Shown here piece after piece: positions 1-60,745 of a stretch of DNA of 60,745 nucleotides. Positions within the stretch are counted from its first letter, which is position 1. Every line of letters begins with the position of its first letter. This DNA comes from Nitrospirota bacterium. GTDB lineage: Bacteria; Nitrospirota; Thermodesulfovibrionia; Thermodesulfovibrionales; UBA1546. The translations under genes were made by a program, and so were the position numbers. The notes beneath the pieces were generated by a model. That model saw nothing but the letters and a program-made list of their open reading frames with translations. It was not told the origin of the DNA and ran no database searches. The stretch is from NCBI GenBank assembly GCA_009773185.1, contig WPIF01000017.1, positions 1-60,745 of the forward strand. Reading direction: 5' to 3'.

Positions 1-279
1 TAATCAAATACGTGAAATGGCAGGAAAGCCAGGATTCAGGTCAAGCGAAGCTTGTTCTGTGAAAAAGTGCCACGGGCTTGCCCGTGGGTATCTACATTTG
101 CCTGTAAAATCCCCTGTAAAATCCCTGTGACAATACCGTCATGACAAATTTAAACTTGAGGTGCGTTTTGAGAGTTATTAAAAGTCAATAATCCCTTTTG
201 GGTGATTGACCGACTCAAAAACTTTCTGCTATAGTTCCGTAACTAGTTAATAACTGGTTATGTTTGAAAGGAGATTCTT

Positions 280-693
280 ATGCAAAAATCTTTTGGTATG
301 TTTCTTCTATTATTCATCACTGGTTGTGCGCCTGTAATGCTCACCCCGCAAGGTGTACAGACTGCCGCAATGCGTGCTGATACAGCCCAGGCCCTTCCTG
401 GGCACCCTTTTGATAGTTGTAAAACAATCTCACACCTTGCGACAGAATATACGTATGGCTGCCGCTCAGTAGAAGATTTGGGCGTTGATCTTCGTAACAA
501 AGCAGGTGTATCAGGGGCGAATCTGGTAGTTATTACTAATTTAGTCGATCCTGGACATGCCTGCTATCATCAAGCTGTGGGCATAGCCATTTTTTGCAAT
601 CAGGAAACACTCAAAGCCGCCGGAATCACGCCAGACAATCTAACCCCTGGCATTACGGCAGTTGGACCTATTCAAGGTTTATTCGGGCATTAA
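280..693 (+). CDS. putative lipoprotein, function unknown
   Basis: 137-aa ORF. The N-terminus MQKSFGMFLLLFITGCA looks like a signal peptide with a lipobox Cys. A GGAG RBS lies upstream. No recognisable catalytic motif. Confidence 0.45.
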   Translation: MQKSFGMFLLLFITGCAPVMLTPQGVQTAAMRADTAQALPGHPFDSCKTISHLATEYTYGCRSVEDLGVDLRNKAGVSGANLVVITNLVDPGHACYHQAVGIAIFCNQETLKAAGITPDNLTPGITAVGPIQGLFGH

Positions 694-726
694 GATTCTT
701 TGCTTTTTTCATAAGGAGATACCTCC

Positions 727-948
727 ATGTCAAATATTGTGAAGTTTCCGCATTGGATTAAAAGCATCACAGATACTTTTGATAATGGCATAAAGACTAT
801 CGGAACCGATAGGACATTTCTAAATTGGCTTGACACTAAAAAGGGGGAAGACTTGAATTTCTTAATACTAAGGATGTATCCTGTTGAAGCTAGTAAAAAA
901 GTAAGACAAAGGATAATAAGTATTGGGAAAGAGAGAAAAATTAATTGA
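727..948 (+). CDS. small hypothetical protein
   Basis: 73-aa ORF with a GGAGAT RBS at 714-719. Its 3' end overlaps the hicA-like start. No recognisable domain. Confidence 0.3.
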   Translation: MSNIVKFPHWIKSITDTFDNGIKTIGTDRTFLNWLDTKKGEDLNFLILRMYPVEASKKVRQRIISIGKERKIN

Positions 949-1156
949 TAAGATTAAAACAAATCCCAAACATGTAAGGTTTGAAGATTTGATAAAGGTA
1001 TTAAAAGACGGGGGGTATGATATAATAAATATTAAAGGGAGCCATTATTCTTTTTCTAATGGTGAAACGACTTTAACCATTGTGAGACCACATGGCAGTA
1101 ATAAGTTTTGTCATGTGCATGACGTAAAGGCGGTGATAAGGCTATGCTTACAATAG
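923..1156 (+). CDS. hicA: HicA-family toxin (YcfA-like mRNA interferase)
   Basis: 77 aa. The core '...IKGSHYSFSNGETTLTIVRPHG...' matches the HicA KGSHxxF...G...T.VP.H signature. It overlaps the downstream partner. Confidence 0.7.
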   Translation: MGKREKLIDKIKTNPKHVRFEDLIKVLKDGGYDIINIKGSHYSFSNGETTLTIVRPHGSNKFCHVHDVKAVIRLCLQ

Positions 1157-1368
1157 AAGACTATGAGATAGTAATATTTCCTTCATCAGACAAAGATGAA
1201 CACTGGCTTTATGTGAGATTTCCCGACATCCCTGAAATCCTTACAGGGGGAAGCACTATAGATGAAGCAATCAAGAACGCTAAAGAAGCTTTCGCTTGTC
1301 ACATGGAAGCGCTACAAAAGCAGGGTAAAAAACTGCCCTTGCCTTCAGTCAAAAAGGTCTATGCCTAA
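1144..1368 (+). CDS. hicB: HicB-family antitoxin (UPF0150)
   Basis: 74 aa. 'YEIVIFPSSDKDEHWLYVRFPDIPEILTGGSTIDEAIKNAKEAF' is typical of the HicB/UPF0150 N-terminal domain. It overlaps hicA by 13 nt. Confidence 0.65.
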   Translation: MLTIEDYEIVIFPSSDKDEHWLYVRFPDIPEILTGGSTIDEAIKNAKEAFACHMEALQKQGKKLPLPSVKKVYA

Positions 1369-1576
1369 GACCGGGGTATGGTAAAGGCACACCTTTAAAA
1401 TTCATTTGACAAAAAAGCCACTCAGTAGTCTATATCCATAACATCTCTTGCACTTACTGCGGAAAAGAAAATTTTGTCACCACCTCTTTCTGCACAACCT
1501 GCTGGCAGAGGTTGAAGTGAGCGGGTTCGATTTCTTGGATTTAAGTCGCAATATTTCACACCTTTTTCCCTTCTGC

Positions 1577-1606
1577 TTGACAACCCGCAAACTAAAATTA
1601 TACAAT
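1577..1606 (+). promoter_or_regulatory. sigma70-type promoter (TTGACA-18 nt-TACAAT) for the Ehr-type operon
   Basis: TTGACA at 1577-1582, an 18-nt spacer, then TACAAT at 1601-1606, about 40 nt upstream of the 1647 ATG. Confidence 0.5.
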
Positions 1607-1646
1607 CAAGACCAATTTTGGACAAAACTGGACAAAAAAGGACAAG

Positions 1647-2339
1647 ATGAACCTTCGTGTTAAGGATGTTGCCGGTCTGCTGAGCATATCACAGAAGACC
1701 ATATACAGGATGATAAAGAATGAGACTATCCCGTGTTTCAGGGTTGGCGGCCAGTGGCGTTTCGACAGGGGCGAGATTGTTTCATGGATAGAAGATACAA
1801 GGGATATCCCATTCCATGCATCAACAAGGAAATCTTCTTTTGTTGATGAAGAGTCAATATCCGTATCGGAATTCCTCAGGCGTGGGGGCATTTACTATAA
1901 TGTCGCTGCTAATACTAAAGAAGATGCCATATCATTTTGCCTTGCTCTCATCAAGGAAGAAGTTCCTCAAATGGATATAAGAAGGCTGTTTAGCGCCATC
2001 ATGGAAAGGGAGAAGTTATGTTCCACTGCTGTCGGGCACGGAACCGCATTCCCTCACCCGATGCCCTTCAAAGAGTTTGCATCAAGGTTTTCTTCCATTG
2101 CGCTTTGTTATCTTGACAAACCCATACCTTTTGGCGCCCTGGACAATGAGGATGTTAATACGCTTTTTTTTATATTTCCAAGAAATGAGAGGCGTTATTT
2201 GAGGATACTCGCCAAGCTCTCAAGGCTATTGAAGGATGAAGAGGTCATAGCTGCCGTGAAAAACTTCTCTCCTGCGGATAATCTCTATGAGGTCTTTGCG
2301 CGCAGGGAGACCGAGATATTCAGGGTGGCAGAAAAGTGA
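1647..2339 (+). CDS. HTH (MerR/excisionase-type) DNA-binding domain fused to a PTS EIIA-2-like domain, putative regulator
   Basis: N-terminal 'LRVKDVAGLLSISQKTIYRMIKNETIPCFRVGGQWRFDRGEIVSWIE' is an excisionase-family HTH. C-terminal 'AVGHGTAFPHP' is a PTS_EIIA_2 phospho-His region. Its stop overlaps the next start (GTGA). Confidence 0.6.
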   Translation: MNLRVKDVAGLLSISQKTIYRMIKNETIPCFRVGGQWRFDRGEIVSWIEDTRDIPFHASTRKSSFVDEESISVSEFLRRGGIYYNVAANTKEDAISFCLALIKEEVPQMDIRRLFSAIMEREKLCSTAVGHGTAFPHPMPFKEFASRFSSIALCYLDKPIPFGALDNEDVNTLFFIFPRNERRYLRILAKLSRLLKDEEVIAAVKNFSPADNLYEVFARRETEIFRVAEK

Positions 2340-4381
2340 TTTTATCGCCTATAGATATTGCATTGTCTTCAATTCTTCTGCTTTTCCTTATCGCGGTATT
2401 GGCTTTTTTATTTAACCGCTACCAGAAATTTTTAATTACTATCAGTTTTTCCATGACAACAATAGCTTCACTCCTTATGGTTGCGGCCGGAGGCTGGACT
2501 GTTGGGAAAGGCATTACCAATCAGATTATCCTGCCCATAGGCCTTCCTGACCTTCTGTTTCATCTCAGGCTGGACCCGTTGTCAGGTTTTTTTCTTACGG
2601 TAATCGGCCTGCTGGCTTTTTTTGTATCCATTTATTCTCTCGGATATGTAAAAGGATTTTTGGGACAGAGGTCAGTAACAAGCCTTATTATATTTTATTG
2701 CCTGTTTATTGCCGGGATGTTTATGGTGGTTCTTGCGGACGACGCCTTGTTTTTCCTTATCTCGTGGGAAGTGATGGCTGCAGCTTCATATTTTCTGGTT
2801 ATGTTTGAGGATGAAAAAATTGAAAACAGAAGGGCGGCCTTTCTTTATATGATAGTCGCCCATGTCGGAGCTATTGCAATACTTCTGTCGTTCGGTGTTA
2901 TGGCGGGTCTTACAACCGGCTTTCAAGGTTTTAGCGGATATACATTTGATGCAATGCGTGCGACAAGATTTCCCCTGGGATGGGCAACTGCTGCTTTTCT
3001 GCTTTCATTTTTCGGTTTTGCTGCAAAGGCCGGGGTAATCCCTTTGCATGTCTGGCTGCCCGAGGCGCATCCTGTTGCCCCGTCAAATGTATCTGCCTTG
3101 ATGAGCGGTGTAATGCTGAAGACCGCAATATACGGGATAGTCAGGATAACTTTTGACCTTATTAAGGTCTTTCCATGGTGGTGGGGAGCTATAGTTTTGG
3201 TATTCGGGCTGGTGTCTGCTGTCCTGGGCGTTCTTTATGCCTTAATGCAGCATGACTTAAAAAGGCTTCTTGCGTATCACTCTGTAGAGAATATAGGCAT
3301 AATACTTATAGGCATCGGGCTTGCAATGATATTCACATCTTTTCAGATGCCATTGTTGGCTGCCCTGGCCCTTACAGCAGGACTTTTTCATACCATGAAC
3401 CACGCCATGTTCAAAGGGCTTCTCTTTATGGGTGCAGGCGCTGTGCTTCATGCAACGCATGAACGTAATATGGAAGAGATGGGCGGCCTTATCCACAAGA
3501 TGCCATGGACTGCTGCTTTTTTTCTTGTCGGCTGTATTTCCATTTCGGCCTTGCCTCCATTTAACGGGTTTATATCAGAGTGGCTAACTTTCCAGGCTTT
3601 TTTACTTTCGCCGTCTTTACCAAACCCGTTGCTGAACCTGCTGATCCCTATGGGAGCAGCGCTTCTCGCGCTGACAGGCGCTCTGGCTGCTGCCTGTTTT
3701 GTAAAGGCATTCGGTGTAACATTTTTAGGCCACTGGCGCGGCCATCATAACCCTAATATCCATGAGGCAGACTGGCCCATGCGTACAGGGATGATGTTTG
3801 CTGCCTTAACATGCCTTGGCCTTGGAGTTTTGCCAACCCTGTTTATTGAGTGGATGGACGTGATATCCGAACAGCTGGTAGGCGCCAAGATTGCAACCTC
3901 AGCAACAGGACTCGGTTGGATGTGGCTTACCCCGATTGCGCACGAAAGGGCCTCTTACTCAGGCCCGATAGTTTTCCTGTTCATAATGGCAGTTGTGGTT
4001 CTGGCTTATATCTTTCTGCATGTGCGTCCTGCTGCCATACAAAGGGTGCCGATATGGGACTGCGGGTTTGAAAAGATAAATCAGAGGATGCAATATAATG
4101 CCACATCTTTTTCAATGCCGATACGCAGGATATTCGGTTTTTTCTTCAGCATAAAAGAACAAGTGAGGATGGGTTCCCATTATGGACATAAGGCCTTTCC
4201 AAAAAAGTTGCATTATCACCTCAGAATAAGAGACCTTTTCTGGGGCTGGCTGTATAAGCCTGTAATCGAAGTGAGTTTCTGGGTATCGCGGAAGGTCGGC
4301 AAGCTCCAGCAGGGACGAATACAGGTTTACCTTATATATTCTTTTGTGACTATCATTGTACTTCTGGTATTTCAGGGATGA
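2336..4381 (+). CDS. HyfB-like proton-conducting membrane subunit (NuoL/MnhA family antiporter module)
   Basis: 681 aa (E. coli HyfB is 672 aa), polytopic. Has the 'WLPEAHPVAPSNVSALMSG' motif typical of NuoL/M/N. Confidence 0.8.
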   Translation: MILSPIDIALSSILLLFLIAVLAFLFNRYQKFLITISFSMTTIASLLMVAAGGWTVGKGITNQIILPIGLPDLLFHLRLDPLSGFFLTVIGLLAFFVSIYSLGYVKGFLGQRSVTSLIIFYCLFIAGMFMVVLADDALFFLISWEVMAAASYFLVMFEDEKIENRRAAFLYMIVAHVGAIAILLSFGVMAGLTTGFQGFSGYTFDAMRATRFPLGWATAAFLLSFFGFAAKAGVIPLHVWLPEAHPVAPSNVSALMSGVMLKTAIYGIVRITFDLIKVFPWWWGAIVLVFGLVSAVLGVLYALMQHDLKRLLAYHSVENIGIILIGIGLAMIFTSFQMPLLAALALTAGLFHTMNHAMFKGLLFMGAGAVLHATHERNMEEMGGLIHKMPWTAAFFLVGCISISALPPFNGFISEWLTFQAFLLSPSLPNPLLNLLIPMGAALLALTGALAAACFVKAFGVTFLGHWRGHHNPNIHEADWPMRTGMMFAALTCLGLGVLPTLFIEWMDVISEQLVGAKIATSATGLGWMWLTPIAHERASYSGPIVFLFIMAVVVLAYIFLHVRPAAIQRVPIWDCGFEKINQRMQYNATSFSMPIRRIFGFFFSIKEQVRMGSHYGHKAFPKKLHYHLRIRDLFWGWLYKPVIEVSFWVSRKVGKLQQGRIQVYLIYSFVTIIVLLVFQG

Positions 4382-5322
4382 TATTGTATCCATTCATAAT
4401 AGAGATTTTGCAGCTGCTGATTATCCTTGCGCTAGCGCCTGTATTTGCGGGGTGGATAAAGATGCTGAAGTGCTGGTCGCAGGGGCGTACATCTCCGGGG
4501 CTTTTTCAGCCTTACAGGGACATCATAAAGCTTTTTTCAAAAGATGTGGTGATTGCCGGGAACGCATCATGGATATTCCGTTTTACCCCGTATCTTGTCT
4601 TTGGAGTTGCTGTTCTTGCAGGAGGAATCGTGCCTATGCTGTCTGTGGACCTGCCTCTGGCTGCTACAGCAGACGTAATTGCATTAGTGGCGCTCTTTGC
4701 AATAGCAAGATTTTTTACTGCTTTGGCCGGAATGGATATCGGTACGGCATTTGGAGGCATGGGGTCAAGCCGTGAGATGACAATCGCATCCCTGGCTGAA
4801 CCTGCAATGCTTATGGCTATATTCACCGTATCTCTGGCAAGCAAGTCTACATCGCTTTCAGAGATGGTTCAGGTAATTTACAGCGGGCTGTCTGTTTTCA
4901 GGCCGTCCCTTGCATTCGCCTTGCTTGCGTTTATCCTTATTACCCTTGCCGAGACCGGAAGGATACCTGTGGATAATCCGGCAACGCATCTTGAGCTTAC
5001 AATGATACATGAGGCGATGATACTGGAATATTCAGGAAGGCATCTGGCCCTCCTTGAATGGGCGGGTATGATGAAACTATTCCTTTTTGTGATGCTGGGG
5101 GTAGCTGTTTTTGCGCCGTGGGGCATTGAAGCATCCGGTGATTTTGCAGCAATACCGGCAGCGTTTCTTTTTATGATATTGAAGCTTGCGGCAGCAGGAG
5201 CCGGACTTGTATTGATAGAAACAGGCCTGGCAAAGATGCGGCTGTTCCGTTTAACTGAATTCCTCGGGTCTGCCTTTTTACTGGCAACCCTTGGAATGTT
5301 ATCTTATTTTATTCTGGAGTGA
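4378..5322 (+). CDS. HyfC/HycD-like membrane subunit (NuoH family)
   Basis: 314 aa (HyfC is 315 aa), multi-TM. Follows hyfB with a 4-nt overlap. Confidence 0.75.
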   Translation: MILYPFIIEILQLLIILALAPVFAGWIKMLKCWSQGRTSPGLFQPYRDIIKLFSKDVVIAGNASWIFRFTPYLVFGVAVLAGGIVPMLSVDLPLAATADVIALVALFAIARFFTALAGMDIGTAFGGMGSSREMTIASLAEPAMLMAIFTVSLASKSTSLSEMVQVIYSGLSVFRPSLAFALLAFILITLAETGRIPVDNPATHLELTMIHEAMILEYSGRHLALLEWAGMMKLFLFVMLGVAVFAPWGIEASGDFAAIPAAFLFMILKLAAAGAGLVLIETGLAKMRLFRLTEFLGSAFLLATLGMLSYFILE

Positions 5323-5323
5323 A

Positions 5324-5989
5324 ATGCATACGAACCTGGCAGCGCAGATAAACAGTTTTCTTGCAGCAATGGTACTCCTGACAGCATTTGGCATGCTGGT
5401 GCAGAGAAGGATGTACGGGCTTATACACCTGTTTGCATGGCAGGGGCTTTTTCTTTCCATAAGCACCGCCATAGTCGGTTTTGTTGCCGGAGCGCATCAT
5501 CTTTATATATCTTCCATACTGACACTGTCTTTGAAAGTTATTCTTCTTCCGTATATCCTGCATGTCCTTATCCAGCGGCTGAAAATACACAAAGAGGTGG
5601 AAACTATTGTAAATGTACCCATGACAATGCTGATAGGCATAGCCCTTGTTATTTTCTCGTACCACCTGACCGCGCCTGTCAGGGAGCTGTCAACACTTAT
5701 GACCCGCTCAACCCTTGCCGTTGCCCTTGCCACTGTTATGCTCGGGCTTTTAATGATGATTACAAGGAAACATGCTGTTACTCAGATAATAGGGTTTCTT
5801 GCTATGGAGAACGGACTTTTTTTTGCAGCTACAAGCGCAACTTACGGTATGCCGCTTGTAGTAGAGCTTGGCGTTGCGCTTGACATACTCATTGCCGCAT
5901 TCATATTCGGCATATTCTTTTTCCATATTCACAAAACATTTGACAGCCTTGACGTGGACCAGATGGCAAGATTGAAGGAAGGGGATTAG
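5324..5989 (+). CDS. HyfE-like small membrane subunit
   Basis: About 221 aa from ATG 5324 (the longer ORF from 5291 overlaps the upstream gene). Polytopic, same size class as HyfE (216 aa), in the hyf-like gene order. Confidence 0.5.
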   Translation: MHTNLAAQINSFLAAMVLLTAFGMLVQRRMYGLIHLFAWQGLFLSISTAIVGFVAGAHHLYISSILTLSLKVILLPYILHVLIQRLKIHKEVETIVNVPMTMLIGIALVIFSYHLTAPVRELSTLMTRSTLAVALATVMLGLLMMITRKHAVTQIIGFLAMENGLFFAATSATYGMPLVVELGVALDILIAAFIFGIFFFHIHKTFDSLDVDQMARLKEGD

Positions 5990-5991
5990 AG

Positions 5992-7440
5992 ATGCCGCTT
6001 TTGATTCTATTGAGCGTGCCATTGTTTGCAGCAATTGTCCTTGCCTTTATCGGTGACAGGAAATATGCGCCTGAAATAAATATCCTGGGTTCTGCTGCCA
6101 CGTTTGCAGCAGGGATAAGCCTTGCATTAGAGGTCTATGCGGAAGGGCCGATGCTTGCAGGAGGAAAGTTTTTCTTTGTTGATGCCTTCAATGTTTATCT
6201 GGCTGTTTTAACCTCATTTGTATCTATGACCACTGCTATTTTCAGCAGGAGATATATGCGAAAGGAAAGGCAGGACGGCCATGTGGGGCCTATCCGCATG
6301 CGCTTTTACCATGCTATGTTCCAGCTTTTTATATTTGCGATGCTTCTCTGTCTTCTTACGAACAATGTCGGTGTCCTGTGGATAGCAATGGAACTGGCTA
6401 CACTGTCTACGGTGTTGCTGGTTTCCCTATACCGCACGCCATCGGCAATCGAAGCTGCCTGGAAGTATTTTATACTCTGCGGCGTTGGAATTGCACTGGC
6501 GCTTTTTGGAACAGTGCTCCTTTACTTTGCAGCAGAAAAAGTGCTGGGTGCAGGAGGCGAGGCCTTGCTCTGGACCAATCTCAGTCAGGTAAGCGGTAAA
6601 CTTGAGCCGACAGTTCTGTCTCTGGCATTCGTATTTCTGATGGTGGGTTACGGTACAAAAGTAGGGCTTGTCCCTGTACACAACTGGCTTCCTGACGCGC
6701 ACAGCGAAGGGCCGACGCCTATCTCGGCTGTACTTTCAGGATTGCTGTTAAATGTTGCACTCTATGCTCTGGTAAGATGCAAGGTGCTTGTGGACGGTTC
6801 TACCGGAACGCATCACGCAGGCGACATAATGATGGGGTTCGGCCTGCTTTCGATTATAGTGGCTGCTTTTTCACTACTGAGGCAGAAGGATATAAAGCGC
6901 ATGTTTGCGTATTCATCAATAGAACACATGGGCATAGCAACCTTTGCCTTTGGCCTTGGCGGCCCCATAGCCACCTTCGGCGCTCTGCTTCATATGCTCG
7001 TACACAGCCTTACCAAGTCGTCCATATTCTTCACAGTAGGCCATGCCTCACAGATGCACTGGACGCAGGAGATGGACAGGATAAAGGGGCTTATTAAGGG
7101 AAACCCTCTGGTAGGGTGGGGGCTTATGTTCGGGGTAATGGCTATTGTCGGTATGCCGCCCTTCGGCGTTTTTACAAGCGAATTTTTGATACTGACCGCA
7201 ACAATGAAGGATGCGCCTTTCTTAACGCCTTTTTTGCTGTTGGGTTTTGCAGTAGCATTTGCAGCATTGTTCAGAAGGGTACAGCCTATGGTTACCGGCC
7301 CTGTGCCTTCGTACCAGCGGCCTCTTAAGGCTGCACATATACCGGTAATGCTGCATATGGCGCTGGTCCTTGTTATCGGAATTTATATGCCTGATTTTCT
7401 TAATCGGTGGTTTCATACAGCGGTGGAGTTGCTGAAATGA
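5992..7440 (+). CDS. HyfF/HyfD-like antiporter-type membrane subunit (NuoM/N family)
   Basis: 482 aa. Has the 'WLPDAHSEGPTPISAVLSG' NuoM/N signature and many TM helices. Confidence 0.75.
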   Translation: MPLLILLSVPLFAAIVLAFIGDRKYAPEINILGSAATFAAGISLALEVYAEGPMLAGGKFFFVDAFNVYLAVLTSFVSMTTAIFSRRYMRKERQDGHVGPIRMRFYHAMFQLFIFAMLLCLLTNNVGVLWIAMELATLSTVLLVSLYRTPSAIEAAWKYFILCGVGIALALFGTVLLYFAAEKVLGAGGEALLWTNLSQVSGKLEPTVLSLAFVFLMVGYGTKVGLVPVHNWLPDAHSEGPTPISAVLSGLLLNVALYALVRCKVLVDGSTGTHHAGDIMMGFGLLSIIVAAFSLLRQKDIKRMFAYSSIEHMGIATFAFGLGGPIATFGALLHMLVHSLTKSSIFFTVGHASQMHWTQEMDRIKGLIKGNPLVGWGLMFGVMAIVGMPPFGVFTSEFLILTATMKDAPFLTPFLLLGFAVAFAALFRRVQPMVTGPVPSYQRPLKAAHIPVMLHMALVLVIGIYMPDFLNRWFHTAVELLK

Positions 7441-9020
7441 GTGTATTGACTGATGCAATAACATCGGCGCTTGGGACTGATATTCAGTTTGACAAAAGGC
7501 AATACCCGTCTTCGGTAATCTGCTGTACTGTGCCGGTAGAAAAGTTTGCAGAAGCTGCCTGGGTATTGAAAAAGAAGGCATTTGCACTTCTTGCTGCTGA
7601 ATGGGCCAGTGATGAGACACCTTTCGGAAGGGGATTCTGTGTCTTTGCCTGCTACCGTTGGGGCAAGGAATACCTGATCGTAAGGTCAGAGTTGCCATCA
7701 GATAATCCTCAGTTCCCAAGCCTTACAAGGAGATATATTCCTGCCTACAGGTTTGAGAGGCAGATACAAAGCCTCATGGGCATTACGCCTGCCGGTCATC
7801 CTGACGCAAGGCCGTGGATAAAATTTGAAGACTGGCCTGCAGGTGCCTGGCCGCTCAGAAAATCCTTTGATGCATCAAAACCCCTGCCGAGGGTTGCGGG
7901 TGAATATGAATGGATTAAGGCAGAGGGCGAAGGAGTCTATGAGATACCGGTGGGGCCTGTTCATGCAGGCATTATCGAGCCGGGCCATTTCCGTTTTCAG
8001 GCAGTTGGCGAGGATATAATTAATCTTGAAGAAAGGCTTGGGTATGTTCATAAAGGTATAGAGAAAAAATTTGAAGCTCTGTCGTGGCAGGACGGAGCAA
8101 GGCTTGCAGGCAGGGTGTCCGGCGATACAACAGTTGCCCACGCTATTGCATATTGCATGGCGCTGGAGACGATGACAGACTGCAATGTGCCTGAGAGGGC
8201 CAATTGGCTCCGTGCAATTTTTCTTGAAAGGGAGCGCATAGCAAACCATCTGGGGGACATAGGAGCTATCTGTAATGATGCTGCATTTGCATTTATGCTT
8301 TACCAGATGTCAAGGCTCAGGGAAATTGTACTTCGCACCAACCATAAACTTTTTGGCCACAGATTTATGATGGATAAGGTTATTCCCGGAGGAGCGGCTG
8401 TTGACATTGATTCAGAAGGTAAAAAAGAAATATTATCAGAACTTGACAGCATATCAAAAGATTTTGAGAAGCTTGTTATTATATACGATGAAAGTCCGTC
8501 TCTTGAAGACAGGGTCAGGGATACAGGTATTCTCCGTCCTGAGTTAGCACGGGAACTCTGTGTTGTCGGAATAGCTGCAAGGGCAAGCGGCCTGAACCTC
8601 GACTGCCGCATATTCAATCCTTTTCCGCCTTATGACCAGTATGACCTCATTGAGCTGGGTGTGCCTGTTCTTATTACCGGCGATGTGCATGCAAGGACAT
8701 GGGTCAGGATCCAGGAGGTAAGGGAATCCATCCGGATTATCCGGTATATGCTTGAAAATCTTCCAGATGGAGAGATAACTTCTTCTTTTACTCCACCGTC
8801 TCCGGACATGTCTGGTTTTGCAGCAGTTGAAGGCTGGCGGGGAGAGATTATTTACTGGCTCCAGGCAGGGCCGAAAGGCGAGATAAACAGGTGCATGGTC
8901 AGGGACCCGTCCAGCGTTAACTGGCTTGGGCTTGAGCAGGCAATACCCGGGAATATAGTTCCTGATTTTCCTTTATGCAATAAAAGTTTTAATCAGTCTT
9001 ATTCAGGGCATGACCTATGA
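7437..9020 (+). CDS. HycE/HyfG-like 'large subunit' (NuoC-like N-domain + NuoD/[NiFe]-LSU-like domain) lacking all four Ni-Fe cysteine ligands
   Basis: Has 'GPVHAGIIEPGHFRF' and 'GYVHKGIEK' signatures. At the N-terminal motif position it reads RVSGDTTVAH instead of R-x-C-G-x-C-x3-H. The C-terminus reads NQSYSGHD instead of DPC-x2-C-x2-H/R. The ATG at 7437 overlaps the upstream stop (ATGA). Confidence 0.8.
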   Translation: MSVLTDAITSALGTDIQFDKRQYPSSVICCTVPVEKFAEAAWVLKKKAFALLAAEWASDETPFGRGFCVFACYRWGKEYLIVRSELPSDNPQFPSLTRRYIPAYRFERQIQSLMGITPAGHPDARPWIKFEDWPAGAWPLRKSFDASKPLPRVAGEYEWIKAEGEGVYEIPVGPVHAGIIEPGHFRFQAVGEDIINLEERLGYVHKGIEKKFEALSWQDGARLAGRVSGDTTVAHAIAYCMALETMTDCNVPERANWLRAIFLERERIANHLGDIGAICNDAAFAFMLYQMSRLREIVLRTNHKLFGHRFMMDKVIPGGAAVDIDSEGKKEILSELDSISKDFEKLVIIYDESPSLEDRVRDTGILRPELARELCVVGIAARASGLNLDCRIFNPFPPYDQYDLIELGVPVLITGDVHARTWVRIQEVRESIRIIRYMLENLPDGEITSSFTPPSPDMSGFAAVEGWRGEIIYWLQAGPKGEINRCMVRDPSSVNWLGLEQAIPGNIVPDFPLCNKSFNQSYSGHDL

Positions 9021-9523
9021 TAAGGATATTAAAGCAGATATTCCGGACAGGCATTGTAACAGAGCCTCTGCCAACTGAAATTATTTCTGAGGTGGAAGAG
9101 GTTGGCGCCAAATTAGAAGAGGCTGTCAGAAAGCGTTTTCGCGGGAGCCTGACCATAAGGCAGGTTGATGCAGGCTCGTGCAACGGCTGTGAGCTTGAAA
9201 TACATGCGATAAACAACCCGATTTATAACTGCGAAAGATTCGGTGTCCATTTTACTGCATCTCCAAGATTTGCCGATATGCTGCTGGTTACAGGGCCTGT
9301 GACACATAATATGGAGATTGCGCTTCGCAGGACTTATAATGCCACGCCTCCCCCGAAGATTGTGGTTGCAGTTGGTGACTGCGGATGCAATGGCGGGATA
9401 TTTGGAGAGAGCTATGCATCTTTGGGAGGTATAGATAAGGTCATACCGGTTAACGCTGTTATTCACGGATGCCCGCCGACTCCTGTGGCCTTGCTTCAGG
9501 GGATATTAAAAGCCATTGAATAA
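9017..9523 (+). CDS. HycG/HyfI/NuoB-like small subunit with 4-Cys [4Fe-4S] site retained
   Basis: 168 aa. Contains 'GSCNGCELE', 'GDCGCNGG' and 'HGCPPTP', the four Cys of an N2-type cluster. ATGA overlap with the large subunit. Confidence 0.8.
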   Translation: MIRILKQIFRTGIVTEPLPTEIISEVEEVGAKLEEAVRKRFRGSLTIRQVDAGSCNGCELEIHAINNPIYNCERFGVHFTASPRFADMLLVTGPVTHNMEIALRRTYNATPPPKIVVAVGDCGCNGGIFGESYASLGGIDKVIPVNAVIHGCPPTPVALLQGILKAIE

Positions 9524-10706
9524 TAAAAGCAGCATTGAAATGCAGAAGGTTCATCTAAAGAGGACAAAGAGGATTCTTGACGGGCATTTGTGGGTGTTCT
9601 CGAATGAGCTGTATGAAAACCCAAAGAAATATGACCCCGGTTCTATAATCGAGATTTATGATATGAAAGATGTGTTTCTTGGCATCGGTTACATCAACCC
9701 CCACAGCCTTATCTCAATAAGAATCCTGTCCAGAGAAAAAGAGAGTATTGACAGGGAATTTTTCAGAAAAAGAATAAATGCAGCATTGAGCCTGAGAGAA
9801 CGGTTTATCGGAACAAGGGATGCCATGCGCCTGATTTTCAGCGAAGGAGATTATCTTCCAGGCCTTATTGTGGATAAATACAAAGACTGTCTTGTCTTGC
9901 AGATTCTTACTTTGGGGATGGAGGCTTTGAAGGGCACAGTAATCAGCCTGCTTGATGAGATGCTCAGTCCGGAAATAATAATATTAAAAAACGACAGCCG
10001 TATGCGCTCCCTCGAAGGAATCCCGCTCTACAAAGAAATTATAAAAGGCAGCCTTCAGTCTCCTCCTGTTATAAATGAGGATGGGGCGCGCTTTGAGATA
10101 GACCCTTATGAAGGGCAGAAGACAGGGTTCTTTCTTGACCAGAGAGGAAACAGGACAGCGCTGAGGGATTTCATAAAGGGCGGTAAAGGGCTTGACCTTT
10201 TCTGCTATACAGGTGCATGGTCCTTAAGGCTTGCTTCATTAGTTGATGAGGTTACAGGGGTTGATGAATCGGAAAGGGCCATAACACAGGCTCAGAAAAA
10301 TGCAGAGTTAAACAGCTTTCATAATAGAGTTAGATTTATAAAATCTGATGTTTTTTCTTTTCTCAAAGATGAAATTGGAAAAGGCGAGAAGAGGTATGAT
10401 TTTATTGTGCTTGACCCGCCTGCTTTTGTAAAAAGCTCAAGCAAAATTAAAGAGGCAGTAAAGGCATACCGGCAGCTTAATGAAATGAGCATGAGGCTGA
10501 TAAAATCAGGCGGCATACTTGCAACCTCGTCATGTTCCTATCACATGGGCAGGGAGATGTTTCTTGATATGCTTCATTCCGCAGGGCGAGGGGCAGGGCG
10601 TAATCTGAGGCTTCTCAGTCTGCGTTCACAGAACCATGACCACCCGGTGCTTCTTTCAATGCCGGAGACTGAATATCTGAAGTGTGCGTTTTTGGTTGTG
10701 GATTGA
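9516..10706 (+). CDS. class I SAM-dependent rRNA methyltransferase (RlmI/RlmK-like, PUA + MTase)
   Basis: 396 aa. 'GLDLFCYTGAWSL' is a SAM-binding motif and 'DFIVLDPPAF' is motif IV. N-terminal PUA-like region. Confidence 0.7.
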   Translation: MNNKSSIEMQKVHLKRTKRILDGHLWVFSNELYENPKKYDPGSIIEIYDMKDVFLGIGYINPHSLISIRILSREKESIDREFFRKRINAALSLRERFIGTRDAMRLIFSEGDYLPGLIVDKYKDCLVLQILTLGMEALKGTVISLLDEMLSPEIIILKNDSRMRSLEGIPLYKEIIKGSLQSPPVINEDGARFEIDPYEGQKTGFFLDQRGNRTALRDFIKGGKGLDLFCYTGAWSLRLASLVDEVTGVDESERAITQAQKNAELNSFHNRVRFIKSDVFSFLKDEIGKGEKRYDFIVLDPPAFVKSSSKIKEAVKAYRQLNEMSMRLIKSGGILATSSCSYHMGREMFLDMLHSAGRGAGRNLRLLSLRSQNHDHPVLLSMPETEYLKCAFLVVD

Positions 10707-10718
10707 GAAAGTGCTATA

Positions 10719-10754
10719 TTGACTTTATCACTTAAATGATATAATAATGATATA
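10719..10754 (+). promoter_or_regulatory. candidate promoter with extended -10 plus AATGATATA direct repeats (possible Phd/ParE autoregulatory operator)
   Basis: TTGACT at 10719-24, a 15-nt spacer, then TGaTATAAT at 10737-45. AATGATATA occurs twice (10735-43, 10746-54), upstream of the phd-like gene. Confidence 0.35.
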
Positions 10755-10771
10755 GCAAAGAGGGGGGTACA

Positions 10772-11044
10772 ATGCCGGTTATAAAGCCAATATCTGATTT
10801 AAGAAACAAGGCAAACGAAATCTCAGAACTCGCACACAAATCTAGCGAGCCTATTTTTATCACCAAAAACGGCGAAGGTGATATGGTTGTCATGTCAATA
10901 GCTCAATACAGCAAGCTTCAGTTAAGAATTGACCTCTTCAGCAAGCTTGCAGTTGCTCAGGCCCAAAAGGCATCCGGTGATAAGGGGCGGACTCTAAGTC
11001 AGGTGATGAAAGACCTGAGGAAGAGACTTCGTGAAACAACATAG
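10772..11044 (+). CDS. Phd/YefM-family antitoxin
   Basis: 90 aa. 'ISDLRNKANEISELAHKSSEPIFITKNGEGDMVVMS' matches the Phd/YefM fold signature. Confidence 0.7.
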   Translation: MPVIKPISDLRNKANEISELAHKSSEPIFITKNGEGDMVVMSIAQYSKLQLRIDLFSKLAVAQAQKASGDKGRTLSQVMKDLRKRLRETT

Positions 11045-11339
11045 ATACGCTGTTCGGCTGTTAGAAATTGCAGAAGACGACCTTAACGAAATTGTGACCT
11101 ATATCGCCGCAGAAAATTTTACTGCCGCAGAAGCTCTTGCCGCAAAGATTGAAAAGAACCTGTCACATCTTTCTGTTCATCCCTTTATCGGGCGTGTCCC
11201 TGAGGAAGAGGAACTTACCAGATTAGGGTACCGCTACCTGATTGTCCAGGATTATCTTATCTTTTATACGATTGAAGGACAGACAATTCTTATTCACAGA
11301 ATTATCCATGGAGCAAGAGACTATTTGAGATTGCTTTAA
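11031..11339 (+). CDS. ParE/RelE-family toxin
   Basis: 102 aa. 'LIFYTIEGQTILIHRIIHGARDY' is a typical ParE/RelE C-terminus. It overlaps the antitoxin gene by 14 nt. Confidence 0.7.
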   Translation: MKQHRYAVRLLEIAEDDLNEIVTYIAAENFTAAEALAAKIEKNLSHLSVHPFIGRVPEEEELTRLGYRYLIVQDYLIFYTIEGQTILIHRIIHGARDYLRLL

Positions 11340-11379
11340 AACATCAAAGTGGAAGACCTGACTTGGAATACTCTTTCAA

Positions 11380-12021
11380 TTATCGTTGAATATGAGGCCT
11401 TAATTTTTTCTCGAATTCAGCAATTGCTGCATTAATTCGTGGCGTAAACTTATCATGTTCTGAATCGTTGCCCAAGTAATTAAGAACTGATGTTTCTTTT
11501 TGCCTTTCTTCTTCAGTTATTCGCGAAAACTCTTCCGGATGTTTTTTCCTCTCAAGCTTCATCTGTAGTGTTACCATCAGTTCTGCACGACACTCCCTTA
11601 GAGGTCGAATTACATTTTCAAATTCTGGCCCCCACTCAACTTGAGCTTCCAGCGTCTTTTCTTCAAGATCGTTGAATGCTTCACTCAAGATTTTCCATCT
11701 CTGCTCATAAACATGCGCCGTCCCCTCGTATTCAGTTCCCCTTTTTAAGTGACCCCAGTGATCACGCATTTCTTCAGGATATTCATAAGACCAAATTGCT
11801 GGATTCCTAACATGTTTGAACCCTTCTCTAACTTTATATACAGCCTTTAAGACGTCTTTTGCTTTTTCATATTCAGATTTACCTTTTAGCTCTTTACGCC
11901 ATGTGCTTAACCCCAAATAGGCAAATATCGCTGCCGATAGAGCTGCGAGTGCAACAATGATTTCTTTTATAATGCCCACGTAATCCTTCACAGCAGGCCA
12001 ATTTATCACATTGTTATCCAT
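11380..12021 (-). CDS. hypothetical membrane-anchored protein
   Basis: 213 aa with a single N-terminal TM (IIVALAALSAAIFAYLGL) and a charged, helical remainder. No recognisable domain. Shares an upstream motif with the flotillin gene. Confidence 0.4.
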   Translation of the reverse strand: MDNNVINWPAVKDYVGIIKEIIVALAALSAAIFAYLGLSTWRKELKGKSEYEKAKDVLKAVYKVREGFKHVRNPAIWSYEYPEEMRDHWGHLKRGTEYEGTAHVYEQRWKILSEAFNDLEEKTLEAQVEWGPEFENVIRPLRECRAELMVTLQMKLERKKHPEEFSRITEEERQKETSVLNYLGNDSEHDKFTPRINAAIAEFEKKLRPHIQR

Positions 12022-12148
12022 CGCATTATAAATCTTCCTTTATTCTGTCTATATGTAAGTTTACTGGATTCATGCGACAATATAGTACAAAAAGGCGTAT
12101 CTCCTTGCCAGATAAGTTCAGCCACTCACGCGGCATTGTTTATCTATA

Positions 12149-14173
12149 CTATGCCTTTTTTTCTTCCTTGATGCCCAATATTCCCCCTTTGTTCGAAAGA
12201 AACTTCATCAGTGTCGCCGCAAGGCCGTCCATGGAACCATTTCCGCCTGCAACAAGGATCTCTGGCATGATCTTTTTGTCGCCCTTCATGACCGCATCTA
12301 TTGCGTTCACGAGTGTTGTCCCTTGCTCGCCGACGGCTTTCCTGAGCTCTTCAGCAGCCTTGGCGCGGGCTAAACCAACCGCCTCTATCTCTGCGCCTTT
12401 TGCTTTGCCGGTTTCAGTCACATAGGATGAGTCGCCACGGCCCTCCGCCTCTCTCTTGTACTGGTAGGCCTCGGCTTGGATCTTGACCTGCTGGGCCTCA
12501 TTCCTTTTGATGTCTACGTTGACAGATGATTTTGCAAGCTCGGCCTGCATGTCTGCAGTGCCTTTTGCCTTTTCAGTAGAAATTCTCTGCTGCTGGGCCT
12601 CTTCCTTTTTCTTGTAGGTCTGTATCTCCTGATTTGCAATTTCTCTTTGGGTAAGAACCTGCACAAGCTCTTCAGGGAGGACGACATCCTGAATGTATAC
12701 GCCCCTTGTCTCAACATTATAATCCTTAAGTTTAGCTTCGATATATTCGGTAGCTGCGGACTGTATCTCGTCTCTCTTTTCAATGAAGGAAATTGCAGGC
12801 ATCGACTGAAGCTTATTCCGGAAGTGGTTACCGACAGCCGCCTGCAGAACCTCGTTGACAAGGTTTCTTACTGAACCTACCATTGAGATGACCTTGGATG
12901 CCTGAGTATCAGGAATATGTATTTGTACCTGCAGATCGATTTTGAAAACAAAACCTTCCCGCGATTTTGCGACAATCTGCTTAAGATTTTGATCAAGGTT
13001 ATGCGCTTGTGACGATGCTTCTGCCCAGTTCAGATTCAGGATTGCAGTGGGAACGATTTCAGCCTTGTAGCAATGAGAATTAAGTGGATACTTCCCTGTT
13101 CTGAGGGCCTCTCTCCATATACCCCTGTGTCCGGGTCTTACGATCGAGCCAAATTTGAATTCTTCTCCTGAGGTATCCTGCGATGGCAAGCCGACATATG
13201 ATTTAATGACCGCAACCTGTCCCTGCTCGATGACGAGCATTGGCGCGATCTCGACATTTACAAGAAACGGATTCAGATTGTACATACCGTAGAGCAAAGG
13301 ATCATGCTGAAGCCCGATTCTTCCGCCATTGTCGATAAAGGCCTGAAAGTCCTGATAGTTATTATGGACAGTGTTCTTGTTCGCAAGAATCGTTTCCATA
13401 AGTAATAGGTCGGAAGTCGCTTGAGCGCTTTCAAGTCTCGAAATGTCTTCAAAGCCGCCCAGTCTGCTTGCAATGTCACCTGCGGATAGCGGGTCGCCGT
13501 CGTTCACAGTTACAATGCCAACTACATCGATTGATTTGTTATCCTCATCAAGTCTCGGCTCTATGAGGACAACCTTGAGCTGTTCAGCTTTGAGCCCAAA
13601 GGCGTCCGGCGTGAGTTCATTACCCCTCTTGCCCCCCAGTTCCCTTATCTCGGGAGCTACAGGTATGCCGTAGACCTGTGCTTTAGTGATAACGAGAAAC
13701 CCGACGGGATGAATCGGCAGCAGTGAACCCGGAGGGAGAACAGGCCTCTGTACACCCTTCTGCCCGCCTTTTTCGATGAACTCCTTTACGCGCGAGAAAT
13801 TCGCAAACTCTTTTTTGTATACGGCCGATTTGGCGCCTATAGGCAGGGGATGGCCCACCTGAGCAATTACAATGCCGATTTCACCTGCGGGGACCTGCAC
13901 CCACGGATGTTTTTCAATGAGGTAAAGAGGCCATAGCTTGAACCTCAGCCCCGGCATCAGAAGTTCCTCCTGGTAGCCGGCTTCGCCATTAAAAGCGATC
14001 GGGTTATCATCAGACAGCTTCGAGATAGAAAAGCGCTTATTCACCAGACCGATTTCCGTAGGTCCGATGCTCTTAAAAGACTTATAGACCATTAAAGTTA
14101 CCGTTCCTATGAATCCCAGAACGACCAGAGTGAGTACCGGATGGTGAATTAAAAGAAAATTAAGTATGTCCAT
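12149..14173 (-). CDS. flotillin-like SPFH/band-7 protein (YqiK/FloT family)
   Basis: 674 aa. N-terminal TM, an SPFH core, and a C-terminal EA/Q-rich coiled coil ('EAQQQRISTEKAKG...AEAYQYKREAEGRG'). Confidence 0.75.
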   Translation of the reverse strand: MDILNFLLIHHPVLTLVVLGFIGTVTLMVYKSFKSIGPTEIGLVNKRFSISKLSDDNPIAFNGEAGYQEELLMPGLRFKLWPLYLIEKHPWVQVPAGEIGIVIAQVGHPLPIGAKSAVYKKEFANFSRVKEFIEKGGQKGVQRPVLPPGSLLPIHPVGFLVITKAQVYGIPVAPEIRELGGKRGNELTPDAFGLKAEQLKVVLIEPRLDEDNKSIDVVGIVTVNDGDPLSAGDIASRLGGFEDISRLESAQATSDLLLMETILANKNTVHNNYQDFQAFIDNGGRIGLQHDPLLYGMYNLNPFLVNVEIAPMLVIEQGQVAVIKSYVGLPSQDTSGEEFKFGSIVRPGHRGIWREALRTGKYPLNSHCYKAEIVPTAILNLNWAEASSQAHNLDQNLKQIVAKSREGFVFKIDLQVQIHIPDTQASKVISMVGSVRNLVNEVLQAAVGNHFRNKLQSMPAISFIEKRDEIQSAATEYIEAKLKDYNVETRGVYIQDVVLPEELVQVLTQREIANQEIQTYKKKEEAQQQRISTEKAKGTADMQAELAKSSVNVDIKRNEAQQVKIQAEAYQYKREAEGRGDSSYVTETGKAKGAEIEAVGLARAKAAEELRKAVGEQGTTLVNAIDAVMKGDKKIMPEILVAGGNGSMDGLAATLMKFLSNKGGILGIKEEKKA

Positions 14174-14298
14174 ACAACCCCCTTTTTATTTTTTAAGGCC
14201 TAACAATGATTATACAAAGTTTCCTTTTCCTAGATACATGCGACAATATAGCACAAAAAAGAAGCATTAAGGAAGCCGGGGAATGACAGAATGTAAAG

Positions 14299-14970
14299 CT
14301 ATCCTTTTATAACAACTTTCTTTACAGATTTTATTGCGGAAATTTCATCGAGGATTGTCTTCATCGGCACATCGTGTTTCAGGGAAATCGTGATAGTGTA
14401 TGTAATCTCAGCCTTTTGGATGTCTTTTTCATAGTCTGTACTCACTATACGCGCATCGCGAGATTTAAACACTGATTCAATCTTCTCTTCTTCTATTCCT
14501 CCGTCTGCAGTGATAGTCAAAAATTTAAATACTATCCTCGACATCTGTCTTTCAACAACTCTTAGTACGAGAAGAGAAAAAAGAGTTATGGCGCATGCTG
14601 CAGTTGCTGCAATATAGAACCCTCCGCCTACTGCAAGCCCGATTGCGGCGACCATCCATAGACAGGCTGCTGTTGTGAGGCCCTGTATCGTAATACCCAT
14701 CCTTAAGATAACGCCTGCCCCTAAAAATCCCACGCCTGTGATAGCTCCGGCAGCAATACGTCCGGGGTCAACGCGGATGTAGGCAGGATTCATATAGCTC
14801 AGGTGGTGGTAATATTCAGAGACTATCATAATGAGCACAGAGGCAACGCTTACCAGTAGCTGTGTTCTGAAGCCGGCAGGCCGTCCATGGACCTGTCTTT
14901 CAAAGCCGATAATGCCGCCTAATATCGCTCCAAGGACAAGGCGAAAGATTATCTCTGTCTCTGAAATCAT
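14299..14970 (-). CDS. MgtC/SapB-family membrane protein
   Basis: 223 aa. 'RLVLGAILGGIIGFERQVHGRPAGFRTQLLV' is the MgtC N-terminal signature. Confidence 0.8.
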   Translation of the reverse strand: MISETEIIFRLVLGAILGGIIGFERQVHGRPAGFRTQLLVSVASVLIMIVSEYYHHLSYMNPAYIRVDPGRIAAGAITGVGFLGAGVILRMGITIQGLTTAACLWMVAAIGLAVGGGFYIAATAACAITLFSLLVLRVVERQMSRIVFKFLTITADGGIEEEKIESVFKSRDARIVSTDYEKDIQKAEITYTITISLKHDVPMKTILDEISAIKSVKKVVIKG

Positions 14971-15017
14971 GACTAATTATATCAGTTTTAAAGTGGTTTA
15001 TGTTTTAATAAATAAAT

Positions 15018-15575
15018 ATGGATATATTTACAATCTTATTTATAGCAGTCGGTTTATCAATGGACGCCTTTGCCGTATCTGTCACGAGCGGGTTTACCAT
15101 CAAACGCCTCCACATCAATAATGCCCTTAAGATTGCAGTATCTTTCGGGATGTTTCAGGCAATAATGCCTGTACTGGGATGGGCAGCAGGGCTCGGTTTC
15201 AGGGGCTTTATTTCAGGAGTTGACCACTGGATAGCATTCGGGCTTTTGAGCATCATAGGCGTTAAGATGATATTTGAGTCAAGGGCAATGGATTCAGCTA
15301 AAGAACCAACAGATCCTTTGAATATCTATACCCTGCTGATTCTGTCTGTTGCAACGAGCATTGATGCGTTGGCAGTCGGGCTCAGCCTTTCACTGTTAAG
15401 CGTCTCTATTATAAGCCCTTCAGTAATAATCGGTATTACAACTTTTCTTTTTTCCTTTGCGGGTGTTTACATCGGCAAAAGGGCAGGGCATTTTTTTGAA
15501 AAGAAGATTGAAATAGCAGGCGGTTTAATTTTGATTGGTATAGGAGTAAAAATACTTATTGAGCACCTGCGGTAA
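15018..15575 (+). CDS. mntP: manganese efflux pump MntP family
   Basis: 185 aa. 'LSMDAFAVSVTSG' is the DUF204/MntP repeat signature, duplicated internally ('SIDALAVGLSL'). Confidence 0.75.
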   Translation: MDIFTILFIAVGLSMDAFAVSVTSGFTIKRLHINNALKIAVSFGMFQAIMPVLGWAAGLGFRGFISGVDHWIAFGLLSIIGVKMIFESRAMDSAKEPTDPLNIYTLLILSVATSIDALAVGLSLSLLSVSIISPSVIIGITTFLFSFAGVYIGKRAGHFFEKKIEIAGGLILIGIGVKILIEHLR

Positions 15576-15655
15576 TTAACCTCTTTTCCAATACATCAAA
15601 TTAAATAATAATTTGGATGAGTTTTTTGAGTAAAACTTTTATTTTCCCTTGCCCA

Positions 15656-15683
15656 TTGACCTTATCCTGGCATGTGATATAAT
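15656..15683 (+). promoter_or_regulatory. sigma70 promoter with extended -10 (TTGACC-16 nt-TGaTATAAT)
   Basis: TTGACC at 15656-61 and TATAAT at 15678-83 with TG at -15/-14. The AAGGAGG RBS and ATG at 15701 follow. Confidence 0.5.
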
Positions 15684-15700
15684 GGACTTAAGGAGGAATA

Positions 15701-16093
15701 ATGAACGAGATATGGTTTGCACTTATGGCAATTGCCTTTCTGGTTGTAGTTGGTTTTTTTATCTATGTATTGCTCGAATTAAGAAAATCTGCAAAGGCGC
15801 TTACTGAGTTCCTGAAGACCACTGAAGAATCGCTGAAGCCGACTATGGAAGAACTTCAACTTACTCTCAGAAGCCTTAGAAAAGTAACAGATGACGTAAA
15901 TGAGATAACAGGAGATATAAGAACAATCTCCGGCAGCACAAGGGATATTGGCCAGAATCTCAAAAAAGTAAGCGAACTCATAAACGAGGTGAGTTCAGAA
16001 ACCATAATAAAAGTTTCGGGCTTGAGGGTTGGCATAAGGACAGCCCTTGAGGTTTTGTTAAAGAATGTTTTTTTAAAAGGAGGCAATCAATGA
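15701..16093 (+). CDS. DUF948-family membrane protein
   Basis: 130 aa with an N-terminal TM, then a coiled-coil. The architecture and size match DUF948. Confidence 0.55.
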   Translation: MNEIWFALMAIAFLVVVGFFIYVLLELRKSAKALTEFLKTTEESLKPTMEELQLTLRSLRKVTDDVNEITGDIRTISGSTRDIGQNLKKVSELINEVSSETIIKVSGLRVGIRTALEVLLKNVFLKGGNQ

Positions 16094-16368
16094 GAGACGA
16101 CAATGGATATGGCGCAGGTTCTGTACTTCTTTCTTTTCTCCTTGGAGGAGCTGTGGGCGCAGGGCTTGCTTTGCTTTTGGCCCCGCAGTCGGGACCTGAG
16201 ACAAGGCGGAAGATAAAAGATTTTGCAGAGGATATGAAAGACAGGGTTGGCTCAACTGTCGAGAAGGGCAAGGACCTTTTTGAACAGAAAAAATCGGTAA
16301 TAGCCAGTGCTATTGATGCCGGCAAGGAGGCATACGAAAAGGAAAGAGAGAGGCTGTCCAAGAGCTGA
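16090..16368 (+). CDS. YtxH-domain protein
   Basis: 92 aa. 'LLGGAVGAGLALLLAPQSGPETRRKI' is the YtxH signature. 4-nt overlap with the DUF948 gene. Confidence 0.6.
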   Translation: MRDDNGYGAGSVLLSFLLGGAVGAGLALLLAPQSGPETRRKIKDFAEDMKDRVGSTVEKGKDLFEQKKSVIASAIDAGKEAYEKERERLSKS

Positions 16369-16377
16369 ACATGAATA

Positions 16378-16722
16378 ATGCATGAGGCTTCAATTGCTCA
16401 AAGCGTGCTTGACATTGCCGGTGAGAACTGCAAAAAAGCAGGCTATAGCAGAATAGATTCGATACGGCTGAGAATAGGGAGGGCATCGGGTGTTATGACC
16501 GATGCCCTCCTTTTTGCCTTTGATGCACTTAAGGCAGATACTATTGCAGCAGGTGCAACCGTTATAATAGATGAGATTCCGGTAGGCGGTTTATGCAACA
16601 GCTGCGGCAAGGATTTTCTTACAGACGAGGCATATATCTTATGCTGTCCGGAATGCGGCGGGTTATCGTTTAAGGTGAATACAGGGCGTGAACTTGAAAT
16701 TCTGGATATGGAGGTGTCTTGA
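16378..16722 (+). CDS. hypA: hydrogenase nickel-insertion protein HypA
   Basis: 114 aa. N-terminal MHE, and a Zn site C-x2-C...C-x2-C ('CNSCGKDF...CCPECGG'). Confidence 0.85.
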   Translation: MHEASIAQSVLDIAGENCKKAGYSRIDSIRLRIGRASGVMTDALLFAFDALKADTIAAGATVIIDEIPVGGLCNSCGKDFLTDEAYILCCPECGGLSFKVNTGRELEILDMEVS

Positions 16723-16736
16723 TGAACAATTATGAT

Positions 16737-16858
16737 GCAGGATATAGCATCCTCGCTCATTCTCGGTCTTCGACCTCCGAGGTTTTGCCCGCTTTTATTA
16801 TTAGAAATTTTACTGTATGAATTGCAGGCAAAAAAACCGCTCAAATGCCATATCCTGC
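16737..16858. repeat. MITE-like repeat element copy (GCAGGATAT...ATATCCTGC termini)
   Basis: Shares 'CGCTCATTCTCGG..TCCGAGGTTTTGCC...GGCAAAAAAACCGCTCAAA' with copies at 27021, 31996, 33340 and 48511. Has terminal inverted repeats. Confidence 0.5.
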
Positions 16859-16896
16859 ATTTCATTTATAACTATAGTGATAGGGAGGGTTAATTT

Positions 16897-17541
16897 ATGA
16901 AAGTCAAGGTTGTAACCCGTATACTTGAAGCCAATGAAAGGATTGCAGCGGATAATCGCAGGATATTTGATGATTCAGGGGTATATGTTATAAATCTCAT
17001 GAGCGCACCCGGCGCAGGGAAGACATCTCTGCTTGAAAGAACCATAAAAGAGCTGAATAAAAAGTTAAAAGTGGCAGTTATTGAAGGAGATATTGCAGGC
17101 ACTCAGGATGCAGAAAGAATTGGAAACCTCGGGGTCCCGGTTATTCAAATAAATACAGGGGGCGCTTGCCATCTTGATGCAAATATGATTAATGAAGTCC
17201 TGGGAGAGCTTCCCCTGAAGGAGATTGAGCTTCTTTTTATTGAGAACGTAGGGAACCTTGTCTGCCCTGCTGAGTTTAATGTTGGCGAGGATATGAAGGT
17301 TATGCTTTTGAGCATAACAGAGGGAGATGACAAACCACTGAAATATCCGTTGATGTTTCAGGAATCATCAGCCTTAATCCTGAACAAGATTGACCTTTTG
17401 CAGCATACGAATGTAAGTATAGACAAGATAAAAAAGGATGCAATGTCTTTAAGCCCTTCAATAAAAATATTTGAGGTTTCATGCAGGACAGGCGAGGGGA
17501 TATCGGAGTGGACTGATTGGCTGGTAAAGAAGGTGAAATGA
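16897..17541 (+). CDS. hypB: hydrogenase maturation GTPase HypB
   Basis: 214 aa. P-loop 'GAPGAGKTSLL'. CobW/HypB family. Confidence 0.85.
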   Translation: MKVKVVTRILEANERIAADNRRIFDDSGVYVINLMSAPGAGKTSLLERTIKELNKKLKVAVIEGDIAGTQDAERIGNLGVPVIQINTGGACHLDANMINEVLGELPLKEIELLFIENVGNLVCPAEFNVGEDMKVMLLSITEGDDKPLKYPLMFQESSALILNKIDLLQHTNVSIDKIKKDAMSLSPSIKIFEVSCRTGEGISEWTDWLVKKVK

Positions 17542-19922
17542 ACCGTGTTCTCATCAACATCAAGGGCCTTGTGCAGGGCGTTGGTTTCAGGCCGTTTGTT
17601 TATAACCTTGCGAAATCCCTTAACCTGAAAGGCAGTGTAGCCAATACTGCTGATGGAGTAACTATTGATGTGGAGGGCGATGATGTAACTTTTTTTATAG
17701 AGATGCTTTCAAAAGAAGCGCCGCCATTATCAAAAATAATTAATGTTGATATCACGCCAATGCCTTTTTGCGGATACGAAGGCTTTGAAATACTTAAAAG
17801 CAAAGACAATGGAAGTTCTACGCTTATTTCTCCGGATATCTCTGTATGTGATGACTGCCTCAAAGAGATGTTTGATAAAACCGACAGGCGCTATCTCTAT
17901 CCGTTTATAAACTGCACAAACTGCGGGCCGAGGTACACGATTACAAATGCAGTCCCGTATGACAGGCAAAACACCACGATGTCTGTTTTCAGGATGTGCC
18001 CTGAATGCGAGGCTGAATACAATAATCCCGGGAACAGGAGATTTCATGCTCAGCCTAATGCGTGTCCGGTCTGCGGGCCGGAAGTTAAATTAGTTGTCAG
18101 CCATCAGCTGTCAGCTGTCAGCCAGGACCAAAATCCAATAGAAACTGCGATACGGCTATTAAAAGATGGGAAAATTATAGCAGTAAAAGGGCTTGGCGGT
18201 TTTCATATTGCATGCGATGCGAAAAATAAAGATGCGGTAGAAAGACTGAGGCTTGCAAAAAGAAAAAGCAACAAGCCTTTTGCGCTTATGGCGCCTGATA
18301 TCGGGACAATAGAAAGATACTGTGAGGTATCAGAGGAGGAAAAGAAGATTTTAAATTCCAATAAAAGGCCTGTTGTTCTTTTGAGGAAGAGGGCGGATGC
18401 TGATTCTTTGCCTGAGGCAGTAAGTCCTGATAACCAGTATCTTGGTTTTATGCTTCCCTACACTCCGCTGCATTATCTGTTGTTTTATTATTCCTTATCA
18501 GGGCTGACTTACCCCCCCATCCCCCCCTTGGTAAGGGGGGGCGAGAGGGGGGTGGCTAATTTCGATGCCCTTATCATGACGAGCGGAAATCTTTCTGAGG
18601 AACCGATTGTTATTGATAATGATGAGACAATCTCAAAATTATCCGATATAGCAGATGCATTTTTAATCCATAACAGGGATATTTTCATGCGCACTGATGA
18701 TTCGGTTGTCAGAAGTCACTTTTTAAGGCATAAGGCAAAACCGCTGTTTATCCGCCGTTCGCGCGGATATGCGCCTGACCCTATATTTTTAAATGACGAT
18801 GGCTCTGAGGTGCTTGGGTGCGGGGCTGACATAAAAAACACATTTACGCTTACAAAGGGCAGTTATGCAATCCCGAGCCAGCATATAGGAGACATGGAAA
18901 ATTATGAGACAGTAAAGTTTTTTGAAGAGAGCCTCAGGAATCTGAAAGCTGTTTACAGGGTCGAGCCTGTTGCCGTAGCTTATGACCTGCATCCTAATTA
19001 TTTTTCAACGCAATGGGCATTAGCGCAGGGCGCAGAGGGCAAAGGGCAAAGAGTTGAAACTTATGGCATTCAGCATCATTATGCGCATATAGCGTCTGTG
19101 ATGGCAGAAAACGGCATTAAGAAAAAGGTCATGGGCGTTGCATTTGACGGTACGGGTTACGGCACTGATGGTAATCTCTGGGGCAGCGAGTTCTTAATTG
19201 CTGACCCGGAGGATTTTAAGAGAGCGGGGCATTTTAAATACATCCCATTGCCGGGTGGCGAGATGGCAGTCAGAGATCCCTGGAGGGTGGCAGTGAGTTA
19301 TATAAAAGATATTGCAGGGGATGAGGCTATGCATTATCTGGGAGCCATAGGGTTTATTGAAAAATATGGCAAAGATAACCTGAATAATATTCTGAAAATA
19401 ATTGATAACCGGGAATTTTCACCTCTGTCATCAAGTGCTGGGAGGCTTTTCGATGCAGTTTCGGCAATGCTTGGAATATGTGATAGGAATACATTTGAGG
19501 GTGAGGCTGCAATGGCGCTTGAATCTTATACAACGGATGAAATAGATGATGATTACCCTGTGGATGTTATATTCAAGGAGAAGATAATAGTTGATTTTTC
19601 TTTGACGATGCTGCGGCTGATAGAGGATATAGCATGCGGGACTGCCAGGGGTATTATCGCTGCAAAGTTTCATAATACTATCGTGACGGTTATCGAAAGA
19701 GTCATCCTGAAGCTAAACACAATTTATAAATTATATGATGCTGTTTTAAGCGGAGGAGTTTTTCAGAATATGTATCTTCTTAAAAATACAATGAATAGGC
19801 TCAGGTCCGCAGGGATTAATGTCTATATCAACGAGAAGGTGCCGTCGAATGATGCAGGCATATCACTTGGACAGGCGTATATAATAAGGGAGAGGCTAAA
19901 GTCAGAAAAGTGGAAGGCGTAA
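17538..19922 (+). CDS. hypF: carbamoyltransferase HypF
   Basis: Acylphosphatase-like N-terminus (VQGVGFRPF), two Zn-finger pairs (CDDC...CTNCGPRY; CPEC...CPVCGP), YrdC-like 'KGLGGFH' and a Kae1-like C-terminus. ATGA overlap with hypB. Confidence 0.9.
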   Translation: MNRVLINIKGLVQGVGFRPFVYNLAKSLNLKGSVANTADGVTIDVEGDDVTFFIEMLSKEAPPLSKIINVDITPMPFCGYEGFEILKSKDNGSSTLISPDISVCDDCLKEMFDKTDRRYLYPFINCTNCGPRYTITNAVPYDRQNTTMSVFRMCPECEAEYNNPGNRRFHAQPNACPVCGPEVKLVVSHQLSAVSQDQNPIETAIRLLKDGKIIAVKGLGGFHIACDAKNKDAVERLRLAKRKSNKPFALMAPDIGTIERYCEVSEEEKKILNSNKRPVVLLRKRADADSLPEAVSPDNQYLGFMLPYTPLHYLLFYYSLSGLTYPPIPPLVRGGERGVANFDALIMTSGNLSEEPIVIDNDETISKLSDIADAFLIHNRDIFMRTDDSVVRSHFLRHKAKPLFIRRSRGYAPDPIFLNDDGSEVLGCGADIKNTFTLTKGSYAIPSQHIGDMENYETVKFFEESLRNLKAVYRVEPVAVAYDLHPNYFSTQWALAQGAEGKGQRVETYGIQHHYAHIASVMAENGIKKKVMGVAFDGTGYGTDGNLWGSEFLIADPEDFKRAGHFKYIPLPGGEMAVRDPWRVAVSYIKDIAGDEAMHYLGAIGFIEKYGKDNLNNILKIIDNREFSPLSSSAGRLFDAVSAMLGICDRNTFEGEAAMALESYTTDEIDDDYPVDVIFKEKIIVDFSLTMLRLIEDIACGTARGIIAAKFHNTIVTVIERVILKLNTIYKLYDAVLSGGVFQNMYLLKNTMNRLRSAGINVYINEKVPSNDAGISLGQAYIIRERLKSEKWKA
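18512..18556. repeat. G/C-rich hairpin element inserted in frame in hypF
   Basis: CCCCCCCTTGGTAAGGGGGGG encodes ...PPIPPLVRGGERGV... This is about 20 extra residues relative to E. coli HypF between LPYTPLHxLL and LxMTSGNLS. The same hairpin occurs intergenically at 32061 and 33386. Confidence 0.45.
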
Positions 19923-20986
19923 TAATAATCGAAAATATAAAGAAATTGCTGGACTCCATAAAAAGACCTGTGAGGCTGATGGAGGTCTGCGGCACCCATA
20001 CAGTTGCGATATTCAGGCACGGCATCAGAAAGCTGCTTCCGGAAAAGATTCTTCTTATAAGCGGGCCGGGCTGCCCTGTGTGTGTTACTTCTGTTGAAGA
20101 TGTTGAGAAGGCAATGGCGATAGCAAGAAACGAGGATATTATTTTCACAACCTTTGGCGATATGATGCGTGTGCCCGGCATTGAGAAGAATCTTTCAGAA
20201 GTCAGGGCAGAGGGCGCTGATGTAAGAGTTGTATATTCTCCAATGGATGCACTCAGGATTGCATCAGATAATAAGGATAAAAAGGTTGTATTTTTTGCAA
20301 CAGGTTTTGAGACAACATCTCCGTCTGTGGCAGGGACTTTATTTGAGGCGGACAAACTGAAGATTGATAATTTCTACATATACTCTGCTCACAAACTTGT
20401 TCCTCCGGCGCTGGATGCCCTCCTGGGTTCAGGTGAGGTCAATGTTGACGGCTTTATACTTCCGGGGCATGTCAGTACTATCATAGGAAGCAGGCCGTAT
20501 GAGTTTATAGCTGAAAAATACAGGAAACCGTCTGTTATAACAGGCTTTGATGCAGAGGATATATTGCAGGGTATATACATGCTGCTCGAACAGATTGCAT
20601 CTAACAGGGCAGAGGTTGAGATACAATATAAAAAGGTTGTAAGGGAAGAAGGAAATCCAAAGGCTGTTGAGCTTATGAATGAATATTTTGAGCCGAGTGA
20701 TGCTTACTGGCGGGGGATTGGGACAATACCATTAAGCGGCCTGAAGCTTAGAGAGAAATTCAGGCACAGGGATATAAGTTCGGCAATAAAGATTAATATT
20801 TCATTTGCTTTCGGCCCGCAGGAACCGCAAGGCTGCTCCTGCGGAGAGATTTTAAGAGGATTGAAAACACCTGACCAATGCCCGCTTTTTGGATGCGCAT
20901 GCACGCCTGAGAGCCCTGTTGGCGCATGCATGGTCAGCACAGAGGGAAGCTGCGCAGCGTATTATAAGTATGGAGGGTTTATTTGA
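19910..20986 (+). CDS. hypD: hydrogenase maturation factor HypD
   Basis: 358 aa. 'CGTHT', 'GPGCPVC' and the C-terminal Cys cluster 'CSCGE...CPLFGCAC' are HypD signatures. Confidence 0.85.
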   Translation: MEGVIIIENIKKLLDSIKRPVRLMEVCGTHTVAIFRHGIRKLLPEKILLISGPGCPVCVTSVEDVEKAMAIARNEDIIFTTFGDMMRVPGIEKNLSEVRAEGADVRVVYSPMDALRIASDNKDKKVVFFATGFETTSPSVAGTLFEADKLKIDNFYIYSAHKLVPPALDALLGSGEVNVDGFILPGHVSTIIGSRPYEFIAEKYRKPSVITGFDAEDILQGIYMLLEQIASNRAEVEIQYKKVVREEGNPKAVELMNEYFEPSDAYWRGIGTIPLSGLKLREKFRHRDISSAIKINISFAFGPQEPQGCSCGEILRGLKTPDQCPLFGCACTPESPVGACMVSTEGSCAAYYKYGGFI

Positions 20987-21214
20987 TGTTATTCAAAAAT
21001 GTTTTTCGGTTGCTACGATATTTTACGGCAGTTCTAGTCTTGTTAAAAGCGTGGCAATAGATGTCAATTTTCATCGCAACTTCCATTGAGAGGTTCTAAA
21101 TGCTCTCGAAAATTTCTTTAAGATTCCTAGTTTCGAGGATTTTAGCCCTTGGATTTCCTTGATCATCGGGCCATCTAACAAGTTTGATTTCTCCATTCGA
21201 AATCTCAATTCCTG

Positions 21215-22183
21215 TTATATCGCGTCACTGTAAGAGCAGCATCCTGTGTTAAAGTAACAGGGTTTTTCCATTGAAATTCCGCTGCTTTCCCCTTTTGCTT
21301 TTATGAATTCGAGTTCGGCGCGTTTTTCCGCAACCTTCCTGACAAGGTCATCAACATCCGCACCGCCTTTAGTCCGTAGCTTTAAGAGATCATCTTGGAG
21401 AGTCTTCAGTTCAGATTCTATTTTCCCTACATAATTTCTCGAGGCAAATACAGGCAAATGCGTGTGACCTGCGATTAATATGAGCTTATCACCATTCTTA
21501 CATCTATCCAGCGCCCAACTGTACATTGCCATATCGTGCATACTTTTCAAACTGGCATCTTTCGCAGGCGTTGTCGACCTGATTTTCAGTAGTCGCTGTA
21601 TATTGCGCCAGCCGTAACGAACAAGAACCTTGCTTATTGGTCCAAGTTGGTCACTGTCAAATGTTCCCTGATGCCCATGCACAAGAAGTATCTTCACTCC
21701 GAGAGGATTTCCATTATGAAAAATGATCATGCCTCTATATATAGGGGTTGATTGTGTGGTTATCTCGGGCATAAGATACTTGTCGATTGCTCCTTTTTTC
21801 TCCCAATAATCATCGTGGTTGCCGTAAATACGGTAATAGCGGTTTTGCTTAAGAAACTCGGCTTCAAGAGAAAGGGTATCTTTGTATGCCTTTACGACCG
21901 GCCCCGGTCTGCATTCCCACAGATCTTCTGCGTCACCAAGAATTATCAGAGTATAACCTGTTTCCAGATAATAACCCAGAGAGGCATTATATGCCTTTTC
22001 ACAGCCCAAAAAGTCGTCAGCACCGTCACGGGCACCTCTGTGCTGATCCGAAAAGATGATTATATTGTCTTTTGCAAAATCGAAACTTTCCCTATTGTCT
22101 TTGATGCTTTCGTATGTATCATTCAAACCCTTATCAATAGATTCTTGGTAAGACTTGTCTGTCTCAACTGCTCCGTCAGCCAT
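21215..22183 (-). CDS. calcineurin-like metallophosphoesterase
   Basis: 322 aa. Motifs 'IIFSDQH', 'LGDAEDLW', 'GNHD', 'VHGHQG', 'GHTH'. Cys-rich C-terminus (PCYFNTGCCSYS). Confidence 0.7.
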   Translation of the reverse strand: MADGAVETDKSYQESIDKGLNDTYESIKDNRESFDFAKDNIIIFSDQHRGARDGADDFLGCEKAYNASLGYYLETGYTLIILGDAEDLWECRPGPVVKAYKDTLSLEAEFLKQNRYYRIYGNHDDYWEKKGAIDKYLMPEITTQSTPIYRGMIIFHNGNPLGVKILLVHGHQGTFDSDQLGPISKVLVRYGWRNIQRLLKIRSTTPAKDASLKSMHDMAMYSWALDRCKNGDKLILIAGHTHLPVFASRNYVGKIESELKTLQDDLLKLRTKGGADVDDLVRKVAEKRAELEFIKAKGESSGISMEKPCYFNTGCCSYSDAI

Positions 22184-22500
22184 AGATGCCCTCCTTAGGA
22201 TTAATTATTGGAAACTTTCATTCATGTATTATTGTTGTGTTTTGTATAATCTCCTTTTGCCCTAATTGGCGTATAATCGCTGTGGCGGAAAAAAGCCCAA
22301 AGATTTGAATGTTAATCTTTTGCGGTATATAAATGTACCCATTGTCCCTTTTCTGTTCTTTTCACAATATTGAGCAATACAACTCCTTGACATTTGAGAA
22401 TTACTAAGTTAATCTGAATTTGCTCGGAGATACACGGTGACGTTGTGTCAGCGAAAGCTGGGGTAACGACCCACCCTTGGAAAAGGGGTGTCTCCGGGCA

Positions 22501-23619
22501 TTATTTTTTTTCAGATGTAAGTGATTTGTTCATTTCTATCAACTTACGCATTATCTCTTTGTCAAAATGTGCCTTTTGCCAGGTTTTATCCCTTGTCTTC
22601 AACAGACTTCTCAGGGTTGCCTCATCAATCTCTTTTAAATCATTGAAGAAAGCGTCATTAATATTGGCCTGTTCAAATTTGGTACCGATAAGAGTTGCTC
22701 CCTCAAGATGAGCAGACTGCATTGAAGCTTGATTGAACTCTGCATAACTCAGGTCTGCCTCCTTCAAGACTGCCGCGACAAGATTGCTTTTGTGAAACTT
22801 TGCATATTTAAAATTTGCCTTTTTGAACTTCGCTTCATTTAGATTGGCCTCTGAAAGCCATGCTTTTTCTAAAATTGCTCCAATTCCTCGGGCCCTGTAG
22901 AGACTTGTCTTTGAGCCACTCAGATTTGCATACTTTAACATGGTAAACCCTAAATCAGAATTGCTCAAATCGAGTCCGGACAGGTTGATGCGTTTCAGAT
23001 GGGGTGCACGAGAAAGATTTAACTCAAAGTTTTTATCGCTTTGTTTTAATAATGGGAGCTGAACTTGAAGCGCTTTTTCAAACCCCTCTATTAATAAGTC
23101 ATAAATGGCTTCGCTATTGCGTATCTTGAGATTTGCCAACAATATCATGAAAACTTGATAATGGAATATTTGATGCTCCGGTCTCAGAAATGTCAGAATT
23201 GAAACGGCTGCGCTTGCCCGATTTGACTCGCTTTCTGAGCCAAGATTTGTAATGATCGAATTGAATCTTTCATCAACTCTCCTTAGATTATCATTTTCCC
23301 TCTGCTCTCGATTAAGACGGCTCTCATTTATTAATTTCAAGATGGTAATAATCATACCGATAATGGCTAAAAGAGCGGTTATCATCGTCGAATAGTCGGG
23401 AAGTCGTCCCCAGAAGCTTTTGAGATTGTCGCTTTCGATTCGCAACTTTTCGTTTTCTAGCTTCAGTTTCTCGTTGGACAATTTCTGGTGGTCTGCGGAT
23501 ACTACCTGATCGTTAGCAAAAGATAGGCTTTGCCCAGACCACGCCCAGCCGGTGACTATAGATATAATGGAAAAAGTAATAATAAGGTGCATCGCTGTCA
23601 ATATCTTAACAATACCCAC
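22501..23619 (-). CDS. membrane-anchored pentapeptide-repeat protein
   Basis: 372 aa. N-terminal TM segments, a coiled coil, and C-terminal pentapeptide repeats ('ANLSGSKTS...ANFKYAKFHKSNLVAAVLKEADLSYAEFNQASMQSAHLEGATLIGTKFEQANIND'). Confidence 0.65.
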   Translation of the reverse strand: MGIVKILTAMHLIITFSIISIVTGWAWSGQSLSFANDQVVSADHQKLSNEKLKLENEKLRIESDNLKSFWGRLPDYSTMITALLAIIGMIITILKLINESRLNREQRENDNLRRVDERFNSIITNLGSESESNRASAAVSILTFLRPEHQIFHYQVFMILLANLKIRNSEAIYDLLIEGFEKALQVQLPLLKQSDKNFELNLSRAPHLKRINLSGLDLSNSDLGFTMLKYANLSGSKTSLYRARGIGAILEKAWLSEANLNEAKFKKANFKYAKFHKSNLVAAVLKEADLSYAEFNQASMQSAHLEGATLIGTKFEQANINDAFFNDLKEIDEATLRSLLKTRDKTWQKAHFDKEIMRKLIEMNKSLTSEKK

Positions 23620-23801
23620 GATCAGCTCCTTGTAATAAAGCGAGGGACAATGTGTAAATATTATATATTAGTGTGCCAGTTAAATTTTCATTCATTCTAT
23701 TTTTTTAAACACCAGCAATGAGTAGATAACGTTATGCGTTCGTTTGCACATTGTCGGAACTGATACAGCGTCTTAAATATATTCTTATTTGTTACACCTT
23801 G

Positions 23802-24680
23802 CTAAGCTCTATTGTATCTATGTTTGAGTTTTTCAAAACCTTGGATGCCTTCACGCATTATGATATCCCTATCTTCTGTTTGCCACTCGGTGTCGTTGAA
23901 GAATGAGTAAAGCTTGCTTGTGTTCCAAATCGCTGGCGATAGTTGTTCAAAGAATTTATCTTGTAGTTCAGGATTGTCAACATACTCGGCTTTAATTGTG
24001 TCTACTAACCGAGCAAGACTAAGAAGAGCCTTCTCACTCTTCTCATGGCCCCAAGTATCCATATTGTGAGGTGATGATGAATCTCTTGCTACAACTCGCT
24101 TCTGAATCTTACCGTCAAGGCTAGCGAGTATCTTGGGGCCGATCTCGATAACCCAATTAGCCACACGAGGATCAAACCTTTCACCGTGAGCTGCCTCATT
24201 CAGAGCAGTAATCATATCTTCAAGAGTTGATCGCTCTCGGGAAGTCAAAAGCTGACCCTTTGAAAGCTCATTCATCAAGGCACGAAGACCTTTCCGCGAA
24301 GGATTGATGTTGTTCTCTGCAGCAAGTTTTCTGAGGCTCTTTTCAATTTCTATCCGAAGACCCGTCAAGGCTAAATTTGGATTGAATTCGGCGACAGAAA
24401 GAAATGAATATTCATCTTGTTCGGATTGAGTTGTGCCTTCTTTGATTAAACCTGCCGCTCTAGCTTCCTGCCCGACTTTTTCCAGTTCTTGAAACTCGAA
24501 CTTTAGTCCGCCCGGTAGTTCTAATGACTTGAACAACGGTGATAGCCAAGGGACTAAGGCAATTATGATTAGTATTGCAACAACTCCATCTATGCTAAGA
24601 CTAGGCCATATCAGATGAGCTGTCGCAATCAGAAGTGCGCCTACGGTTATTGAATACTGGATAAACTTCCGTTTCTTCAA
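23802..24680 (-). CDS. hypothetical membrane protein
   Basis: 292 aa with two N-terminal TM helices. No recognisable domain. Confidence 0.4.
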   Translation of the reverse strand: MKKRKFIQYSITVGALLIATAHLIWPSLSIDGVVAILIIIALVPWLSPLFKSLELPGGLKFEFQELEKVGQEARAAGLIKEGTTQSEQDEYSFLSVAEFNPNLALTGLRIEIEKSLRKLAAENNINPSRKGLRALMNELSKGQLLTSRERSTLEDMITALNEAAHGERFDPRVANWVIEIGPKILASLDGKIQKRVVARDSSSPHNMDTWGHEKSEKALLSLARLVDTIKAEYVDNPELQDKFFEQLSPAIWNTSKLYSFFNDTEWQTEDRDIIMREGIQGFEKLKHRYNRA

Positions 24681-24922
24681 TTTGATATTACCCTTTCTCT
24701 AATGTTTAGCTTGCAAATGGCACATAACTCGTTAATATCCATATTTCGTATATCCCAACTCTGGCTGTCCTCCAGTATTTCTTGTGACAAAAATGCACTT
24801 TTGATTTTGTAAATGTTTTTGGTGATTATATGCCGAGACTTTTGTGAAGGTGTATTAATATCTGCATGCAATGGCAGATGAGGAATTTTGCTGTTTACAG
24901 AGATGTTTTTAACGGTATTCAC
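24677..24922 (-). CDS. small hypothetical ORF (uncertain)
   Basis: 81-aa ORF whose stop overlaps the start of the 292-aa gene (ATGA). Possibly co-translated, no homology signal. Confidence 0.2.
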   Translation of the reverse strand: MNTVKNISVNSKIPHLPLHADINTPSQKSRHIITKNIYKIKSAFLSQEILEDSQSWDIRNMDINELCAICKLNIRERVISN

Positions 24923-25017
24923 CCCGGTTCCATGAAAGGAATCGTATCAAAGCCTTTCTTTTAATGTCAAGCAGATTTTAGTTAAAGATATTTCCTTATG
25001 CTAAAATAGCATCAATT

Positions 25018-26040
25018 ATGGATAGAATCCTTCTTGAACACGGCAGCGGCGGCAAGAAAATGCATAAACTGATAAGGGAATTTTTTGCGCCTGAATTCGA
25101 GATGAAAAGCTTTGGAGATTCTGCTGTTATTGATATTATTAACGCTGAACGCCGAACGCTGAACGCTGAACGATTCAGGCTTGCTTTTACAACTGACTCT
25201 TATGTTGTCTCTCCGCTTTTTTTCCCGGGAGGGAATATAGGAGAGCTTGCAGTATACGGCACTGTGAATGACCTTGCAATGGTTGGCGCCCGACCTTTGT
25301 ATCTCAGTGCAGGGTTCATATTCGAAGAAGGATTTTTGATAAATGATATGAAGAAAATTCTTGTATCAATGGCAGAGGCTGCTAAAAAATCAGGGGTAAA
25401 GATTATTGCAGGCGATACAAAGGTTGTTAACAAAGGCAAGGCTGACGGCATGTTCATAAACACATCAGGAATAGGCGTTGTTGAAGGCGGACTTGATATA
25501 TCTCCTAAAAATATAAAAGTCGGGGATAAGATTATCATAAGCGGGACAATAGGCAATCATGGGGTTGCTGTTATGGCGGAAAGAAATGGTTTGAGTTTCA
25601 ACCCTCCTGTGCTGAGTGATACAGCTCCATTAAATCATATCATACAGGAAATGCTTGGATATGGAGAAGTGCATGCGATGAGAGACCCTACAAGAGGAGG
25701 GCTTGCCACTACGCTTAAGGAGATGGCCCTGGAGTCACGCCTCTGCTTTGAAATCAGTGAGGAGGCGATACCGGTTGCCAAAGGAGTTATAGGTGTGTCT
25801 GAGCTGCTGGGCCTGGACCCATTATATATTGCAAATGAAGGTATTTTTGTTGCTTTTGTAAAGAATGATGCTGCTGAAAAGATGCTTGATGCCCTGAAAA
25901 AAAATCCATTGGGCAGGGGTTCAAATATTATTGGAGAAGTGGTAGAATCACCTTCAGGAAAGGTCTTATTAAAGACAAGAATCGGCGGGACACGCCTTAT
26001 TGATATGCTTTCAGGGGAGCAATTGCCGAGGATATGCTGA
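25018..26040 (+). CDS. hypE: hydrogenase maturation protein HypE
   Basis: 340 aa. 'LLEHGSGG', 'TTDSYVVSPLFFPGGNIG' and a C-terminal '...PRIC' are HypE/AIR-synthase-related signatures. Confidence 0.85.
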   Translation: MDRILLEHGSGGKKMHKLIREFFAPEFEMKSFGDSAVIDIINAERRTLNAERFRLAFTTDSYVVSPLFFPGGNIGELAVYGTVNDLAMVGARPLYLSAGFIFEEGFLINDMKKILVSMAEAAKKSGVKIIAGDTKVVNKGKADGMFINTSGIGVVEGGLDISPKNIKVGDKIIISGTIGNHGVAVMAERNGLSFNPPVLSDTAPLNHIIQEMLGYGEVHAMRDPTRGGLATTLKEMALESRLCFEISEEAIPVAKGVIGVSELLGLDPLYIANEGIFVAFVKNDAAEKMLDALKKNPLGRGSNIIGEVVESPSGKVLLKTRIGGTRLIDMLSGEQLPRIC

Positions 26041-26060
26041 GATATATTAAATTTGGCAGG

Positions 26061-26100
26061 GCACAGCATTTTCGCTCAAACGCAATGCCCTGCCTGCTAC
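26061..26100. repeat. miniature (40-bp) derivative of the GGCAGG...CCTGCC repeat family
   Basis: GGCAGGGCACAGCATTTTCGCTCAAACGCAATGCCCTGCC has perfect 9-bp termini and the TTTTCGCTCA core. Confidence 0.35.
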
Positions 26101-26128
26101 TTACTGTTTTAAGAAGGAGAAATAGGCC

Positions 26129-27010
26129 ATGAAGAATTTATCGGGATTTTTTTTATCTTTATTTTTTATTTTTTCAATTTTCTCCTGTGTTCCGAAACCG
26201 GAAGTTCAACCTCCCACGAAACCCGCAAAGATTGCCGTAGTCCTTGGAGCCGGCGCATCAAAGGGATTTGCTCACATAGGGGTGCTGAAGGTGCTCGAAT
26301 CAAACAAAATACCTGTGCACATGATTGTCGGTACAAGCGCAGGGAGTTTTGTGGGTTCGCTGTATGCTTATGGATATAATGCATTTGACCTTCAGAAGCT
26401 TTCATTTTCTATTGAGAAAGGCGATGTTGTTGATCTGGCAATCCCTGACAATGGTTTCATAAAAGGGGAAAAACTTGAGGAATATGTAAACCGGACAGTG
26501 AGAAATACACCATTGGAAAAATTGAAAATCCCCTTTTATGCTGTCGCAACTGATATCCAGGCAGGGAGGGAGGTTGTGTTCGGGACAGGCAATGCAGGCG
26601 CTGCTGTAAGGGCCAGCTGCTCTATACCCGGCATATTCAGGCCTGCAAATATTTCAGGAAGAATGTATGTTGACGGCGGAGTTGTCAGTCCTGTTGCAGT
26701 TGATGCTGCAAGAAAATACGGCGCAGATATAGTTATTGCCGTTGACATAGCAGGAGACGTTGACTCATCCCAGCCCCAGGGAACGATGGAAACCATTCTT
26801 CAATCAATAAATATCATGTATTCTAAACTTGCGGCTATTCAGCTTTCAAGGGCTGATATTGTGATAAAGCCCAAAGTAGGTTATATCGGGAGCGCTGATT
26901 TTTCAAAGAGGCATGAGGCTGTTTTAGAGGGTGAAAAAGCTGCAATTGAAATGCTGCCGAAGATACAGGAGATAGTGAATAAATTAAGGCAGGAAGGACG
27001 ATTAAATTAG
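26129..27010 (+). CDS. patatin-like phospholipase, lipoprotein
   Basis: 293 aa. Signal peptide plus lipobox (FSIFSC), glycine-rich 'GAGASKG', 'GTSAG' (GxSxG) and 'DGGVVS' (the catalytic Asp of the DGA/G motif). Confidence 0.75.
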   Translation: MKNLSGFFLSLFFIFSIFSCVPKPEVQPPTKPAKIAVVLGAGASKGFAHIGVLKVLESNKIPVHMIVGTSAGSFVGSLYAYGYNAFDLQKLSFSIEKGDVVDLAIPDNGFIKGEKLEEYVNRTVRNTPLEKLKIPFYAVATDIQAGREVVFGTGNAGAAVRASCSIPGIFRPANISGRMYVDGGVVSPVAVDAARKYGADIVIAVDIAGDVDSSQPQGTMETILQSINIMYSKLAAIQLSRADIVIKPKVGYIGSADFSKRHEAVLEGEKAAIEMLPKIQEIVNKLRQEGRLN

Positions 27011-27020
27011 GGGAATAAAG

Positions 27021-27132
27021 GCAGGACAGTATTTTCGCTCATTCTCGCTCCGCTCCGAGGATTTTGCCTCTTGATTTTTATTAATTTGCTGTCTGATTAT
27101 CGGCAAAATAAACCACTCAAACACTATCCTGC
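27021..27132. repeat. MITE-like repeat element copy
   Basis: GGCAGGACAG TATTTTCGCTCATTCTCGCTCCGCTCCGAGGATTTTGCC...CGGCAAAATAAACCACTCAAACACTATCCTGCC, with GGCAGG/CCTGCC termini. Confidence 0.5.
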
Positions 27133-27148
27133 CTTTTTAGCTGGAGTA

Positions 27149-27171
27149 TGGTCGGGGCGAAAGGATTTGAA
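27149..27171. repeat. 23-bp direct repeat identical to the 3' end of tRNA-Pro (attL-like site)
   Basis: TGGTCGGGGCGAAAGGATTTGAA is identical to 28906-28928 inside the tRNA-Pro gene. Confidence 0.55.
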
Positions 27172-27192
27172 ATCAAAAGCAAGTCTGTGTAT

Positions 27193-27573
27193 CTACACCG
27201 CTATTTCAAGCAGAATCTTATCGTACTTCACCATTGGCGTTGTCTTTTCCCTGCCATTGGTTTTAGCTTTTTCAAGCTCAAGCAGTCCCAATTCTGCAAG
27301 ATAATGTACATCGTCTGAAACATTCTTGAGGTTTCTGCTAATCAGTTTTGCAAGTTCATAGATGGATTGTGGATGTTTTCCCCTGATAACCTGAAGGATT
27401 TTAACCCTCTCCGGCGTTATTGCCTTTCTCATTGTTTCCAGGCTGTCAAAATATATTCCAGGTTTCTTTTTCTTGACCTTATCTCCGCTCTTAAGCTTTT
27501 TCATAACGCTTTTTGCATCGCCAAGCACTTCCTCAATGCTCTTAATCCCTATGGTTACATTTTTAACTTTCAT
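27193..27573 (-). CDS. HTH-domain protein, putative partner of the DUF6516-like protein
   Basis: 126 aa. 'ERVKILQVIRGKHPQSIYELAKLISRNLKNVSDDVHYLAELGLL' is a winged-HTH. It overlaps the upstream gene by 11 nt. Confidence 0.45.
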   Translation of the reverse strand: MKVKNVTIGIKSIEEVLGDAKSVMKKLKSGDKVKKKKPGIYFDSLETMRKAITPERVKILQVIRGKHPQSIYELAKLISRNLKNVSDDVHYLAELGLLELEKAKTNGREKTTPMVKYDKILLEIAV

Positions 27574-27847
27574 TGTTCATCACCTCTTTTAGGTCTTTGT
27601 AAAAATCTTCAAAAAGTTTATCTATTCCCTGAAACTTATAGGGCATTGCCTTATCGCCATAATGCCGATGGTCTCCTTTGCCTTCGGCATTGTCATATCC
27701 TAAAACACGCCTGCCATGTCTGATATACACCAGCGAGTATTTATACCCATGCGGTTTAGCTGGTGATTTAGGGACTGACCATACTTTAGTCTCAATAATG
27801 CCTCCGTGTTTGTCTTCCACCTTGTCATGTATAAGAAGTTCAGTCAT
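27563..27847 (-). CDS. DUF6516-like small protein (HGYKYSLVY / GYDNAEGKGDHRH motifs), possible TA-like toxin
   Basis: 94 aa. The conserved-looking block 'VWSVPKSPAKPHGYKYSLVYIRHGRRVLGYDNAEGKGDHRHYGDK' is recalled from memory as DUF6516 / TumE-like, not verified. Confidence 0.4.
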   Translation of the reverse strand: MTELLIHDKVEDKHGGIIETKVWSVPKSPAKPHGYKYSLVYIRHGRRVLGYDNAEGKGDHRHYGDKAMPYKFQGIDKLFEDFYKDLKEVMNNES

Positions 27848-28054
27848 ATGATAGTTTTATAATACCACATATTGCAGGATTATTCAAGAGATGGGAGATG
27901 TTATCGGGAACTATGATTTAACTTCTGCGTCCTGTCATTAATTTTAATTTTTATCTGCACGACCTGAGAGCTTTGAAAATGTATTTTGTAGGTTTGACCC
28001 CAAATGTTTGTTTCTTCTTTCTTACGCCTAACGCCGTTTTATCCGGCGTCTTAT

Positions 28055-28855
28055 TCACCCTGTTTGTGTAGCAGAAAATAATAGTTCTTCTAAAAACTTA
28101 CGATAAGGTTCATTAAACCTCTTAAATTGGAGGGTTCTTGTACCGCCAGACTCGGTTTCGGTTATGATAAAACGACACACCTCAAGTTCCCTCAGATGAG
28201 CAACTTTCCATTCTCTTGTTTCATCGACCCACTTATCAAGATCACTGCCTGTGTCTGAACGAAAAGAAAATTTTCCTTCAAGAACAAACCGTTTTAGTAA
28301 ATTCTTGGCTTTAGGACTTATTGACTTGAGTTTTTCGACAATCAATGCTTTTTGTTCAGTTTCAAAGCCAGTCAACAATAAGAGCTTGTCAAGGAGCAAT
28401 GGAATCTTATTGTCTAGACCTCCGAGAAGAGATTTTGCATCTGTATGCTCGATATAAATCTGGTCATCAATATCGAATGGTAGTTTTTCTTTTTGGCCTG
28501 GGTTTAATAAAAAAATTAAAGGTTTTTTTAGTCCCTGCATTAATCCAGTTTCTTGAAAAACATTGTAATTGAGAGGAGTTAGAGAAACAATTCCAAAATC
28601 AGATGCCAAAGCATATCTACAAATATTGCAAAATTTTGTACCTGTACCCCCTTCCTTGTCAGCATTAAACAAACGCCATGTTCTTTCACTGAAATATCTT
28701 TCTATTGTCGGTTGCAACCATTTATCTTGATCACGATATTGAAATATAAAAAAAGCTTTATACTTTTCAGGAGTCAATAAATAATCTTTGTCAGGTGAAG
28801 AAAGATTACACTTCATTGGATAATGATCTGGACAAATAAAATTGAATTTTCCCAT
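28055..28855 (-). CDS. hypothetical protein on the tRNA-Pro islet
   Basis: 266 aa. N-terminal 'FFIFQYRDQD...FNADKEGGTGTKFCNICRYALASDFGIVSLTP' has a Rossmann-like alternation that could be a TIR/SLOG-like fold. Unassigned. Confidence 0.35.
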   Translation of the reverse strand: MGKFNFICPDHYPMKCNLSSPDKDYLLTPEKYKAFFIFQYRDQDKWLQPTIERYFSERTWRLFNADKEGGTGTKFCNICRYALASDFGIVSLTPLNYNVFQETGLMQGLKKPLIFLLNPGQKEKLPFDIDDQIYIEHTDAKSLLGGLDNKIPLLLDKLLLLTGFETEQKALIVEKLKSISPKAKNLLKRFVLEGKFSFRSDTGSDLDKWVDETREWKVAHLRELEVCRFIITETESGGTRTLQFKRFNEPYRKFLEELLFSATQTG

Positions 28856-28905
28856 ATCAATCTCTCGTTTTACAGAAAACTATTTGATTTGAAATAAATT
28901 TTTCT

Positions 28906-28982
28906 TGGTCGGGGCGAAAGGATTTGAACCTTCGACCCCACGGTCCCGAACCGTGTGCGCTACCAAACTGCGCTACGCCCCG
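28906..28982 (-). tRNA. tRNA-Pro (anticodon CGG)
   Basis: The reverse complement reads CGGGGCGTAGCGCAGTTTGGTAGCGCACACGGTTCGGGACCGTGGGGTCGAAGGTTCAAATCCTTTCGCCCCGACCA. It has a 7-bp acceptor stem, a D-arm, the anticodon loop TTCGGGA, a T-arm GGTTCAAATCC and an encoded CCA. Confidence 0.85.
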
Positions 28983-29142
28983 ATTATGAATAATAAAAAT
29001 CATCTCTACATAAAGTCAAGGTGATTAAATCTAATCAAAACTTATTCTATTGCGTGTAAGCAGAAAGGCAGGCTGTCATTGACGTTAAACTCTATATTCA
29101 GTTATATTAATCAGTTAAGTAGTTTGTCCGGAGGTTTAAGAG

Positions 29143-29451
29143 ATGCCGATATATGAGTACGAATGTCAAAGCTGCAAAGAGGTACACGAAAAGGTTCAGA
29201 AATTTGCTGACGAGCCATTGACTATATGCCCTAAATGCGGGGGAAAACTGAAAAAGCTTATTTCAAATACCTCATTTGTCCTTAAAGGCACAGGATGGTA
29301 TAAGACGGATTATGCATCAAGCGCCAGCAGGACTGCAATAGAATCAGGGAAAAAAGAAGATAAAAAAGCAGAGACTAAACCGGAAACTAAAACAGAGACT
29401 AAGGCAGAGACCAAGACAGAGACTAAAACAGAGGCAGCGGCCAAGGCATAG
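29143..29451 (+). CDS. FmdB-family zinc-ribbon protein with C-terminal ETK repeats
   Basis: 102 aa. '[16 protein letters not shown]...ICPKCGG' is the FmdB CxxC...CxxC signature. The tail has (K/A)ETKTETK repeats. Confidence 0.6.
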
Positions 29452-30221
29452 TGTCAGATTTCCACATACATATTCCCTACGACAGGATAAACGAATATCT
29501 TGCATTCATCAGAAAACAAAGATTTAATCTGGAGATTTATTTCAGTTCAGCGGTTCTTGATTCCATAAACAGGCAAGACACCCTTCATTTAAAAGAAAAA
29601 CTCGATTACAGTCCTCTGCTTACGATTCATGCCCCTTTTATGGACTTGTCTCCCGGTGCTATTGATTCAAAGGTCAGGGATGTAACAATCGAAAGGTTTT
29701 CCCATGCCCTGGATATAGCAAATGACCTGAAGGTTAAGGCTGTTGTGTTCCATTCCGGATATGAAAAATGGAAGTACTCCCTGAAGCCTGAATTGTGGCT
29801 TAATGCGAGCCTTGAGACATGGCGGCCATTGCTTAAAAGGGCCGAAGACGCAGGTGTTAAAATTGCAATCGAAAACATATTCGAGGATGAACCGGCAAAC
29901 CTTAAATTATTAATGCAGGAAATGTCATCTAAAAGCTTTGGAATTTGTTTTGATACCGGACACTTAAACCTTTTTTCTAAAGTAAAGCTTGAAGATTGGA
30001 TGGAGGCGCTGAATCCCTATATAATCGAACTCCACCTGCACGATAACAACAAGACTTCTGACCAGCACCTTCCAATTGGCGAAGGGACGTTTGATTTTGA
30101 TAAGTTTTTCAGTTTGCTTGAAAATAAAGACTGTATTTATACGCTTGAGGCGCATAATGCAGATGACGTAAAAAAGAGCATAGAGAGGCTTGCGAAATAT
30201 ATACCTCAAATTAAAATTTGA
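29451..30221 (+). CDS. sugar phosphate isomerase/epimerase (xylose isomerase-like TIM barrel)
   Basis: 256 aa. 'AVVFHSGY', 'IAIENIFED' and 'ELHLHDN' are AP-endonuclease-2 / TIM-barrel metal-site motifs. Confidence 0.65.
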   Translation: MSDFHIHIPYDRINEYLAFIRKQRFNLEIYFSSAVLDSINRQDTLHLKEKLDYSPLLTIHAPFMDLSPGAIDSKVRDVTIERFSHALDIANDLKVKAVVFHSGYEKWKYSLKPELWLNASLETWRPLLKRAEDAGVKIAIENIFEDEPANLKLLMQEMSSKSFGICFDTGHLNLFSKVKLEDWMEALNPYIIELHLHDNNKTSDQHLPIGEGTFDFDKFFSLLENKDCIYTLEAHNADDVKKSIERLAKYIPQIKI

Positions 30222-30292
30222 CATTGGAATTTTAAGTGTTATACTTTTTGGTAAGAGCCTTAATTTAAATTTTCATAAAAGGAGGTGAAGCA

Positions 30293-30715
30293 ATGAAAAA
30301 AGTATTTATAGTGTTAGTGGCAGCAGTTTTTGTTCTCGGAGCTATGAGCATTTCTTTTGCAAAACAGGCAGGCAAGGCTAAAAGCCCTGTTTATTATGTC
30401 TGCGATTGCGGACCGGACTGTAATTGCAACTCTATGTCCAAAAAACCAGGAAACTGTACATGCAATAAAAAAATGAGGCAGATGCATCTTCTTGAGATTG
30501 ATGGCGACACAGCGCTTTTCTGCACCTGCGGAGGAGGTTGCGAGTGCAAAATAGACCCGACTGACAAGGCCAAATGCGGATGCGGAAAGCCTGTCAAAAA
30601 GGTCAGCCTCAAGGGCAAGTATGTATGCGCATGCGGGCCGGATTGTAAATGCGGGTCAATATCCGATAAGCCCGGCAAATGCAAATGCGGCAGTGAGATG
30701 AAATTGGTTGAGTAG
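30293..30715 (+). CDS. secreted cysteine-rich protein with two C-x-CGPDC-x-C modules (putative metal-binding)
   Basis: 140 aa. Signal peptide, then 'YYVCDCGPDCNCNSMSKKPGNCTCNKKM' and 'YVCACGPDCKCGSISDKPGKCKCGSEM', plus 'CTCGGGCECK' and 'CGCGKP'. About 24 Cys in total. Confidence 0.55.
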   Translation: MKKVFIVLVAAVFVLGAMSISFAKQAGKAKSPVYYVCDCGPDCNCNSMSKKPGNCTCNKKMRQMHLLEIDGDTALFCTCGGGCECKIDPTDKAKCGCGKPVKKVSLKGKYVCACGPDCKCGSISDKPGKCKCGSEMKLVE

Positions 30716-30740
30716 ATTTACTATAGGTAAAGAATTTAAA

Positions 30741-30775
30741 ACAAACGCCCCCTGTTCAGGGGGCATTTGTTTTAT
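30741..30775. terminator. bidirectional rho-independent terminator
   Basis: The stem GCCCCCTG-ttca-GGGGGC (30747-30764) is flanked by an A-run 5' and a T-run 3'. It sits between convergent genes. Confidence 0.5.
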
Positions 30776-30782
30776 GTTTATC

Positions 30783-31937
30783 TTATAAATTTTTCATCTG
30801 GTTTTTTATTGAAAAACCTCTCAGCCTTGGTTCCCCATTGCCCTTATACTGTATCATCACTTTATGGGTTTCTCCCATAGTCCCGGGCAGAATCAATCTT
30901 TTTATCCTTGCGACCTCAAATAAATAATCAGGGGAGTTTTTATGGATTTCAGCAATTGCCTCATCAATGCCCAATGACATGAGAAATGTTCCCTGCTGGC
31001 AGAAGCCGATTGTTTTTATGCCAAGTTCTTCGCCCCATTTTTTGACTGACGAAAAATTAACATGAGCTGTAATATCCTGTTCCCCGACATGTTGATAAGG
31101 GTATTCTACTACTTGATGTTTGTGATAGCAGAGCAGTGTCCCCCTGTCTTTGTCCTCGCTGTAATAGTCCCACGCAGGGTAGCCGTAGTCTATTGTCAGG
31201 ATAAAACCTTCTGCTAAGGCATTGTTGGCCTCATTAAGCCATTTCTTTATATCAAGATTTATCTCTGTCCTGTAGCGTTTTGGAAGCTCAATGGAAAACT
31301 CTTTAAGGTAATCTGAAATCCCGCTTGTGCCTGGTTTTTCTTTTATCTCTTTTAATGCTTCCCCGTCTGCACCAACAAATACCTCTTTAACCTCATCTTC
31401 CATCTCTATGAGATGTACAGGGAATGCATCAAGGAGTTCATTTGAAAGGATACAGCCTTTGATGCCGTTAAGCTCGCTCAGAGACGATACCCATCTCACT
31501 CTATCCGAAAAATCAGCAAGAAGATTTTTCTGGCTTTCTCTCACGACAGGATTAAGTTCAACAATTATGTATTGAATATGATTGAAAATGTTTTTTTCTC
31601 CCTCGACCCCTTGACCCCTCGACCCCTTGCCCCCTTTATAGTAGGCCAGCATATCCTTGCATACATAGCCCGCGCCAGCGCCCATCTCAACAATCTTAAA
31701 ATCAGAGGGTTTTCCCATTATATCCCACATCTCCTCTATCTGCTTTCCAATCATCATGCCGAAGACAGGATGCAGGTGCGAACTTGTATAAAAATCGCCG
31801 GCCCTGCCGATTTTTGTGTTTTGAGAGGTGTAATAGCCGAGTTCAGGTTCATACAAAGCCATTTCCATGAATGACTTAAATGTAATAGGGCCGTCTTTTT
31901 TTATTCTTTGAATGATTTTTTGATGAAGCGTACTCAT
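30783..31937 (-). CDS. SAM-dependent methyltransferase, MidA/NDUFAF7 (DUF185) family
   Basis: 384 aa. 'EMGAGAGYVCKDML' and 'ILSNELLDAFPVHLIE' match DUF185. Contains an in-frame G-rich repeat insert (GGKGSRGQGVEGEKN). Confidence 0.6.
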   Translation of the reverse strand: MSTLHQKIIQRIKKDGPITFKSFMEMALYEPELGYYTSQNTKIGRAGDFYTSSHLHPVFGMMIGKQIEEMWDIMGKPSDFKIVEMGAGAGYVCKDMLAYYKGGKGSRGQGVEGEKNIFNHIQYIIVELNPVVRESQKNLLADFSDRVRWVSSLSELNGIKGCILSNELLDAFPVHLIEMEDEVKEVFVGADGEALKEIKEKPGTSGISDYLKEFSIELPKRYRTEINLDIKKWLNEANNALAEGFILTIDYGYPAWDYYSEDKDRGTLLCYHKHQVVEYPYQHVGEQDITAHVNFSSVKKWGEELGIKTIGFCQQGTFLMSLGIDEAIAEIHKNSPDYLFEVARIKRLILPGTMGETHKVMIQYKGNGEPRLRGFSIKNQMKNL

Positions 31938-31995
31938 GTGAGAACATTATAAACTTTGTTTTACAGTATTTGGTAGTATTTTACTTCTCTGTTTG

Positions 31996-32150
31996 GCAGG
32001 GAAAAATGTTTTCGCTCATTCTCGCTTCGCTCCGAGGTATTTTGCCTCACCCCCCTTTAGTTCCCCCCTTGGTAAGGGGGGAATTTAAGAGGGGTGGGTT
32101 TAGGAGTATCGGCAAAATAAAACCGCTCAAACACAATTCCCTGCCTTTTT
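31996..32150. repeat. MITE-like repeat element copy (longest, contains the CCCCCCTTGGTAAGGGGGG hairpin)
   Basis: GGCAGGGAAAAATGTTTTCGCTCATTCTCGCTTCGCTCCGAGGTATTTTGCC...TATCGGCAAAATAAAACCGCTCAAACACAATTCCCTGCC. Confidence 0.5.
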
Positions 32151-32201
32151 TCAGTCAAGCCTTTATTTGACAAATTACCCCTTTAAAAAGTAACTTAAAA
32201 T

Positions 32202-32816
32202 ATGATTGCGATTGTTGATTATGGAATGGGAAACCTCAGGAGTGTTGAAAAAGGCTTTCTTAAGGTTGGTGTTGATGCACGGATTGTAAATGACGCAGCA
32301 TCTATTGATAATGCCGAGGGAGTCGTGCTGCCAGGTGTCGGCGCCTTCATGGACTGCATAAAAAATCTCACTGATATGAAGCTTACAGAGGCGATTATTA
32401 AGGCGATAGGGAAGGGCAAGCCATTTCTCGGCATATGCCTTGGGCTTCAGGTCTTGTTTTCGGAATCTGAGGAGTTTGGAGTATGCAGGGGATTGAATAT
32501 ATTTAAAGGAAAGGTTGTGAGGTTTCCAAAAATGGAACTGAAGGTCCCTCACATGGGCTGGAATACCCTGGATATAAAGAAAAGGCCTCCTATTTTTGAC
32601 GGTATAGAAGATAAGTCATACTTCTATTTCGTGCACTCATTTTATGTAGTGCCTGAAGACAAGGATATAATTGCCGGAACAACAGAGTATGGGGTTAATT
32701 TTACTGCAATGGCCTGGAAGGATAATGTTTTTGCAATGCAGTTTCACCCTGAAAAAAGCCAGGAACTGGGGCTTAAGATTTTGAAGGGATACGGGGATTT
32801 TGTAAGCAAGGCGTAG
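32202..32816 (+). CDS. hisH: imidazole glycerol phosphate synthase, glutamine amidotransferase subunit HisH
   Basis: 204 aa. 'IAIVDYGMGNLRSV', 'GICLGLQ' (catalytic Cys) and 'FHPEKS'. Confidence 0.85.
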   Translation: MIAIVDYGMGNLRSVEKGFLKVGVDARIVNDAASIDNAEGVVLPGVGAFMDCIKNLTDMKLTEAIIKAIGKGKPFLGICLGLQVLFSESEEFGVCRGLNIFKGKVVRFPKMELKVPHMGWNTLDIKKRPPIFDGIEDKSYFYFVHSFYVVPEDKDIIAGTTEYGVNFTAMAWKDNVFAMQFHPEKSQELGLKILKGYGDFVSKA

Positions 32817-32848
32817 TTAAATTATTGATGGTAAAAGACTCCCTTTAG

Positions 32849-33313
32849 TTATGATTGCTGCTTCAAGCCCTTAAGCATCTCTTTTATTGTTTTTCCAGTA
32901 ACAGGATGTTTTTTATCAGGTGCAATCTCTGCTAATGGCTTTAATACAAATTCCCTATCGTGCATGAAAGGATGGGGGATTTCGAGGTGAGGCGTTTCAA
33001 GAATCAGGTCATCGAATAAGAGTATATCAAGGTCAATAATGCGCTGTCCCCACTTAACGGACTCAGTCCTGCCCATTTGTCTTTCTATATTTTTTAAAAT
33101 GCCAAGAAGGTCTTCAGGATTTTTGTTGGTCTCTATCTCAATTGCCATGTTGATAAACTTAGGCTGGTCTTTTACTCCCCACGGCTCTGTATCGTGCATG
33201 GAGGATTGTCTTTTTACGCTAATTCCGTTCTCTTCGAGAAGACGTATTGCCTTTCTGCAATTCTCTTCCCGGTTTCCGATATTTGAGCCTATGCCTATGT
33301 ATGCGATATTCAT
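32849..33313 (-). CDS. folK: 2-amino-4-hydroxy-6-hydroxymethyldihydropteridine pyrophosphokinase (HPPK)
   Basis: 154 aa. 'IAYIGIGSNIGN', 'RIIDLDILLFDD' and 'PHPFMHDREFVLKPL'. Confidence 0.8.
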   Translation of the reverse strand: MNIAYIGIGSNIGNREENCRKAIRLLEENGISVKRQSSMHDTEPWGVKDQPKFINMAIEIETNKNPEDLLGILKNIERQMGRTESVKWGQRIIDLDILLFDDLILETPHLEIPHPFMHDREFVLKPLAEIAPDKKHPVTGKTIKEMLKGLKQQS

Positions 33314-33339
33314 TTTAATTAAGACAAAAGCGGGTGGAA

Positions 33340-33480
33340 TAGTCTTTGAGCGGTTTTATTTTGCCGATATTCCACCCCTCTATGTCCCCCCTTGCCAAGG
33401 GGGGAATTTAAAGGGGGTAGAGGCAAAATTCCTCGGAGGGCAACGCCCGAGAATGAGCGAAAAGATTATTTTACCCGCTT
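33340..33480. repeat. MITE-like repeat element copy (inverted orientation)
   Basis: Reverse-complement homolog of 31996-32150, including the CCCCCCTTGCCAAGGGGGG hairpin and GAGAATGAGCGAAAA. Confidence 0.5.
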
Positions 33481-33486
33481 AGCAAA

Positions 33487-34653
33487 TCAAATAACCTTTT
33501 TTATCCTCTCCACCGCTTCTTTAATTCTTTCTACCGGCACAGTGAGCGCGAACCTGACATACCCTTCTCCGGGCGCTCCGAAGCCGACTCCGGGTGTGGT
33601 CAGCACCCCTGTTTTTTCAAGGAGATGTGCAACAAACTTCTGAGAATCAAATCCCGATGGGACCTTTGCCCATAAATAGAATGTTGCCTTTGGCTTTATC
33701 AAATGGAAACCAATGTTTTTTAATCCATTATAAAGTGCATCTCTTCTTGCCTGATACGTATCTCTGATTTCAGCCAGTATTTTATCATCTGTATTGATTG
33801 CAGCGATGGATGCTTCCTGTATGGCCTGAAAAACACCTGAATCAAGATTTGTCTTTATCTTTCCTAAGCCTGCAAGCACATCCTTGTTTCCGACAGCAAA
33901 GCCAATCCTCCAGCCGGTCATATTATAAGTCTTTGAAAGGGAATGCATTTCTACTCCTACTTCCTTTGCCCCTTCAAGCTCAAGAAAACTCATTGGCTTT
34001 TCATTATCGTAATAAACCTCTGAGTACGCTGCATCATGGCATACTATGATGTTATATTTTTTTGCCAGGGCGATTACTTCCTTATAGAAACCTGCCGGCG
34101 CTGTTGCCGAAGTGGGGTTATTAGGATAATTGACATACATAAGTTTTGCTCTTTTCAGAACAGACTCCGGTATTATCTTTAAATCAGGAAGAAAATTATT
34201 TTCTTCTTTCAGAGGCATAATATAACTCTCGCCTCCTGCAAACAAGGTCCCGACAGGATATACCGGGTAGCCCGGAGAGGGCACAAGCACGACATCTCCG
34301 GGATTCACAAATGCCAGCGGTATGTGGCCGATGCCTTCCTTTGAACCTATCAATGACAGCACTTCATTGGCAGGATTCAGGGAAACATTAAACCTTGTCT
34401 TATACCATCCGGCAACTGCCTGTCTGAATGAAAGCATGCCTTCGTATGAGGGATAGCGGTGATGTACAGGTTTTTCTACTGCTTTTTTCATTGCGTCAAC
34501 TATATGTTCCGGAGTTGGAATATCAGGGTCGCCTATGCTTAAGTCTATCAGGTCAACCCCTTTCCCAAGGGCATCCTGTTTCATCTTGTCTATTGCTGCA
34601 AAAAGGTATGGTGGAAGATTTTTCACCCTGTCGGATAGCTGAACAGATATCAT
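33487..34653 (-). CDS. PLP-dependent aminotransferase, LL-diaminopimelate aminotransferase-like
   Basis: 388 aa. The N-terminus 'RVKNLPPYLFAAIDKMK' matches the DapL start. 'SLSKTYNMTGWRIGF' is the class-I aminotransferase Lys motif. Confidence 0.65.
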   Translation of the reverse strand: MISVQLSDRVKNLPPYLFAAIDKMKQDALGKGVDLIDLSIGDPDIPTPEHIVDAMKKAVEKPVHHRYPSYEGMLSFRQAVAGWYKTRFNVSLNPANEVLSLIGSKEGIGHIPLAFVNPGDVVLVPSPGYPVYPVGTLFAGGESYIMPLKEENNFLPDLKIIPESVLKRAKLMYVNYPNNPTSATAPAGFYKEVIALAKKYNIIVCHDAAYSEVYYDNEKPMSFLELEGAKEVGVEMHSLSKTYNMTGWRIGFAVGNKDVLAGLGKIKTNLDSGVFQAIQEASIAAINTDDKILAEIRDTYQARRDALYNGLKNIGFHLIKPKATFYLWAKVPSGFDSQKFVAHLLEKTGVLTTPGVGFGAPGEGYVRFALTVPVERIKEAVERIKKVI

Positions 34654-34796
34654 TGATTTAGAAACTCCTTCTCGTAGAGTCGAGTCTACGGCCTGAATTT
34701 TTTTATCTATTATATACGATTATGTATGACAAATGCTTTCAGCGTATATGAATTTGACATAAAATTCGCTATTATTTAGAATTACTACGATAAAAC

Positions 34797-36182
34797 ATGG
34801 CTAAGAAATATTGGGAAACATATTTTGATGCACTGAGGAAACAGGACTGGGAAAAGGCGATGCAGTCCCTTAACTCTGTCCTGAAAGATGAACCAAAAAA
34901 TTCTCAGGTGCATCTCAAGATCGGGGACATTTTTCAGAAGGCAGGAGATGTGAGCAATGCAATTGGTGCCTATCACCAATCTGCATGGCTTCTTGTGAAT
35001 GAGGGTTTTTTACAGAAAGCTCTTGCTATCTATAAGATAATCCTGAGGCTTGATCCCGAGAACGCTGAGGCCATCAATAAATCTAAAGATTTGCTTATGG
35101 AACTTGAGAGTTCAAGGATGAAACCGGCGCCCGCGCCCCCTTCTTTCGAACCTATAGTTGAGGAAAAACCCGAACAACTGGTTGTATCCGGATTTGAGCC
35201 TTCTTTTGAAACAGGTTTTGAACCTGGAGCTGAACAGGTCGCAGACTCGACTCTACAGGATGTTGGAGTAGAGCCGCCTGCAGGGATAGCGGATTTTCCG
35301 GAAGTGCCATCGATTGAAGGTACAGTCGAGCCTGTTGCCGGGGAGGAATTAAGCTTTCCTGCTGTACCTGGTTTTGAGATGGAAATCGGGCAAAATGTTG
35401 AAAAAGAGCCAACAGCGGATCTGGAGGGTTTTCCCGAAGTGCCGTCGTTTGAGAGCACAACTGAAGCCGGTGCCGGCAGGGAATTAGATTTTCCTGTGGA
35501 ACCGGGTTTTGAAGCGGAAACCCAAAGAGATATTGAAACCGAGGCTTCTGAAAAAATAGATGATTTATTTAAAGCGCCATCTTATGAGGGCGAAGCAGAG
35601 CCTTCACCGGAAAAAATGGACGATTTTTTTGCCGGTACAGCTTTTGATGAAGAGCCGTTAGTAGACGGCGTGCCTTCGCTTGAAACACAGGAGCCTGCGG
35701 AATTTGAAGGGCAAACTGAACCAGCAGCATCGGATGTTTTTTTAAACGGAGGAGAGCCTGTTTCCCGTATTCCTGAATTTTTGTCATCTCTGCCTGAAGC
35801 TGAGGCGAGAGAGTTGGTCATCAGAATAAAATCACAGTTATTCTCGCCCGGGCAGAGGATAATTGAAGAGGGAGATTCAGGAGATTCAATCTTTCTTATT
35901 AAGTCAGGGAATGCAAGCGTTGTTACGCATATTCTTGGTAAAGAGATAGAACTTGCAACGCTCTCCGTTGGCGATGTATTTGGTGAAGTGGCGTTTCTTA
36001 CCGGGAGGCCGAGAACTGCTTCGGTAATAGCAATTGATAAACTTGAGCTTATAGAATTTGACAGGGTTATTCTTGAAGAAATGTTTGAAAAATATCCTGA
36101 TATATTGAAAAAAATTCAGGATTTTTATCAGTCCCATGTTCAGGATACCATCCAGAAGGTTAAGGGCAGAATAAAAAAATAG
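34797..36182 (+). CDS. TPR-like N-domain + acidic FPEVPS/FE repeats + C-terminal cyclic-nucleotide-binding domain protein
   Basis: 461 aa. cNMP-binding signature 'GDSGDSIFLIKSGNASV...FGEVAFLTGRPRTASVIA'. The central region has repeated (G)FPEVPS(F/I)E(G/S)T...EL(S/D)FP...PGFE units. Confidence 0.6.
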   Translation: MAKKYWETYFDALRKQDWEKAMQSLNSVLKDEPKNSQVHLKIGDIFQKAGDVSNAIGAYHQSAWLLVNEGFLQKALAIYKIILRLDPENAEAINKSKDLLMELESSRMKPAPAPPSFEPIVEEKPEQLVVSGFEPSFETGFEPGAEQVADSTLQDVGVEPPAGIADFPEVPSIEGTVEPVAGEELSFPAVPGFEMEIGQNVEKEPTADLEGFPEVPSFESTTEAGAGRELDFPVEPGFEAETQRDIETEASEKIDDLFKAPSYEGEAEPSPEKMDDFFAGTAFDEEPLVDGVPSLETQEPAEFEGQTEPAASDVFLNGGEPVSRIPEFLSSLPEAEARELVIRIKSQLFSPGQRIIEEGDSGDSIFLIKSGNASVVTHILGKEIELATLSVGDVFGEVAFLTGRPRTASVIAIDKLELIEFDRVILEEMFEKYPDILKKIQDFYQSHVQDTIQKVKGRIKK

Positions 36183-36212
36183 GGCACTAAAGATTTAGCG
36201 CCCTATTTTTTA
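36182..36212. terminator. bidirectional rho-independent terminator
   Basis: The hairpin GGGCaCTAAAgaTTTAGcGCCC is followed by TATTTTTTA. It sits between convergent genes. Confidence 0.45.
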
Positions 36213-36221
36213 GAAATAACA

Positions 36222-36608
36222 TTATTTCTTCTCTGCTGGTTTTGCAGGTTTTGTCTCAGCCTTTTTTTCTGCTGGAGCCTTCTTTACAGATTTTGCAGTA
36301 TTTTTGCCGTCTGCTGTAGCGTATTTTACTGTTACCTTGTCTCCGGCCTTAACATCTGCAAGTGCCTTGTCATCAACAGTTATGACAACATCGCCCTTTT
36401 TACCTTTTACGGTAATGGTCTTTGTTGCTGCATCAACTGCTGCGATCTCACCTGTAACCTGCACTATCTTTGCTGCAACCTTCTTTTCAGCCTTTGCCGG
36501 CTCAGCCTTTTTTTCTGCTGCCGGAGCAGCCTTATCTGCTGCAAAAGATACTGAACCAACTGCAAAGACAAAGAGTACTGCAACTATAAGTGCTATTATC
36601 TTCTTCAT
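36222..36608 (-). CDS. small secreted Lys/Ala-rich protein, possible target of the adjacent sigma54 two-component system
   Basis: 128 aa. Signal peptide (…SVSFA), a central beta-rich module 'IVQVTGEIAAVDAATKTITVKGKKGDVVITVDDKALADVKAGDKVTVKY', and KK-rich termini. Confidence 0.5.
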   Translation of the reverse strand: MKKIIALIVAVLFVFAVGSVSFAADKAAPAAEKKAEPAKAEKKVAAKIVQVTGEIAAVDAATKTITVKGKKGDVVITVDDKALADVKAGDKVTVKYATADGKNTAKSVKKAPAEKKAETKPAKPAEKK

Positions 36609-36655
36609 AAAATCACCTCCTTCAACTATATTTTGTGTTGTAGTTGTCAGTGACT

Positions 36656-36671
36656 ATACAAATATCATGCC
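36656..36671 (-). promoter_or_regulatory. candidate sigma54 (-24/-12) promoter TGGCATGATATTTGTA
   Basis: The minus strand reads TGGCAT-N5-TTGTA (consensus TGGCAC-N5-TTGCA), about 50 nt upstream of the 36608 start. It lies downstream of an NtrC-type activator gene. Confidence 0.4.
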
Positions 36672-36721
36672 ATCAGTAAACATGCGTGAGAGATAGATAT
36701 TGCAGGGAATCAATGTCCTTT

Positions 36722-38101
36722 TCAGGAAGGGTCTTCCTTTTTTGAGGAAGTGTCGGCGCCTATTTTTTCCCATCTGTACCAGAAGGTTTTATAACTCATG
36801 CCGAGCAATCTTGCAGCTTTTGCAGCAACATTGTTGGCCTTGGACATTGCTTTTTTCAAAAGTTCTTTTTCGAATTCATCGAAATTTATTCCCTCGTCAG
36901 GTATATCAATGCCAATGATATTAGACGTCCCGGACAATCTGAGTTCGCCTTTTATATCTTTTAGTGTTATTGAATTTGAATCGCACATGAGAACAGCTTT
37001 TTCTATAGCTGATTCAAGCTGCCTTATGTTACCGGGCCAGTGATATTCGATGAGTGCCTTCATGGCGCCGTTATCTATCTCTTTTATTCTTTTTCCGAAT
37101 TCCTGGTTATATTTACTGATAAAATATTCAACCAGTTCTGGTATATCCTCTTTACGGCCTCTGAGCGGCGGAAGTTCTATCCTTATAACATTGAGCCTGT
37201 AATAGAGGTCTTCCCTGAATGTTCCCTTTTTAATTTCTTTTTCAATATCTTTATTTGTGGCGGCAATAATTCTTACATCCACTTTTATGGCGTCTCTTCC
37301 GCCAAGCCTTCTTAACTCTTTTTCCTGAAGCACCCGCAATATTTTCGACTGGGTCATCTGGGGCAGGTCACCGATCTCATCGAGGAATAATGTGCCGCCT
37401 GTTGTTGCTTCAAACAGCCCTATCTTCCTGGACGCGGCGCCTGTAAATGCCCCTACTTCATATCCGAACAGTTCGCTCTCAAGCAGATTCTCAGGAATTG
37501 CAGCACAGTTAAGGGCAGTGAAAGGTTTTGTGCGCCTTGGACTGTTATAGTGTATGGCCCTTGCAGCAAGTTCTTTGCCTGTCCCGCTTTCTCCAAGTAT
37601 GAGTATGGTGGCGGGGCTGGCAGATACTTTTTTCATGATAACTACTGCCTCTGTCATTTTTTTGGAATGGCCGATAATGCCTTCTATTTTGAACTTGTCA
37701 AACAAGGCCTTCTGAAGCTGCAGGTTTTCTTTCAGCAGTTCAGTTCTTTCCAATGCTTTTTTGACAGTTATCAGGAGTACGTCTTTATCAAGAGGCTTGG
37801 TGAGATAATCAAGGGCGCCTTTTTTCATGGCCTCAACTGCTGACGATACAGTTCCGTAAGCAGTCATGATAATAACAGCAGGGGCAAGATGTTCCCTCTG
37901 CACTTCGCCGAGAAGCTCTACCCCATCCATCTCTCCCAACTTCAGGTCGGTGAGGATTACATCGGGATTGAATGTCTTTGCAAGCCTTACTGCCTCTTCA
38001 CCTGAAGACGCTGTATAAGTCTCATAGCCGCTGTCTTCAAGAATAGTTTTTAATATGCCTCTCTGCAGAGGTTCATCATCAACAACGAGTATTCCCGGCA
38101 C
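36722..38101 (-). CDS. sigma54-dependent response regulator (NtrC family)
   Basis: 459 aa. REC domain with D-box ('VILTDLKL'), AAA+ 'GESGTGKE', 'GAFTGA' and a C-terminal Fis-type HTH. Confidence 0.85.
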
Positions 38102-39559
38102 TTATCCTCCTTTAACTGCTGCAACTGCTGTCTGTTGAATGGGGAGGGCAATCTTTACCTCGCTTCCCTTTCTGACAACGCTGTGAAGACTTACTTTCCC
38201 CCCGTGTTCTTCAACTACCCGCCTGGTCAGTGCAAGCCCGATTCCAAGGCCGTTCTTCTTTGTGGTGAAAAACGGGTCAAAGACCTTTGAGAGGTCATCA
38301 TTTGCAACTCCTATGCCTGTATCGCTGATGTATATCGAAACAATTCCGTCTTTTGCCCCTGTCTTTATAGTCAATGTGCCGCCATCAGGCATTGCCTGAA
38401 ATGCATTCAATATAACATTAAATATGCATGTCTTTATGAGTTCCGGGTCTATATTCAGCACAGGAAGTGTCCCATATTCTTTTACTATATTTATTTTTTC
38501 TGCCTCGGCCTTTGCCCATATTATTCCAATTATATCCTCAAGGAGCTTGTCAATATCCACTTCCTGCAGATTAAGCCTCATGGGTTTTCCATAATCAAGA
38601 AAATCCTCTACCAGCCTGTTCAACCTCTGGATCTCCTGTTTTATGCTTGATATAAGGGCCCCGAATTTTTCTGCGCTTTCTTTATTCCCGTCAGGGACGT
38701 ATTTTTCTTTTATATGGTCTACGCTAAGGCTTATAAAGTTCAGCGGATTTCTTATCTCATGCGCCATGCTTCTTGAAAGCTGGCCTATGCCGGAGAGATG
38801 TTCAGCCTCGCGTAATTTTTCCTCAAGTTTACGTTGTTCGCGCAATTTTTGAACCATAAAATTAAAACTCTGCGTAAGCTCTCCTATCTCGTCTTTCTGC
38901 TTAGTGGTAAGGTTCTGGCTCAGATCGCCTGCGGCGACCCTTTTTGCGGCAGAAACAACGTCATGTATGGGCCGTGTATATCTCCAGGAAAGGAACATGG
39001 CTATGCCAATGCCGAGTGCAAAAACCACGAGGCTGCCTATTATCCTTTTTATCATATTTATACGCATGACCTTTGTGAAATCATCTGTATTAATCCTGAG
39101 GTGGATATACCCGTGATGTTCCTGACCGGCTATAACCGGCACTATGACATTGTATACCTTGCCTTCTTCTTTCGAAACAGACTCGCCAAGCTCTGCCTTT
39201 ATGATAAGTTCTTTTTTCTTCGGGCCTACAGGATTGCCGACCTTTGTGAGGTTTGTGCTTGCAATTATTTCATCTGCATTATTGATTATCGAGATCTCCT
39301 TTACCCCTTTAGTATTCAGGCCCTTAAGGTACTGATAAAGCCGCATCTCATCCGTAGAACCCTGGCTCGTTATTTCTTCAACGCCGACCTGTATGGCTTT
39401 TGAGAGTTCAACAATCTGTGATTCAAACTCCTTGAACATTGCTTTTTCGGATTGAGAATATAAGGCCATAAGGATTGACGTCAGGACAAAGCTGAGGAAC
39501 AGCATCATCAGTATAAGTTTTTTATTCAGCGAGAGGCTCCGGAAAAAGTCTTTCAACAT
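38102..39559 (-). CDS. sensor histidine kinase
   Basis: 485 aa. N-terminal TM, a periplasmic segment and a second TM. H-box 'MAHEIRNPLNFISL', and an HATPase_c region with N, G1 and G2 boxes (N-box 'FNVILNAFQAM', G1-like 'ISDTGIGV', G2 'GLGIGLALTRR'). Confidence 0.8.
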   Translation of the reverse strand: MLKDFFRSLSLNKKLILMMLFLSFVLTSILMALYSQSEKAMFKEFESQIVELSKAIQVGVEEITSQGSTDEMRLYQYLKGLNTKGVKEISIINNADEIIASTNLTKVGNPVGPKKKELIIKAELGESVSKEEGKVYNVIVPVIAGQEHHGYIHLRINTDDFTKVMRINMIKRIIGSLVVFALGIGIAMFLSWRYTRPIHDVVSAAKRVAAGDLSQNLTTKQKDEIGELTQSFNFMVQKLREQRKLEEKLREAEHLSGIGQLSRSMAHEIRNPLNFISLSVDHIKEKYVPDGNKESAEKFGALISSIKQEIQRLNRLVEDFLDYGKPMRLNLQEVDIDKLLEDIIGIIWAKAEAEKINIVKEYGTLPVLNIDPELIKTCIFNVILNAFQAMPDGGTLTIKTGAKDGIVSIYISDTGIGVANDDLSKVFDPFFTTKKNGLGIGLALTRRVVEEHGGKVSLHSVVRKGSEVKIALPIQQTAVAAVKGG

Positions 39560-39659
39560 GTTTTTAGCTTATCAGGTATAGAAATTGGAAATCAAGCAAC
39601 GCTTGCTTGATGCCCGGTATTATTATGTGATATAGTGCCAGATAAATCATAAAGGAGAA

Positions 39660-40316
39660 GTGGACATGGGAAAAGAAGAGACGCTTAAGGCAAAGCTGGT
39701 TCAATCAGTTATAAATTATGTCAGGGCAAGTCATGAGGCTGCCATTGATAAGGCGTATGAATATTTCTGGGATGAAAAAGACCCGGAAGAGTTTCTTAAA
39801 GGCACTGCGCTTGCTCTCGGGTTCATAAATTTTGAGGACTGGCTTGTATTTGACTATAAGGCAAATGAAGCCAAAGAGATTTTTTTAGATATATATGCCG
39901 CTTGCAATAAAGAATTGAAAGATGAGGAGCTTGCGCTTCTGAATAAAATCAGGTGTTCTTTAATAAGCCTTTATGAGGTTGCGTCTGTCTCCAGGGATAA
40001 AAAGATCATCCTCAAAGACCTGCTCCTCGGCGGAGAATTTGTTTTAAGAGAGAAGGCTATGACAAGAGGCTTAAAAAAGGGCGACATATTTGCAACAAGG
40101 CTGTTAACGCTGGATGGCAAGTCTGTTATGAGCGGGTGTGTTTATCCGTATAAGGCAGGAGATAAGCAGCTGGTTCTTGGATATATAGAGAGGATGTTCA
40201 AGAGGTATAAAAAGAATGAAAACCCCGAAGGCAGTATGGAAAACTTCCTGAAAGATTACGGGGATACTTTTAATGTGGTCTGGATGAATATAATTCTTAA
40301 TCAGACGGAGACGTAA
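39660..40316 (+). CDS. hypothetical protein
   Basis: 218 aa, soluble, no recognised motif. Immediately upstream of the caspase array. Confidence 0.4.
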   Translation: MDMGKEETLKAKLVQSVINYVRASHEAAIDKAYEYFWDEKDPEEFLKGTALALGFINFEDWLVFDYKANEAKEIFLDIYAACNKELKDEELALLNKIRCSLISLYEVASVSRDKKIILKDLLLGGEFVLREKAMTRGLKKGDIFATRLLTLDGKSVMSGCVYPYKAGDKQLVLGYIERMFKRYKKNENPEGSMENFLKDYGDTFNVVWMNIILNQTET

Positions 40317-40421
40317 AAGGCAACAGAAGCCCGCTGAACTCAGGTTTGGCTGTATATGGGAAACCTCTTGCGTAAGTGTTATAGTAAAGATATTATTAAC
40401 ATTCAGGCAAAAGGAGCAATC

Positions 40422-41885
40422 ATGAATATCAAAAAGTATTTGCTCGGTTTGACTTTATGCTTGTTTTTTATGGTTAGCGGCTGCGCTATTGCTCTTGGCC
40501 CTCAAGCAGTTGACCTGAAGGAATCCCAGAGGCCGCCTGTCCTCAGGCTTGAGCAGGTCAGCGAGCAGAAGAGCGGGAGTGGGAGTGAGGAATGGCCGGG
40601 ATTCCGCGACCTTCTGATAAGAGCGCTGAACCAGCCTCCAGCCTCCAGTATCTTCACGAAGGACAGCTCCGGCTTGGCCCTGAAGATTGAGCTCAAATCC
40701 TCCCATGAGAGCGACACGTCCCGGCTCATCGGGCTGGGGCTCCTCAGCATGGGAACACTGGGGATCCTTCCTCTTCATTACCACTCGGACTGGCCGGTCA
40801 AGGGCGATGTCACGATATATTCGGGGGATGGGAAGGTGCAGGGCCAGTACCATGTCCAATCGACGGGAACCTATGACATCCAGGCGTACCCGCTCACGAT
40901 GTTTACCCTGTTCGGGGCAAGCTTTCAGGGGGACGCTGACGCCAAAGAGATACTCCAACGGACGGCCAATGACATCGTATCTCAGATTATGAGGGCGGTT
41001 GATTCCGACTATGAAAAGCTTGCTGTAGTTTATCGTTCCCAGATGCTGGCAAAGGCGGAACAATCGGTGGTGGAAGCGTCATCCAGGGATGAACTGCGCA
41101 TTATAAAATCTGATGTGGACGATATACCTGCGGCAAAAGCAAAGATAAATAGTAATAAATCATATGCCATTGTTATCGGAATCGAACGGTACCGTCAGAA
41201 GCTTCCGAGGGCCGACTTCGCAACGCATGATGCCCAGACAGTGACTGACTATTTAACCAAGGTGCTTGGATATCCCGAAGAAAATGTAATTACATTATTA
41301 AATGATAGGGCTCTAAAAAGTGATTTTGAAAAATATTTTGAGAAGTGGCTTATGAATAATGTAGAGAAGGAAGGCACCGTGTTTGTGTATTACTCAGGCC
41401 ACGGCGCTCCGGACCCCAGGACAGGCAGCGCCTATCTTGTGCCCTATGACGGCGACCCTTCATTTATTGACCAGACAGGGTATTCTTTGAAGAGGATGTA
41501 CGAAGCCCTCGGAAGGCTTCAGGCAAAAGAGATTATCGTTGCGCTTGATTCCTGTTTCTCAGGCGCAGGCGGGAAGTCTGTGCTTGCAAAAGGCGCAAGG
41601 CCTCTGGTTATGAACCTTGAACAGGACATAAAGCTTTCAAAGAACATGACTGTCATGTCTGCCTCGTCAGGCGACCAGATCAGTTCAACCTATGACGAGA
41701 AGGGACATGGCTTATTCACTTACTTCATGCTCAAGGGGATTAAGAACGAAGACGTTGTCAAGCAGGATGGTTCTCTGGATATCAGTGAACTGCATTCCTA
41801 CCTTAAATCCCAGGTGGAGCGCATTGCCAGAAAGCAGTACAATAACGAACAGACTCCGCAGCTGATTGTGCCGAAGAAGAATTAG
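40422..41885 (+). CDS. lipoprotein with C-terminal caspase-like (peptidase C14) domain
   Basis: Lipobox MVSGC. Caspase His 'VYYSGHG' and Cys 'DSCFSGAGG'. C-terminal 'QYNNEQTPQL'. A conserved in-frame leader starts at 40356. Confidence 0.7.
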   Translation: MNIKKYLLGLTLCLFFMVSGCAIALGPQAVDLKESQRPPVLRLEQVSEQKSGSGSEEWPGFRDLLIRALNQPPASSIFTKDSSGLALKIELKSSHESDTSRLIGLGLLSMGTLGILPLHYHSDWPVKGDVTIYSGDGKVQGQYHVQSTGTYDIQAYPLTMFTLFGASFQGDADAKEILQRTANDIVSQIMRAVDSDYEKLAVVYRSQMLAKAEQSVVEASSRDELRIIKSDVDDIPAAKAKINSNKSYAIVIGIERYRQKLPRADFATHDAQTVTDYLTKVLGYPEENVITLLNDRALKSDFEKYFEKWLMNNVEKEGTVFVYYSGHGAPDPRTGSAYLVPYDGDPSFIDQTGYSLKRMYEALGRLQAKEIIVALDSCFSGAGGKSVLAKGARPLVMNLEQDIKLSKNMTVMSASSGDQISSTYDEKGHGLFTYFMLKGIKNEDVVKQDGSLDISELHSYLKSQVERIARKQYNNEQTPQLIVPKKN

Positions 41886-41937
41886 AAATGCGAAGATTAG
41901 AGGAAGAAGGGCGATAGGTTTTTATGAGAGGTGGGTT

Positions 41938-43422
41938 GTGAAAAGGCATAATTTTATTTCTTTAATCAGCATAATCTTTATCCTGCTTGCGGGTATGGCT
42001 ATGGTAGGCTGTGCGACACCGTTAATAAATGCTGTAGAGCGCGGGGATATCGATGAGGTTAAAAAACTGCTCGAAACTGGCGCTGATCCTAATGCATCCG
42101 CGGACATGAGTCCCTTAAATATTGCGGCAAGTCGCGGAGACATTAACATGGTTAGGATTCTGCTCGATAAAGGGGCTAATCTCCATGCCGGGGTTTTCCC
42201 TCCCATTAGGTTTGCAGTAAAGGGAAGCAACTATGAGGTTGTGAAATTACTGTTAGACAAGGGTGCTGACCCAAATAGTTCAGGGACTTTTGGTTGCGGC
42301 TATGAACAGCTTTTAGTAGAAGCTGCGGGAATGATAGGAAAAGGCAGCATTAAAATCGTAGATTTGCTAATTGAGAGAGGTGCCAATTTTGATGTCGCTT
42401 TGTCATACTGTGAACGGCACTCAAGTGATTTCATGTGTGGTTCCAATTATGCTAAATGTTATGCGACATTGAAGCAGATTAAGACGAAACGGGATGAAAT
42501 AGCAAGACAAGAAGAAAAAGAACAGAAACTTACAAAAGCCAAAGAAATAGAAGCGAATAAGGCAAAAGAGATGAAAGAGATAATTAAAGAAGTCGTTGCT
42601 GAAACAGCTAAGACCCAAAAGCAAGCAGCCCGGCCTTCTTCTGTCCAGTCCGACATAGAAAAACCATCGTTTACTCCTGCAGAAAAAATTATCAGCGATA
42701 ACGACCTCGCTGTCATCATTGGCATAGAAGGCTATCAAAGTCTGCCAAAGTCCGATTATTCTTATGACGATGCAAAGCTTGTTAAAGACTATATCAAGGC
42801 TCTTGGTTTTAAAGAAAGGAATATCGAACTTATTACTGATGAAAAGGCAACGCTTTCCAGTATAACCAAAACCCTGGAGGCATGGCTGAAAAACAAGGCA
42901 AAGAATGATAGTAAAGTATTTGTATACTATTCAGGGCATGGCTCGCCTGACCCGGCAACAGGAGAGGCATATCTTGTGCCGTATGACGGAGACCCGAATT
43001 ATCTTGCTGTGACTGGTTATCCTTTAAAGAGGCTCTATGACAACCTCGGCAAGCTGCAAGTCGCTGAGGTTACGGTAGTGCTTGATGCTTGTTTTTCAGG
43101 CGCTGGAGGAAGGAGCGTTCTTGCGCAGGGAGCAAGGCCGTTAGTAATGGTGGCAGATATTAAAACAATTCCATCCAATATGGCTATCCTCTCAGCAACG
43201 CAGGGTTCTCAGATAAGCACATCATCTTCTGAAAAAGGACATGGGGTTTTCACTTATTATTTTTTGAAAGCTTTGAAAGGCGGAAAGAAGACAATCGCAG
43301 AGATTTACGAATATATAAAACCGCTTGTGGAAGATGATGCAAAACAGTTGAATGTCCAGCAGAGCCCGAGCATAAGCCCGGATGTTGAGAAATTGAAGGG
43401 AAGGTTTGAGTTGAGGAAATAA
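41938..43422 (+). CDS. ankyrin-repeat lipoprotein with C-terminal caspase-like domain
   Basis: Probable GTG start (VKRHNFISLIS...MVGC lipobox). Ankyrin repeats ('GADPNAS...LNIAASRGDINMVRILLDKGANLHA'). Caspase dyad 'YYSGHG' / 'DACFSGAGG'. C-terminal 'QQSPSISPDVEKLKGRFELRK'. Confidence 0.7.
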   Translation: MKRHNFISLISIIFILLAGMAMVGCATPLINAVERGDIDEVKKLLETGADPNASADMSPLNIAASRGDINMVRILLDKGANLHAGVFPPIRFAVKGSNYEVVKLLLDKGADPNSSGTFGCGYEQLLVEAAGMIGKGSIKIVDLLIERGANFDVALSYCERHSSDFMCGSNYAKCYATLKQIKTKRDEIARQEEKEQKLTKAKEIEANKAKEMKEIIKEVVAETAKTQKQAARPSSVQSDIEKPSFTPAEKIISDNDLAVIIGIEGYQSLPKSDYSYDDAKLVKDYIKALGFKERNIELITDEKATLSSITKTLEAWLKNKAKNDSKVFVYYSGHGSPDPATGEAYLVPYDGDPNYLAVTGYPLKRLYDNLGKLQVAEVTVVLDACFSGAGGRSVLAQGARPLVMVADIKTIPSNMAILSATQGSQISTSSSEKGHGVFTYYFLKALKGGKKTIAEIYEYIKPLVEDDAKQLNVQQSPSISPDVEKLKGRFELRK

Positions 43423-43427
43423 AACAA

Positions 43428-43922
43428 ATGCTTGATTATCTTGCTATATTCAAAAAATTGAACGAAAAAAAGATTCGGTATCTAGTAGTTGGAGGGATTG
43501 CTGTTAATCTGCATGGTATCCCGAGGATGACGTACGACGTAGACCTGATTCTTGATCTTGAAGATGAAAACATAAAGGAGTTTTTGCAATTATTAAAGGG
43601 ATGGGGATTTAAACCCAAGATTCCTGTGGATATTATGGATTTTGCAAAAAAAGAAATCAGGGAAAGCTGGATAAAAAATAAGAATATGAAGGCATTTAAT
43701 CTTGTAAACACTGAATGGGCAATCTCAGAAATAGATATTGTAATAGATTCACCTGTTGACTATAAGAAGGGGCATAAGAGGATGAAACATATTATGCTTC
43801 ATGATGTTTCTATCCCCGTAATATCCATTGATGACCTTATAAAAATGAAACATATTACAGAGAGGCAGCAGGATGAGGCAGATATAAGATACTTAAGGAA
43901 ACTGAAAAATGCGAAAAAGTAA
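43428..43922 (+). CDS. nucleotidyltransferase-fold protein (MNT-like)
   Basis: 164 aa. 'YLVVGGIAVNLHGIPRMTYDVDLIL' is the minimal-NTase G-x...D-x-D signature. No HepT partner seen. Confidence 0.55.
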   Translation: MLDYLAIFKKLNEKKIRYLVVGGIAVNLHGIPRMTYDVDLILDLEDENIKEFLQLLKGWGFKPKIPVDIMDFAKKEIRESWIKNKNMKAFNLVNTEWAISEIDIVIDSPVDYKKGHKRMKHIMLHDVSIPVISIDDLIKMKHITERQQDEADIRYLRKLKNAKK

Positions 43923-44109
43923 AACACAGGGCTTTGACTACTATTTAAGCAAAGAGGCAATAGAGCGGTATAGGGAGAAGCCCCCTGAACTCAGGCTTAA
44001 ATGGCTGTATATGGGGAACCTCTTGCGTAAGGGGTACAGCAAGGATGTTATTAAGATTCAGGATAAATTCAGGGAAGGGAAGTAAGTAATGATTTCAGGC
44101 GGTGGGGTT

Positions 44110-45543
44110 ATGAAAACGAAGGGTAATTTTATTTCTTTAATCAGCGTAATCTTTCTCCTGCTTGTGGGTATGGCGATGGGAGGGTGCGGGACCGCATTGA
44201 CACAGGCGGCAAAAGAAGGAGACATCTCTGCCCTCCAGAAACTGATTGAGGAAGGTGCAGATATTAATGAAGGCGCTATAGTAGGAGGTAGTATGAATGG
44301 CTCGCTTTTAAGCCAAGCTGCATACTACTGCCGTATTGAGGCGGTAAAGTATTTAATACATAAAGGGGCTGATATAAATAATGCAACAGGTTGGACAGAT
44401 TATGGTGCTAGTGGTGGAGGGTTGAGACCTTTGCATATGGCTGCAAGATCTGGTTGCACAGAGGCAATAAAACTTTTGCTCGATGCAGGCGCTGACATTG
44501 ATGTAAGAGCAAATAAGATGTTCGGGTCTGCTCTGGCAATAGCCGCATATCATGGTAATATTAAGAGCGTAAAATATTTAATTGAAAGAGGGGCTGACGT
44601 TGATGATGCAAGCCAGGTTCTTAAAGGATTGGCAGATGACAAAATGAAAGGGAGAGGTGGTAAAGAAGGCCTGGCATTGCTCCAGAAGTTTGAAAAGCAG
44701 AAAATTGCGATCCGGCTTTCTGAAAATATACCTCCTTCCATTGTTGCCAAATCCGATGTTGACGAACTTCCTGCAATAAAAGCAAAACTAAATAGAAACT
44801 CCTACGCTATCGTTATCGGCATCGAGAGCTACCGCCAGAAGCTTCCAAAGGCTGATTATGCGGTAGCTGATGCAAAGGCAATGACAGAATATCTCACAAA
44901 GGTCATGGGCTATCCGGAGGAAAATGTAATAACACTTATCAATGAGCAGGCGACAAAAAGTGATTTTGAGAAATATATCGAAGAATGGCTGCCGAAGAAC
45001 ATTGAACCAAACAGCTCAGTGTTCATCTACTACTCAGGGCATGGTGCGCCTAATACCAAGACAGGTGATGCGTTCCTGGTTCCTTACGACGGCGACCCTA
45101 ACTTCATAGAAAAAACAGGATATCCGCTTAAAAAACTTTACGACAACCTTTCCAAACTTCAGGCAAAGGGAGTAATCGTTGCACTTGATTCCTGCTTCTC
45201 GGGCGCAGGAGGGCACAGTGTTCTCGCACAGGGAAGCCGTCCTCTGGTCATGAACCTTCAGACAACTCTATCTCCCGCAAAAAATATGATAATCATGGCA
45301 GCATCATCCGGCAGCGAAACAAGCTCGACTTATAACGACAAGGGACATGGCTTGTTTACGTACTTTATGCTTAAAGGCATAAAAGGCGAGGCTGATATGA
45401 ATGAGGACGGCAAAATAGAAATAGAGGAGTTGTACCAGTACATGAAACCCAATGTTCAGAAGATTGCCAGAAGGCTTTATAATAATGAGCAGACGCCTCA
45501 GTTGATAGCGCCCGAGAAACAGAAGATATTCTTAAAGGATTGA
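44110..45543 (+). CDS. ankyrin-repeat lipoprotein with C-terminal caspase-like domain
   Basis: 'MKTKGNFISLISV...MGGC', ankyrin repeats, 'YYSGHG' / 'DSCFSGAGG', C-terminal 'LYNNEQTPQL'. Preceded by a conserved leader / 24-codon uORF (44011-44085). Confidence 0.7.
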   Translation: MKTKGNFISLISVIFLLLVGMAMGGCGTALTQAAKEGDISALQKLIEEGADINEGAIVGGSMNGSLLSQAAYYCRIEAVKYLIHKGADINNATGWTDYGASGGGLRPLHMAARSGCTEAIKLLLDAGADIDVRANKMFGSALAIAAYHGNIKSVKYLIERGADVDDASQVLKGLADDKMKGRGGKEGLALLQKFEKQKIAIRLSENIPPSIVAKSDVDELPAIKAKLNRNSYAIVIGIESYRQKLPKADYAVADAKAMTEYLTKVMGYPEENVITLINEQATKSDFEKYIEEWLPKNIEPNSSVFIYYSGHGAPNTKTGDAFLVPYDGDPNFIEKTGYPLKKLYDNLSKLQAKGVIVALDSCFSGAGGHSVLAQGSRPLVMNLQTTLSPAKNMIIMAASSGSETSSTYNDKGHGLFTYFMLKGIKGEADMNEDGKIEIEELYQYMKPNVQKIARRLYNNEQTPQLIAPEKQKIFLKD

Positions 45544-45630
45544 GATAGCAATAGCTGTACTAATTTAATTAAGATTCTTTTGCTTTGTGATAAAATAGCT
45601 AAAGAATATAAAAAGTTTGGGGGTGAGACG

Positions 45631-45834
45631 ATGAAGACGGTTAAGATTGTTTTGCCGGAGAAACTTGGCATGGAGCTTAAGAATTATGTAAAAAGCGGAT
45701 GGTTTATTGATGAGTCAGAGGTTCTGCGAACTGCTTTGCAGGAATTCATTCGTCATAATCGGCTTAAGTTGATGGAAAAATTTATGAAGGAAGATATTGA
45801 GTGGGCATTAAAAATAAAAGCCGGCGCTAAATGA
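45631..45834 (+). CDS. UPF0175-family small protein (antitoxin-like partner of DUF3368)
   Basis: 67 aa from ATG 45631 (RBS GGGGTGAG). '...SEVLRTALQEFIRH' is UPF0175-like. 4-nt overlap with the downstream PIN gene. Confidence 0.5.
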   Translation: MKTVKIVLPEKLGMELKNYVKSGWFIDESEVLRTALQEFIRHNRLKLMEKFMKEDIEWALKIKAGAK

Positions 45835-46334
45835 GCATTGTTGTTTGTGATACCGGCCCAATTATCCACTTGAAAGAAGCAGGGCTTTTAAAACTTCTCA
45901 AAGAGACCGGCAAAATCTATATACCTCAAATGGTAGAAACCGAACTCAGCGAAATAGACCACCTCTGGAAAAAACAGAGACCGGACTGGATATTAATAGA
46001 AACTCTCTCGTCAAGTGAAATCAAAAAGGCAGAGTCTTTAGTTTTTTCAGGGTTACTGGATTTTGGTGAGGCAGAGGCTATTATTCTGGTCAAAAAACTC
46101 AACCCCAAATGGTTTCTAACTGATGACACAGAGGCAAGAGTTCTGGCTAATTCTTTGGGTATGGAAGTGCATGGTTCTTTAGGAGTAGTATTGTGGTCTG
46201 CTGCAGTCGGTCATTTAAGCTATGCGGAATCGAAGAAAGCGCTCGATAGACTTTCTAAAACATCCCTCTGGATTTCAAAAGATATTTTATTGCAAGCTGA
46301 GGAAGCATTAAAGGCAATGTTTGAGAAGATCTAA
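45831..46334 (+). CDS. DUF3368 PIN-like nuclease domain protein
   Basis: 167 aa. 'IVVCDTGPIIHL' is the DUF3368 N-terminus (PIN Asp). Acidic residues at 'LTDDTEA'. Confidence 0.6.
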   Translation: MSIVVCDTGPIIHLKEAGLLKLLKETGKIYIPQMVETELSEIDHLWKKQRPDWILIETLSSSEIKKAESLVFSGLLDFGEAEAIILVKKLNPKWFLTDDTEARVLANSLGMEVHGSLGVVLWSAAVGHLSYAESKKALDRLSKTSLWISKDILLQAEEALKAMFEKI

Positions 46335-46355
46335 AGTGCGGAAGAGATTATTTGG

Positions 46356-47667
46356 AGGTGGGGTTATGAAAATCAAGGGTAATTTAATTTCTTTAATTAG
46401 CGTGCTCTTTATTCTGTCAACGATTATGGCGATGACAGGTTGTGCGACAACGCCATTAAGGGACGCAGTAGGAAAGGGTGATATTAACACTGTAAAAGAT
46501 ATTCTTGATAAGGGTGGTGATATAAATGAAAAATACTATGGCATACCGCTTTTGCATGTTACGGTTGTTGATCCTATCTGGGGATTAAATACAATTGGAT
46601 GTCGCACTGAGATGGCAAAAGTTCTGCTTGAACGGGGTGCTGATGTAAATGCTAAGGACACTTCGTGGAATGTAGGTCCCTTGGCATTGGCGGCATATGG
46701 GGGATGTAATAGGATAGTAAGCTTCCTGGTTGAAAGAGGGGCTAATGTAGATGAAGCTATATCCCAACTAGAATCTTGGTTTCTTAAAGGGAGTGAGTCC
46801 AAATCTGGCATTAAAATACTTGAGAACACAAAAGTAAAACAAGACAGGGTTAAGCAACCCACTGTAGCCTCTATGCTTTCTCCTACTCTCACATCCGACG
46901 TTGACGAACTTCCTGCAATAAAGGCAAAACCAAATAAAAACTCCTATGCCATTGTAATCGGAATAGAAAACTACCGGCAGAAGCTTCCAAAGGCAGATTA
47001 TGCTGTAGCTGATGCAAAGACTGTAACTGAATATCTCACAAAGGTAATGGGCTATCCGGAAGAAAATGTTGTAACTCTCATGAACGACCGGGCGTCCTTG
47101 ACGGATTTTATAAAATACTTTGAAAAATGGCTTCCGAATAATGTTGAAAAGGACAGCATGGTGTTTGTGTACTACTCAGGACACGGCGCGCCGAATACAA
47201 AGACAGGCGATGCCTATCTTGTGCCTTATGACGGAGACCCGTCATTTATTGAACAGACCGGCTATCCCCTGAAGAAACTCTATGAATTACTTAACAAACT
47301 TCAGGCAAAGGAGATTATCGTTGCGCTTGATTCATGTTTTTCAGGTGCAGGCGGAAAGTCTGTAATAGCAAAAGGCGCGAGGCCGTTGGTTATGAATCTT
47401 GAACAGGATATGAAGGCTTTCGATAAGCTGACAATTTTGTCCGCTGCATCAGGAGACCAGACAAGCTCTACCTATGACGAGAAGGGGCACGGCTTATTCA
47501 CTTACTTCATGCTCAAGGGCATCAAGAACGAGGATGTTACAAGGCAGGATGGCTCGATTAAGATGGATGACCTCTTTAGCTACATTAAACCACAGGTAGA
47601 GCGCATTGCCAGAAAGCAGTACAATAACGAACAAACGCCGCAGTTGTTCGGGGGAAAACATAGGTGA
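46356..47667 (+). CDS. ankyrin-repeat lipoprotein with C-terminal caspase-like domain
   Basis: 'MKIKGNLISLISV...MTGC', ankyrin repeats, 'YYSGHG' / 'DSCFSGAGG', C-terminal 'QYNNEQTPQL'. Confidence 0.7.
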
Positions 47668-48488
47668 GATTTATGAAAAAAATACCTTTAATATTTCTCC
47701 TTCTTGCTCTTCCCTTCGTCTCTCTTGCTGCGGATAAACCCGCCTGGATTGATGCAGACGGAGAGGCAGTTATGGGTGATATCGAGACGCAGAAAGAGGT
47801 CAAGGAGAGGGCAAAGATTGATGCACAGAATAAGGCAGTTGAAAAGGCAGTCGGCGTATTCATAAGGTCTCACACTCTGGTTTCTAACAGCCAGCTTGCA
47901 GAGGACCTTATTTATGCGTCTGTAAGAGGGAAGATAGAGAAGGTTAATATTGTCAAAGAGGGATGGGATGAGAAGGACAGAAATCTTTACAGGGTTAAGA
48001 TTAAAGCCCTTGTTATGCCTGTTTATCCTGAGAAAGGCGAAGGCATATCACTAAAAATACTGCTTTCTAAAACTGTTTTAAAAGAGGGCGATGAGGTAAA
48101 AATATTTTATCAGGCAAGCAATGACTGCTATGTTTATATTTTTTCGGTTGCCGCTGATGGCTCAGTGACATTGCTCCTGCCCAATTCCATGAATCAGGAC
48201 AACCATACAAAAGCCGGCAAGTCATATGAATTCCCTTCGTCTGAAAGCAAAATAAAACTTCAGGCAAGATTTCTTCCGGGTTTTGGCAAAAATGCCGCTG
48301 AGGAAAGGATTAAGATTATAGCAACAAAGCTCAGGGAGGATATAATACCGCTCGGATTTCAGGAAGGAATGTTTAAGGTTTATGATTCCAAATCAACCGG
48401 AATGATAAGCGACCTTGTAAGAAGGCTTAATCAGCTTGAACCTGCTGATTGGGCTGAGGCAACGGTAGTTTATAAATTAAGCAGATAA
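47664..48488 (+). CDS. secreted protein with LPP20-like N-region and DUF4384 domain
   Basis: 274 aa. Signal peptide. 'DEVKIFYQASNDCYVYIFSVAADGSVTLLLPN' matches DUF4384, a domain known to co-occur with caspase domains. ATGA overlap with the upstream caspase gene. Confidence 0.6.
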   Translation: MRFMKKIPLIFLLLALPFVSLAADKPAWIDADGEAVMGDIETQKEVKERAKIDAQNKAVEKAVGVFIRSHTLVSNSQLAEDLIYASVRGKIEKVNIVKEGWDEKDRNLYRVKIKALVMPVYPEKGEGISLKILLSKTVLKEGDEVKIFYQASNDCYVYIFSVAADGSVTLLLPNSMNQDNHTKAGKSYEFPSSESKIKLQARFLPGFGKNAAEERIKIIATKLREDIIPLGFQEGMFKVYDSKSTGMISDLVRRLNQLEPADWAEATVVYKLSR

Positions 48489-48510
48489 ATTAAGGCAATG
48501 CAATACCCAG

Positions 48511-48662
48511 GAGGTAACATTTTTTCGCTCATTCCCGGGCTGAAGCAGCGACTCCTCCGCCCCAGGCGGATTCGCCGAGGCGAAGAGGAATTTTGCCTCT
48601 TCATCCCTTATTATTTTAAGGAATATCGGCAAAATAAAACCGTTCAAAAACATTACCGCCTG
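48511..48662. repeat. MITE-like repeat element copy (divergent)
   Basis: TTTTTCGCTCATTCCCGGG...GGAATTTTGCCTCTTC...ATATCGGCAAAATAAAACCGTTCAAAAACATTACCGCC. Confidence 0.45.
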
Positions 48663-48684
48663 TATTAAAAAAAGGGTGATTAAA

Positions 48685-50325
48685 ATGAAAGTTGTTACTG
48701 CAGAAGAGATGAGAGAGATTGACAGAAAGACCATGAGAAATTACGGGATATCCGGCTCTGTTCTTATGGAAAGGGCAGGGCTTGCCGTTGCCGGGAAGAT
48801 CAAAGAACTTTTTGAAAAACAAAAGGTCATTGTGCTTTCGGGCGGCGGGAACAATGGCGGCGACGGGATTGTTGTTGCAAGGAATCTTAGCGAGTGGGGA
48901 TGGAATGTGAAGGTAATCCTGCTTTCTAAAGAAAATAAACTTAGCCGGGACTGCCTTGAACAATACAGAATAGCAAAAAAGACAGGTGTGCCGATAGAGT
49001 TCAGGACAGAGATTACGGGAAAAGATACTCACAGTGCGATTATTGTTGATGCAATCTTCGGGACAGGCCTGAGTAAGGATATAACAGGAAAAATAGCTGA
49101 TGTTATCTCATTTTTGAACAACTCAGAATCGCCTATCGTTTCGGTTGATATTCCTTCAGGTATTTCTTCTGATACGGGTCAGGTTATGGGCGAAGCGGTA
49201 AGCGCAGATTATACGGTTACATTCGGCCTTCCAAAGAGAGGGCATTTTCTTTATCCCGGTGCGGAATATACAGGTAAGCTTTTCATTGAGGATATAGGAT
49301 TTCCTGAAGAACTTATTCACTCAGAAAAACTTAATGTAGAGTTTCTTGAAAAAATGGATGTGTCCCTTTTAATTCCGGAGAGGCGGCGATATTCACATAA
49401 GGGAGACTATGGCCATGTGCTTGTTATTGCCGGTTCCAGAGGAAAGACAGGCGCTGCATTCATGTGTGCAAAGGCATGCCTGAGGGCAGGGGCAGGGCTT
49501 GTAACAATAGGGGTTCCTGAAACATTGATGGATGTCTTTCAATCAAGGGTTACAGAGGAGATGACGTTGCCTCTGCCAGACAGAGGGGATGGAACTTTGT
49601 CATCAAAGGCTTCTGATAAAATACTGGCTTTTATCGCAGATAAGGCTGATGTGCTTGCAATAGGGCCTGGAATCTCGGTAACCGATGACACCCAAAAACT
49701 TATAACCGCGCTTGTATTGAATTCTGCAGCGCCTATGGTGATGGATGCAGATGCGATAAATGCGCTTGAAGGCAATAAGTATGTCCTCAGAAGAGCAAAG
49801 GCTCCGGTAATAGTTACGCCGCACATAGGAGAGATGGCAAGACTGCTGCAAGGGTCAAAGGGTTCATCCTTCGCAGTTCATCCTTCGCAGCGCTGCGGAG
49901 AATGGATGCTACGGAGAATGGATCAAAGGGTCTCGCCTCAGGCGAGTCGCCGAGGAGACAAAGGGTCAAGAGAAATAGAGATAGACAGAATTAGTACAGC
50001 GATAAACTTTGCGAAGGAAACAGGAACATATCTTGTGCTTAAGGGAGCGCCGACGGTTATTGCTGAGCCTGAAGGAAGCGCATTTATTAACTCAACTGGA
50101 AATCCCGGCATGGCGAGTGCGGGGGTGGGAGATGTCCTTACAGGAATGATTGCAGGATTGCTTGGCCAGGGATTAAATCCGTTAGAGGCGTCAATACTTG
50201 GGGTTTTCATGCATGGGCTGGCAGGAGATATAGCTGCAAACAAACAGGGTGAGCACTCATTGATTGCATCAGATATGATAAATGCGTTGCCGGATGCTTT
50301 TCTTTCATTGAAAAAAATCAGATAG
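48685..50325 (+). CDS. nnr: bifunctional NAD(P)H-hydrate repair enzyme Nnr (epimerase + ADP-dependent dehydratase)
   Basis: YjeF-N 'GGGNNGGDG', YjeF-C 'GHVLVIAGSRGKTGAA' and 'LKGAPTVIA'. About 35 extra residues (…SSFAVHPSQRCGEWMLRRMDQRVSPQASRRGDKGS…) come from a repeat insertion. Confidence 0.8.
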   Translation: MKVVTAEEMREIDRKTMRNYGISGSVLMERAGLAVAGKIKELFEKQKVIVLSGGGNNGGDGIVVARNLSEWGWNVKVILLSKENKLSRDCLEQYRIAKKTGVPIEFRTEITGKDTHSAIIVDAIFGTGLSKDITGKIADVISFLNNSESPIVSVDIPSGISSDTGQVMGEAVSADYTVTFGLPKRGHFLYPGAEYTGKLFIEDIGFPEELIHSEKLNVEFLEKMDVSLLIPERRRYSHKGDYGHVLVIAGSRGKTGAAFMCAKACLRAGAGLVTIGVPETLMDVFQSRVTEEMTLPLPDRGDGTLSSKASDKILAFIADKADVLAIGPGISVTDDTQKLITALVLNSAAPMVMDADAINALEGNKYVLRRAKAPVIVTPHIGEMARLLQGSKGSSFAVHPSQRCGEWMLRRMDQRVSPQASRRGDKGSREIEIDRISTAINFAKETGTYLVLKGAPTVIAEPEGSAFINSTGNPGMASAGVGDVLTGMIAGLLGQGLNPLEASILGVFMHGLAGDIAANKQGEHSLIASDMINALPDAFLSLKKIR

Positions 50326-50396
50326 ATAATGAAGAAAGTCAAAATAAAACCGCTCAGATACTATATTCCTTTCTCTGGTTAATTTTTTAAGTAAAC

Positions 50397-51074
50397 ATGG
50401 AAATACTCATATTCCCTAAAATATTCGGCTCTCATGTAACTGCTTTTTTCACCGGCAAATCTCCGGGCGCTGACCTTGACAGGATTTCAAATATCGCCCC
50501 GGTCAGCAAAGAAAAGATTTATCTGCCAATACAAAAACATACGGATAAGGTGCTTTTGCTGAATTCTGATTTTAGCCCAAAGATAGCAGATGCAGTTATA
50601 ACGAAAAATAAAGGCATATTGATAAGCGTTCAGGTTGCAGATTGTGTGCCTGTGCTTCTATGCGATATGAAAAAATCCGTAATCGGCGCAGTCCATGCAG
50701 GCTGGAGGGGCACAGCAGCAGAGATATTGAAGAAAACTATAAATTCGATGTGTGATAAATTCAGTTCTGTACCCGAAGATATTAAGATAGCGATTGGGCT
50801 AAGCATAAGATTGTGCTGTTATCATGTGGGGTATGATGTGCTTGAAGCTGTTATAAAAGCAACCGGCAGCGGTGACTATCATAATCAAAAAACTGATGCA
50901 TACTGTCTTGACCTTGCAGCTGCAAACAAATATCAGGCAATGTCAGCCGGAATACCCGAAAAGAATATATGGATGTCTCAGGAATGCACTTATTGCAACC
51001 CGGACAGGTTCTATTCTTACAGGTATGCAAAAGGTTCTACTGGAAGGCAGTGCGGGTTTATTGGTATCCTTTAA
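50397..51074 (+). CDS. pgeF: peptidoglycan editing factor PgeF (YfiH/DUF152 laccase-domain protein)
   Basis: 225 aa. 'ADCVPVLLCD', 'AVHAGWRG' and 'CTYC' are DUF152 signatures. Confidence 0.75.
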   Translation: MEILIFPKIFGSHVTAFFTGKSPGADLDRISNIAPVSKEKIYLPIQKHTDKVLLLNSDFSPKIADAVITKNKGILISVQVADCVPVLLCDMKKSVIGAVHAGWRGTAAEILKKTINSMCDKFSSVPEDIKIAIGLSIRLCCYHVGYDVLEAVIKATGSGDYHNQKTDAYCLDLAAANKYQAMSAGIPEKNIWMSQECTYCNPDRFYSYRYAKGSTGRQCGFIGIL

Positions 51075-51076
51075 GC

Positions 51077-51516
51077 TAATGAAATTCTTAAGCAGAAGCG
51101 CTGAAGAAACACAGATAATAGGTTTCAGTCTTGGTAAATTGCTTAAAGCACAGGGCGTTGTATGCCTTTACGGCGAACTGGGCGCAGGCAAGACAACATT
51201 TGTTAAGGGAATTGCGCAGGCGTTGGGAATTCCTGAGAGTAATGTCACGAGCGCAAGTTTTACAATAATTGTTGAATATGACAACAAAATCCCTCTCTAT
51301 CACATAGACCTTTACAGGATTGAAAAGGAATCTGATATTGATGGGGCAGGTATCTGGGATTATATTTACAGCGAAGGCATTACTGTTATTGAATGGGCTG
51401 AGCGGCTCGGGAAGGTGCCTGACGATTTTATAAAGGTAAAATTTGCTATTATAGATGAAGTAACAAGGGATATAACAATTGAGGGTATAGATGAAAAAGA
51501 TTGGAATTATATGTAA
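51077..51516 (+). CDS. tsaE: tRNA threonylcarbamoyladenosine biosynthesis protein TsaE
   Basis: 146 aa from ATG 51077. 'LYGELGAGKTTFVKGI' P-loop. The longer ORF from 50872 overlaps pgeF and was rejected. Confidence 0.75.
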
Positions 51517-52342
51517 GTCAGGAAGGCCTGAGCCGCTGGAGATATTGAAAGACCTTCTTCCATGGTTAGGCAAAAAAGGGCTTGAAACATTTTTGGACAT
51601 TGAAACAGCCCCGATGCTCAATGCGAAAGGCTATTCGCGTTCAGAGATTCCAAAGATTGCTGAAGTGATAATTGTTTTGGGTGGTGACGGCACAATGCTC
51701 AATGTTGCCAGGCTTGTCTGTGAAAAAGGCATCCCTATCCTTGGAGTCAATCTGGGAGGTCTCGGGTTTATAACAGAGGTGCAAATAGAAGAACTCCATG
51801 ATGCGATGGAAAAAGTCCTTTCGGGAGAGTGTTCATCTGAAGAACGAATAATGCTCACAGCTTATATCCATAGGCATGGAGAAAGGATAGCGGAATATAC
51901 TGTGCTTAATGATGTTGTAATTAATAAAGGTGCGCTTGCAAGGATTATAGACCTTGAAACTTACATTAATAAGACATATGTAACGACCTTTAAGTCAGAC
52001 GGGCTTATAGTGTCAACACCAACCGGCTCGACAGCATACTCATTGTCAGCAGGAGGGCCTGTTCTGTATCCAACGCTTGACAGTATTGTTGTAACGCCTA
52101 TATGCCCTCATACCCTTACTAACAGGCCTATTGTTCTTCCTGATGATGTCTTGATTGAGATAGTGCTTAAATCCCAGAGCGAGGATGTTTTTCTAACGCT
52201 TGACGGCCAGGTGGGATTTTCTTTGAGGAAGAATGATGTTGTGGAAATTAAAAGGTCACCTTTCAGGACAAAACTCCTCATCCCGTTTGAAAGGGATTTT
52301 TTTCAGGTGCTAAGGACAAAGCTTAAATGGGGAGAGAGGTAG
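51491..52342 (+). CDS. nadK: NAD(+) kinase
   Basis: 283 aa. 'VLGGDGTML', 'NDVVINKG' and 'STPTGSTAYSLSAGGP'. Confidence 0.85.
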   Translation: MKKIGIICKSGRPEPLEILKDLLPWLGKKGLETFLDIETAPMLNAKGYSRSEIPKIAEVIIVLGGDGTMLNVARLVCEKGIPILGVNLGGLGFITEVQIEELHDAMEKVLSGECSSEERIMLTAYIHRHGERIAEYTVLNDVVINKGALARIIDLETYINKTYVTTFKSDGLIVSTPTGSTAYSLSAGGPVLYPTLDSIVVTPICPHTLTNRPIVLPDDVLIEIVLKSQSEDVFLTLDGQVGFSLRKNDVVEIKRSPFRTKLLIPFERDFFQVLRTKLKWGER

Positions 52343-52370
52343 AGAAGTTGTCATCTTACAGATATTAACT

Positions 52371-53177
52371 ATGAGCCAAAAGCAGATGAGCAATATTGCA
52401 GAAGATATAAAAGACATCCTCAGGTTTTATCAGGCGATGGGAATTGAGAGTGTGCCAATAAAGATTGTGCAGAAATACAAAAGTGCGGTCTCCTCGGCGA
52501 CTCGCCTGAGGCGAGAAGCGCGGAAGCCGGATCCCGGAGGGCCGGCAGTGGTTAGTGAAGATATTAAAGCTGACACCTATCACCCAACATCTAAGGCTTC
52601 ACCTGTTGCACGCCTGTCCACGGCTGAAAAGGCTGTTGCACTGAAGGCATTGAGAGAAGAGATTGGCGACTGCACAAGGTGCAAGCTTTCAAAGGGAAGG
52701 ACAAATCTTGTCTTTGGTGAAGGGAATATTGATGCAGAAATAATGTTTATAGGCGAGGGGCCCGGCAAGGAAGAGGACTTGCAGGGAAGGCCATTTGTCG
52801 GAGATGCAGGCCAGTTATTGACAAAGCTCATAGAAAAAATGGGTTTTAAGAGAGAGGCTGTCTATATAGGCAATATAGTGAAATGCAGGCCTCCCTTGAA
52901 CAGGGCTCCTGAAGATGATGAAATTAATTCGTGCGTTTCTTTCATTAAAAGGCAGGCAGAGATAATCTCTCCGAAGGTTATAATTGCGCTGGGCCGCATC
53001 TCTGCGCAGACACTGCTTGCTTCAAAGATTACTATAAGCAGGCTGAGGGGAAGGTTCTACGAATATTGCGGTATACCGCTTATGCCGACATTTCATCCTG
53101 CATATCTTCTGAGGAACCCAAAGGATAAAAGGCTTGTATGGGAAGATGTTCAAAAGGTTTTGGAAAGATTGAAATGA
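52371..53177 (+). CDS. family 4 uracil-DNA glycosylase with N-terminal extension
   Basis: 'CTRCKLSKGRTNLVFGEGN', 'FIGEGPGKEEDLQGRPFVGDAGQLL' and 'FHPAYLLRNP'. About 100 aa of N-extension carries a palindromic 29-nt insert. Confidence 0.75.
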   Translation: MSQKQMSNIAEDIKDILRFYQAMGIESVPIKIVQKYKSAVSSATRLRREARKPDPGGPAVVSEDIKADTYHPTSKASPVARLSTAEKAVALKALREEIGDCTRCKLSKGRTNLVFGEGNIDAEIMFIGEGPGKEEDLQGRPFVGDAGQLLTKLIEKMGFKREAVYIGNIVKCRPPLNRAPEDDEINSCVSFIKRQAEIISPKVIIALGRISAQTLLASKITISRLRGRFYEYCGIPLMPTFHPAYLLRNPKDKRLVWEDVQKVLERLK

Positions 53178-53797
53178 AAAGATTTGTTTTTGCAATCAGC
53201 GGTGCAAGCGGGCCGATTATAGGGATACGAATTCTAAGGGAATTGCTCAAGACCTCTCAGGTTCATCTGATTATATCATCGCAATCATTCTCTATTATAA
53301 AGGAAGAGACAGGGATAGACTGGACAATTAAAAAAGGGTCAAGGGGTCAAAGGGGCAAAGGGTCAAAGTTGACAGAAGATAAGATTAGAAAACATTTTAA
53401 AACAGACAGGCTTTTCTTTCATGAGGATACAGATATGTATGCACCTATTGCCAGTGGTTCATTCAAGACCGATGGAATGCTTGTTGTGCCATGTTCGATG
53501 AAAACGCTTTCCGGCATTGCCAATGGTTATGCGAACAATCTTGTTGAAAGGGCTGCTGATGTAACGATAAAAGAGGGAAGGGCGTTGCTTCTTTCTCCGA
53601 GAGAGATGCCTTTCAGCGCAATTCATCTTGAAAACATGCTCAAGCTTGCCATGATAGGAGTTAAGATTGCGCCTCCAGTGCCTGCGTTTTATCACAAACC
53701 TAGAAATATAGATGACATAGTTGATTTTATGGCGGGAAAGATTCTTGATGCTATGGGCATTGAGCATGAGATTTTTAAGAGATGGGGAGGCAAATGA
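53174..53797 (+). CDS. ubiX: flavin prenyltransferase UbiX
   Basis: 'MKRFVFAISGASGPIIGIRIL' and 'GSFKTDGMLVVPCSMKTLSGIANG'. About 18-aa G-rich insert (KKGSRGQRGKGSK). Confidence 0.8.
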   Translation: MKRFVFAISGASGPIIGIRILRELLKTSQVHLIISSQSFSIIKEETGIDWTIKKGSRGQRGKGSKLTEDKIRKHFKTDRLFFHEDTDMYAPIASGSFKTDGMLVVPCSMKTLSGIANGYANNLVERAADVTIKEGRALLLSPREMPFSAIHLENMLKLAMIGVKIAPPVPAFYHKPRNIDDIVDFMAGKILDAMGIEHEIFKRWGGK

Positions 53798-55266
53798 TTT
53801 TCAGGAGCTGGGGGATGAAAAGATTGGGAATGCTTGTTATATTTTTATTATCATCTTTAACTGTGGGATGTGCAGGACATTATAACGTCCCTATGGTAGA
53901 TGTTACTGCAACCCCGCCTGACCTTGTCCAAAAAATACCATTGAATGTAGCAATTCTTATAACCGACCAGATGGAAAATTATACGTTCACTGGACAAGCA
54001 AACGAATCATCTATTTATGGGACATATACTTTCCCCTTTGGACAGATGATCAGGAAGAATATTTTTGATATTTTATCTCCTGCTTTTAATAAGGCAGTTA
54101 TAGTGAAAGGCAAGCCGTATCCGCAAGACATTGATGTTATTATCGTCGCAAAAGTTGAAAAATTCCAACACTGGTATGTCGGTGCAGGCGCTTTCACAGC
54201 AACGGTTGTTGCAAAAATATCCATTAAACTTGCTGTTTATGATATGAAAGCAGCGCTCGTATGGGAAGGAATAATAAGTTCACCTAAAGTGGAAAAAATA
54301 TACTCCGCACCTGTCACGGGTGATTTTTTGGGAGCGACTGGAAGCGTAGCCGCAGAATCAGTAGTTGCTGCCTTGCAAGAGGCCGCCAAAGTTATAACTT
54401 CTTCACGTGAGATTCATGCTTTTGTTTCTGCAAAAGGAATATCCGAAACTATAGCTTCAAAGCCATCCGGAAAGGAATTGCCCATTGTCAAATCCGATGT
54501 TGATAAGCCTTTTTTTGGTGTAACCGATAAAATAATGGGAGATAATGACATGGCAGTTGTCATAGGTGTTGAGAAATATCAGGATTTGCCTGCTTCAGAT
54601 TATTCTTCCAGCGATGCAAAGCTTATGAAGGAGTATCTTGTATCGTTGGGCGTCAAGGAAAGGAATATAGAACTTCTCCTGAATGAAAGGGCAACGCAGT
54701 CAAGCATAAAGAAAACTGTAGAAACATGGCTTCCAAACAGGGTCAAGAGCGACAGTAAAGTAGTAATCTATTATTCCGGCCATGGAGCGCCTGATGCAAA
54801 AACAGGAAACGCCTACATTGTTCCCTTTGATGGTGACCCCAATTATCTTGAGGATACAGGCTATCCATTGAAAAGGCTTTACGATAAACTCGGCAAGCTT
54901 CAGGTTGCGGAAGTGATTGTTCTCCTTGATTCCTGTTTTTCAGGCGCAGGCGGAAGGAGTGTGCTTGCAAAGGGCGCGAGGCCGCTGGTGATGATGGTGG
55001 ATACCGGGGTTTTATCATCAAACATGGCGGTACTCTCGGCAACGCAGGGGACGCAGATTTCTACTTCTTCTCCTGAAAAAGGGCATGGGGTTTTCACATA
55101 TTATTTTCTTAAGGCGTTAAAAGACGGCAAGAAAGATATTGCAGAGATATACAGTTACATTAAACCATTGGTTGAAGACGAGGCAAAACAAATCAATGTT
55201 CAGCAAAGCCCGAGCGTAAGCCCTGATGTTGAGAAATTGAAAGGAAGATTTGGGTTAAGAAAATGA
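53794..55266 (+). CDS. lipoprotein with C-terminal caspase-like domain
   Basis: Lipobox LTVGC. 'IYYSGHG' / 'DSCFSGAGG'. C-terminal 'QQSPSVSPDVEKLKGRFGLRK'. GGGGAGG RBS. Confidence 0.7.
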   Translation: MIFRSWGMKRLGMLVIFLLSSLTVGCAGHYNVPMVDVTATPPDLVQKIPLNVAILITDQMENYTFTGQANESSIYGTYTFPFGQMIRKNIFDILSPAFNKAVIVKGKPYPQDIDVIIVAKVEKFQHWYVGAGAFTATVVAKISIKLAVYDMKAALVWEGIISSPKVEKIYSAPVTGDFLGATGSVAAESVVAALQEAAKVITSSREIHAFVSAKGISETIASKPSGKELPIVKSDVDKPFFGVTDKIMGDNDMAVVIGVEKYQDLPASDYSSSDAKLMKEYLVSLGVKERNIELLLNERATQSSIKKTVETWLPNRVKSDSKVVIYYSGHGAPDAKTGNAYIVPFDGDPNYLEDTGYPLKRLYDKLGKLQVAEVIVLLDSCFSGAGGRSVLAKGARPLVMMVDTGVLSSNMAVLSATQGTQISTSSPEKGHGVFTYYFLKALKDGKKDIAEIYSYIKPLVEDEAKQINVQQSPSVSPDVEKLKGRFGLRK

Positions 55267-55405
55267 GACTACACAAAAGTGTAAAGCACTACACTAGTGA
55301 GTTTTTAGACAGGCCCTGTGTTCCTCCCTATAGACTGGGGAGAAAAGCTAAAATTATTTCGTTTATGATAGAATTGCTATAATATGTGAGAAAAAGGAGA
55401 GTAGC

Positions 55406-55594
55406 ATGGAAAAAGTCATGGTAAGCACAGATGAATATAATGGCCGTTATGTTGCAATGAAGAGCTTTGATGACCATACCATTGTCGGCGTTGGCAATGA
55501 CCCTGAATCAGCTTTAAAAGATGCAAAATCAAAGGGATACAAAGAGCCTGTTCTTTTGTATATCCCTGAAAAAGAATTAGTTCATATCTACTGA
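55406..55594 (+). CDS. small DUF5678-like protein
   Basis: 62 aa. 'YNGRYVAMKSFDDHTIVGVGNDPESALKDAKSKGYKEPVLLYIP' matches the DUF5678 pattern recalled from memory. Abuts the aspartyl-protease gene. Confidence 0.4.
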   Translation: MEKVMVSTDEYNGRYVAMKSFDDHTIVGVGNDPESALKDAKSKGYKEPVLLYIPEKELVHIY

Positions 55595-56001
55595 TGCCAA
55601 TACGCAATTTCCCTTTTTCAACAATACGAAAAGGCGACCTGCCGAGACCGTATCTCCCTGTTACGATACTAAACCCTGATACAAATAAAAAACTGAAAGT
55701 CTTTGCCCTGATAGACACAGGCGCGGACGAGTGCGCATTCCCTGCTTCTTTTGCGCCAATTCTTGGACACAATCTGCAGGCAGGTCAGCAGAAGAGTATA
55801 AGCACCGGCAATGGGATAACCATTGCCTATAGCCATAAAACCCGCATTGAAATAGCGGGATTTGCAACTCAGGATGTGCTGATAGATTTTATGCCTAACC
55901 TCAATATTCCTTTGCTTGGGGTCAGAAGCTTTTTGAACAATTTTGTTTTGACTGTTGATTATCCGAAGAAGGTATTTTCTTTAAAGCTTTCGAACAAGTA
56001 A
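55594..56001 (+). CDS. retropepsin-like (clan AA) aspartyl protease
   Basis: 135 aa. 'VFALIDTGADECAF' carries the D-T-G-A catalytic motif. Confidence 0.6.
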   Translation: MPIRNFPFSTIRKGDLPRPYLPVTILNPDTNKKLKVFALIDTGADECAFPASFAPILGHNLQAGQQKSISTGNGITIAYSHKTRIEIAGFATQDVLIDFMPNLNIPLLGVRSFLNNFVLTVDYPKKVFSLKLSNK

Positions 56002-56106
56002 CTTTTTAAATAAGTTTTGCAGGAGGTGGGGGATGAAAAGGATATTAAATAAATATGGGATGTGTCCCTCTATATTCTCATTGAGGAATTTCCTGCAGGA
56101 GAAAGC

Positions 56107-58407
56107 ATGAAACGGGGATTATTAATCATAACGCTCTTTTTCTCCCTATGGTCGTTGGCAGGGTGCGCGACAGCGGTCATGCCCAACGTCGTTAGGTATT
56201 GCGAAAAAAATACGTGCGATACAATCAAAGAGGAAAGTCCAAAACAGGAAATCCTTGTAAAAATGTACAAGCTCATCAAGAAAAATCTTGGTAAGAGCTT
56301 TCCGATATATGAGACCTCGCCCGGCAAGATATTGAATGTCTCCGAAAAAGATTCCTACTTAGACAAGGGTTTTTCGTTTTACACCCAGGGCGGGCCTATG
56401 CCCGGAGTCTCAACGATTAAATCCATAAAATTTAACGATATCCTTTACATTGACCGCGAAAATATGGAAATCAAGCTTAATGTTTCCATGCGCTTTAATT
56501 GGAATCTCACGCCTGTCTTAGTTGTTCCGGCGGAGGGGATATTGTCGATAAAGTCAGCCAGGGAGGTCAGACTTGAGAGTACGCATTTGGCCTCATGGAT
56601 GGTGGTTGGGACAGGTATTTGGCATAGTGAATGGCTTATAGACTATATTGATTTTGATCGGATGATTATAGCCGGATCTTATGCAATGAGTGGGGCGGGT
56701 CCCTTATCTATCGGCGGCGGCAGCGGTTACATCCAGGTTACCATGGGCCGGATAGTGCCTGACGATGTTGAAGCTACTGAGGTTGACGAGGGTACTGTTC
56801 CAGAGGAAAAAGATAAGAAGCCGGCTGCCGTCCTTCCGCCATTTCTGGCGTTCAATGCAGTTTTCCACGACAGCTCGGGCGACGGCATCCTTGAGGGTGG
56901 CAAGGAGGTTTCTCTGCGGGTGGAGGTGGAAAACCGCGGGGAAGGACCGGCAAATGATGTTCAGGTTCTCCTTTCCGGGCATGATGACATTATCAGCTAT
57001 CTGGGAGAAAAACGTACTCTCGGAGATATCAAGGCGGGAGAAAAGAGAACAGCCGAATTTAAAGCAACGCTGCCCTTGCAGATCGCGGCGGATGCCGGGA
57101 ACCTCCGAATAAATGTTCAGGAAAAGCGGGGATTCTCTCCTGCCGAGGCAAAGGTTTTAAAAATTGCAGTCAAGCCGGGTACCGTCAGGGAAAAAGTGGA
57201 GGTAATATCTGCAGTTCCTAAAATGATTTTTTTTGCCTCGCTGAAGGATCAGAATAACAATCGTGTATTGGACGGCGGCGAGGAAATATCGCTTCAAGTA
57301 GAAATTGAAAACAAAGGCGAAGGACTCGCCAGGGATGTGCATGTTGTTTTGTCGGGACATCCTACCCTCATCCATACCCTCGGCGCTTCCAAGTCAATCG
57401 GCGACCTGCAAACTGGAGAAAAAAAGGTGGCTGTTTTTAAAGGTATCCTGCCTGAACATATCGCATCGGAATCTGCCACACTTCGTATTGAAATCAGGGA
57501 AGGCAGGGGTTTTTCACCCACGGAGCGCAGAGTCCTTCAGGTGGCAATGAGAACTGCCGAGGTAAAGGAAGTCATTGAAGTGGTTTCCGAAGTGGATGTG
57601 GATGATATTCCCTCAAGAATAAGAGGTTTTGAAAAGAAAGAGGATTTTGCTCTGCTGTTTGGTATCAGCACCTATCGGGAAAAAAGCATTCCCGAAGTGA
57701 AATACGCGTCCAGGGATGCGGAAGTCATGGCGAAATATCTTGAGCATTTATCCGGAATTCCCCGATCCAATATTATGGTGTTGACGAATGACAAGGTTAC
57801 AAAGAGTGATCTGGAGGCGTACATAGAGGATTGGCTGCCTCGGAGGGTCACGAAGAATTCCAGGGTTTTTGTTTATTATGCTGGCCATGGTGCGCCTGAT
57901 CCGCAAGGCAAGGATGCCTATATTGTTCCCTTTGACGGGAATCCGGATTTTCCATCCAAGCTGTATCCATTGAACCGCATGTACGATACACTGAACAAGC
58001 TTCCCAACAGGGAAATTGTTGTCATGCTTGACAGCTGTTTTTCAGGGGCTAAAGGTAGAAGTGTAGCCAGTGAAGGGGCAAGACCGCTCGTGATGTCGGT
58101 TGAGAGTCAATCTCTGGCAGTGGGAAAAGTGACTGTTGTTGCGGCTTCAACAGGCAGCCAGATCAGTTCCGATTATGACAAAGTTCGTCACGGTTTATTT
58201 ACGTATTATCTTCTGCGGGGGCTCAGAGGGGATGCGGACATTGAAAAACAAGGTGTTGTCGATCTGGGATCGCTATACCAGTATGTCAGTACCAAGGTAT
58301 CGGAGAAAGCCTCTCTGGAGTTTAACCGTGATCAGACTCCCGTTCTCCTTCAGTCGGCAGCGCTGGCCGCAGAGAGAACGAAAATGCCAGTAGCAAGGAC
58401 ACGTTGA
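56107..58407 (+). CDS. lipoprotein with CARDB-like repeats and C-terminal caspase-like domain
   Basis: Lipobox SLAGC. Two repeats of '...LEGG(K/E)E(V/I)SL(R/Q)VE(V/I)EN(R/K)GEG(P/L)A(N/R)DV(Q/H)V(L/V)LSGH...'. 'VYYAGHG' / 'DSCFSGAKG'. Confidence 0.7.
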   Translation: MKRGLLIITLFFSLWSLAGCATAVMPNVVRYCEKNTCDTIKEESPKQEILVKMYKLIKKNLGKSFPIYETSPGKILNVSEKDSYLDKGFSFYTQGGPMPGVSTIKSIKFNDILYIDRENMEIKLNVSMRFNWNLTPVLVVPAEGILSIKSAREVRLESTHLASWMVVGTGIWHSEWLIDYIDFDRMIIAGSYAMSGAGPLSIGGGSGYIQVTMGRIVPDDVEATEVDEGTVPEEKDKKPAAVLPPFLAFNAVFHDSSGDGILEGGKEVSLRVEVENRGEGPANDVQVLLSGHDDIISYLGEKRTLGDIKAGEKRTAEFKATLPLQIAADAGNLRINVQEKRGFSPAEAKVLKIAVKPGTVREKVEVISAVPKMIFFASLKDQNNNRVLDGGEEISLQVEIENKGEGLARDVHVVLSGHPTLIHTLGASKSIGDLQTGEKKVAVFKGILPEHIASESATLRIEIREGRGFSPTERRVLQVAMRTAEVKEVIEVVSEVDVDDIPSRIRGFEKKEDFALLFGISTYREKSIPEVKYASRDAEVMAKYLEHLSGIPRSNIMVLTNDKVTKSDLEAYIEDWLPRRVTKNSRVFVYYAGHGAPDPQGKDAYIVPFDGNPDFPSKLYPLNRMYDTLNKLPNREIVVMLDSCFSGAKGRSVASEGARPLVMSVESQSLAVGKVTVVAASTGSQISSDYDKVRHGLFTYYLLRGLRGDADIEKQGVVDLGSLYQYVSTKVSEKASLEFNRDQTPVLLQSAALAAERTKMPVARTR

Positions 58408-58424
58408 TGAAGAGATAGCATAGT

Positions 58425-58469
58425 CCTGACGTTGAGAAGCTGAAAGGAAGGTTTAGTTTAAGGAAATGA
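58425..58469 (+). pseudogene. 45-nt relic of a caspase-paralog C-terminus ([14 protein letters not shown])
   Basis: In frame it reads [14 protein letters not shown]-stop. This is near-identical at nucleotide level to the 3' ends of the 41938 and 53794 genes. The glgB ATG overlaps its stop. Confidence 0.5.
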
Positions 58470-60667
58470 CACTTAAAGAGCACATAAAACTTATTACCAG
58501 GGCAGAACATTGGGACCCCTTTTTGGTTTTGGGGATGCATGAAATTGAATCCGGCAAAAAGAAGACAATTGCTGTGCGTGCTTTTTTGCCGGATTCAGAT
58601 GAAGCATGGGTCGTTGATGTCAGCGACAATAAGGCTTATAAGATGGAAAAGACCAACAAGGCAGGTTTTTTTGAAAAGAACTTTGATGACAGAAAAGAAT
58701 TATTCAGATATAAGCTGAGGCTAAAGGCATCCAATGAGCACATATTTGAATTTCACGACCCTTATTCATTCTGGCCTGTGCTTTCCGACTTTGACCTTTA
58801 TCTTATCGGCGAGGGGAGCCATTACAAGAAATATGAAAAGCTCGGCAGCCATGTCACGGAGATTAACGGGATAAAGGGTGTTCATTTTGCTGTCTGGGCT
58901 CCTAATGCAAAAAGGGTAAGCATTGTAGGCGATTTCAATAACTGGGACGGCAGGAGGCATCAAATGCGTGTGCTGGGCTCGTCAGGCATATGGGAGTTAT
59001 TTATCCCCGGGCTTGATGAAGGGAAGATTTATAAATTTGAGATAAAGGCCCAGTCCGGCGATATTCTTCTGAAGGCAGACCCCTATGCTTTTTATTTTGA
59101 GGTCAGGCCCAAGAGCGCCTCTATTGTCTATAACATAAATAAATATCAATGGAAAGACGATGAATGGCTTGATATGCGTTCCAAAAAGAACTGGAACGAG
59201 TCACCGGTTTCGGTTTATGAGGTGCATCTGAGTTCATGGATGCGCATGCCTGAAGAGGAGAACCGTTTTCTTACATATAAGGAGCTGGCTGAAAAATTGA
59301 TCCCTTATGTAAAGGAAATGGGCTATACGCACATAGAACTTCTTCCTGTAACAGAACATCCCCTTGATGCATCATGGGGATATCAGACAATCGGATACTT
59401 TGCTCCGACAAACAGATACGGGACCCCTGCTGATTTCATGTATTTTGTGGATAAGTGCCATCAGGACAATATCGGTATTATTCTTGACTGGGTGCCTGCG
59501 CATTTTCCGAGGGATGCTCATGGGCTTGGGTATTTTGACGGCACAGCATTATATGAACATGCAGACCCGAGGAAGGGTGAACATAAGGACTGGGGCACGC
59601 TTATTTTTAATTATGGAAGAAATGAGGTAAGAAATTTCTTAATCTCAAATGCGCTTTTCTGGCTGGAAAAATATCATCTTGACGGCTTAAGGGTTGACGC
59701 TGTGGCCTCAATGATATATCTTGATTATTCAAGAGAAGAGGGTGAATGGATTCCGAATGTTTTCGGAGGCAGGGAAAACCTTGAGGCAATTGATTTTCTT
59801 AAAAAATTCAATGAGATTGTCCATCAACAGCACGCCGGCGTTCTTACTATTGCAGAAGAATCAACAGCATGGCCGGGCGTATCAAAGCCGGTATATCTCG
59901 GAGGCCTTGGTTTCAGCCTCAAATGGAATATGGGATGGATGCATGACGTGCTCGAATATTTTTCGAAAGAGCCTGTCCATAGAAAATATCATCATAACAA
60001 TCTGACATTCAGCCTCCTTTATGCCTTTACGGAAAATTTTATGCTCGTGCTTTCACATGATGAAGTTGTGCACGGCAAGAGTTCCATGCTTGGCAAGATG
60101 CCGGGCGACATGTGGCAGAAATTCGCTAACATGAGGCTTTTATACGGTTTTATGTATGGGCATCCCGGCAAGAAACTTCTTTTTATGGGAGATGAGATAG
60201 GACAGTGGGATGAATGGAAACATGAACACAGTATTGACTGGCACCTGCTCCAGTACGAGCCGCATCAGAAGCTCAGGAGATTTGTTACAGACCTGAACAG
60301 AATTTATAAATCAGAGCCGTCATTGTTTGAGGTTGACTTTAATTATTTGGGTTTTGAGTGGATAGATTTTCGCGATACAGAGCAGAGCATAATAGCATTC
60401 CTGAGAAAAGCAAAAAAGACTGACGATTTTCTTGTGTTTGTGTGCAATTTTACACCTATCCCGAGATATGACTACAGGATAGGTGTGCCGGGGCCGGGCT
60501 TTTACAAGGAAGTTTTAAACAGCGATTCTTCAGAATACTGGGGCAGCAATATCGGAAACTCAGGCGGTGTCGTAGCAGAGGCGGTGCAATGGCACGGAAG
60601 GCCGTATTCGATAAACATAACATTGCCGCCATTGGCAGTTGTGGTGTTTAAGCCAGTTGCCTCATAA
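58466..60667 (+). CDS. glgB: 1,4-alpha-glucan branching enzyme GlgB
   Basis: 733 aa. CBM48-like N-region, GH13 core 'DWVPAHFP', '[12 protein letters not shown]', '[11 protein letters not shown]' and 'SHDEVVHGK'. Confidence 0.9.
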
Positions 60668-60745
60668 TAAAATGTTACCGAAGGCTCGTTGACTCAACGT
60701 GTTTTTTATAATACAGAGAGAAGATTTTTTTCAGCTTCTCTTCCA

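Follow-up and report, generated by a model that had tools for sequence, protein, structure and literature searches.

The islet and its boundaries

The 1.7-kb islet described here lies between a patatin gene and an intact tRNA-Pro(CGG) gene in a metagenome-assembled contig from an uncultivated member of the Thermodesulfovibrionales; the whole stretch of DNA analysed, 60,745 nucleotides, is referred to below as the window. Its coding content consists of three open reading frames, all on the minus strand, as described in an earlier note on this DNA: tumA (27193-27573), tumE (27563-27847) and a gene for a 266-aa protein without family assignment (28055-28855). A non-coding spacer without an Rfam match (27848-28054) separates tumE from the 266-aa gene, and the tRNA is the sole match in an Rfam scan of the islet. 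The islet has a GC content of 36.5% and its 266-aa gene one of 34.7%, in comparison to 43.3% for the window.

An exact 23-bp direct repeat, TGGTCGGGGCGAAAGGATTTGAA, bounds the insert. Its two copies, at 27149-27171 and 28906-28928, are identical in 23 of 23 positions and the identity ends exactly at both edges of the repeat, with no extension to either side. Shuffled sequences give an expectation of 0 matches and no further site is found in the window, even when three mismatches are allowed, so the duplication claimed in the earlier note is real and, with two copies in the window, does not belong to a dispersed repeat, the circumstance which that note had held to speak against an islet. In the sense of the tRNA the 23-mer reads TTCAAATCCTTTCGCCCCGACCA and comprises the T-loop, the 3' strand of the T-stem, the 3' acceptor strand, the discriminator base and CCA.

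The proximal copy (28906-28928, minus strand) is the 3' end of the functional tRNA-Pro(CGG) gene, the integration target, which occupies 28906-28982 on the minus strand. Its earlier designation as an intact gene is upheld by ARAGORN and by Rfam (RF00005, 65.2 bits), and a promoter-like site, TTGACT-18-TATTAT, is located at 29019-28990. The distal copy (27149-27171, minus strand) is a displaced tRNA-Pro 3' end, running from the T-loop to CCA, and lies beside the host flank; the perfection of this copy fits either a recent origin or continued use, and does not by itself separate decay from activity. As in tRNA-associated islands generally, the direct repeat is the 3' part of an intact tRNA and encloses an insert of atypical base composition, but no integrase gene lies beside the att site, the ORFs of the islet encoding TumA, TumE and the TIR/NDT-fold protein discussed below. 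The possibility of two tandem islets, marked by an internal third att copy, was also considered and was rejected because no site is better than chance: the best degenerate match to the 23-mer inside the islet has eight mismatches and falls within the range of the shuffles.

The cargo genes

The two genes nearest the distal repeat were previously listed as an HTH protein and a DUF6516-like protein. Both are present, and their Pfam matches refine the pair to a TumE-TumA toxin-antitoxin module. The 94-aa product of tumE, a toxin family formerly known as DUF6516, matches Pfam TumE (PF20126) with an E-value of 3.3e-14 and a score of 53.1 bits, above the curated cutoff of 23.4, and the 126-aa product of tumA is assigned as a winged-helix antitoxin of the HVO_A0114 family (Pfam HVO_A0114, 4.2e-25), with a match to phrog_11214 (2e-27) and weak matches to MarR and HTH_20. 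The two ORFs overlap by 11 bp, tumE is found beside tumA in 45 of the 63 loci that hold a relative, and upstream of tumE, at 27859-27887 on the minus strand, there is a promoter-like site, TTGAAT-17-TATTAT with an extended TG, which is a consensus match only.

Experiments have shown that the TumE family are translation-inhibiting toxins, neutralised by the product of the neighbouring gene, and the neutralisation of TumE toxicity by TumA has been demonstrated for six gammaproteobacterial pairs only (PMC10584680). In common with the TumE-TumA systems of Durairaj et al. (2023; PMC10584680), the islet has an above-threshold TumE match, overlapping bicistronic genes, a small DNA-binding partner and a pairing that is conserved across loci. 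It differs in its gene order, with the toxin in first place, and in having a winged helix of the HVO_A0114 type as the partner; furthermore, the experimentally tested pairs belong to the gammaproteobacterial subcluster 1a (PMC10584680), whereas the islet pair is known from sequence.

The third gene, reported earlier as encoding an unknown protein of 266 amino acids, still has no family. Searches with the protein sequence against PDB, Pfam, NCBIfam and PADLOC returned nothing significant, and neither the TIR-type nor the Nuc_deoxyrib_tr profiles of Pfam match the islet protein, sub-threshold matches to the latter being seen only in the distant relatives P0234 and P0298. Structure prediction, on the other hand, allows a closer description: residues ~30-136 are predicted to adopt the flavodoxin-like fold shared by TIR and nucleoside 2-deoxyribosyltransferase (NDT) domains, and this N-terminal domain is joined by a long helix to a C-terminal winged helix. 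The residue E102 is invariant in 50 sequences. It lies in the sequence NVFQE(T/I)G, at the start of a helix, which we take to resemble the catalytic-Glu motif of NDT and DNPH1.

Because of this combination of a predicted TIR/NDT fold with a winged helix, the 266-aa protein is likely to be a defence effector, and most likely one that would cleave nucleotides or NAD. The predicted fold is what it has in common with the TIR, nucleoside 2-deoxyribosyltransferase, DNPH1 and MilB immunity effectors, such as ThsB, Cap12 TIR-STING and TIR-SAVED, and relatives of the protein carry the domain in fusion with sensor-type modules (LRR, TPR, NTPases). The family is set apart from these effectors by a conserved four-Cys site of its own and by the C-terminal winged helix, and it has neither a conserved partner gene nor an above-threshold Pfam match. 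The gene is low in GC and the family includes about 90 close members. As yet unannotated, and with a domain that recurs in LRR, TPR and NTPase fusions, this TIR/NDT-fold and winged-helix family may reasonably be put forward as a candidate single-gene defence system.

Comparison of the three genes with their homologues shows that the cargo is a mosaic, and not a unit that travels together. The three are never found together in more than 160 related loci, and the homology of each is limited to its ORF, stopping at the ORF borders. A mosaic junction is visible in the spacer, where homology to the related locus L055 ends at 27889 and homology to the closest relative, L013, ends at 27949; in other copies of the 266-aa gene, homology begins at 28059. 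A three-gene system, or a conserved partner for the 266-aa gene, was therefore rejected: among eleven homologue loci of this gene that were inspected, none has a tRNA and none has tumEA, and the small ORFs downstream of the homologues are unrelated to one another.

The tRNA-Pro site in related genomes

All of the sequences used for comparison are metagenome assemblies. In six related Thermodesulfovibrionales genomes (L014, L015, L016, L017, L019 and L021) the site is unoccupied: the patatin gene is followed directly by tRNA-Pro, with a gap of 7-246 bp and a single 23-mer, and in L021 the end of the tRNA lies 7 bp after patatin. In L055, a 4.4-kb island occupies the same site and is accompanied by two copies of the identical 23-mer, which end at the same base (...TTTGAA|), the distal one lying 27 bp after the patatin stop codon. 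The attL/attR interpretation of the repeats, for which the earlier note had proposed a comparison with unoccupied tRNA-Pro sites in relatives, is thus sustained by six genomes and by L055. Because of these six empty sites, and of an island in L055 with the identical 23-mer and the same cut, we regard the islet as a genuine scar of site-specific integration.

The same evidence bears on the proposal that the repeat arose when part of the tRNA end was duplicated locally, or is an artefact of assembly, and that the genes arrived by illegitimate recombination. The window is indeed a metagenome-assembled contig, and each cargo gene resembles a gene-sized cassette with homology confined to its ORF, but this proposal is highly improbable given that the same 23 bp are duplicated, with the same boundary, in the independent assembly L055. 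The boundary falls at the start of the T-loop, on its first base, which is a sublocation known for recombination (bioRxiv 10.1101/2020.11.02.365908), and the displaced copy lies on the side of the host flank, as the integration model predicts. A 23-bp repeat would, moreover, seem too short to produce a 1.7-kb mis-join in which synteny is kept on both sides.

The tumEA genes of the window and of L055 share 88% nucleotide identity, while the flanking patatin and TIM genes share only 70-75%, which indicates horizontal exchange of tumEA. The distance from the distal core to the tumA stop codon is 22 bp in the window and 133 bp in L055 and these segments are non-homologous; the two islands are, therefore, not related by simple descent from one insertion. 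In L013, tumA is kept at 94% identity, and most of tumE and the distal 23-mer have been lost. Different genes again occupy the site in other relatives: L127 has HicAB, TumA and Fic there, L020 a Bro-N protein and L027 a small membrane protein, the tRNA-Pro site being a hotspot for small cargoes in these genomes.

Recombinases and the origin of the islet

The earlier note remarked on the lack of an integrase in the islet, and this holds for recombinases throughout the 60-kb window. A tblastn search with the serine recombinase of L055 gave no trace of this gene in the window, and phmmer searches, together with a small profile made from five tyrosine integrases, detected no tyrosine integrase amongst the complete set of 187 ORFs with 80 aa or more. 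Nor did the comparisons turn up an intact, integrase-bearing element that uses precisely this 23-bp core at tRNA-Pro(CGG), so that the nature of the original recombinase must be inferred by analogy, which points to an integrase of the tyrosine type.

The T-loop sublocation has been described for tyrosine integrases (bioRxiv 10.1101/2020.11.02.365908). With the islands and prophages that such enzymes insert at this position of tRNA genes (P4-like and genomic-island integrases), the islet shares a repeat running from the first T-loop base to CCA, a regenerated tRNA and an insertion downstream of the tRNA. The exact 23-mer also occurs on viral contigs, inside partial tRNA-Pro fragments near tyrosine integrases, such that the same fragment stands about 1.2 kb from the integrase on the phage contig L159 and directly adjacent to it on L162. 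The islet differs from these elements in having no integrase or excisionase, and its 23-bp core is shorter than the att fragments of the phages (at least 35 nt). Within the same order, L152/L154 and L158 contain intact elements at tRNA-Glu with a tyrosine integrase, an HTH_17 gene and a primase, where 44-49 nt of the tRNA 3' end are duplicated. Behind the tRNA-Glu element of L158 come two islets without an integrase, which have copies of 17 nt and 23 nt at their borders; the 23-nt copy likewise spans the T-loop to CCA. L131 contains an integrase-less tumEA islet delimited by a duplicated stretch of tRNA-Leu at least 56 nt long.

The sole recombinase at a homologous site is the short (~247 aa) serine recombinase of the L055 island, which has an in-frame TAA and lies 185 bp from the tRNA, in the position of the 266-aa gene of the window. 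A partial match to the Pfam Recombinase family led us to consider it as a truncated large serine integrase, an assignment that was rejected when at least 928 homologues of matching size (244-257 aa) came to light as full-length proteins. It is conceivable, though unlikely, that an enzyme of this kind, and not a tyrosine integrase, integrated the whole family of islands and was replaced in the window by the 266-aa gene. Its position in L055 and its full length for the family would agree with such a role, as would the homologue in L156, which abuts a tRNA 3' end, and those in L152 and L158, which adjoin the distal att copy. In the elements of L152/L154 and L158, however, it is internal or accessory, and it is a tyrosine integrase with an HTH_17 excisionase-like gene that lies at the tRNA. 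Large serine integrases have zinc-ribbon and coiled-coil domains, which the ~247-aa protein lacks; the L055 copy carries a stop codon, and the window retains no trace of the gene by tblastn. Its orientation also varies, being co-directional with the tRNA in L152 and L158 and convergent in L055 and L156, and the blocks of identity, 23-49 nt in length and starting from the T-loop or the anticodon loop, are of the pattern described for tyrosine integrases (bioRxiv 10.1101/2020.11.02.365908).

The islet is probably an integrase-less remnant of one element, or of several successive elements, which integrated site-specifically into the T-loop of tRNA-Pro(CGG) and later decayed. According to the standard model, integration would have rebuilt the 3' end of the tRNA from the element's own copy, and the 23 bp that first formed this end in the host would have come to lie on the other side of the insert, beside patatin. 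The recombination genes would then have been lost and the cargo reshuffled gene by gene, such that tumE-tumA, with its own promoter-like site, remains alongside the low-GC, horizontally mobile gene for the TIR/NDT-fold and winged-helix protein. The toxin-antitoxin pair probably resists deletion by addiction, and it is probably through this addiction that the islet has been retained.

Because both att copies are intact, attL and attR being preserved as perfect 23-bp copies at the sequence level, the islet can formally be counted among the cis-mobilizable elements (CIMEs), a class whose definition and accretion model are given in PMC5704250. Like the decayed ICE/IME remnants with attL and attR at their ends that are described for the ICESt1/ICESt3-related islands of Streptococcus thermophilus (PMC5704250), the islet lies between two att core copies at the 3' end of a target gene, has lost all of its integration and transfer genes and, as its relatives show, occupies a site in repeated use; tandem arrays of such remnants are also seen in the same order (L158). 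In contrast to the former, it is found in an uncultivated Thermodesulfovibrionales MAG, is at the small end of the size range with 1.7 kb and carries a mosaic of independently moving genes. Its assignment as a CIME is by sequence. Neither a parent element for the tRNA-Pro site, conjugative or mobilisable, nor conjugation genes were seen, and the serine recombinase of L055 is interrupted by a stop codon. An incoming element with an integrase that recognises the site could integrate beside the islet and carry it out, and the islet may to some extent still be mobilised, whether in cis or in trans.

The earlier note left the choice between a decayed remnant and a hitch-hiker mobilised in trans; of these, the remnant is favoured over a dedicated hitch-hiker. 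An active, minimal cassette of the latter kind, whose att sites would be acted on in trans by an integrase from another part of the genome or from an incoming element, and which would spread as a parasite of that element, is unlikely. It would account for the perfect 23-bp copies in both the window and L055, despite the difference in the DNA beside the distal copy, and for a tumEA similarity that exceeds that of the flanking host genes; integrase-less islets bounded by copies of tRNA ends do recur in the order (L131 and the L158 array), and examples of such elements being mobilised in cis are documented from other bacteria (PMC5704250). Against it, the three genes never co-occur in the more than 160 related loci and the arrest of homology at the ORF borders leaves no conserved 'body' or ends for an element. 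L013, furthermore, keeps tumA despite the loss of its distal att copy, the islet has no excisionase, replication or oriT-like function, and neither a circular form nor a second insertion site was seen.

As a decayed remnant, the islet is a familiar kind of genomic fossil, and its value is as a clean and comparatively documented example from uncultivated Thermodesulfovibrionales, for which relatives supply empty sites, an occupied one and a decay series. It illustrates the build-up, at tRNA hotspots, of very small islets without an integrase, in which toxin-antitoxin and defence genes are the last to survive. The ~247-aa serine recombinase family, at the ends of tRNA-integrated elements, is a by-product of the analysis and, like the 266-aa family, does not alter current concepts. 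A bolder interpretation, to which we give little credence, is that the islet is still mobile and that integrase-less mini-cassettes, anchored by a toxin-antitoxin pair and bounded from T-loop to CCA, represent a lifestyle of their own in the Thermodesulfovibrionales. Their recombination in trans would be the work of resident tyrosine integrases, or of the widespread ~247-aa serine recombinases that lie at the ends of related elements, and the cassettes would carry individual defence genes, for example that for the TIR/NDT-winged-helix protein, from one tRNA hotspot to another.

A MITE/REP-like intergenic repeat (27021-27132) lies beyond the islet, in the stretch that separates the distal att copy from the patatin stop codon. 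Contigs of the same population that encode the exact patatin protein break at this repeat, just after the patatin gene, and are for this reason uninformative on population heterogeneity at the tRNA-Pro site; an identical patatin protein is found, for example, in SRR8863431 and SRR8863436. The MITE-like copy noted earlier at about this position is genuine, and is one of a family of six related copies in the window with the conserved ends TTTTCGCTCATTCTCG... and ...ATCGGCAAAATAAAACCGCTCAAAC.

Duplication of the tRNA-Pro 3' end and the site in relatives

We classify the 1.7-kb islet at tRNA-Pro(CGG) as a probable decay remnant of the CIME (cis-mobilizable element) type, a known kind of feature; its cargo is a toxin-antitoxin pair plus one candidate gene for defence. 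The exact 23-mer TGGTCGGGGCGAAAGGATTTGAA stands at 27149-27171, on the patatin side of the islet, and at 28906-28928, inside tRNA-Pro(CGG) (28906-28982, minus strand; ARAGORN, and Rfam at 65.2 bits), which is the sole tRNA that ARAGORN places in the window. Read in the tRNA sense (TTCAAATCCTTTCGCCCCGACCA), it runs from the first T-loop base through the 3' T-stem and the acceptor strand to the encoded CCA, and identity between the two copies ends abruptly on either side. The window holds no third site with 3 mismatches allowed (0 matches expected from shuffles), and the islet interior holds no degenerate copy. Insertion at the 3' end of a tRNA would be expected to leave this arrangement, with the inserted DNA (27172-28905) downstream of the tRNA and the partial tRNA copy on the host patatin side.

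The source of the window is a Nitrospirae/Thermodesulfovibrionales MAG. Searching species-representative genomes for the protein of the flanking patatin gene yielded 80 loci, ten of which have tRNA-Pro(CGG) downstream of patatin in the orientation of the window. The site is unoccupied in six of these ten, where patatin and the tRNA are just 7-246 bp apart and the 23-mer occurs once. Elsewhere it holds 1.1 kb with a Bro-N protein (L020), 0.8 kb with a small membrane protein (L027) or, in L055, a 4.4-kb island with the identical 23-mer at 825 and 5248, whose duplication has the same end point as that of the window, to the nucleotide. On the metagenomic contig L127 the same locus holds HicAB, Fic and an orphan copy of the antitoxin gene tumA, and lacks a second copy of the 23-mer core. 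The closest relative, L013 (patatin 89.5% identical in nucleotides), departs from the window at 27949, ahead of the 266-aa gene; its tumA is 94% identical, and most of the toxin gene tumE and the distal 23-mer are gone. At 3809-3945 of this locus tumE is cut down to its first few codons beside an intact tumA, an orphan antitoxin comparable to that of L127. Given this varied cargo, the empty sites and the losses in L013, the tRNA-Pro site is a hotspot in which successive stages of decay can be seen.

The earlier note had described an exact 23-bp duplication, recognised it as the 3' end of an intact tRNA-Pro, read it as an attL/attR-type footprint and proposed a search for unoccupied sites in relatives. 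Its observation is confirmed and its interpretation supported by the unique duplication, the empty sites and the L055 island with the same boundaries. The perfect distal 23-mer is uninformative on present mobility, since a neutral copy of 23 bp would often stay unchanged at the observed divergence. The gene at 29143-29451 of the window adjoins tRNA-Pro in all relatives; its product is of the Zn_ribbon_8 (FmdB) type and has a low-complexity tail of (E/T)TK repeats.

A mosaic cargo

Three minus-strand ORFs occupy the islet, as had been noted from the sequence. The second, tumE (27563-27847), encodes 94 aa with a match to Pfam TumE, formerly DUF6516 (53.1 bits, cutoff 23.4), and overlaps by 11 bp the first, tumA (27193-27573), whose 126-aa product is an HVO_A0114-type winged-helix protein (4e-25); a promoter-like site lies upstream of tumE. 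TumE-TumA is a superfamily of translation-inhibiting toxin-antitoxin systems, defined and tested experimentally (PMC10584680), and TumE stands beside a TumA relative in 45 of the 63 retrieved loci that hold one. Between the window and L055 the pair is 88% identical in nucleotides, the flanking genes only 70-75%, which argues for horizontal exchange and not shared descent. The keeping of tumEA at the site in the window and in L055 fits retention by addiction, as does the survival of tumA in L013 and L127, both of which have a lost or truncated tumE.

The third gene (28055-28855) encodes a 266-aa protein of no matching family: searches of Pfam, NCBIfam, PADLOC and the sequences in PDB gave no match. 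Its AlphaFold model, for which 50 homologues were used (mean pLDDT 85), predicts an alpha/beta domain (approximately residues 30-136) followed by a helix of 38 residues and, at the C-terminus, a winged helix; the top Foldseek matches are MilB, DNPH1 and BcmB. Within the family E102, in the motif NVFQE(T/I)G, is invariant, and four cysteines (C8, C16, C76, C79) show either no variation or conservation of 90% or more. When 1.84 billion representatives were searched with a profile, 710 proteins matched at E <= 1e-3; distant relatives show weak Nuc_deoxyrib_tr matches and have the N-terminal domain fused to LRR, TPR, KaiC-like ATPase or Roc GTPase modules. Such fusions are the typical architecture of conflict-system effectors, and we therefore read the 266-aa protein as probably an effector of defence that cleaves nucleotides or NAD. 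This unannotated TIR/NDT-wHTH family is one of two more interesting leads that arose as side products.

Homologues of the 266-aa protein share 37-84% amino-acid identity, and those with a named source come from Nitrospirae, Syntrophobacteraceae, Thermodesulfobacteriota and KSB1. They are lone genes amid unrelated housekeeping genes, with no tRNA nearby in the loci inspected. Nucleotide homology to the window ends within about 20 bp of the ORF, none of the retrieved loci holds the gene together with tumEA, and the spacer between the distal core and tumA (22 bp in the window) is unrelated to that of L055 (133 bp). The islet therefore does not travel as a unit, and its cargo is a mosaic.

Candidate recombinases

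The earlier note had reported no integrase in the islet, and we find no recombinase there or in the whole 60-kb window. A tyrosine integrase is favoured as the likely original agent, because the T-loop has been described as a sublocation at which the identity blocks of tyrosine integrases start (bioRxiv 10.1101/2020.11.02.365908). On three IMG/VR viral contigs a partial tRNA-Pro fragment includes the 23-mer without mismatch, and a tyrosine integrase lies about 1.2 kb from the fragment in L159 and directly adjacent to it in L162.

A minority alternative is that a short serine recombinase acted here, of the type found in the L055 island. That gene (4323-5063) lies 185 bp from the tRNA, has Resolvase (2e-31) and Recombinase domains and has the complete length of its family, in which at least 928 homologues measure 244-257 aa; one in-frame TAA breaks it. 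In L152 and L154 an element of 10.6 kb has a homologue (L152 10001-10744) at its far end. This element encodes a tyrosine integrase together with an HTH_17 protein and a PrimPol/DnaB_C primase, adjoins tRNA-Glu(ctc) and terminates in a 44-nt copy of that tRNA's 3' end.

At tRNA-Glu(ttc) in L158, a similar tyrosine-integrase element terminates in a 49-nt tRNA copy and is followed by two integrase-less islets, bounded by tRNA copies of 17 nt and of 23 nt, the latter running from T-loop to CCA as in the window. This array (6724-15400) comprises the element, a GIY-YIG mini-islet and an islet with a 671-aa gene that has no Pfam match. In L131, a tRNA-Leu duplication at least 56 nt long frames a further integrase-less islet, whose cargo comprises a Gp49/HTH pair as well as tumEA. 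Downstream of tRNA-Val(gac) in L123, at least four toxin-antitoxin-like pairs including tumEA (4420-9008) surround an embedded 42-nt copy of the tRNA 3' end (7832-7873). The tandem arrays of L158 and L123 fit the accretion model of PMC5704250.

The serine recombinases of about 247 aa (at least 928 homologues) combine Resolvase and Recombinase domains without a zinc-ribbon or coiled-coil region, and many are encoded on 6-7 kb contigs. They stand at one end of a tRNA-integrated element, beside an att copy, in L055, L152, L156 (1742-2479) and L158 (10001-10747). They could be resolvases, invertases or integrases, and, as recombinases found at element ends, they are the second of the two leads.

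Other features of the window

Six paralogous genes with Peptidase_C14 (caspase) domains lie within 40356-58407, three with ankyrin repeats and one with CARDB; they have conserved nucleotide blocks in common and resemble one another in their N-terminal leader sequences. Intergenic repeats of one MITE/REP-like family, some 110-150 nt long, lie at 27021-27132, 32000-32148, 33333-33470 (reverse complement), 48513-48660, 16753-16862 and 50326-50375, and L163 and L164, independent contigs of the same population, stop at the copy beside patatin. G/C-rich palindromes of the type CCCCCCTTGGTAAGGGGGG are present in three places: two lie within such copies (32049-32095 and 33375-33418) and one at 18511-18554. 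A 140-aa secreted-looking protein (30293-30715) has repeated Cys-rich CxCGxxCxC motifs and no Pfam match, and a perfect 29-nt inverted repeat has its arms 2.5 kb apart, at 49931-49959 and 52488-52516.

Follow-up and report, generated by a model that had tools for sequence, protein, structure and literature searches.

Six neighbouring genes encoding Peptidase_C14 domains, on the + strand at 40422-58407 of the window (the whole 60,745-nt stretch of DNA that was analysed), probably form a modular cell-envelope protease system that is a variant of the bacterial metacaspase-like proteins; we put the probability of this reading at about 0.6. Each gene would encode a lipoprotein that leaves the cytoplasm by the Sec pathway, is processed by signal peptidase II and stays tethered via its N-terminal Cys, and each protein would have three parts: a variable N-terminal module that determines the site or target of the enzyme, a low-complexity linker, and a constant C-terminal metacaspase-like domain. 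A co-transcribed FlgT_N-like/DUF4384 protein would be their shared partner, serving as substrate, regulator or scaffold. The six caspase-fold genes claimed by a sequence-only reading of this DNA are all present on the + strand, and all six ORFs exceed the Pfam gathering cut-off for Peptidase_C14 (PF00656; 56.7-73.3 bits against a cut-off of 21.4, E 3.7e-15 to 3e-20), with tblastn finding exactly six copies in the 60.7-kb window. The same reading held that this is not a single housekeeping peptidase, and that view is borne out.

The six proteins, which we call A to F, differ most at their N-termini. Protein A (40422-41885; lipobox MVSGC) has an orphan N-terminal domain of ~200 aa with a single database match only, then a linker with a KSDVDDIP motif and a subtype I C14 domain (E 3.7e-15). 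Ankyrin repeats precede the protease domain in B (41938-43422; GTG start; lipobox AMVGC; Ank_2 E 9e-27; subtype II C14, E 1e-19), C (44110-45543; lipobox AMGGC; Ank E 2e-22; subtype I C14, E 2e-18) and D (46366-47667; lipobox AMTGC; subtype I C14, E 6.6e-16). Protein E (53815-55266; lipobox LTVGC) joins an LptE/PelC/PqiC-like N-terminal lipoprotein domain to a subtype II C14 domain, and F (56107-58407; lipobox SLAGC) consists of a ~215-aa domain without assignment, two CARDB/Ig-like repeats (CARDB E 6.9e-9, in two stretches) and a divergent C14 domain (E 3e-20). Pfam matches thus agree with the three ankyrin fusions and one CARDB protein described before. Two gene starts need correction: the start of D had been placed at 46356, which is out of frame with the gene, the ATG being at 46366, and that of E at 53794, whereas the true start is most likely 53815, from which E equals a 483-aa database protein and which is shared by 19 of 20 homologues.

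The proposed division into two C-terminal subtypes also holds, with A, C, D and, loosely, F on one side and B and E on the other. The caspase domains of A and D are 77% identical, and C and D share 52% identity over their full length; B and E are 65% identical over 313 aa and 75% over the ~247-aa caspase domain, while F is 39-45% identical to the other five. The variable N-terminal modules prove to be exchangeable between these subtypes. The N-terminal domain of E, which matches outer-membrane lipoprotein folds, is found in homologues fused to either caspase subtype, and ankyrin modules likewise occur on both. Another module of envelope type, a Ctp-type S41 protease, is joined to one homologue. 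The low-complexity linkers end in a conserved (K/R)SD(V/I)D(E/D)(L/I)P motif, and in the window proteins, as in nearly all of the top 150 representatives, the C14 domain occupies the C-terminus.

The catalytic domains have the caspase/hemoglobinase fold of peptidase family C14, in which the third and fourth core strands end at the catalytic His and Cys. The His/Cys dyad had been described as intact in all six proteins; it is invariant among them, and its alignment with the catalytic residues of characterised C14 peptidases, on which that description depended, is found: the His aligns with the catalytic His of yeast Yca1 (profile E 7e-6), and the dyad with His415/Cys464 of MALT1. Two Asp residues are likewise invariant in the six paralogues, and all 124 full-length domains compared, from 81 loci, retain the His, the Cys and both Asp. 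These Asp residues, one in helix 1 and one two residues before the catalytic Cys, make up the acidic S1 pocket that marks the C14B subgroup, and by alignment they appear equivalent to Asp95/Asp211 of TbMCA2 and Asp365/Asp462 of MALT1. Every characterised non-caspase C14 enzyme is Arg/Lys-specific (PMC5756287). Because of the acidic S1 pocket, we predict that the array caspases cleave after Arg or Lys. An invariant loop after the catalytic Cys, GG(R/K)SV-x-A-x-G-x-RPLVM, is poorly ordered in the structure model (residues 382-404) and is a candidate processing site.

A lipoprotein signal had been proposed for all six proteins, and each matches a lipobox pattern of the PROSITE PS51257 type, with a positively charged N-terminal region, a hydrophobic core and the lipobox Cys within ~40 residues, an assignment made by pattern. 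The export and membrane topology predicted from these signals place the proteins outside the cytoplasm, and because the +2 residue is Ala or Gly throughout, they are probably tethered at the periplasmic face of the outer membrane. The lipobox Cys is invariant among E homologues, and among family members a lipobox occurs in 77 of 115 that are close and 74 of 141 that are diverse; the remainder, about a third to a half, have no detectable lipobox, a lack that may be genuine or may come from misplaced gene starts. Exported proteins in several paralogous copies, with predicted Arg/Lys specificity, could also be degradative or nutrient-scavenging surface proteases akin to gingipains or other exported clan CD enzymes, with the paralogues broadening substrate range and the CARDB/Ig-like and ankyrin modules binding polymers or proteins. 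We consider this improbable: a lipid anchor with Ala or Gly at +2 suggests a periplasm-facing site rather than release, no genes for peptide or amino-acid uptake are co-located, and the tightly conserved, dedicated partner described next would be unexpected for bulk proteolysis.

That partner is a DUF4384 protein, a conserved companion of the caspase family whose role the sequence-only reading overlooked. Its gene (47673-48488, + strand) follows D, the two overlapping at the stop of D and the start of the partner (47664/47667), and its product carries a signal of the SPase I type (VSLA/AD), an N-terminal alpha/beta domain that is weakly FlgT_N-like, an invariant PVYPEKGxG linker and a DUF4384 beta-sandwich (PF14326; E 4e-21, 75.3 bits against a cut-off of 27). 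Apart from the caspases themselves, no gene family but this one recurs across the caspase loci, and no other neighbour is conserved across phyla, between which its members share 68-85% identity. Where the gene is present, its spacing from the caspase gene before it is mostly -4 to +65 nt. A caspase gene adjoins it in all five loci that we anchored on the partner, lying immediately 5′ in four of them and ~0.5 kb downstream in the fifth (L082); within 10 kb of the caspase genes of more distant Nitrospira and Elusimicrobiota members, no partner gene was found. DUF4384 is elsewhere fused to protease domains. We infer that the caspases and the DUF4384 protein interact, physically or functionally.

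The surroundings of the pair point to the envelope as well. Three of the five partner-anchored loci have a CsgG-like gene upstream, and of these three, two have an SLH-domain gene and two a FlgT_N- or FlgO-like gene; a GNA1162-like gene also lies downstream in two loci. The likeness to the ring and plug lipoproteins PqiC/DUF330, PelC, CsgG and LptE, and to FlgT/FlgO, is one of accessory-domain structure only and implies neither transport nor a flagellar function. The SLH-domain and CsgG-like genes, which adjoin the module in two to three genomes, would also suit a different activity, in which the caspase-fold domains are transpeptidases of a sortase-like or GPI-transamidase-like kind that process proteins of the surface layer or outer membrane or attach them there, the DUF4384 protein serving as their acceptor or cargo. 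This idea is drawn purely by analogy and seems highly improbable, since no substrate family with sorting signals was found beside the arrays and the domains are nearest, in sequence and fold, to hydrolytic metacaspases and the paracaspase.

Whether the six genes reflect a lineage-specific expansion was a question that the sequence-only reading had posed for a tree. Tandem arrays of two to six such lipoproteins recur in at least two phyla, Nitrospirota and Desulfobacterota, so that expansion is a trait of the family rather than of this lineage, and A, B, C and D are each closer to relatives outside the lineage than to any paralogue in the window; E has its closest relative within the lineage, and F is divergent from everything sampled. 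The broader family extends to Elusimicrobiota and Nitrospinota and comprises at least 7,070 clusters at 50% identity (E <= 1e-30), with members in more than 500 species-level genomes. The closest relative (locus L001) has the same backbone, including the housekeeping block described below, with four caspases. In both genomes the first caspase gene directly follows u1 (39660-40316, + strand, in the window), which has no Pfam match here and whose L001 orthologue is recorded as DUF7986. The caspase domain of D is 95% identical to that of its L001 orthologue, and B and C have no counterpart there. Copy number and N-terminal modules differ between strains with ~94% identical orthologues.

Such turnover between close strains is what a conflict system would show, whether for anti-phage defence, abortive infection or killing of kin and competitors, with the modules triggering or directing a caspase-like executioner; caspase-like proteases do operate in several known defence systems. 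Toxin-antitoxin (TA)-type cassettes, which could be partners of such an executioner, are found inside or beside the arrays of the window and of L001 as well as at all five partner-anchored loci, two of which also have transposase or integrase genes. In the window, all on the + strand, a DUF6036/AbiEii-like nucleotidyltransferase gene (43428-43922; DUF6036 E 2.9e-6, AbiEii E 7.9e-5), probably an inserted TA-type cassette, is followed by the 3′ end of a small ORF (43938-44085, ending …RLKWLYMGNLLRKGYSKDVIKIQDKFREGK at its stop), of which a frame-broken copy lies upstream of A at 40347-40412 (a 66-nt direct repeat, 85% identity). Between C and D is a two-gene cassette of an RHH/ParD-like ORF (45580-45834) and a DUF3368 protein gene (45831-46334; Pfam E 2.3e-6) whose product matches the single-gene PADLOC candidate PDC-S70 (E 1.3e-28), and between E and F one of DUF5678 and retropepsin-like aspartyl protease genes (55406-55594 and 55594-56001; Pfam E 4e-8 and 2e-7). 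Earlier identifications of these interleaved genes, the DUF4384 gene among them, stand except for the UPF0175 label given to 45580-45834, which has no UPF0175 match and a weak ParD/RHH-type one (E 1e-3). The housekeeping block that had been noted inside the array (nnr, pgeF, tsaE, nadK, udg and ubiX; 48676-53797) agrees with Pfam in its gene identities (YjeF_N/Carb_kinase, PgeF, TsaE, NAD kinase, UDG and a UbiX-type flavoprotein) and is absent from arrays other than that of L001.

The TA association, which had been taken as a functional sign, looks incidental, because TA pairs (HicAB, Phd/ParE and TumE) are equally scattered through the rest of the window, far from the array. Relatives have different cassettes at the nucleotidyltransferase position, L001 has different TA cassettes and carries an Ank-C14 gene at the DUF5678/retropepsin position, and of 52 pairs of adjacent caspase genes in other genomes, 40 have nothing between them. 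Cassettes and housekeeping block alike look like passengers in a recombination-prone region, not components, and they counsel caution against a defence reading in TA-rich genomes. Nor does evidence at the locus support phage defence or programmed cell death as had been suggested. A PADLOC check, which had been recommended, gave generic caspase and ankyrin domain matches: at the level of protein and domain profiles, no defined multi-gene anti-phage system in PADLOC-DB v2 was matched, the 'caspase' model matching in part (positions 2-182 of 453) alongside ankyrin-containing models. The best-scoring NCBIfam model for all six proteins is NF047832 (EACC1-associated caspase, of NTP-dependent conflict systems; E 1e-20 to 1e-26), but the scores of 71-92 bits fall short of its cut-off of 140; EACC1-associated caspase systems are intracellular, and the array has no EACC1 effector, NTPase or sensor gene nearby, nor a STAND/NACHT, SAVED, CRISPR or gasdermin partner. 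Known defence caspases are cytoplasmic, whereas the array proteases are predicted to be exported lipoproteins, and their catalytic domains are strongly conserved together with a partner that is not defence-like. A conflict system is therefore unlikely here.

Comparison with described proteases places the envelope system apart from its nearest kin. The class to which we compared it, the metacaspases and bacterial orthocaspases (MEROPS C14B; Yca1, Arabidopsis MC4/MC9 and Microcystis MaOC1), includes orthocaspases with an N-terminal p20 and C-terminal accessory domains that are treated as cytoplasmic. By contrast, the window proteins are predicted exported lipoproteins in tandem arrays, with the protease C-terminal behind variable modules and a DUF4384 partner; the cyanobacterial arrangement of an N-terminal p20 without export signal is not found. 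An earlier survey listed 46 metacaspases of bacteria in which one N-terminal helix could be a signal peptide, and proposed an extracellular site (Asplund-Samuelsson et al. 2012, PMC3501461); it has no lipoprotein anchoring, tandem arrays or DUF4384 partner gene and makes no mention of ankyrin, features seen or predicted in the window. MALT1, a signalling protease of the eukaryotic cytoplasm that carries death and Ig domains, shows marginal sequence similarity (E 0.18). The pairing itself recalls Csx29/Csx30 of type III-E CRISPR, in which a caspase-fold protease, Csx29 (TPR-CHAT), has as its substrate a separate protein, Csx30, that in some cases carries DUF4384 as its C-terminal domain. Csx29 differs from the array caspases in being cytoplasmic, RNA-activated and of the CHAT family, and no CRISPR, RpoE or Csx31 genes are found at the array; the likeness is an analogy for the pairing, not membership.

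By that analogy, we tentatively suggest that the caspase lipoproteins and the FlgT_N-like/DUF4384 protein could act together as a proteolytic switch in the periplasm, one that is so far undescribed and is widespread in Nitrospirota and Desulfobacterota at least, a proposal that we hold as possible rather than probable. Interchangeable targeting modules would bring the metacaspase-like protease to different envelope sites, and the DUF4384 protein would be a dedicated substrate or regulator; like the DUF4384-bearing Csx30 that Csx29 cuts, this protein might be cut between K and G of the invariant PVYPEKG linker. Discussion of caspase homologues in bacteria has nearly always concerned proteases of the cytoplasm that serve cell death or immunity. 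The present family is predicted to have that catalytic machinery lipid-anchored outside the cytoplasm, with swappable modules and one secreted partner, and if the switch is real, it would bring caspase-type regulated proteolysis outside the bacterial cytoplasm. If the pairing is functional, it would offer a two-protein assay for the role of extracytoplasmic metacaspases and a role for the orphan domain DUF4384, and Dissulfurispira thermophila, a cultured relative that carries the module, provides an experimental entry point.

The region from 39.6 to 60.7 kb is a co-directional block in which all genes lie on the + strand, and six of its ORFs have at their C-terminus a Peptidase_C14 domain that passes the Pfam cut-off. 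In 5′–3′ order, these caspase-like genes are A (40422-41885, +), B (41938-43422, +), C (44110-45543, +), D (46366-47667, +), E (53815-55266, +) and F (56107-58407, +). B, C and D also carry ankyrin repeats, F contains two CARDB/Ig-like repeats after an unassigned ~215-aa domain, and Pfam assigns no family to the N-terminal domain of either A or E. The sequence-only reading had proposed six genes with a C-terminal caspase fold, and this count holds, as a tblastn search across the window found no seventh copy. Two of the coordinates it proposed required correction: a start at 46356 for D is out of frame, the ATG being at 46366, and the start of E, placed at 53794, is most likely 53815, the start shared by 19 of 20 homologues and by an identical database protein of 483 aa. 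That database protein carries the NCBI name ‘polysaccharide deacetylase’, which looks like a propagated misannotation because neither sequence nor fold supports it.

All six paralogues, and 124 of 124 full-length domains from 81 related loci, have the catalytic His and Cys. Because these residues are invariant, the idea that the proteins are pseudo-proteases can be ruled out. The dyad noticed in the sequence also aligns with that of characterized C14 enzymes: a profile of E homologues matches the yeast metacaspase Yca1 (E-value 7e-6) with the catalytic His aligned, and in a direct search with E, the MALT1 His415 and Cys464 motifs align with YYSGHG and LDSC. This direct search of the PDB returned MALT1 matches alone, which were marginal (E-value 0.18) and made the profile search necessary. 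Two more Asp residues, likewise invariant, align with the positions of Asp95 and Asp211 in TbMCA2 and Asp365 and Asp462 in MALT1, where Asp residues render the S1 pocket acidic (PMC4357240). Because every characterized non-caspase C14 enzyme cleaves after Arg or Lys (PMC5756287), we predict the same specificity for the six proteins. The evidence thus identifies them as real caspase homologues, predicted to be active and exported.

Export is judged from the N-termini. As the sequence-only reading had stated, all six proteins have a lipoprotein signal: in each, a charged N-terminus leads into a hydrophobic core and then a lipobox that matches the PS51257-type pattern (6/6), residue +2 being Ala or Gly. 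The Cys of the lipobox is present in every one of 20 E homologues (44-94% identity), and 77 of 115 close members of the family and 74 of 141 diverse ones show the pattern. Export of the caspase lipoproteins is therefore well supported by this pattern, if not proven. The lipobox is followed by a variable module, a low-complexity linker, a conserved (K/R)SD(V/I)D(E/D)(L/I)P motif ~17 residues ahead of the first strand, and the caspase domain. The last comes in two kinds, subtype I (A, C, D and, loosely, F) and subtype II (B and E), and the variable modules do not follow this division. Ankyrin modules occur with both subtypes (B versus C and D), and in other genomes the N-terminal domain of E is joined to either one; by these comparisons, N-terminal modules recombine among caspase domains. 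The N-terminal domain of A yielded a single fragment in a homologue search, and for this reason no profile of it could be made.

When all ORFs of the 81 related loci were clustered, only two gene families recurred: the caspase lipoproteins and a 271-aa secreted DUF4384 protein, which we call the partner. In the window the partner gene (47673-48488, +) lies just 3′ of D and overlaps its stop codon (47664/47667). A full-length partner homologue is present in 29 of the 81 caspase-anchored loci, usually on the same strand and -4 to +65 nt past a caspase gene; sampling from the partner side, a caspase gene is directly upstream of the partner or immediately around it in all five long contigs. The partner is 68-85% identical across Nitrospirota and Desulfobacterota, and is much better conserved than the N-terminal modules of the caspases. 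Its signal is of the signal-peptidase-I type (lipobox in 0/115), and the mature part comprises an alpha/beta domain with a weak match to FlgT_N (E-value 0.029), an invariant PVYPEKGxG linker and the DUF4384 beta-sandwich. The link between DUF4384 and proteases has independent support in the literature, in which DUF4384 is fused to orthocaspases and further protease domains and is the C-terminal domain of one subgroup of Csx30, the substrate of the caspase-like Csx29. Given this recurrence, adjacency, conservation and literature link, we take the caspase lipoproteins and the DUF4384 protein to be a functional unit, in which we infer that the partner may act as a substrate, regulator or scaffold.

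The surroundings of this unit in other genomes point to the cell envelope. In the cultured Dissulfurispira thermophila (AP022873.1, locus at 963-984 kb) and two further genomes, the module sits between two groups of envelope genes, with CsgG-like, FlgT_N- or FlgO-like and SLH-domain genes on one flank and a GNA1162-like/TPR gene on the other. In one related locus (L086, 3320-5677), a Ctp-type S41 serine protease, PDZ domains and a C14 caspase domain are all part of one 785-aa protein; its gene is directly upstream of ankyrin-caspase and DUF4384 genes and adjoins a CsgG-like gene. These neighbours and the S41 fusion fit an extracytoplasmic, outer-membrane-associated role without defining it.

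The family is large: a profile of the caspase domain retrieves 7,070 clusters (50% identity, E-value <= 1e-30), in almost all of which the domain is C-terminal. In a scan limited to one genome for each species, the number of encoding stretches is at least 522, all in metagenome-assembled genomes; they belong to Nitrospirota, Desulfobacterota (Syntrophales, Geobacter, Desulfobacterales), Elusimicrobiota and Nitrospinota. Arrays of 2-6 genes in tandem are a common arrangement, and MYbin3, a Nitrospirae genome, likewise has six. A, B, C and D have nearer relatives in other genomes than among the window paralogues, the closest relatives of E are in the sister strain, and F has no sampled match above ~51%. 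A lineage-specific expansion is ruled out by the arrays elsewhere and the outside relatives of A-D; because of these relatives, we regard the paralogues as old, by sequence comparison, and their expansion as a family trait.

At the strain level, the array turns over. The sister strain (locus L001), with orthologues about 94-98% identical, shares a backbone with the window that consists of the gene upstream of A (39660..40316), caspase A, the ankyrin-caspase D, the DUF4384 gene, the housekeeping genes nnr through ubiX, caspase E and glgB. It lacks B, C and their cassettes of toxin-antitoxin (TA)-type genes, its own TA genes differ from those of the window, and an ankyrin-caspase gene replaces the DUF5678/retropepsin pair and F. 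This gene adjoins the E orthologue (L001, 9965-13218); the N-terminal modules of the two are unrelated, and both caspase domains are ~98% identical to that of window E, which points to recent gene conversion between adjoining paralogues.

Several short repeats accompany the array. The 5′ leaders of A and C share a 66-nt direct repeat whose copies (40347-40412 and 44002-44067, respectively) are 85% identical. The copy upstream of C forms the 3′ end of a small ORF after the nucleotidyltransferase gene, and the copy upstream of A is frame-broken; the repeat is probably what remains of a cassette or a scar of recombination. The segment of E that holds its ribosome-binding site and start (53798-53822) recurs upstream of F (56016-56109) with 92% identity. 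There the repeat opens a 25-codon upstream ORF, MKRILNKYGMCPSIFSLRNFLQEKA*, whose TGA overlaps the ATG of F and which could be a leftover, or a uORF that couples translation. The short leader repeats of both pairs, A/C and E/F, look like recombination scars. A perfect 29-nt inverted repeat with an internal hairpin, TCTCGCCTCAGGCGAGTCGCCGAGGAGAC, is found at 49931-49959 and 52488-52516, within two housekeeping genes, nnr and udg. Relative to the L001 orthologues, both sites coincide with in-frame insertions (9 aa, VSSATRLRR, in UDG; a longer variable segment in Nnr), which suggests a small palindromic element that may insert into coding sequence.

The sequence-only reading had suggested a conflict, programmed-cell-death or surface-remodelling system, in part from the association with TA-like genes; little supports conflict or cell death. 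PADLOC returned partial generic caspase and ankyrin matches and a single-gene candidate (PDC-S70, the DUF3368 protein), the window proteins missed the cut-off of the NCBIfam model for conflict-system caspases, and clustering the ORFs of the 81 related loci revealed no NTPase, sensor or effector genes beside arrays. TA cassettes do recur inside or beside arrays, in the window, L001 and partner-anchored loci. However, TA pairs are also scattered among housekeeping genes outside the window array (HicA/HicB, 923-1368, -; Phd/ParE, 10772-11339, -) and a third lies at 27563-27847 and 27193-27573 (-; TumE and a wHTH HVO_A0114-type partner); the genome is generally TA-rich. Homologous sites in the window and L001 bear different cassette types, and 40 of 52 adjacent caspase gene pairs in other genomes have no gene between them. 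On this in-window control and gap analysis we reject the cassettes as system components and judge them to be passengers, in a genome rich in TA genes and a region prone to recombination. The evidence for a defence or cell-death role is weak, and although turnover at the strain level keeps a conflict role in play, we consider it unlikely.

Scans for regulatory elements added little. A sigma-54-dependent response regulator and a HAMP histidine kinase (36722-39559, -) are encoded upstream of the array and divergent from it; 34 sigma-54 promoter motifs near the caspase genes versus 34.7 expected constitute no signal. Sigma-70 promoter-like matches in the array are at chance level (41 versus 35.4 expected), terminator-like sites modestly exceed shuffles (24 versus 16.6, sd 4.2) with no interpretable pattern, and an Rfam scan of the whole window identified only a tRNA (28909-28982). 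Elsewhere, a complex-I-like or membrane-bound hydrogenase-type module (2336-10706; antiporter-like and 49/30/20-kDa subunits) and the hydrogenase maturation genes hypA, hypB, hypF and hypD (16378-20986) represent the usual energy metabolism of the lineage, and the window outside the array is ordinary chromosome of a Nitrospirota (Thermodesulfovibrionales-type) metagenome-assembled genome.

Within peptidase family C14, to which the window proteins belong, their nearest counterparts by sequence, fold and pocket are metacaspases and orthocaspases; their domain order and predicted export set them apart from described orthocaspases. Exported prokaryotic metacaspases were already noted in a 2012 survey (PMC3501461); our literature search found no account of lipoprotein anchoring, ankyrin fusions, arrays or a DUF4384 partner gene. 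The earlier description of the array largely stands and its conflict or cell-death interpretation lacks support; the more useful result is a conserved caspase-DUF4384 envelope module.

Follow-up and report, generated by a model that had tools for sequence, protein, structure and literature searches.

The matching palindromic segments in nnr and udg are probably two copies of a single 27-nt foldback family, inserted precisely into tandem repeats and tolerated in the loops of genes. Our observations support a repeat family of very small size and apparent mobility, here called element A, that is active inside open reading frames. The earlier note on this DNA had proposed a second, distinct mobile or recombinogenic element acting inside such frames; mobility there stands, given the presence or absence of exactly 27 nt and the dispersal of the copies, and independence of the genome's other repeat falls, A lying in phase in 7-8-nt tandem repeats.

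Two copies of element A in nnr and udg

The window (the whole 60,745-nt stretch of DNA that was analysed) comes from the MAG of a groundwater Nitrospirota bacterium. Its features are collected in Table 1.

Table 1. Features of the window related to elements A and B
Feature	Position	Strand	Remarks
Diverged A-family member CTCCGCCCCAGGCGGAT TCGCCGAGGCGA	48555..48583	+	within a MITE-like repeat of the intergenic DNA immediately upstream of nnr; compensatory changes separate its stem from that of A
nnr, bifunctional NAD(P)H-hydrate repair enzyme (YjeF_N + Carb_kinase), host of copy 1	48685..50325	+	P0001 100% identical; PF03853 + PF01256
Octamer tandem repeat (GGGTCAAA-type), left part of nnr loop, host of B and A	49849..49863	+	repeat at same site in L004, L001, L028, L035
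Outer element B, left half TCATCCTTCGCAGT	49864..49877	+	L004 has an uninterrupted 30-nt B at same site
Inner element B, 30 nt, TCATCCTTCGCAGCGCTGCGGAGAATGGAT, nested in centre of outer B	49878..49907	+	30-nt gap versus L004
Outer element B, right half GCTACGGAGAATGGAT	49908..49923	+	comparison with single B of L004
Tandem-repeat unit CAAAGGGT between B and A	49924..49931	+	ends in the T that forms the -1 base where A inserted
Element A copy 1	49932..49958	+	in frame in nnr; encodes (V)SPQASRRG(D); register 49933-49959 equally possible
Tandem repeat resumes, CAAAGGGTCAA, directly after A	49959..49969	+	flank of copy 1
Family-4 uracil-DNA glycosylase gene (udg), host of copy 2	52371..53177	+	PF03167 in syntenic orthologues
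Octamer unit AAGTGCGG flanking udg copy of A	52481..52488	+	empty site in L028 reads AAGTGCGGAAGCGCGGAAGCC
Element A copy 2	52489..52515	-	in frame, variable linker of family-4 UDG; adds VSSATRLRR
Octamer units AAGCGCGG AAGCC, other flank of udg copy	52516..52528	+	sequence and empty-site comparison
Octamer tandem repeat AAAGGGTC x4.5, in frame in ubiX	53333..53368	+	empty in window, filled by A in close relative L028 (single 27-nt gap)

Element A (CTCGCCTCAGGCGAGTCGCCGAGGAGA) is a non-coding, GC-rich foldback sequence of 27 nt, in which a 6-bp hairpin (CTCGCC-TCA-GGCGAG) precedes a constant tail of 12 nt (TCGCCGAGGAGA). The whole element can alternatively fold as a single imperfect hairpin, which amounts to two abutting imperfect terminal inverted repeats (TIRs). 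The nnr/udg repeat is not due to chance: a repeat search returned an exact, 100% complementary inverted pair of 29 nt (49931-49959, +, in nnr; 52488-52516, -, in udg), bearing out the pair first noticed by a reader of the sequence, and comparison of the 30-mer 49930-49959 (+) with 52488-52517 (-) leaves a single mismatch, versus 0 matches in 100 dinucleotide-preserving shuffles. The mismatch had been placed at the central base of the hairpin and the element given a length of 29-30 nt; the copies are in fact identical over 29 nt, the sole differing base is the outermost one, in flanking DNA, and the inserted unit measures 27 nt. Because alignments to orthologous empty sites show single 27-nt gaps, the two further bases of identity represent the T and the C of the common T^C target. 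Both copies carry a 1-nt register ambiguity in their position.

The nnr insert is a composite of, in order, a tandem repeat, an element B with a second B in its centre, a repeat unit and A. It was rightly described as extra relative to orthologues, as their alignment confirms, and its supposed tandem duplications (TTCATCCTTCGCAG and GAGAATGGAT, each twice) are really one 30-nt element B nested in another. The nnr copy of A is absent in the orthologues of L004, L028, L035 and L037, the gap in the alignment to L004 being exactly 27 nt; the A-bearing nnr orthologues (2/120) belong to non-sister lineages and read A in different frames. From these comparisons, A in nnr appears to be an independent gain or a transfer. 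The insert is also the only disordered loop in the AlphaFold (AF2) model of Nnr: the mean pLDDT is 90.3, and the only segment below 50, residues 392-421, is the insert. This loop has probably gathered tandem repeat, B, nested B and A.

The udg copy likewise sits inside a tandem repeat. Alignments of udg to L028 and L035 leave a single internal gap of 27 nt, and the L037 linker is also without the 27 nt; the udg linker appears to have received one A recently. Both insertions keep the reading frame, as claimed before, since 27 nt are nine codons.

Empty sites, insertion point and element B

At three loci (udg, ubiX and nnr), empty and filled sites can be paired with close relatives, and each pair differs by exactly 27 nt, with identical flanks, no extra repeat unit and no target duplication. 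Orthologues without element A are simply without the 27 nt; identical inserts in element-free genomes were not seen. The close relatives are 99% identical in NadK, L004 and L001 are the outgroups, and the polarity of gain and loss was assigned by parsimony, with four close relatives forming a nearly star-like group. Read in this way, the gains of A at udg and ubiX appear recent. The tandem repeat is already in place at all three loci in close relatives and outgroups.

The insertion point hardly varies. Its +1 base is C in 32/32 copies, its +2 base A in 25/32 and its -1 base T in 24/32, giving an insertion step of T^C(A). In phase at T^C between units of 7-8-nt tandem repeats lie 25 of the 32 copies, the orientation of A being fixed relative to the repeat unit, and the 7-8 nt to the left and right of A are equal at six or more positions in 25/32. 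The flanking units are diverse, with at least eight types (CAAGATT, CAGGATT, CAGGGGT, CAAGGGGT, CAAAGGGT, CAAGTTT, CAAAGTGT and CGCGCTT-type). Copies inside MITE-like repeats (L016, L018, L024-L026) have no flanking direct repeat, and one copy is nested in an A-like element at L014. We propose that A inserts precisely, without target-site duplication (TSD), at T^C(A), and nearly always between units of pre-existing 7-8-nt repeats.

The same flanks might instead betray a minimal MITE consisting of TIRs only, moved by a DDE transposase with a 7-8-bp TSD, in which case the tandem repeats would be accumulated excision footprints. The repeat period of 7-8 nt is a common TSD length, the flanks agree as described, both A and its relatives of 47-48 nt end in inverted repeats, and the CA..T shape of the repeat units could reflect a target preference. 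Filled and empty sites, however, are equal in unit number and differ by exactly 27 nt, and because the tandem repeat pre-exists in close relatives and outgroups at udg, ubiX and nnr, insertion did not make the duplication. Footprints would moreover require several additional losses on a star-like tree, the repeat units are not locus-specific but shared among many loci, and the MITE-embedded copies are without a flanking direct repeat, all of which makes a minimal MITE very improbable.

A second family, element B, behaves like A. It is 30 nt long, unrelated to A in sequence and dispersed over 42 metagenome loci. Its -1 base is T in 44/44 copies, it occupies the same GGGT^CAAA sites as A, and it also nests, the 60-nt B-in-B arrangement at L045, L053 and L069 being identical to that in nnr.

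Dispersal and possible means of spread

The search for more copies was productive: a genome-collection scan found 30 further exact copies of A, which occupy 29 loci of 13 other genomes that come from independent projects, so that at least 14 related genomes, including that of the window, bear A. Their uniformity is built in, because the scan demanded 25 exact bases and returned only exact matches to these. All the matches are MAGs labelled Thermodesulfovibrionales, Nitrospirae or Nitrospiraceae, bar one bin labelled Nitrospinota, and each genome holds 1-5 exact copies. About 15 of 33 copies lie inside real genes (Pfam-verified hosts), with at least 11 different genes represented (murD-like, dxs, hemC, aroC, moeA, carA, ubiX, nnr, udg and others); A also occurs in 5' regions, intergenic DNA and MITE-like repeats. 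Among genic copies each of the three sense frames (LASGESPRR, SRLRRVAEE, SPQASRRGD) is used, and so is antisense; selection is therefore not on the peptide. Because A amounts to nine codons with all sense frames open, genic insertions persist where tandem repeats already lie. In housekeeping proteins the permissive places would be loops that are disordered and linkers between domains, and the gain nine arbitrary residues. The top strand of A is the G-rich strand in 25/32 copies, a bias inseparable from gene orientation; the window holds both orientations 2.5 kb apart on one replichore, which argues against strict replication-strand specificity.

A 27-mer kept perfectly across species could also be a conserved, non-mobile motif, inherited vertically as a protein-binding site, an RNA hairpin or a peptide module, and its stable predicted hairpin (-8.1 kcal/mol, z = -2.35) and the lean of its orientation to the coding strand would suit such a role. 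This explanation is largely refuted by the empty sites, genomes whose NadK is 99% identical differing in whether they carry A. The spread over unrelated genes and non-genic sites and the use of every frame also speak against it, as does the lack of any Rfam family match, and we give it hardly any credence.

The family extends beyond the exact 27-mer. A tail-anchored search recovered the constant tail behind hairpins with differing, mostly complementary stems (CT/AG, TC/GA, CC/GG, GT/AC). All four stem variants pair, a covariation count that is partly circular because the variants scored had been chosen for pairing; the tail-anchored list itself holds mostly paired stems and a few broken ones. 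Foldback relatives of 47-48 nt carry the tail inverted at both ends, as clear TIRs (TCTCCTCRGCGA ... TCGCCGAGGAGA).

Element A might spread with no dedicated enzyme, by replication slippage, template switching or ectopic gene conversion between repeat tracts: after stalling in one tract, a nascent strand would invade an A-bearing tract, copy through it and return. Hairpins and short repeats promote polymerase stalling, nearly all copies have an in-phase position within tandem repeats and no TSD, and a GGGTCAAA-type unit is common to many recipient tracts. Tandem A-unit-A arrangements at L007 and L017, with a 35-nt period, also resemble slippage. Yet the flanking units, of at least eight types, differ so widely between loci that junction homology is only 2-4 nt, and despite this 32/32 junctions fall at one same nucleotide; the copies in MITE-like repeats, for their part, have no repeat-unit homology at all. 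Exact 27-mers are kept in genomes whose proteins differ by 20-35%, and the tail is constant where the stems change but mostly stay paired, both of which point to sequence-specific recognition and not passive copying. Spread by slippage is accordingly unlikely, though it keeps more weight than the other alternatives.

For an inserted foldback family, such recognition could come from an enzyme acting in trans, specific for a short target and for the folded single strand with its hairpin and conserved tail, a mechanism that we infer tentatively and rate somewhat short of an even chance. It would be akin to the HUH/Y1 'peel-and-paste' enzymes of the IS200/IS605 and REP/RAYT systems; A has the hairpin ends, the lack of TSD and the specific short target (T^C) of the IS200/IS605 type. 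One A-bearing genome has a Y1_Tnp/RAYT-like gene (L014, 60-725), the sole one across loci totalling 670 kb; the closest copy of A is ~7 kb away. No cognate RAYT flanked by A was found in these 670 kb, the L014 gene being flanked by the inverted repeat ATAGGGACAGCGACTAT.

Comparison with known small repeats

Element A is not a CRISPR repeat: its copies are solitary or one 8-nt unit apart, and it has no Rfam CRISPR-DR match. The mobile GC clusters of yeast mitochondria and the double-hairpin elements of Allomyces mitochondria are short GC-rich hairpins in an AT-richer genome. Like them, A occurs in intergenic DNA and in frame in coding regions, its mobility being deduced from presence and absence; unlike A, they reside in organelle genomes and have other sequences and sizes, and they are not known to be tied to 7-8-nt tandem repeats.

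Ogata et al. are said to have described, in 2000, Rickettsia palindromic elements (RPE) in frame in protein-coding genes. A is likewise palindromic, selfish and in frame in genes, in permissive surface regions, where it adds residues without evident function. In-frame insertion thus fits an RPE, but 27 nt versus 100-150 bp and the taxon do not, RPEs belonging to an obligate intracellular alphaproteobacterium and not being known to associate with tandem repeats. Their length is given as ~105-146 bp (PMC3184786).

REPs are extragenic, usually have tens to hundreds of copies and bear a GTAG or CGTC tag (PMC3733652). With REP/REPIN-RAYT and IS200/IS605 systems (PMC3116915, PMC6006769, PMC3733652), A shares a short GC-rich hairpin with an adjacent conserved single-stranded motif, the absence of TSD and a sequence-specific insertion point. 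It was rejected as a REP/REPIN, having neither tag and about 15 intragenic copies, and the RAYT-like gene of L014 has its own flanking repeat. MITEs are typically >100 bp, with flanking target-site duplications (PMC3184786). A resembles them in being non-autonomous and foldback-shaped, with TIR-like ends and 47-48-nt relatives that have clear TIRs, but it is only 27 nt long and its empty/filled pairs show no duplication.

By description, the closest analogue of A is the small dispersed repeats (SDR) of cyanobacteria. Elhai et al. are said to have described, in 2008, SDR1-8 of heterocyst-forming cyanobacteria, dispersed and nested repeats of 21-27 nt with a hairpin whose stems covary. They are reportedly embedded in tandem heptamer repeats or minitransposons. 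Passages of PMC5861425, PMC4390886 and PMC3116915 also treat these SDRs. Among the cyanobacteria surveyed, none outside Nostocaceae has SDR-like repeats (PMC5861425), whereas A is found in Nitrospirota, in octamer as well as heptamer hosts. Other differences from SDRs are lengths that are multiples of three, the in-frame position of about half of the copies in housekeeping genes, and few copies per genome. Like SDRs, A and B are of small size (27-30 nt), dispersed and multi-copy; they lie in tandem repeats (A in phase in 25/32) or MITE-like repeats, and are nested (B in B, A in A-like). Orthologous empty sites are a further likeness, seen for A as single 27-nt gaps at three loci. Insertion, finally, is precise and at a fixed point of a short target in both: for SDR5 this point lies between nt 3 and nt 4 of HIP1 (PMC4390886), and for A at T^C.

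Precise gain of a 27-nt element in nnr, udg and ubiX

Element A is a 27-nt GC-rich hairpin sequence found in nnr and, in opposite orientation, in udg. The 30-mer GTCTCGCCTCAGGCGAGTCGCCGAGGAGAC at 49930-49959 (+) has a one-mismatch match at 52488-52517 (-), with no such match in 100 dinucleotide-preserving shuffles, and a repeat search of the window returned a 29-nt inverted pair (49931-49959 / 52488-52516) that is 100% complementary. The earlier note had placed the mismatch at the central base of the hairpin; over 29 nt the two copies agree fully, and the outermost base alone differs. Its reading of a mobile or recombinogenic element within ORFs holds, the finding being real, and both ORFs are open; the insertions leave the reading frame intact, as it had stated.

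The syntenic nnr-pgeF-tsaE-nadK-udg-ubiX loci were compared between the window and five relatives, of which L028, L035 and L037 are very close to it and L004 and L001 are outgroups. Identity among the window and its three close relatives is 98.6-99.6% for NadK, 84-89% for PgeF and ~80-82% for Nnr, an unevenness within a 5-kb block that suggests recombination or very different constraints. At udg, the empty site of the three close relatives reads ...AAAAGTGC(G/A)GAAGCGCGGAAGCC..., and the window carries 27 additional bases following AAGTGCG, which appear as one internal gap of 27 in the alignments with L028 and L035. The situation is reversed at ubiX, where L028 holds A within a (AAAGGGTC)n repeat and the site in the window is empty; the two DNAs are otherwise near-identical and differ by one 27-nt gap. 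In nnr, two gaps separate the window from L004, one of 30 nt and one of 27 nt. The single 27-nt gaps at the three genes therefore define A as CTCGCCTCAGGCGAGTCGCCGAGGAGA, within a register shift of 1 nt. Filled and empty sites have equally many flanking repeat units, hence no duplication accompanies insertion: A was gained precisely, as 27 nt (30 nt for element B, a second and unrelated repeat), without target duplication. The flanking 7-8-nt direct repeats might be taken as TSDs of a cut-and-paste MITE, the tandem repeats then being its accumulated footprints; empty sites of relatives and outgroups alike already hold both units, which makes this reading unlikely.

The nnr insertion lies in a composite loop. 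The window Nnr is 100% identical to a protein from a 'Nitrospirae bacterium' MAG (P0001), whose N-terminus is 3 residues shorter than the ORF taken from the most upstream start codon, and its close homologues all come from Thermodesulfovibrionales/Nitrospirota MAGs. Taken from their most upstream start codons, the two window ORFs had no exact protein match. Among 120 aligned orthologues, the stretch from GEMARLL to EIExDRI varies widely in length; some orthologues add nothing, and the window insert is the longest (~37 residues), in agreement with the earlier note, which had called this stretch extra. The extra residues are translated simple DNA repeats of two types, heptamer/octamer repeats (e.g. 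EVRSQKSEV or GQRVKGS) and a C-run/G-run palindrome (NPPLPPFAKGGRGGI). The distant orthologue P0014 shows the peptide LASGESPRR, which is A read in another frame, and the loop of P0005 contains B, also in another frame. The two independent tandem duplications previously proposed here give way to a single nested B: L004 has one 30-nt B (TCATCCTTCGCAGTGCTACGGAGAATGGAT) within a (GGGTCARA)n repeat, and in the window another 30-nt B has entered the outer one exactly in the middle, so that nesting creates the apparent 14-nt and 16-nt duplications. Nesting is favoured, and separate duplication rejected, because the same 60-nt composite recurs with different flanks at three other loci (L045, L053, L069). 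The loop runs in the order repeat, left half of the outer B, inner B, right half of the outer B, repeat unit, A, repeat. In the AlphaFold2 model (mean pLDDT 90.3), the single segment below 50 is the insert itself (residues 392-421), between two confident helices.

Coordinates of the elements, repeats and associated features (window unless a locus of another genome is named)
Feature	Position	Remark
A, copy 1	49932-49958 (+)	nnr, 549-codon YjeF_N + Carb_kinase ORF; stays open
A, copy 2	52489-52515 (-)	family-4 UDG, 268-codon ORF; stays open
A variant	48555-48583	within MITE-like repeat upstream of nnr
Inner B	49878-49907	nnr
ubiX empty site	53333-53368
MITE-like repeats	48513-48660, 32000-32148, 33336-33470, 16753-16862, 27023-27047, 50326-50375
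C-run/G-run palindrome	32052, 33375	intergenic
hypF-like ORF	17517-19922 (+)	801 codons
hypF-like insertion 1	18095-18122	(TGTCAGC)x4; encodes SHQLSAVSQ
hypF-like insertion 2	18511-18554	44-nt C-run/G-run palindrome; encodes TYPPIPPLVRGGERGV
hypF-like insertion 3	19030-19051	(GGGCAAAG)-type repeat
'Clostridiales-2 RNA' match	48550-48616 (-)	21.5 bits
Peptidase_C14-like paralogues	41100-58100	six
Tiny hairpin inserts	L004 7900-7960, L008 3493-3520, L051 5250-5310	in other tandem repeats
Paired MITE-like repeats	L024 1500-2610	~160 nt each
Y1_Tnp gene	L014 60-725	221 aa
Y1_Tnp gene with 17-mers	L014 1-745	perfect inverted copies
Soil-lineage B locus	L047, L048, L049, L054, L055 (3845-3874), L058, L065, L067, L068

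Target, hosts and anatomy of element A

An exact scan for CTCGCCTNAGGCGAGTCGCCGAGGAG, with one genome per species, gave 30 copies of A at 29 loci in 13 genomes (1-5 loci per genome). These genomes stem from many independent projects and are labelled Thermodesulfovibrionales, Nitrospirae or Nitrospiraceae, with the exception of one bin labelled Nitrospinota; viral contigs yielded no copy. The flanks are strongly constrained: the +1 base is C in 32/32, the +2 base is A in 25/32 and the -1 base is T in 24/32. In 25 of the 32 copies, the left 7-8 nt match the right 7-8 nt at six or more positions, and A is placed exactly between two tandem-repeat units. The unit itself varies by locus (CAAGATT, CAGGATT, CAGGGGT, CAAGGGGT, CAAAGGGT, CAAGTTT, CAAAGTGT), with a CGCGCTT-type unit at the udg copy and at L013, while the orientation of A relative to the unit is fixed and so is the junction, at T^C. 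Tandems of the form A-unit-A occur at two loci (L007, L017), and at L014 A is nested within an A-like element. Copies outside tandem repeats occupy MITE-like repeats, as at L024, where two direct copies of such a repeat, with inverted ends similar to TGTCATTCCGGCTTG, each carry A. The second A copy at L024 has two stem-breaking mutations, and the pair of repeats flanks small overlapping ORFs (137 and 85 aa) resembling a toxin-antitoxin module.

About 15 of 33 copies lie inside long ORFs, ~7 in the first 25 codons or 5' leader and ~9 in intergenic DNA. Pfam-verified hosts are HemC, MoeA, a His_Phos_1 phosphatase, UbiX, Nnr, UDG, a MurD-like ligase (same site in two genomes), Dxs (between the Transket_pyr and Transketolase_C domains), AroC (two tandem copies), CarA (inter-domain linker) and an MFS transporter (near mid-protein). 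All three sense frames are open (LASGESPRR, SPQASRRG, RLRRVAEE), and a stop interrupts one antisense frame. Among internal copies, frame 0 is used six times, frame 1 once, frame 2 six times and the antisense strand twice; the peptide is therefore irrelevant, and A is conserved at the nucleotide level and survives in permissive loops. In 25/32 copies (p = 0.002) the top strand of A coincides with the strand that is locally richer in G, mostly the coding one, a bias inseparable from gene orientation. Spread of A by repeat-mediated template switching or gene conversion is less likely, given the diversity of the flanking units, the existence of MITE-borne copies and the conservation of A at the nucleotide level.

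The layout of A is a-a'-a-a' (TCGCC / GGCGA / TCGCC / GGAGA), with a predicted folding energy of -8.1 kcal/mol (z = -2.35) for the single-stranded 27-mer. It can form either a 6-bp hairpin at its 5' end with a tail behind it or a long imperfect hairpin over the whole element, the latter being the DNA minimum-free-energy structure; the compensatory changes appear to fit the 5' hairpin better than the long one. A search anchored on the tail TCGCCGAGGAGA (one mismatch allowed, 670 kb of loci) recovered it behind differing GC-rich hairpins (CTCGCC/GGCGAG, TCCGCC/GGCGGA, CCCGCC/GGCGGG, GTCGCC/GGCGAC and CCCGC...GCGGG), together with a few decayed copies. In these variants the tail stays constant and the hairpin seems to covary, and elements are also seen nested in one another; a pair count of the stem variants gave 100% pairing and two covarying pairs, values that are indicative only, as the variant set was selected for pairing. 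At L027 a (CTGACTT)n repeat hosts a 27-nt variant. In foldback relatives of 47-48 nt the tail is inverted at both ends, and A looks like a minimal version made of two abutting imperfect terminal repeats. No Rfam family scored above noise in the nnr-ubiX region; the 'Clostridiales-2 RNA' match over the hairpin-rich MITE-like repeat, far below the gathering score of 58.6 (E = 0.13), is almost certainly due to chance.

Element B and companion repeats

B was found at 42 metagenome loci, with T as the preceding base in 44/44 copies. Some 20 copies lie in (GGGTCAAA)n repeats at GGGT^CAAA, the same point that A uses, ~6 lie in (TACGAAT)n-type repeats, and at least five lie nested in the middle of other B copies or of B-like hairpins. 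Twelve copies come from one intergenic locus of an apparently different and apparently GC-richer soil lineage outside the Nitrospirota context, where B is exactly conserved directly past a stop codon and adjoins a GC hairpin; the flanks of a thirteenth (L073) look like a diverged version of this locus. Rfam, tRNA and tmRNA searches gave no match there.

Several companion repeats were observed. Tiny hairpin inserts occur in other tandem repeats, such as CTCCGCCTCAGGCGGAT in (CACCGATT)n, GTCCCGACCAAGTCGGGAT in (GAATTTT)n and a run of A-like modules immediately after a B copy, and their sequences indicate probable further families of the A/B kind. A composite intergenic MITE-like family, with modules TTTTCGCTCATTCYCGG, the C/G-run palindrome and GGAATATCGGCAAAATAAAACCGCTCAAA, lies on both sides of nnr, and one of its window copies holds the A-like variant. 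The palindrome family is also present in frame in many Nnr orthologues, and the hypF-like ORF reads through three repeat insertions. Paralogues with the YYSGHGAP...LDSCFSG core of caspase-like Peptidase_C14 (PF00656 in syntenic relatives) are interspersed among the nnr-ubiX housekeeping genes, some relatives' copies adding ankyrin repeats.

Proposed handling of the elements, and known systems

Precise gain without duplication, the fixed T^C junction and orientation, the tail/hairpin arrangement and nesting lead us to propose that enzymes specific for sequence and structure may act on A and B in the form of folded single strands, in the way known for IS200/IS605 and REP/RAYT elements (PMC6006769, PMC3116915). 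One A-bearing genome encodes a RAYT-like Y1_Tnp protein (L014; PF01797, E = 8.7e-15). Its gene is bracketed by the 17-mer ATAGGGACAGCGACTAT, of which L010 and L062 each hold a single copy with 2 mismatches. The unit looks REPtron-like and its repeat is unrelated in sequence to A; because the flanking inverted repeat differs from A, a direct link of this gene to A is rejected.

We also put forward, with low confidence, a broader conjecture: that the heptamer/octamer repeats, 27/30-nt hairpins and MITE-like repeats are products of one unrecognised DNA-insertion system, common in kind to Nostocaceae and Thermodesulfovibrionales. Such a system would recognise a folded single strand and a T^C step, write codon-multiple cassettes that land in protein loops, and perhaps also generate or maintain the tandem repeats; its enzyme would then be findable among the genes common to both unrelated lineages. 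At 27-30 nt, the elements are too small to encode anything and barely larger than a protein footprint, yet they are cleanly gained and lost between near-identical genomes. Selfish DNA can lengthen protein loops of uncultured bacteria in steps of 9-10 residues, and repeat-derived stretches of this clade (in nnr, udg, ubiX, hypF, dxs, aroC and others) influence how orthologues are aligned, genes called and structures predicted, and are not to be taken for functional motifs.

Among known systems, a CRISPR repeat was rejected, as A forms no arrays. A lacks the GTAG/CGTC tag of REP elements and is not extragenic, and it lacks the TSD of MITEs. The in-frame copies in housekeeping genes bring to mind the Rickettsia palindromic elements, whose size is four to five times that of A (PMC3184786). 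The nearest parallel is offered by the 'small dispersed repeats' known from Nostoc and its relatives. Very small mobile repeats are said to have been first described in Nostoc in 2008, when Elhai reportedly recorded hairpin-forming repeats 21-27 nt long that sit within heptamer repeats or minitransposons, occur inside one another and enter a short target always at one position. SDR5 inserts precisely into HIP1 (PMC4390886), and among the cyanobacteria surveyed none of these repeats was found outside Nostocaceae (PMC5861425). Literature searches on small repeats in Thermodesulfovibrio/Nitrospirae gave no description of such elements in Thermodesulfovibrionales. A second, phylogenetically remote and independent lineage with hairpin elements, 7-8-nt tandem repeats and minitransposons makes it possible to look comparatively for the machinery behind their movement. 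The kind of element is known but poorly understood; what is new here is the phylum, the codon-multiple lengths and the frequent in-frame residence in essential genes.
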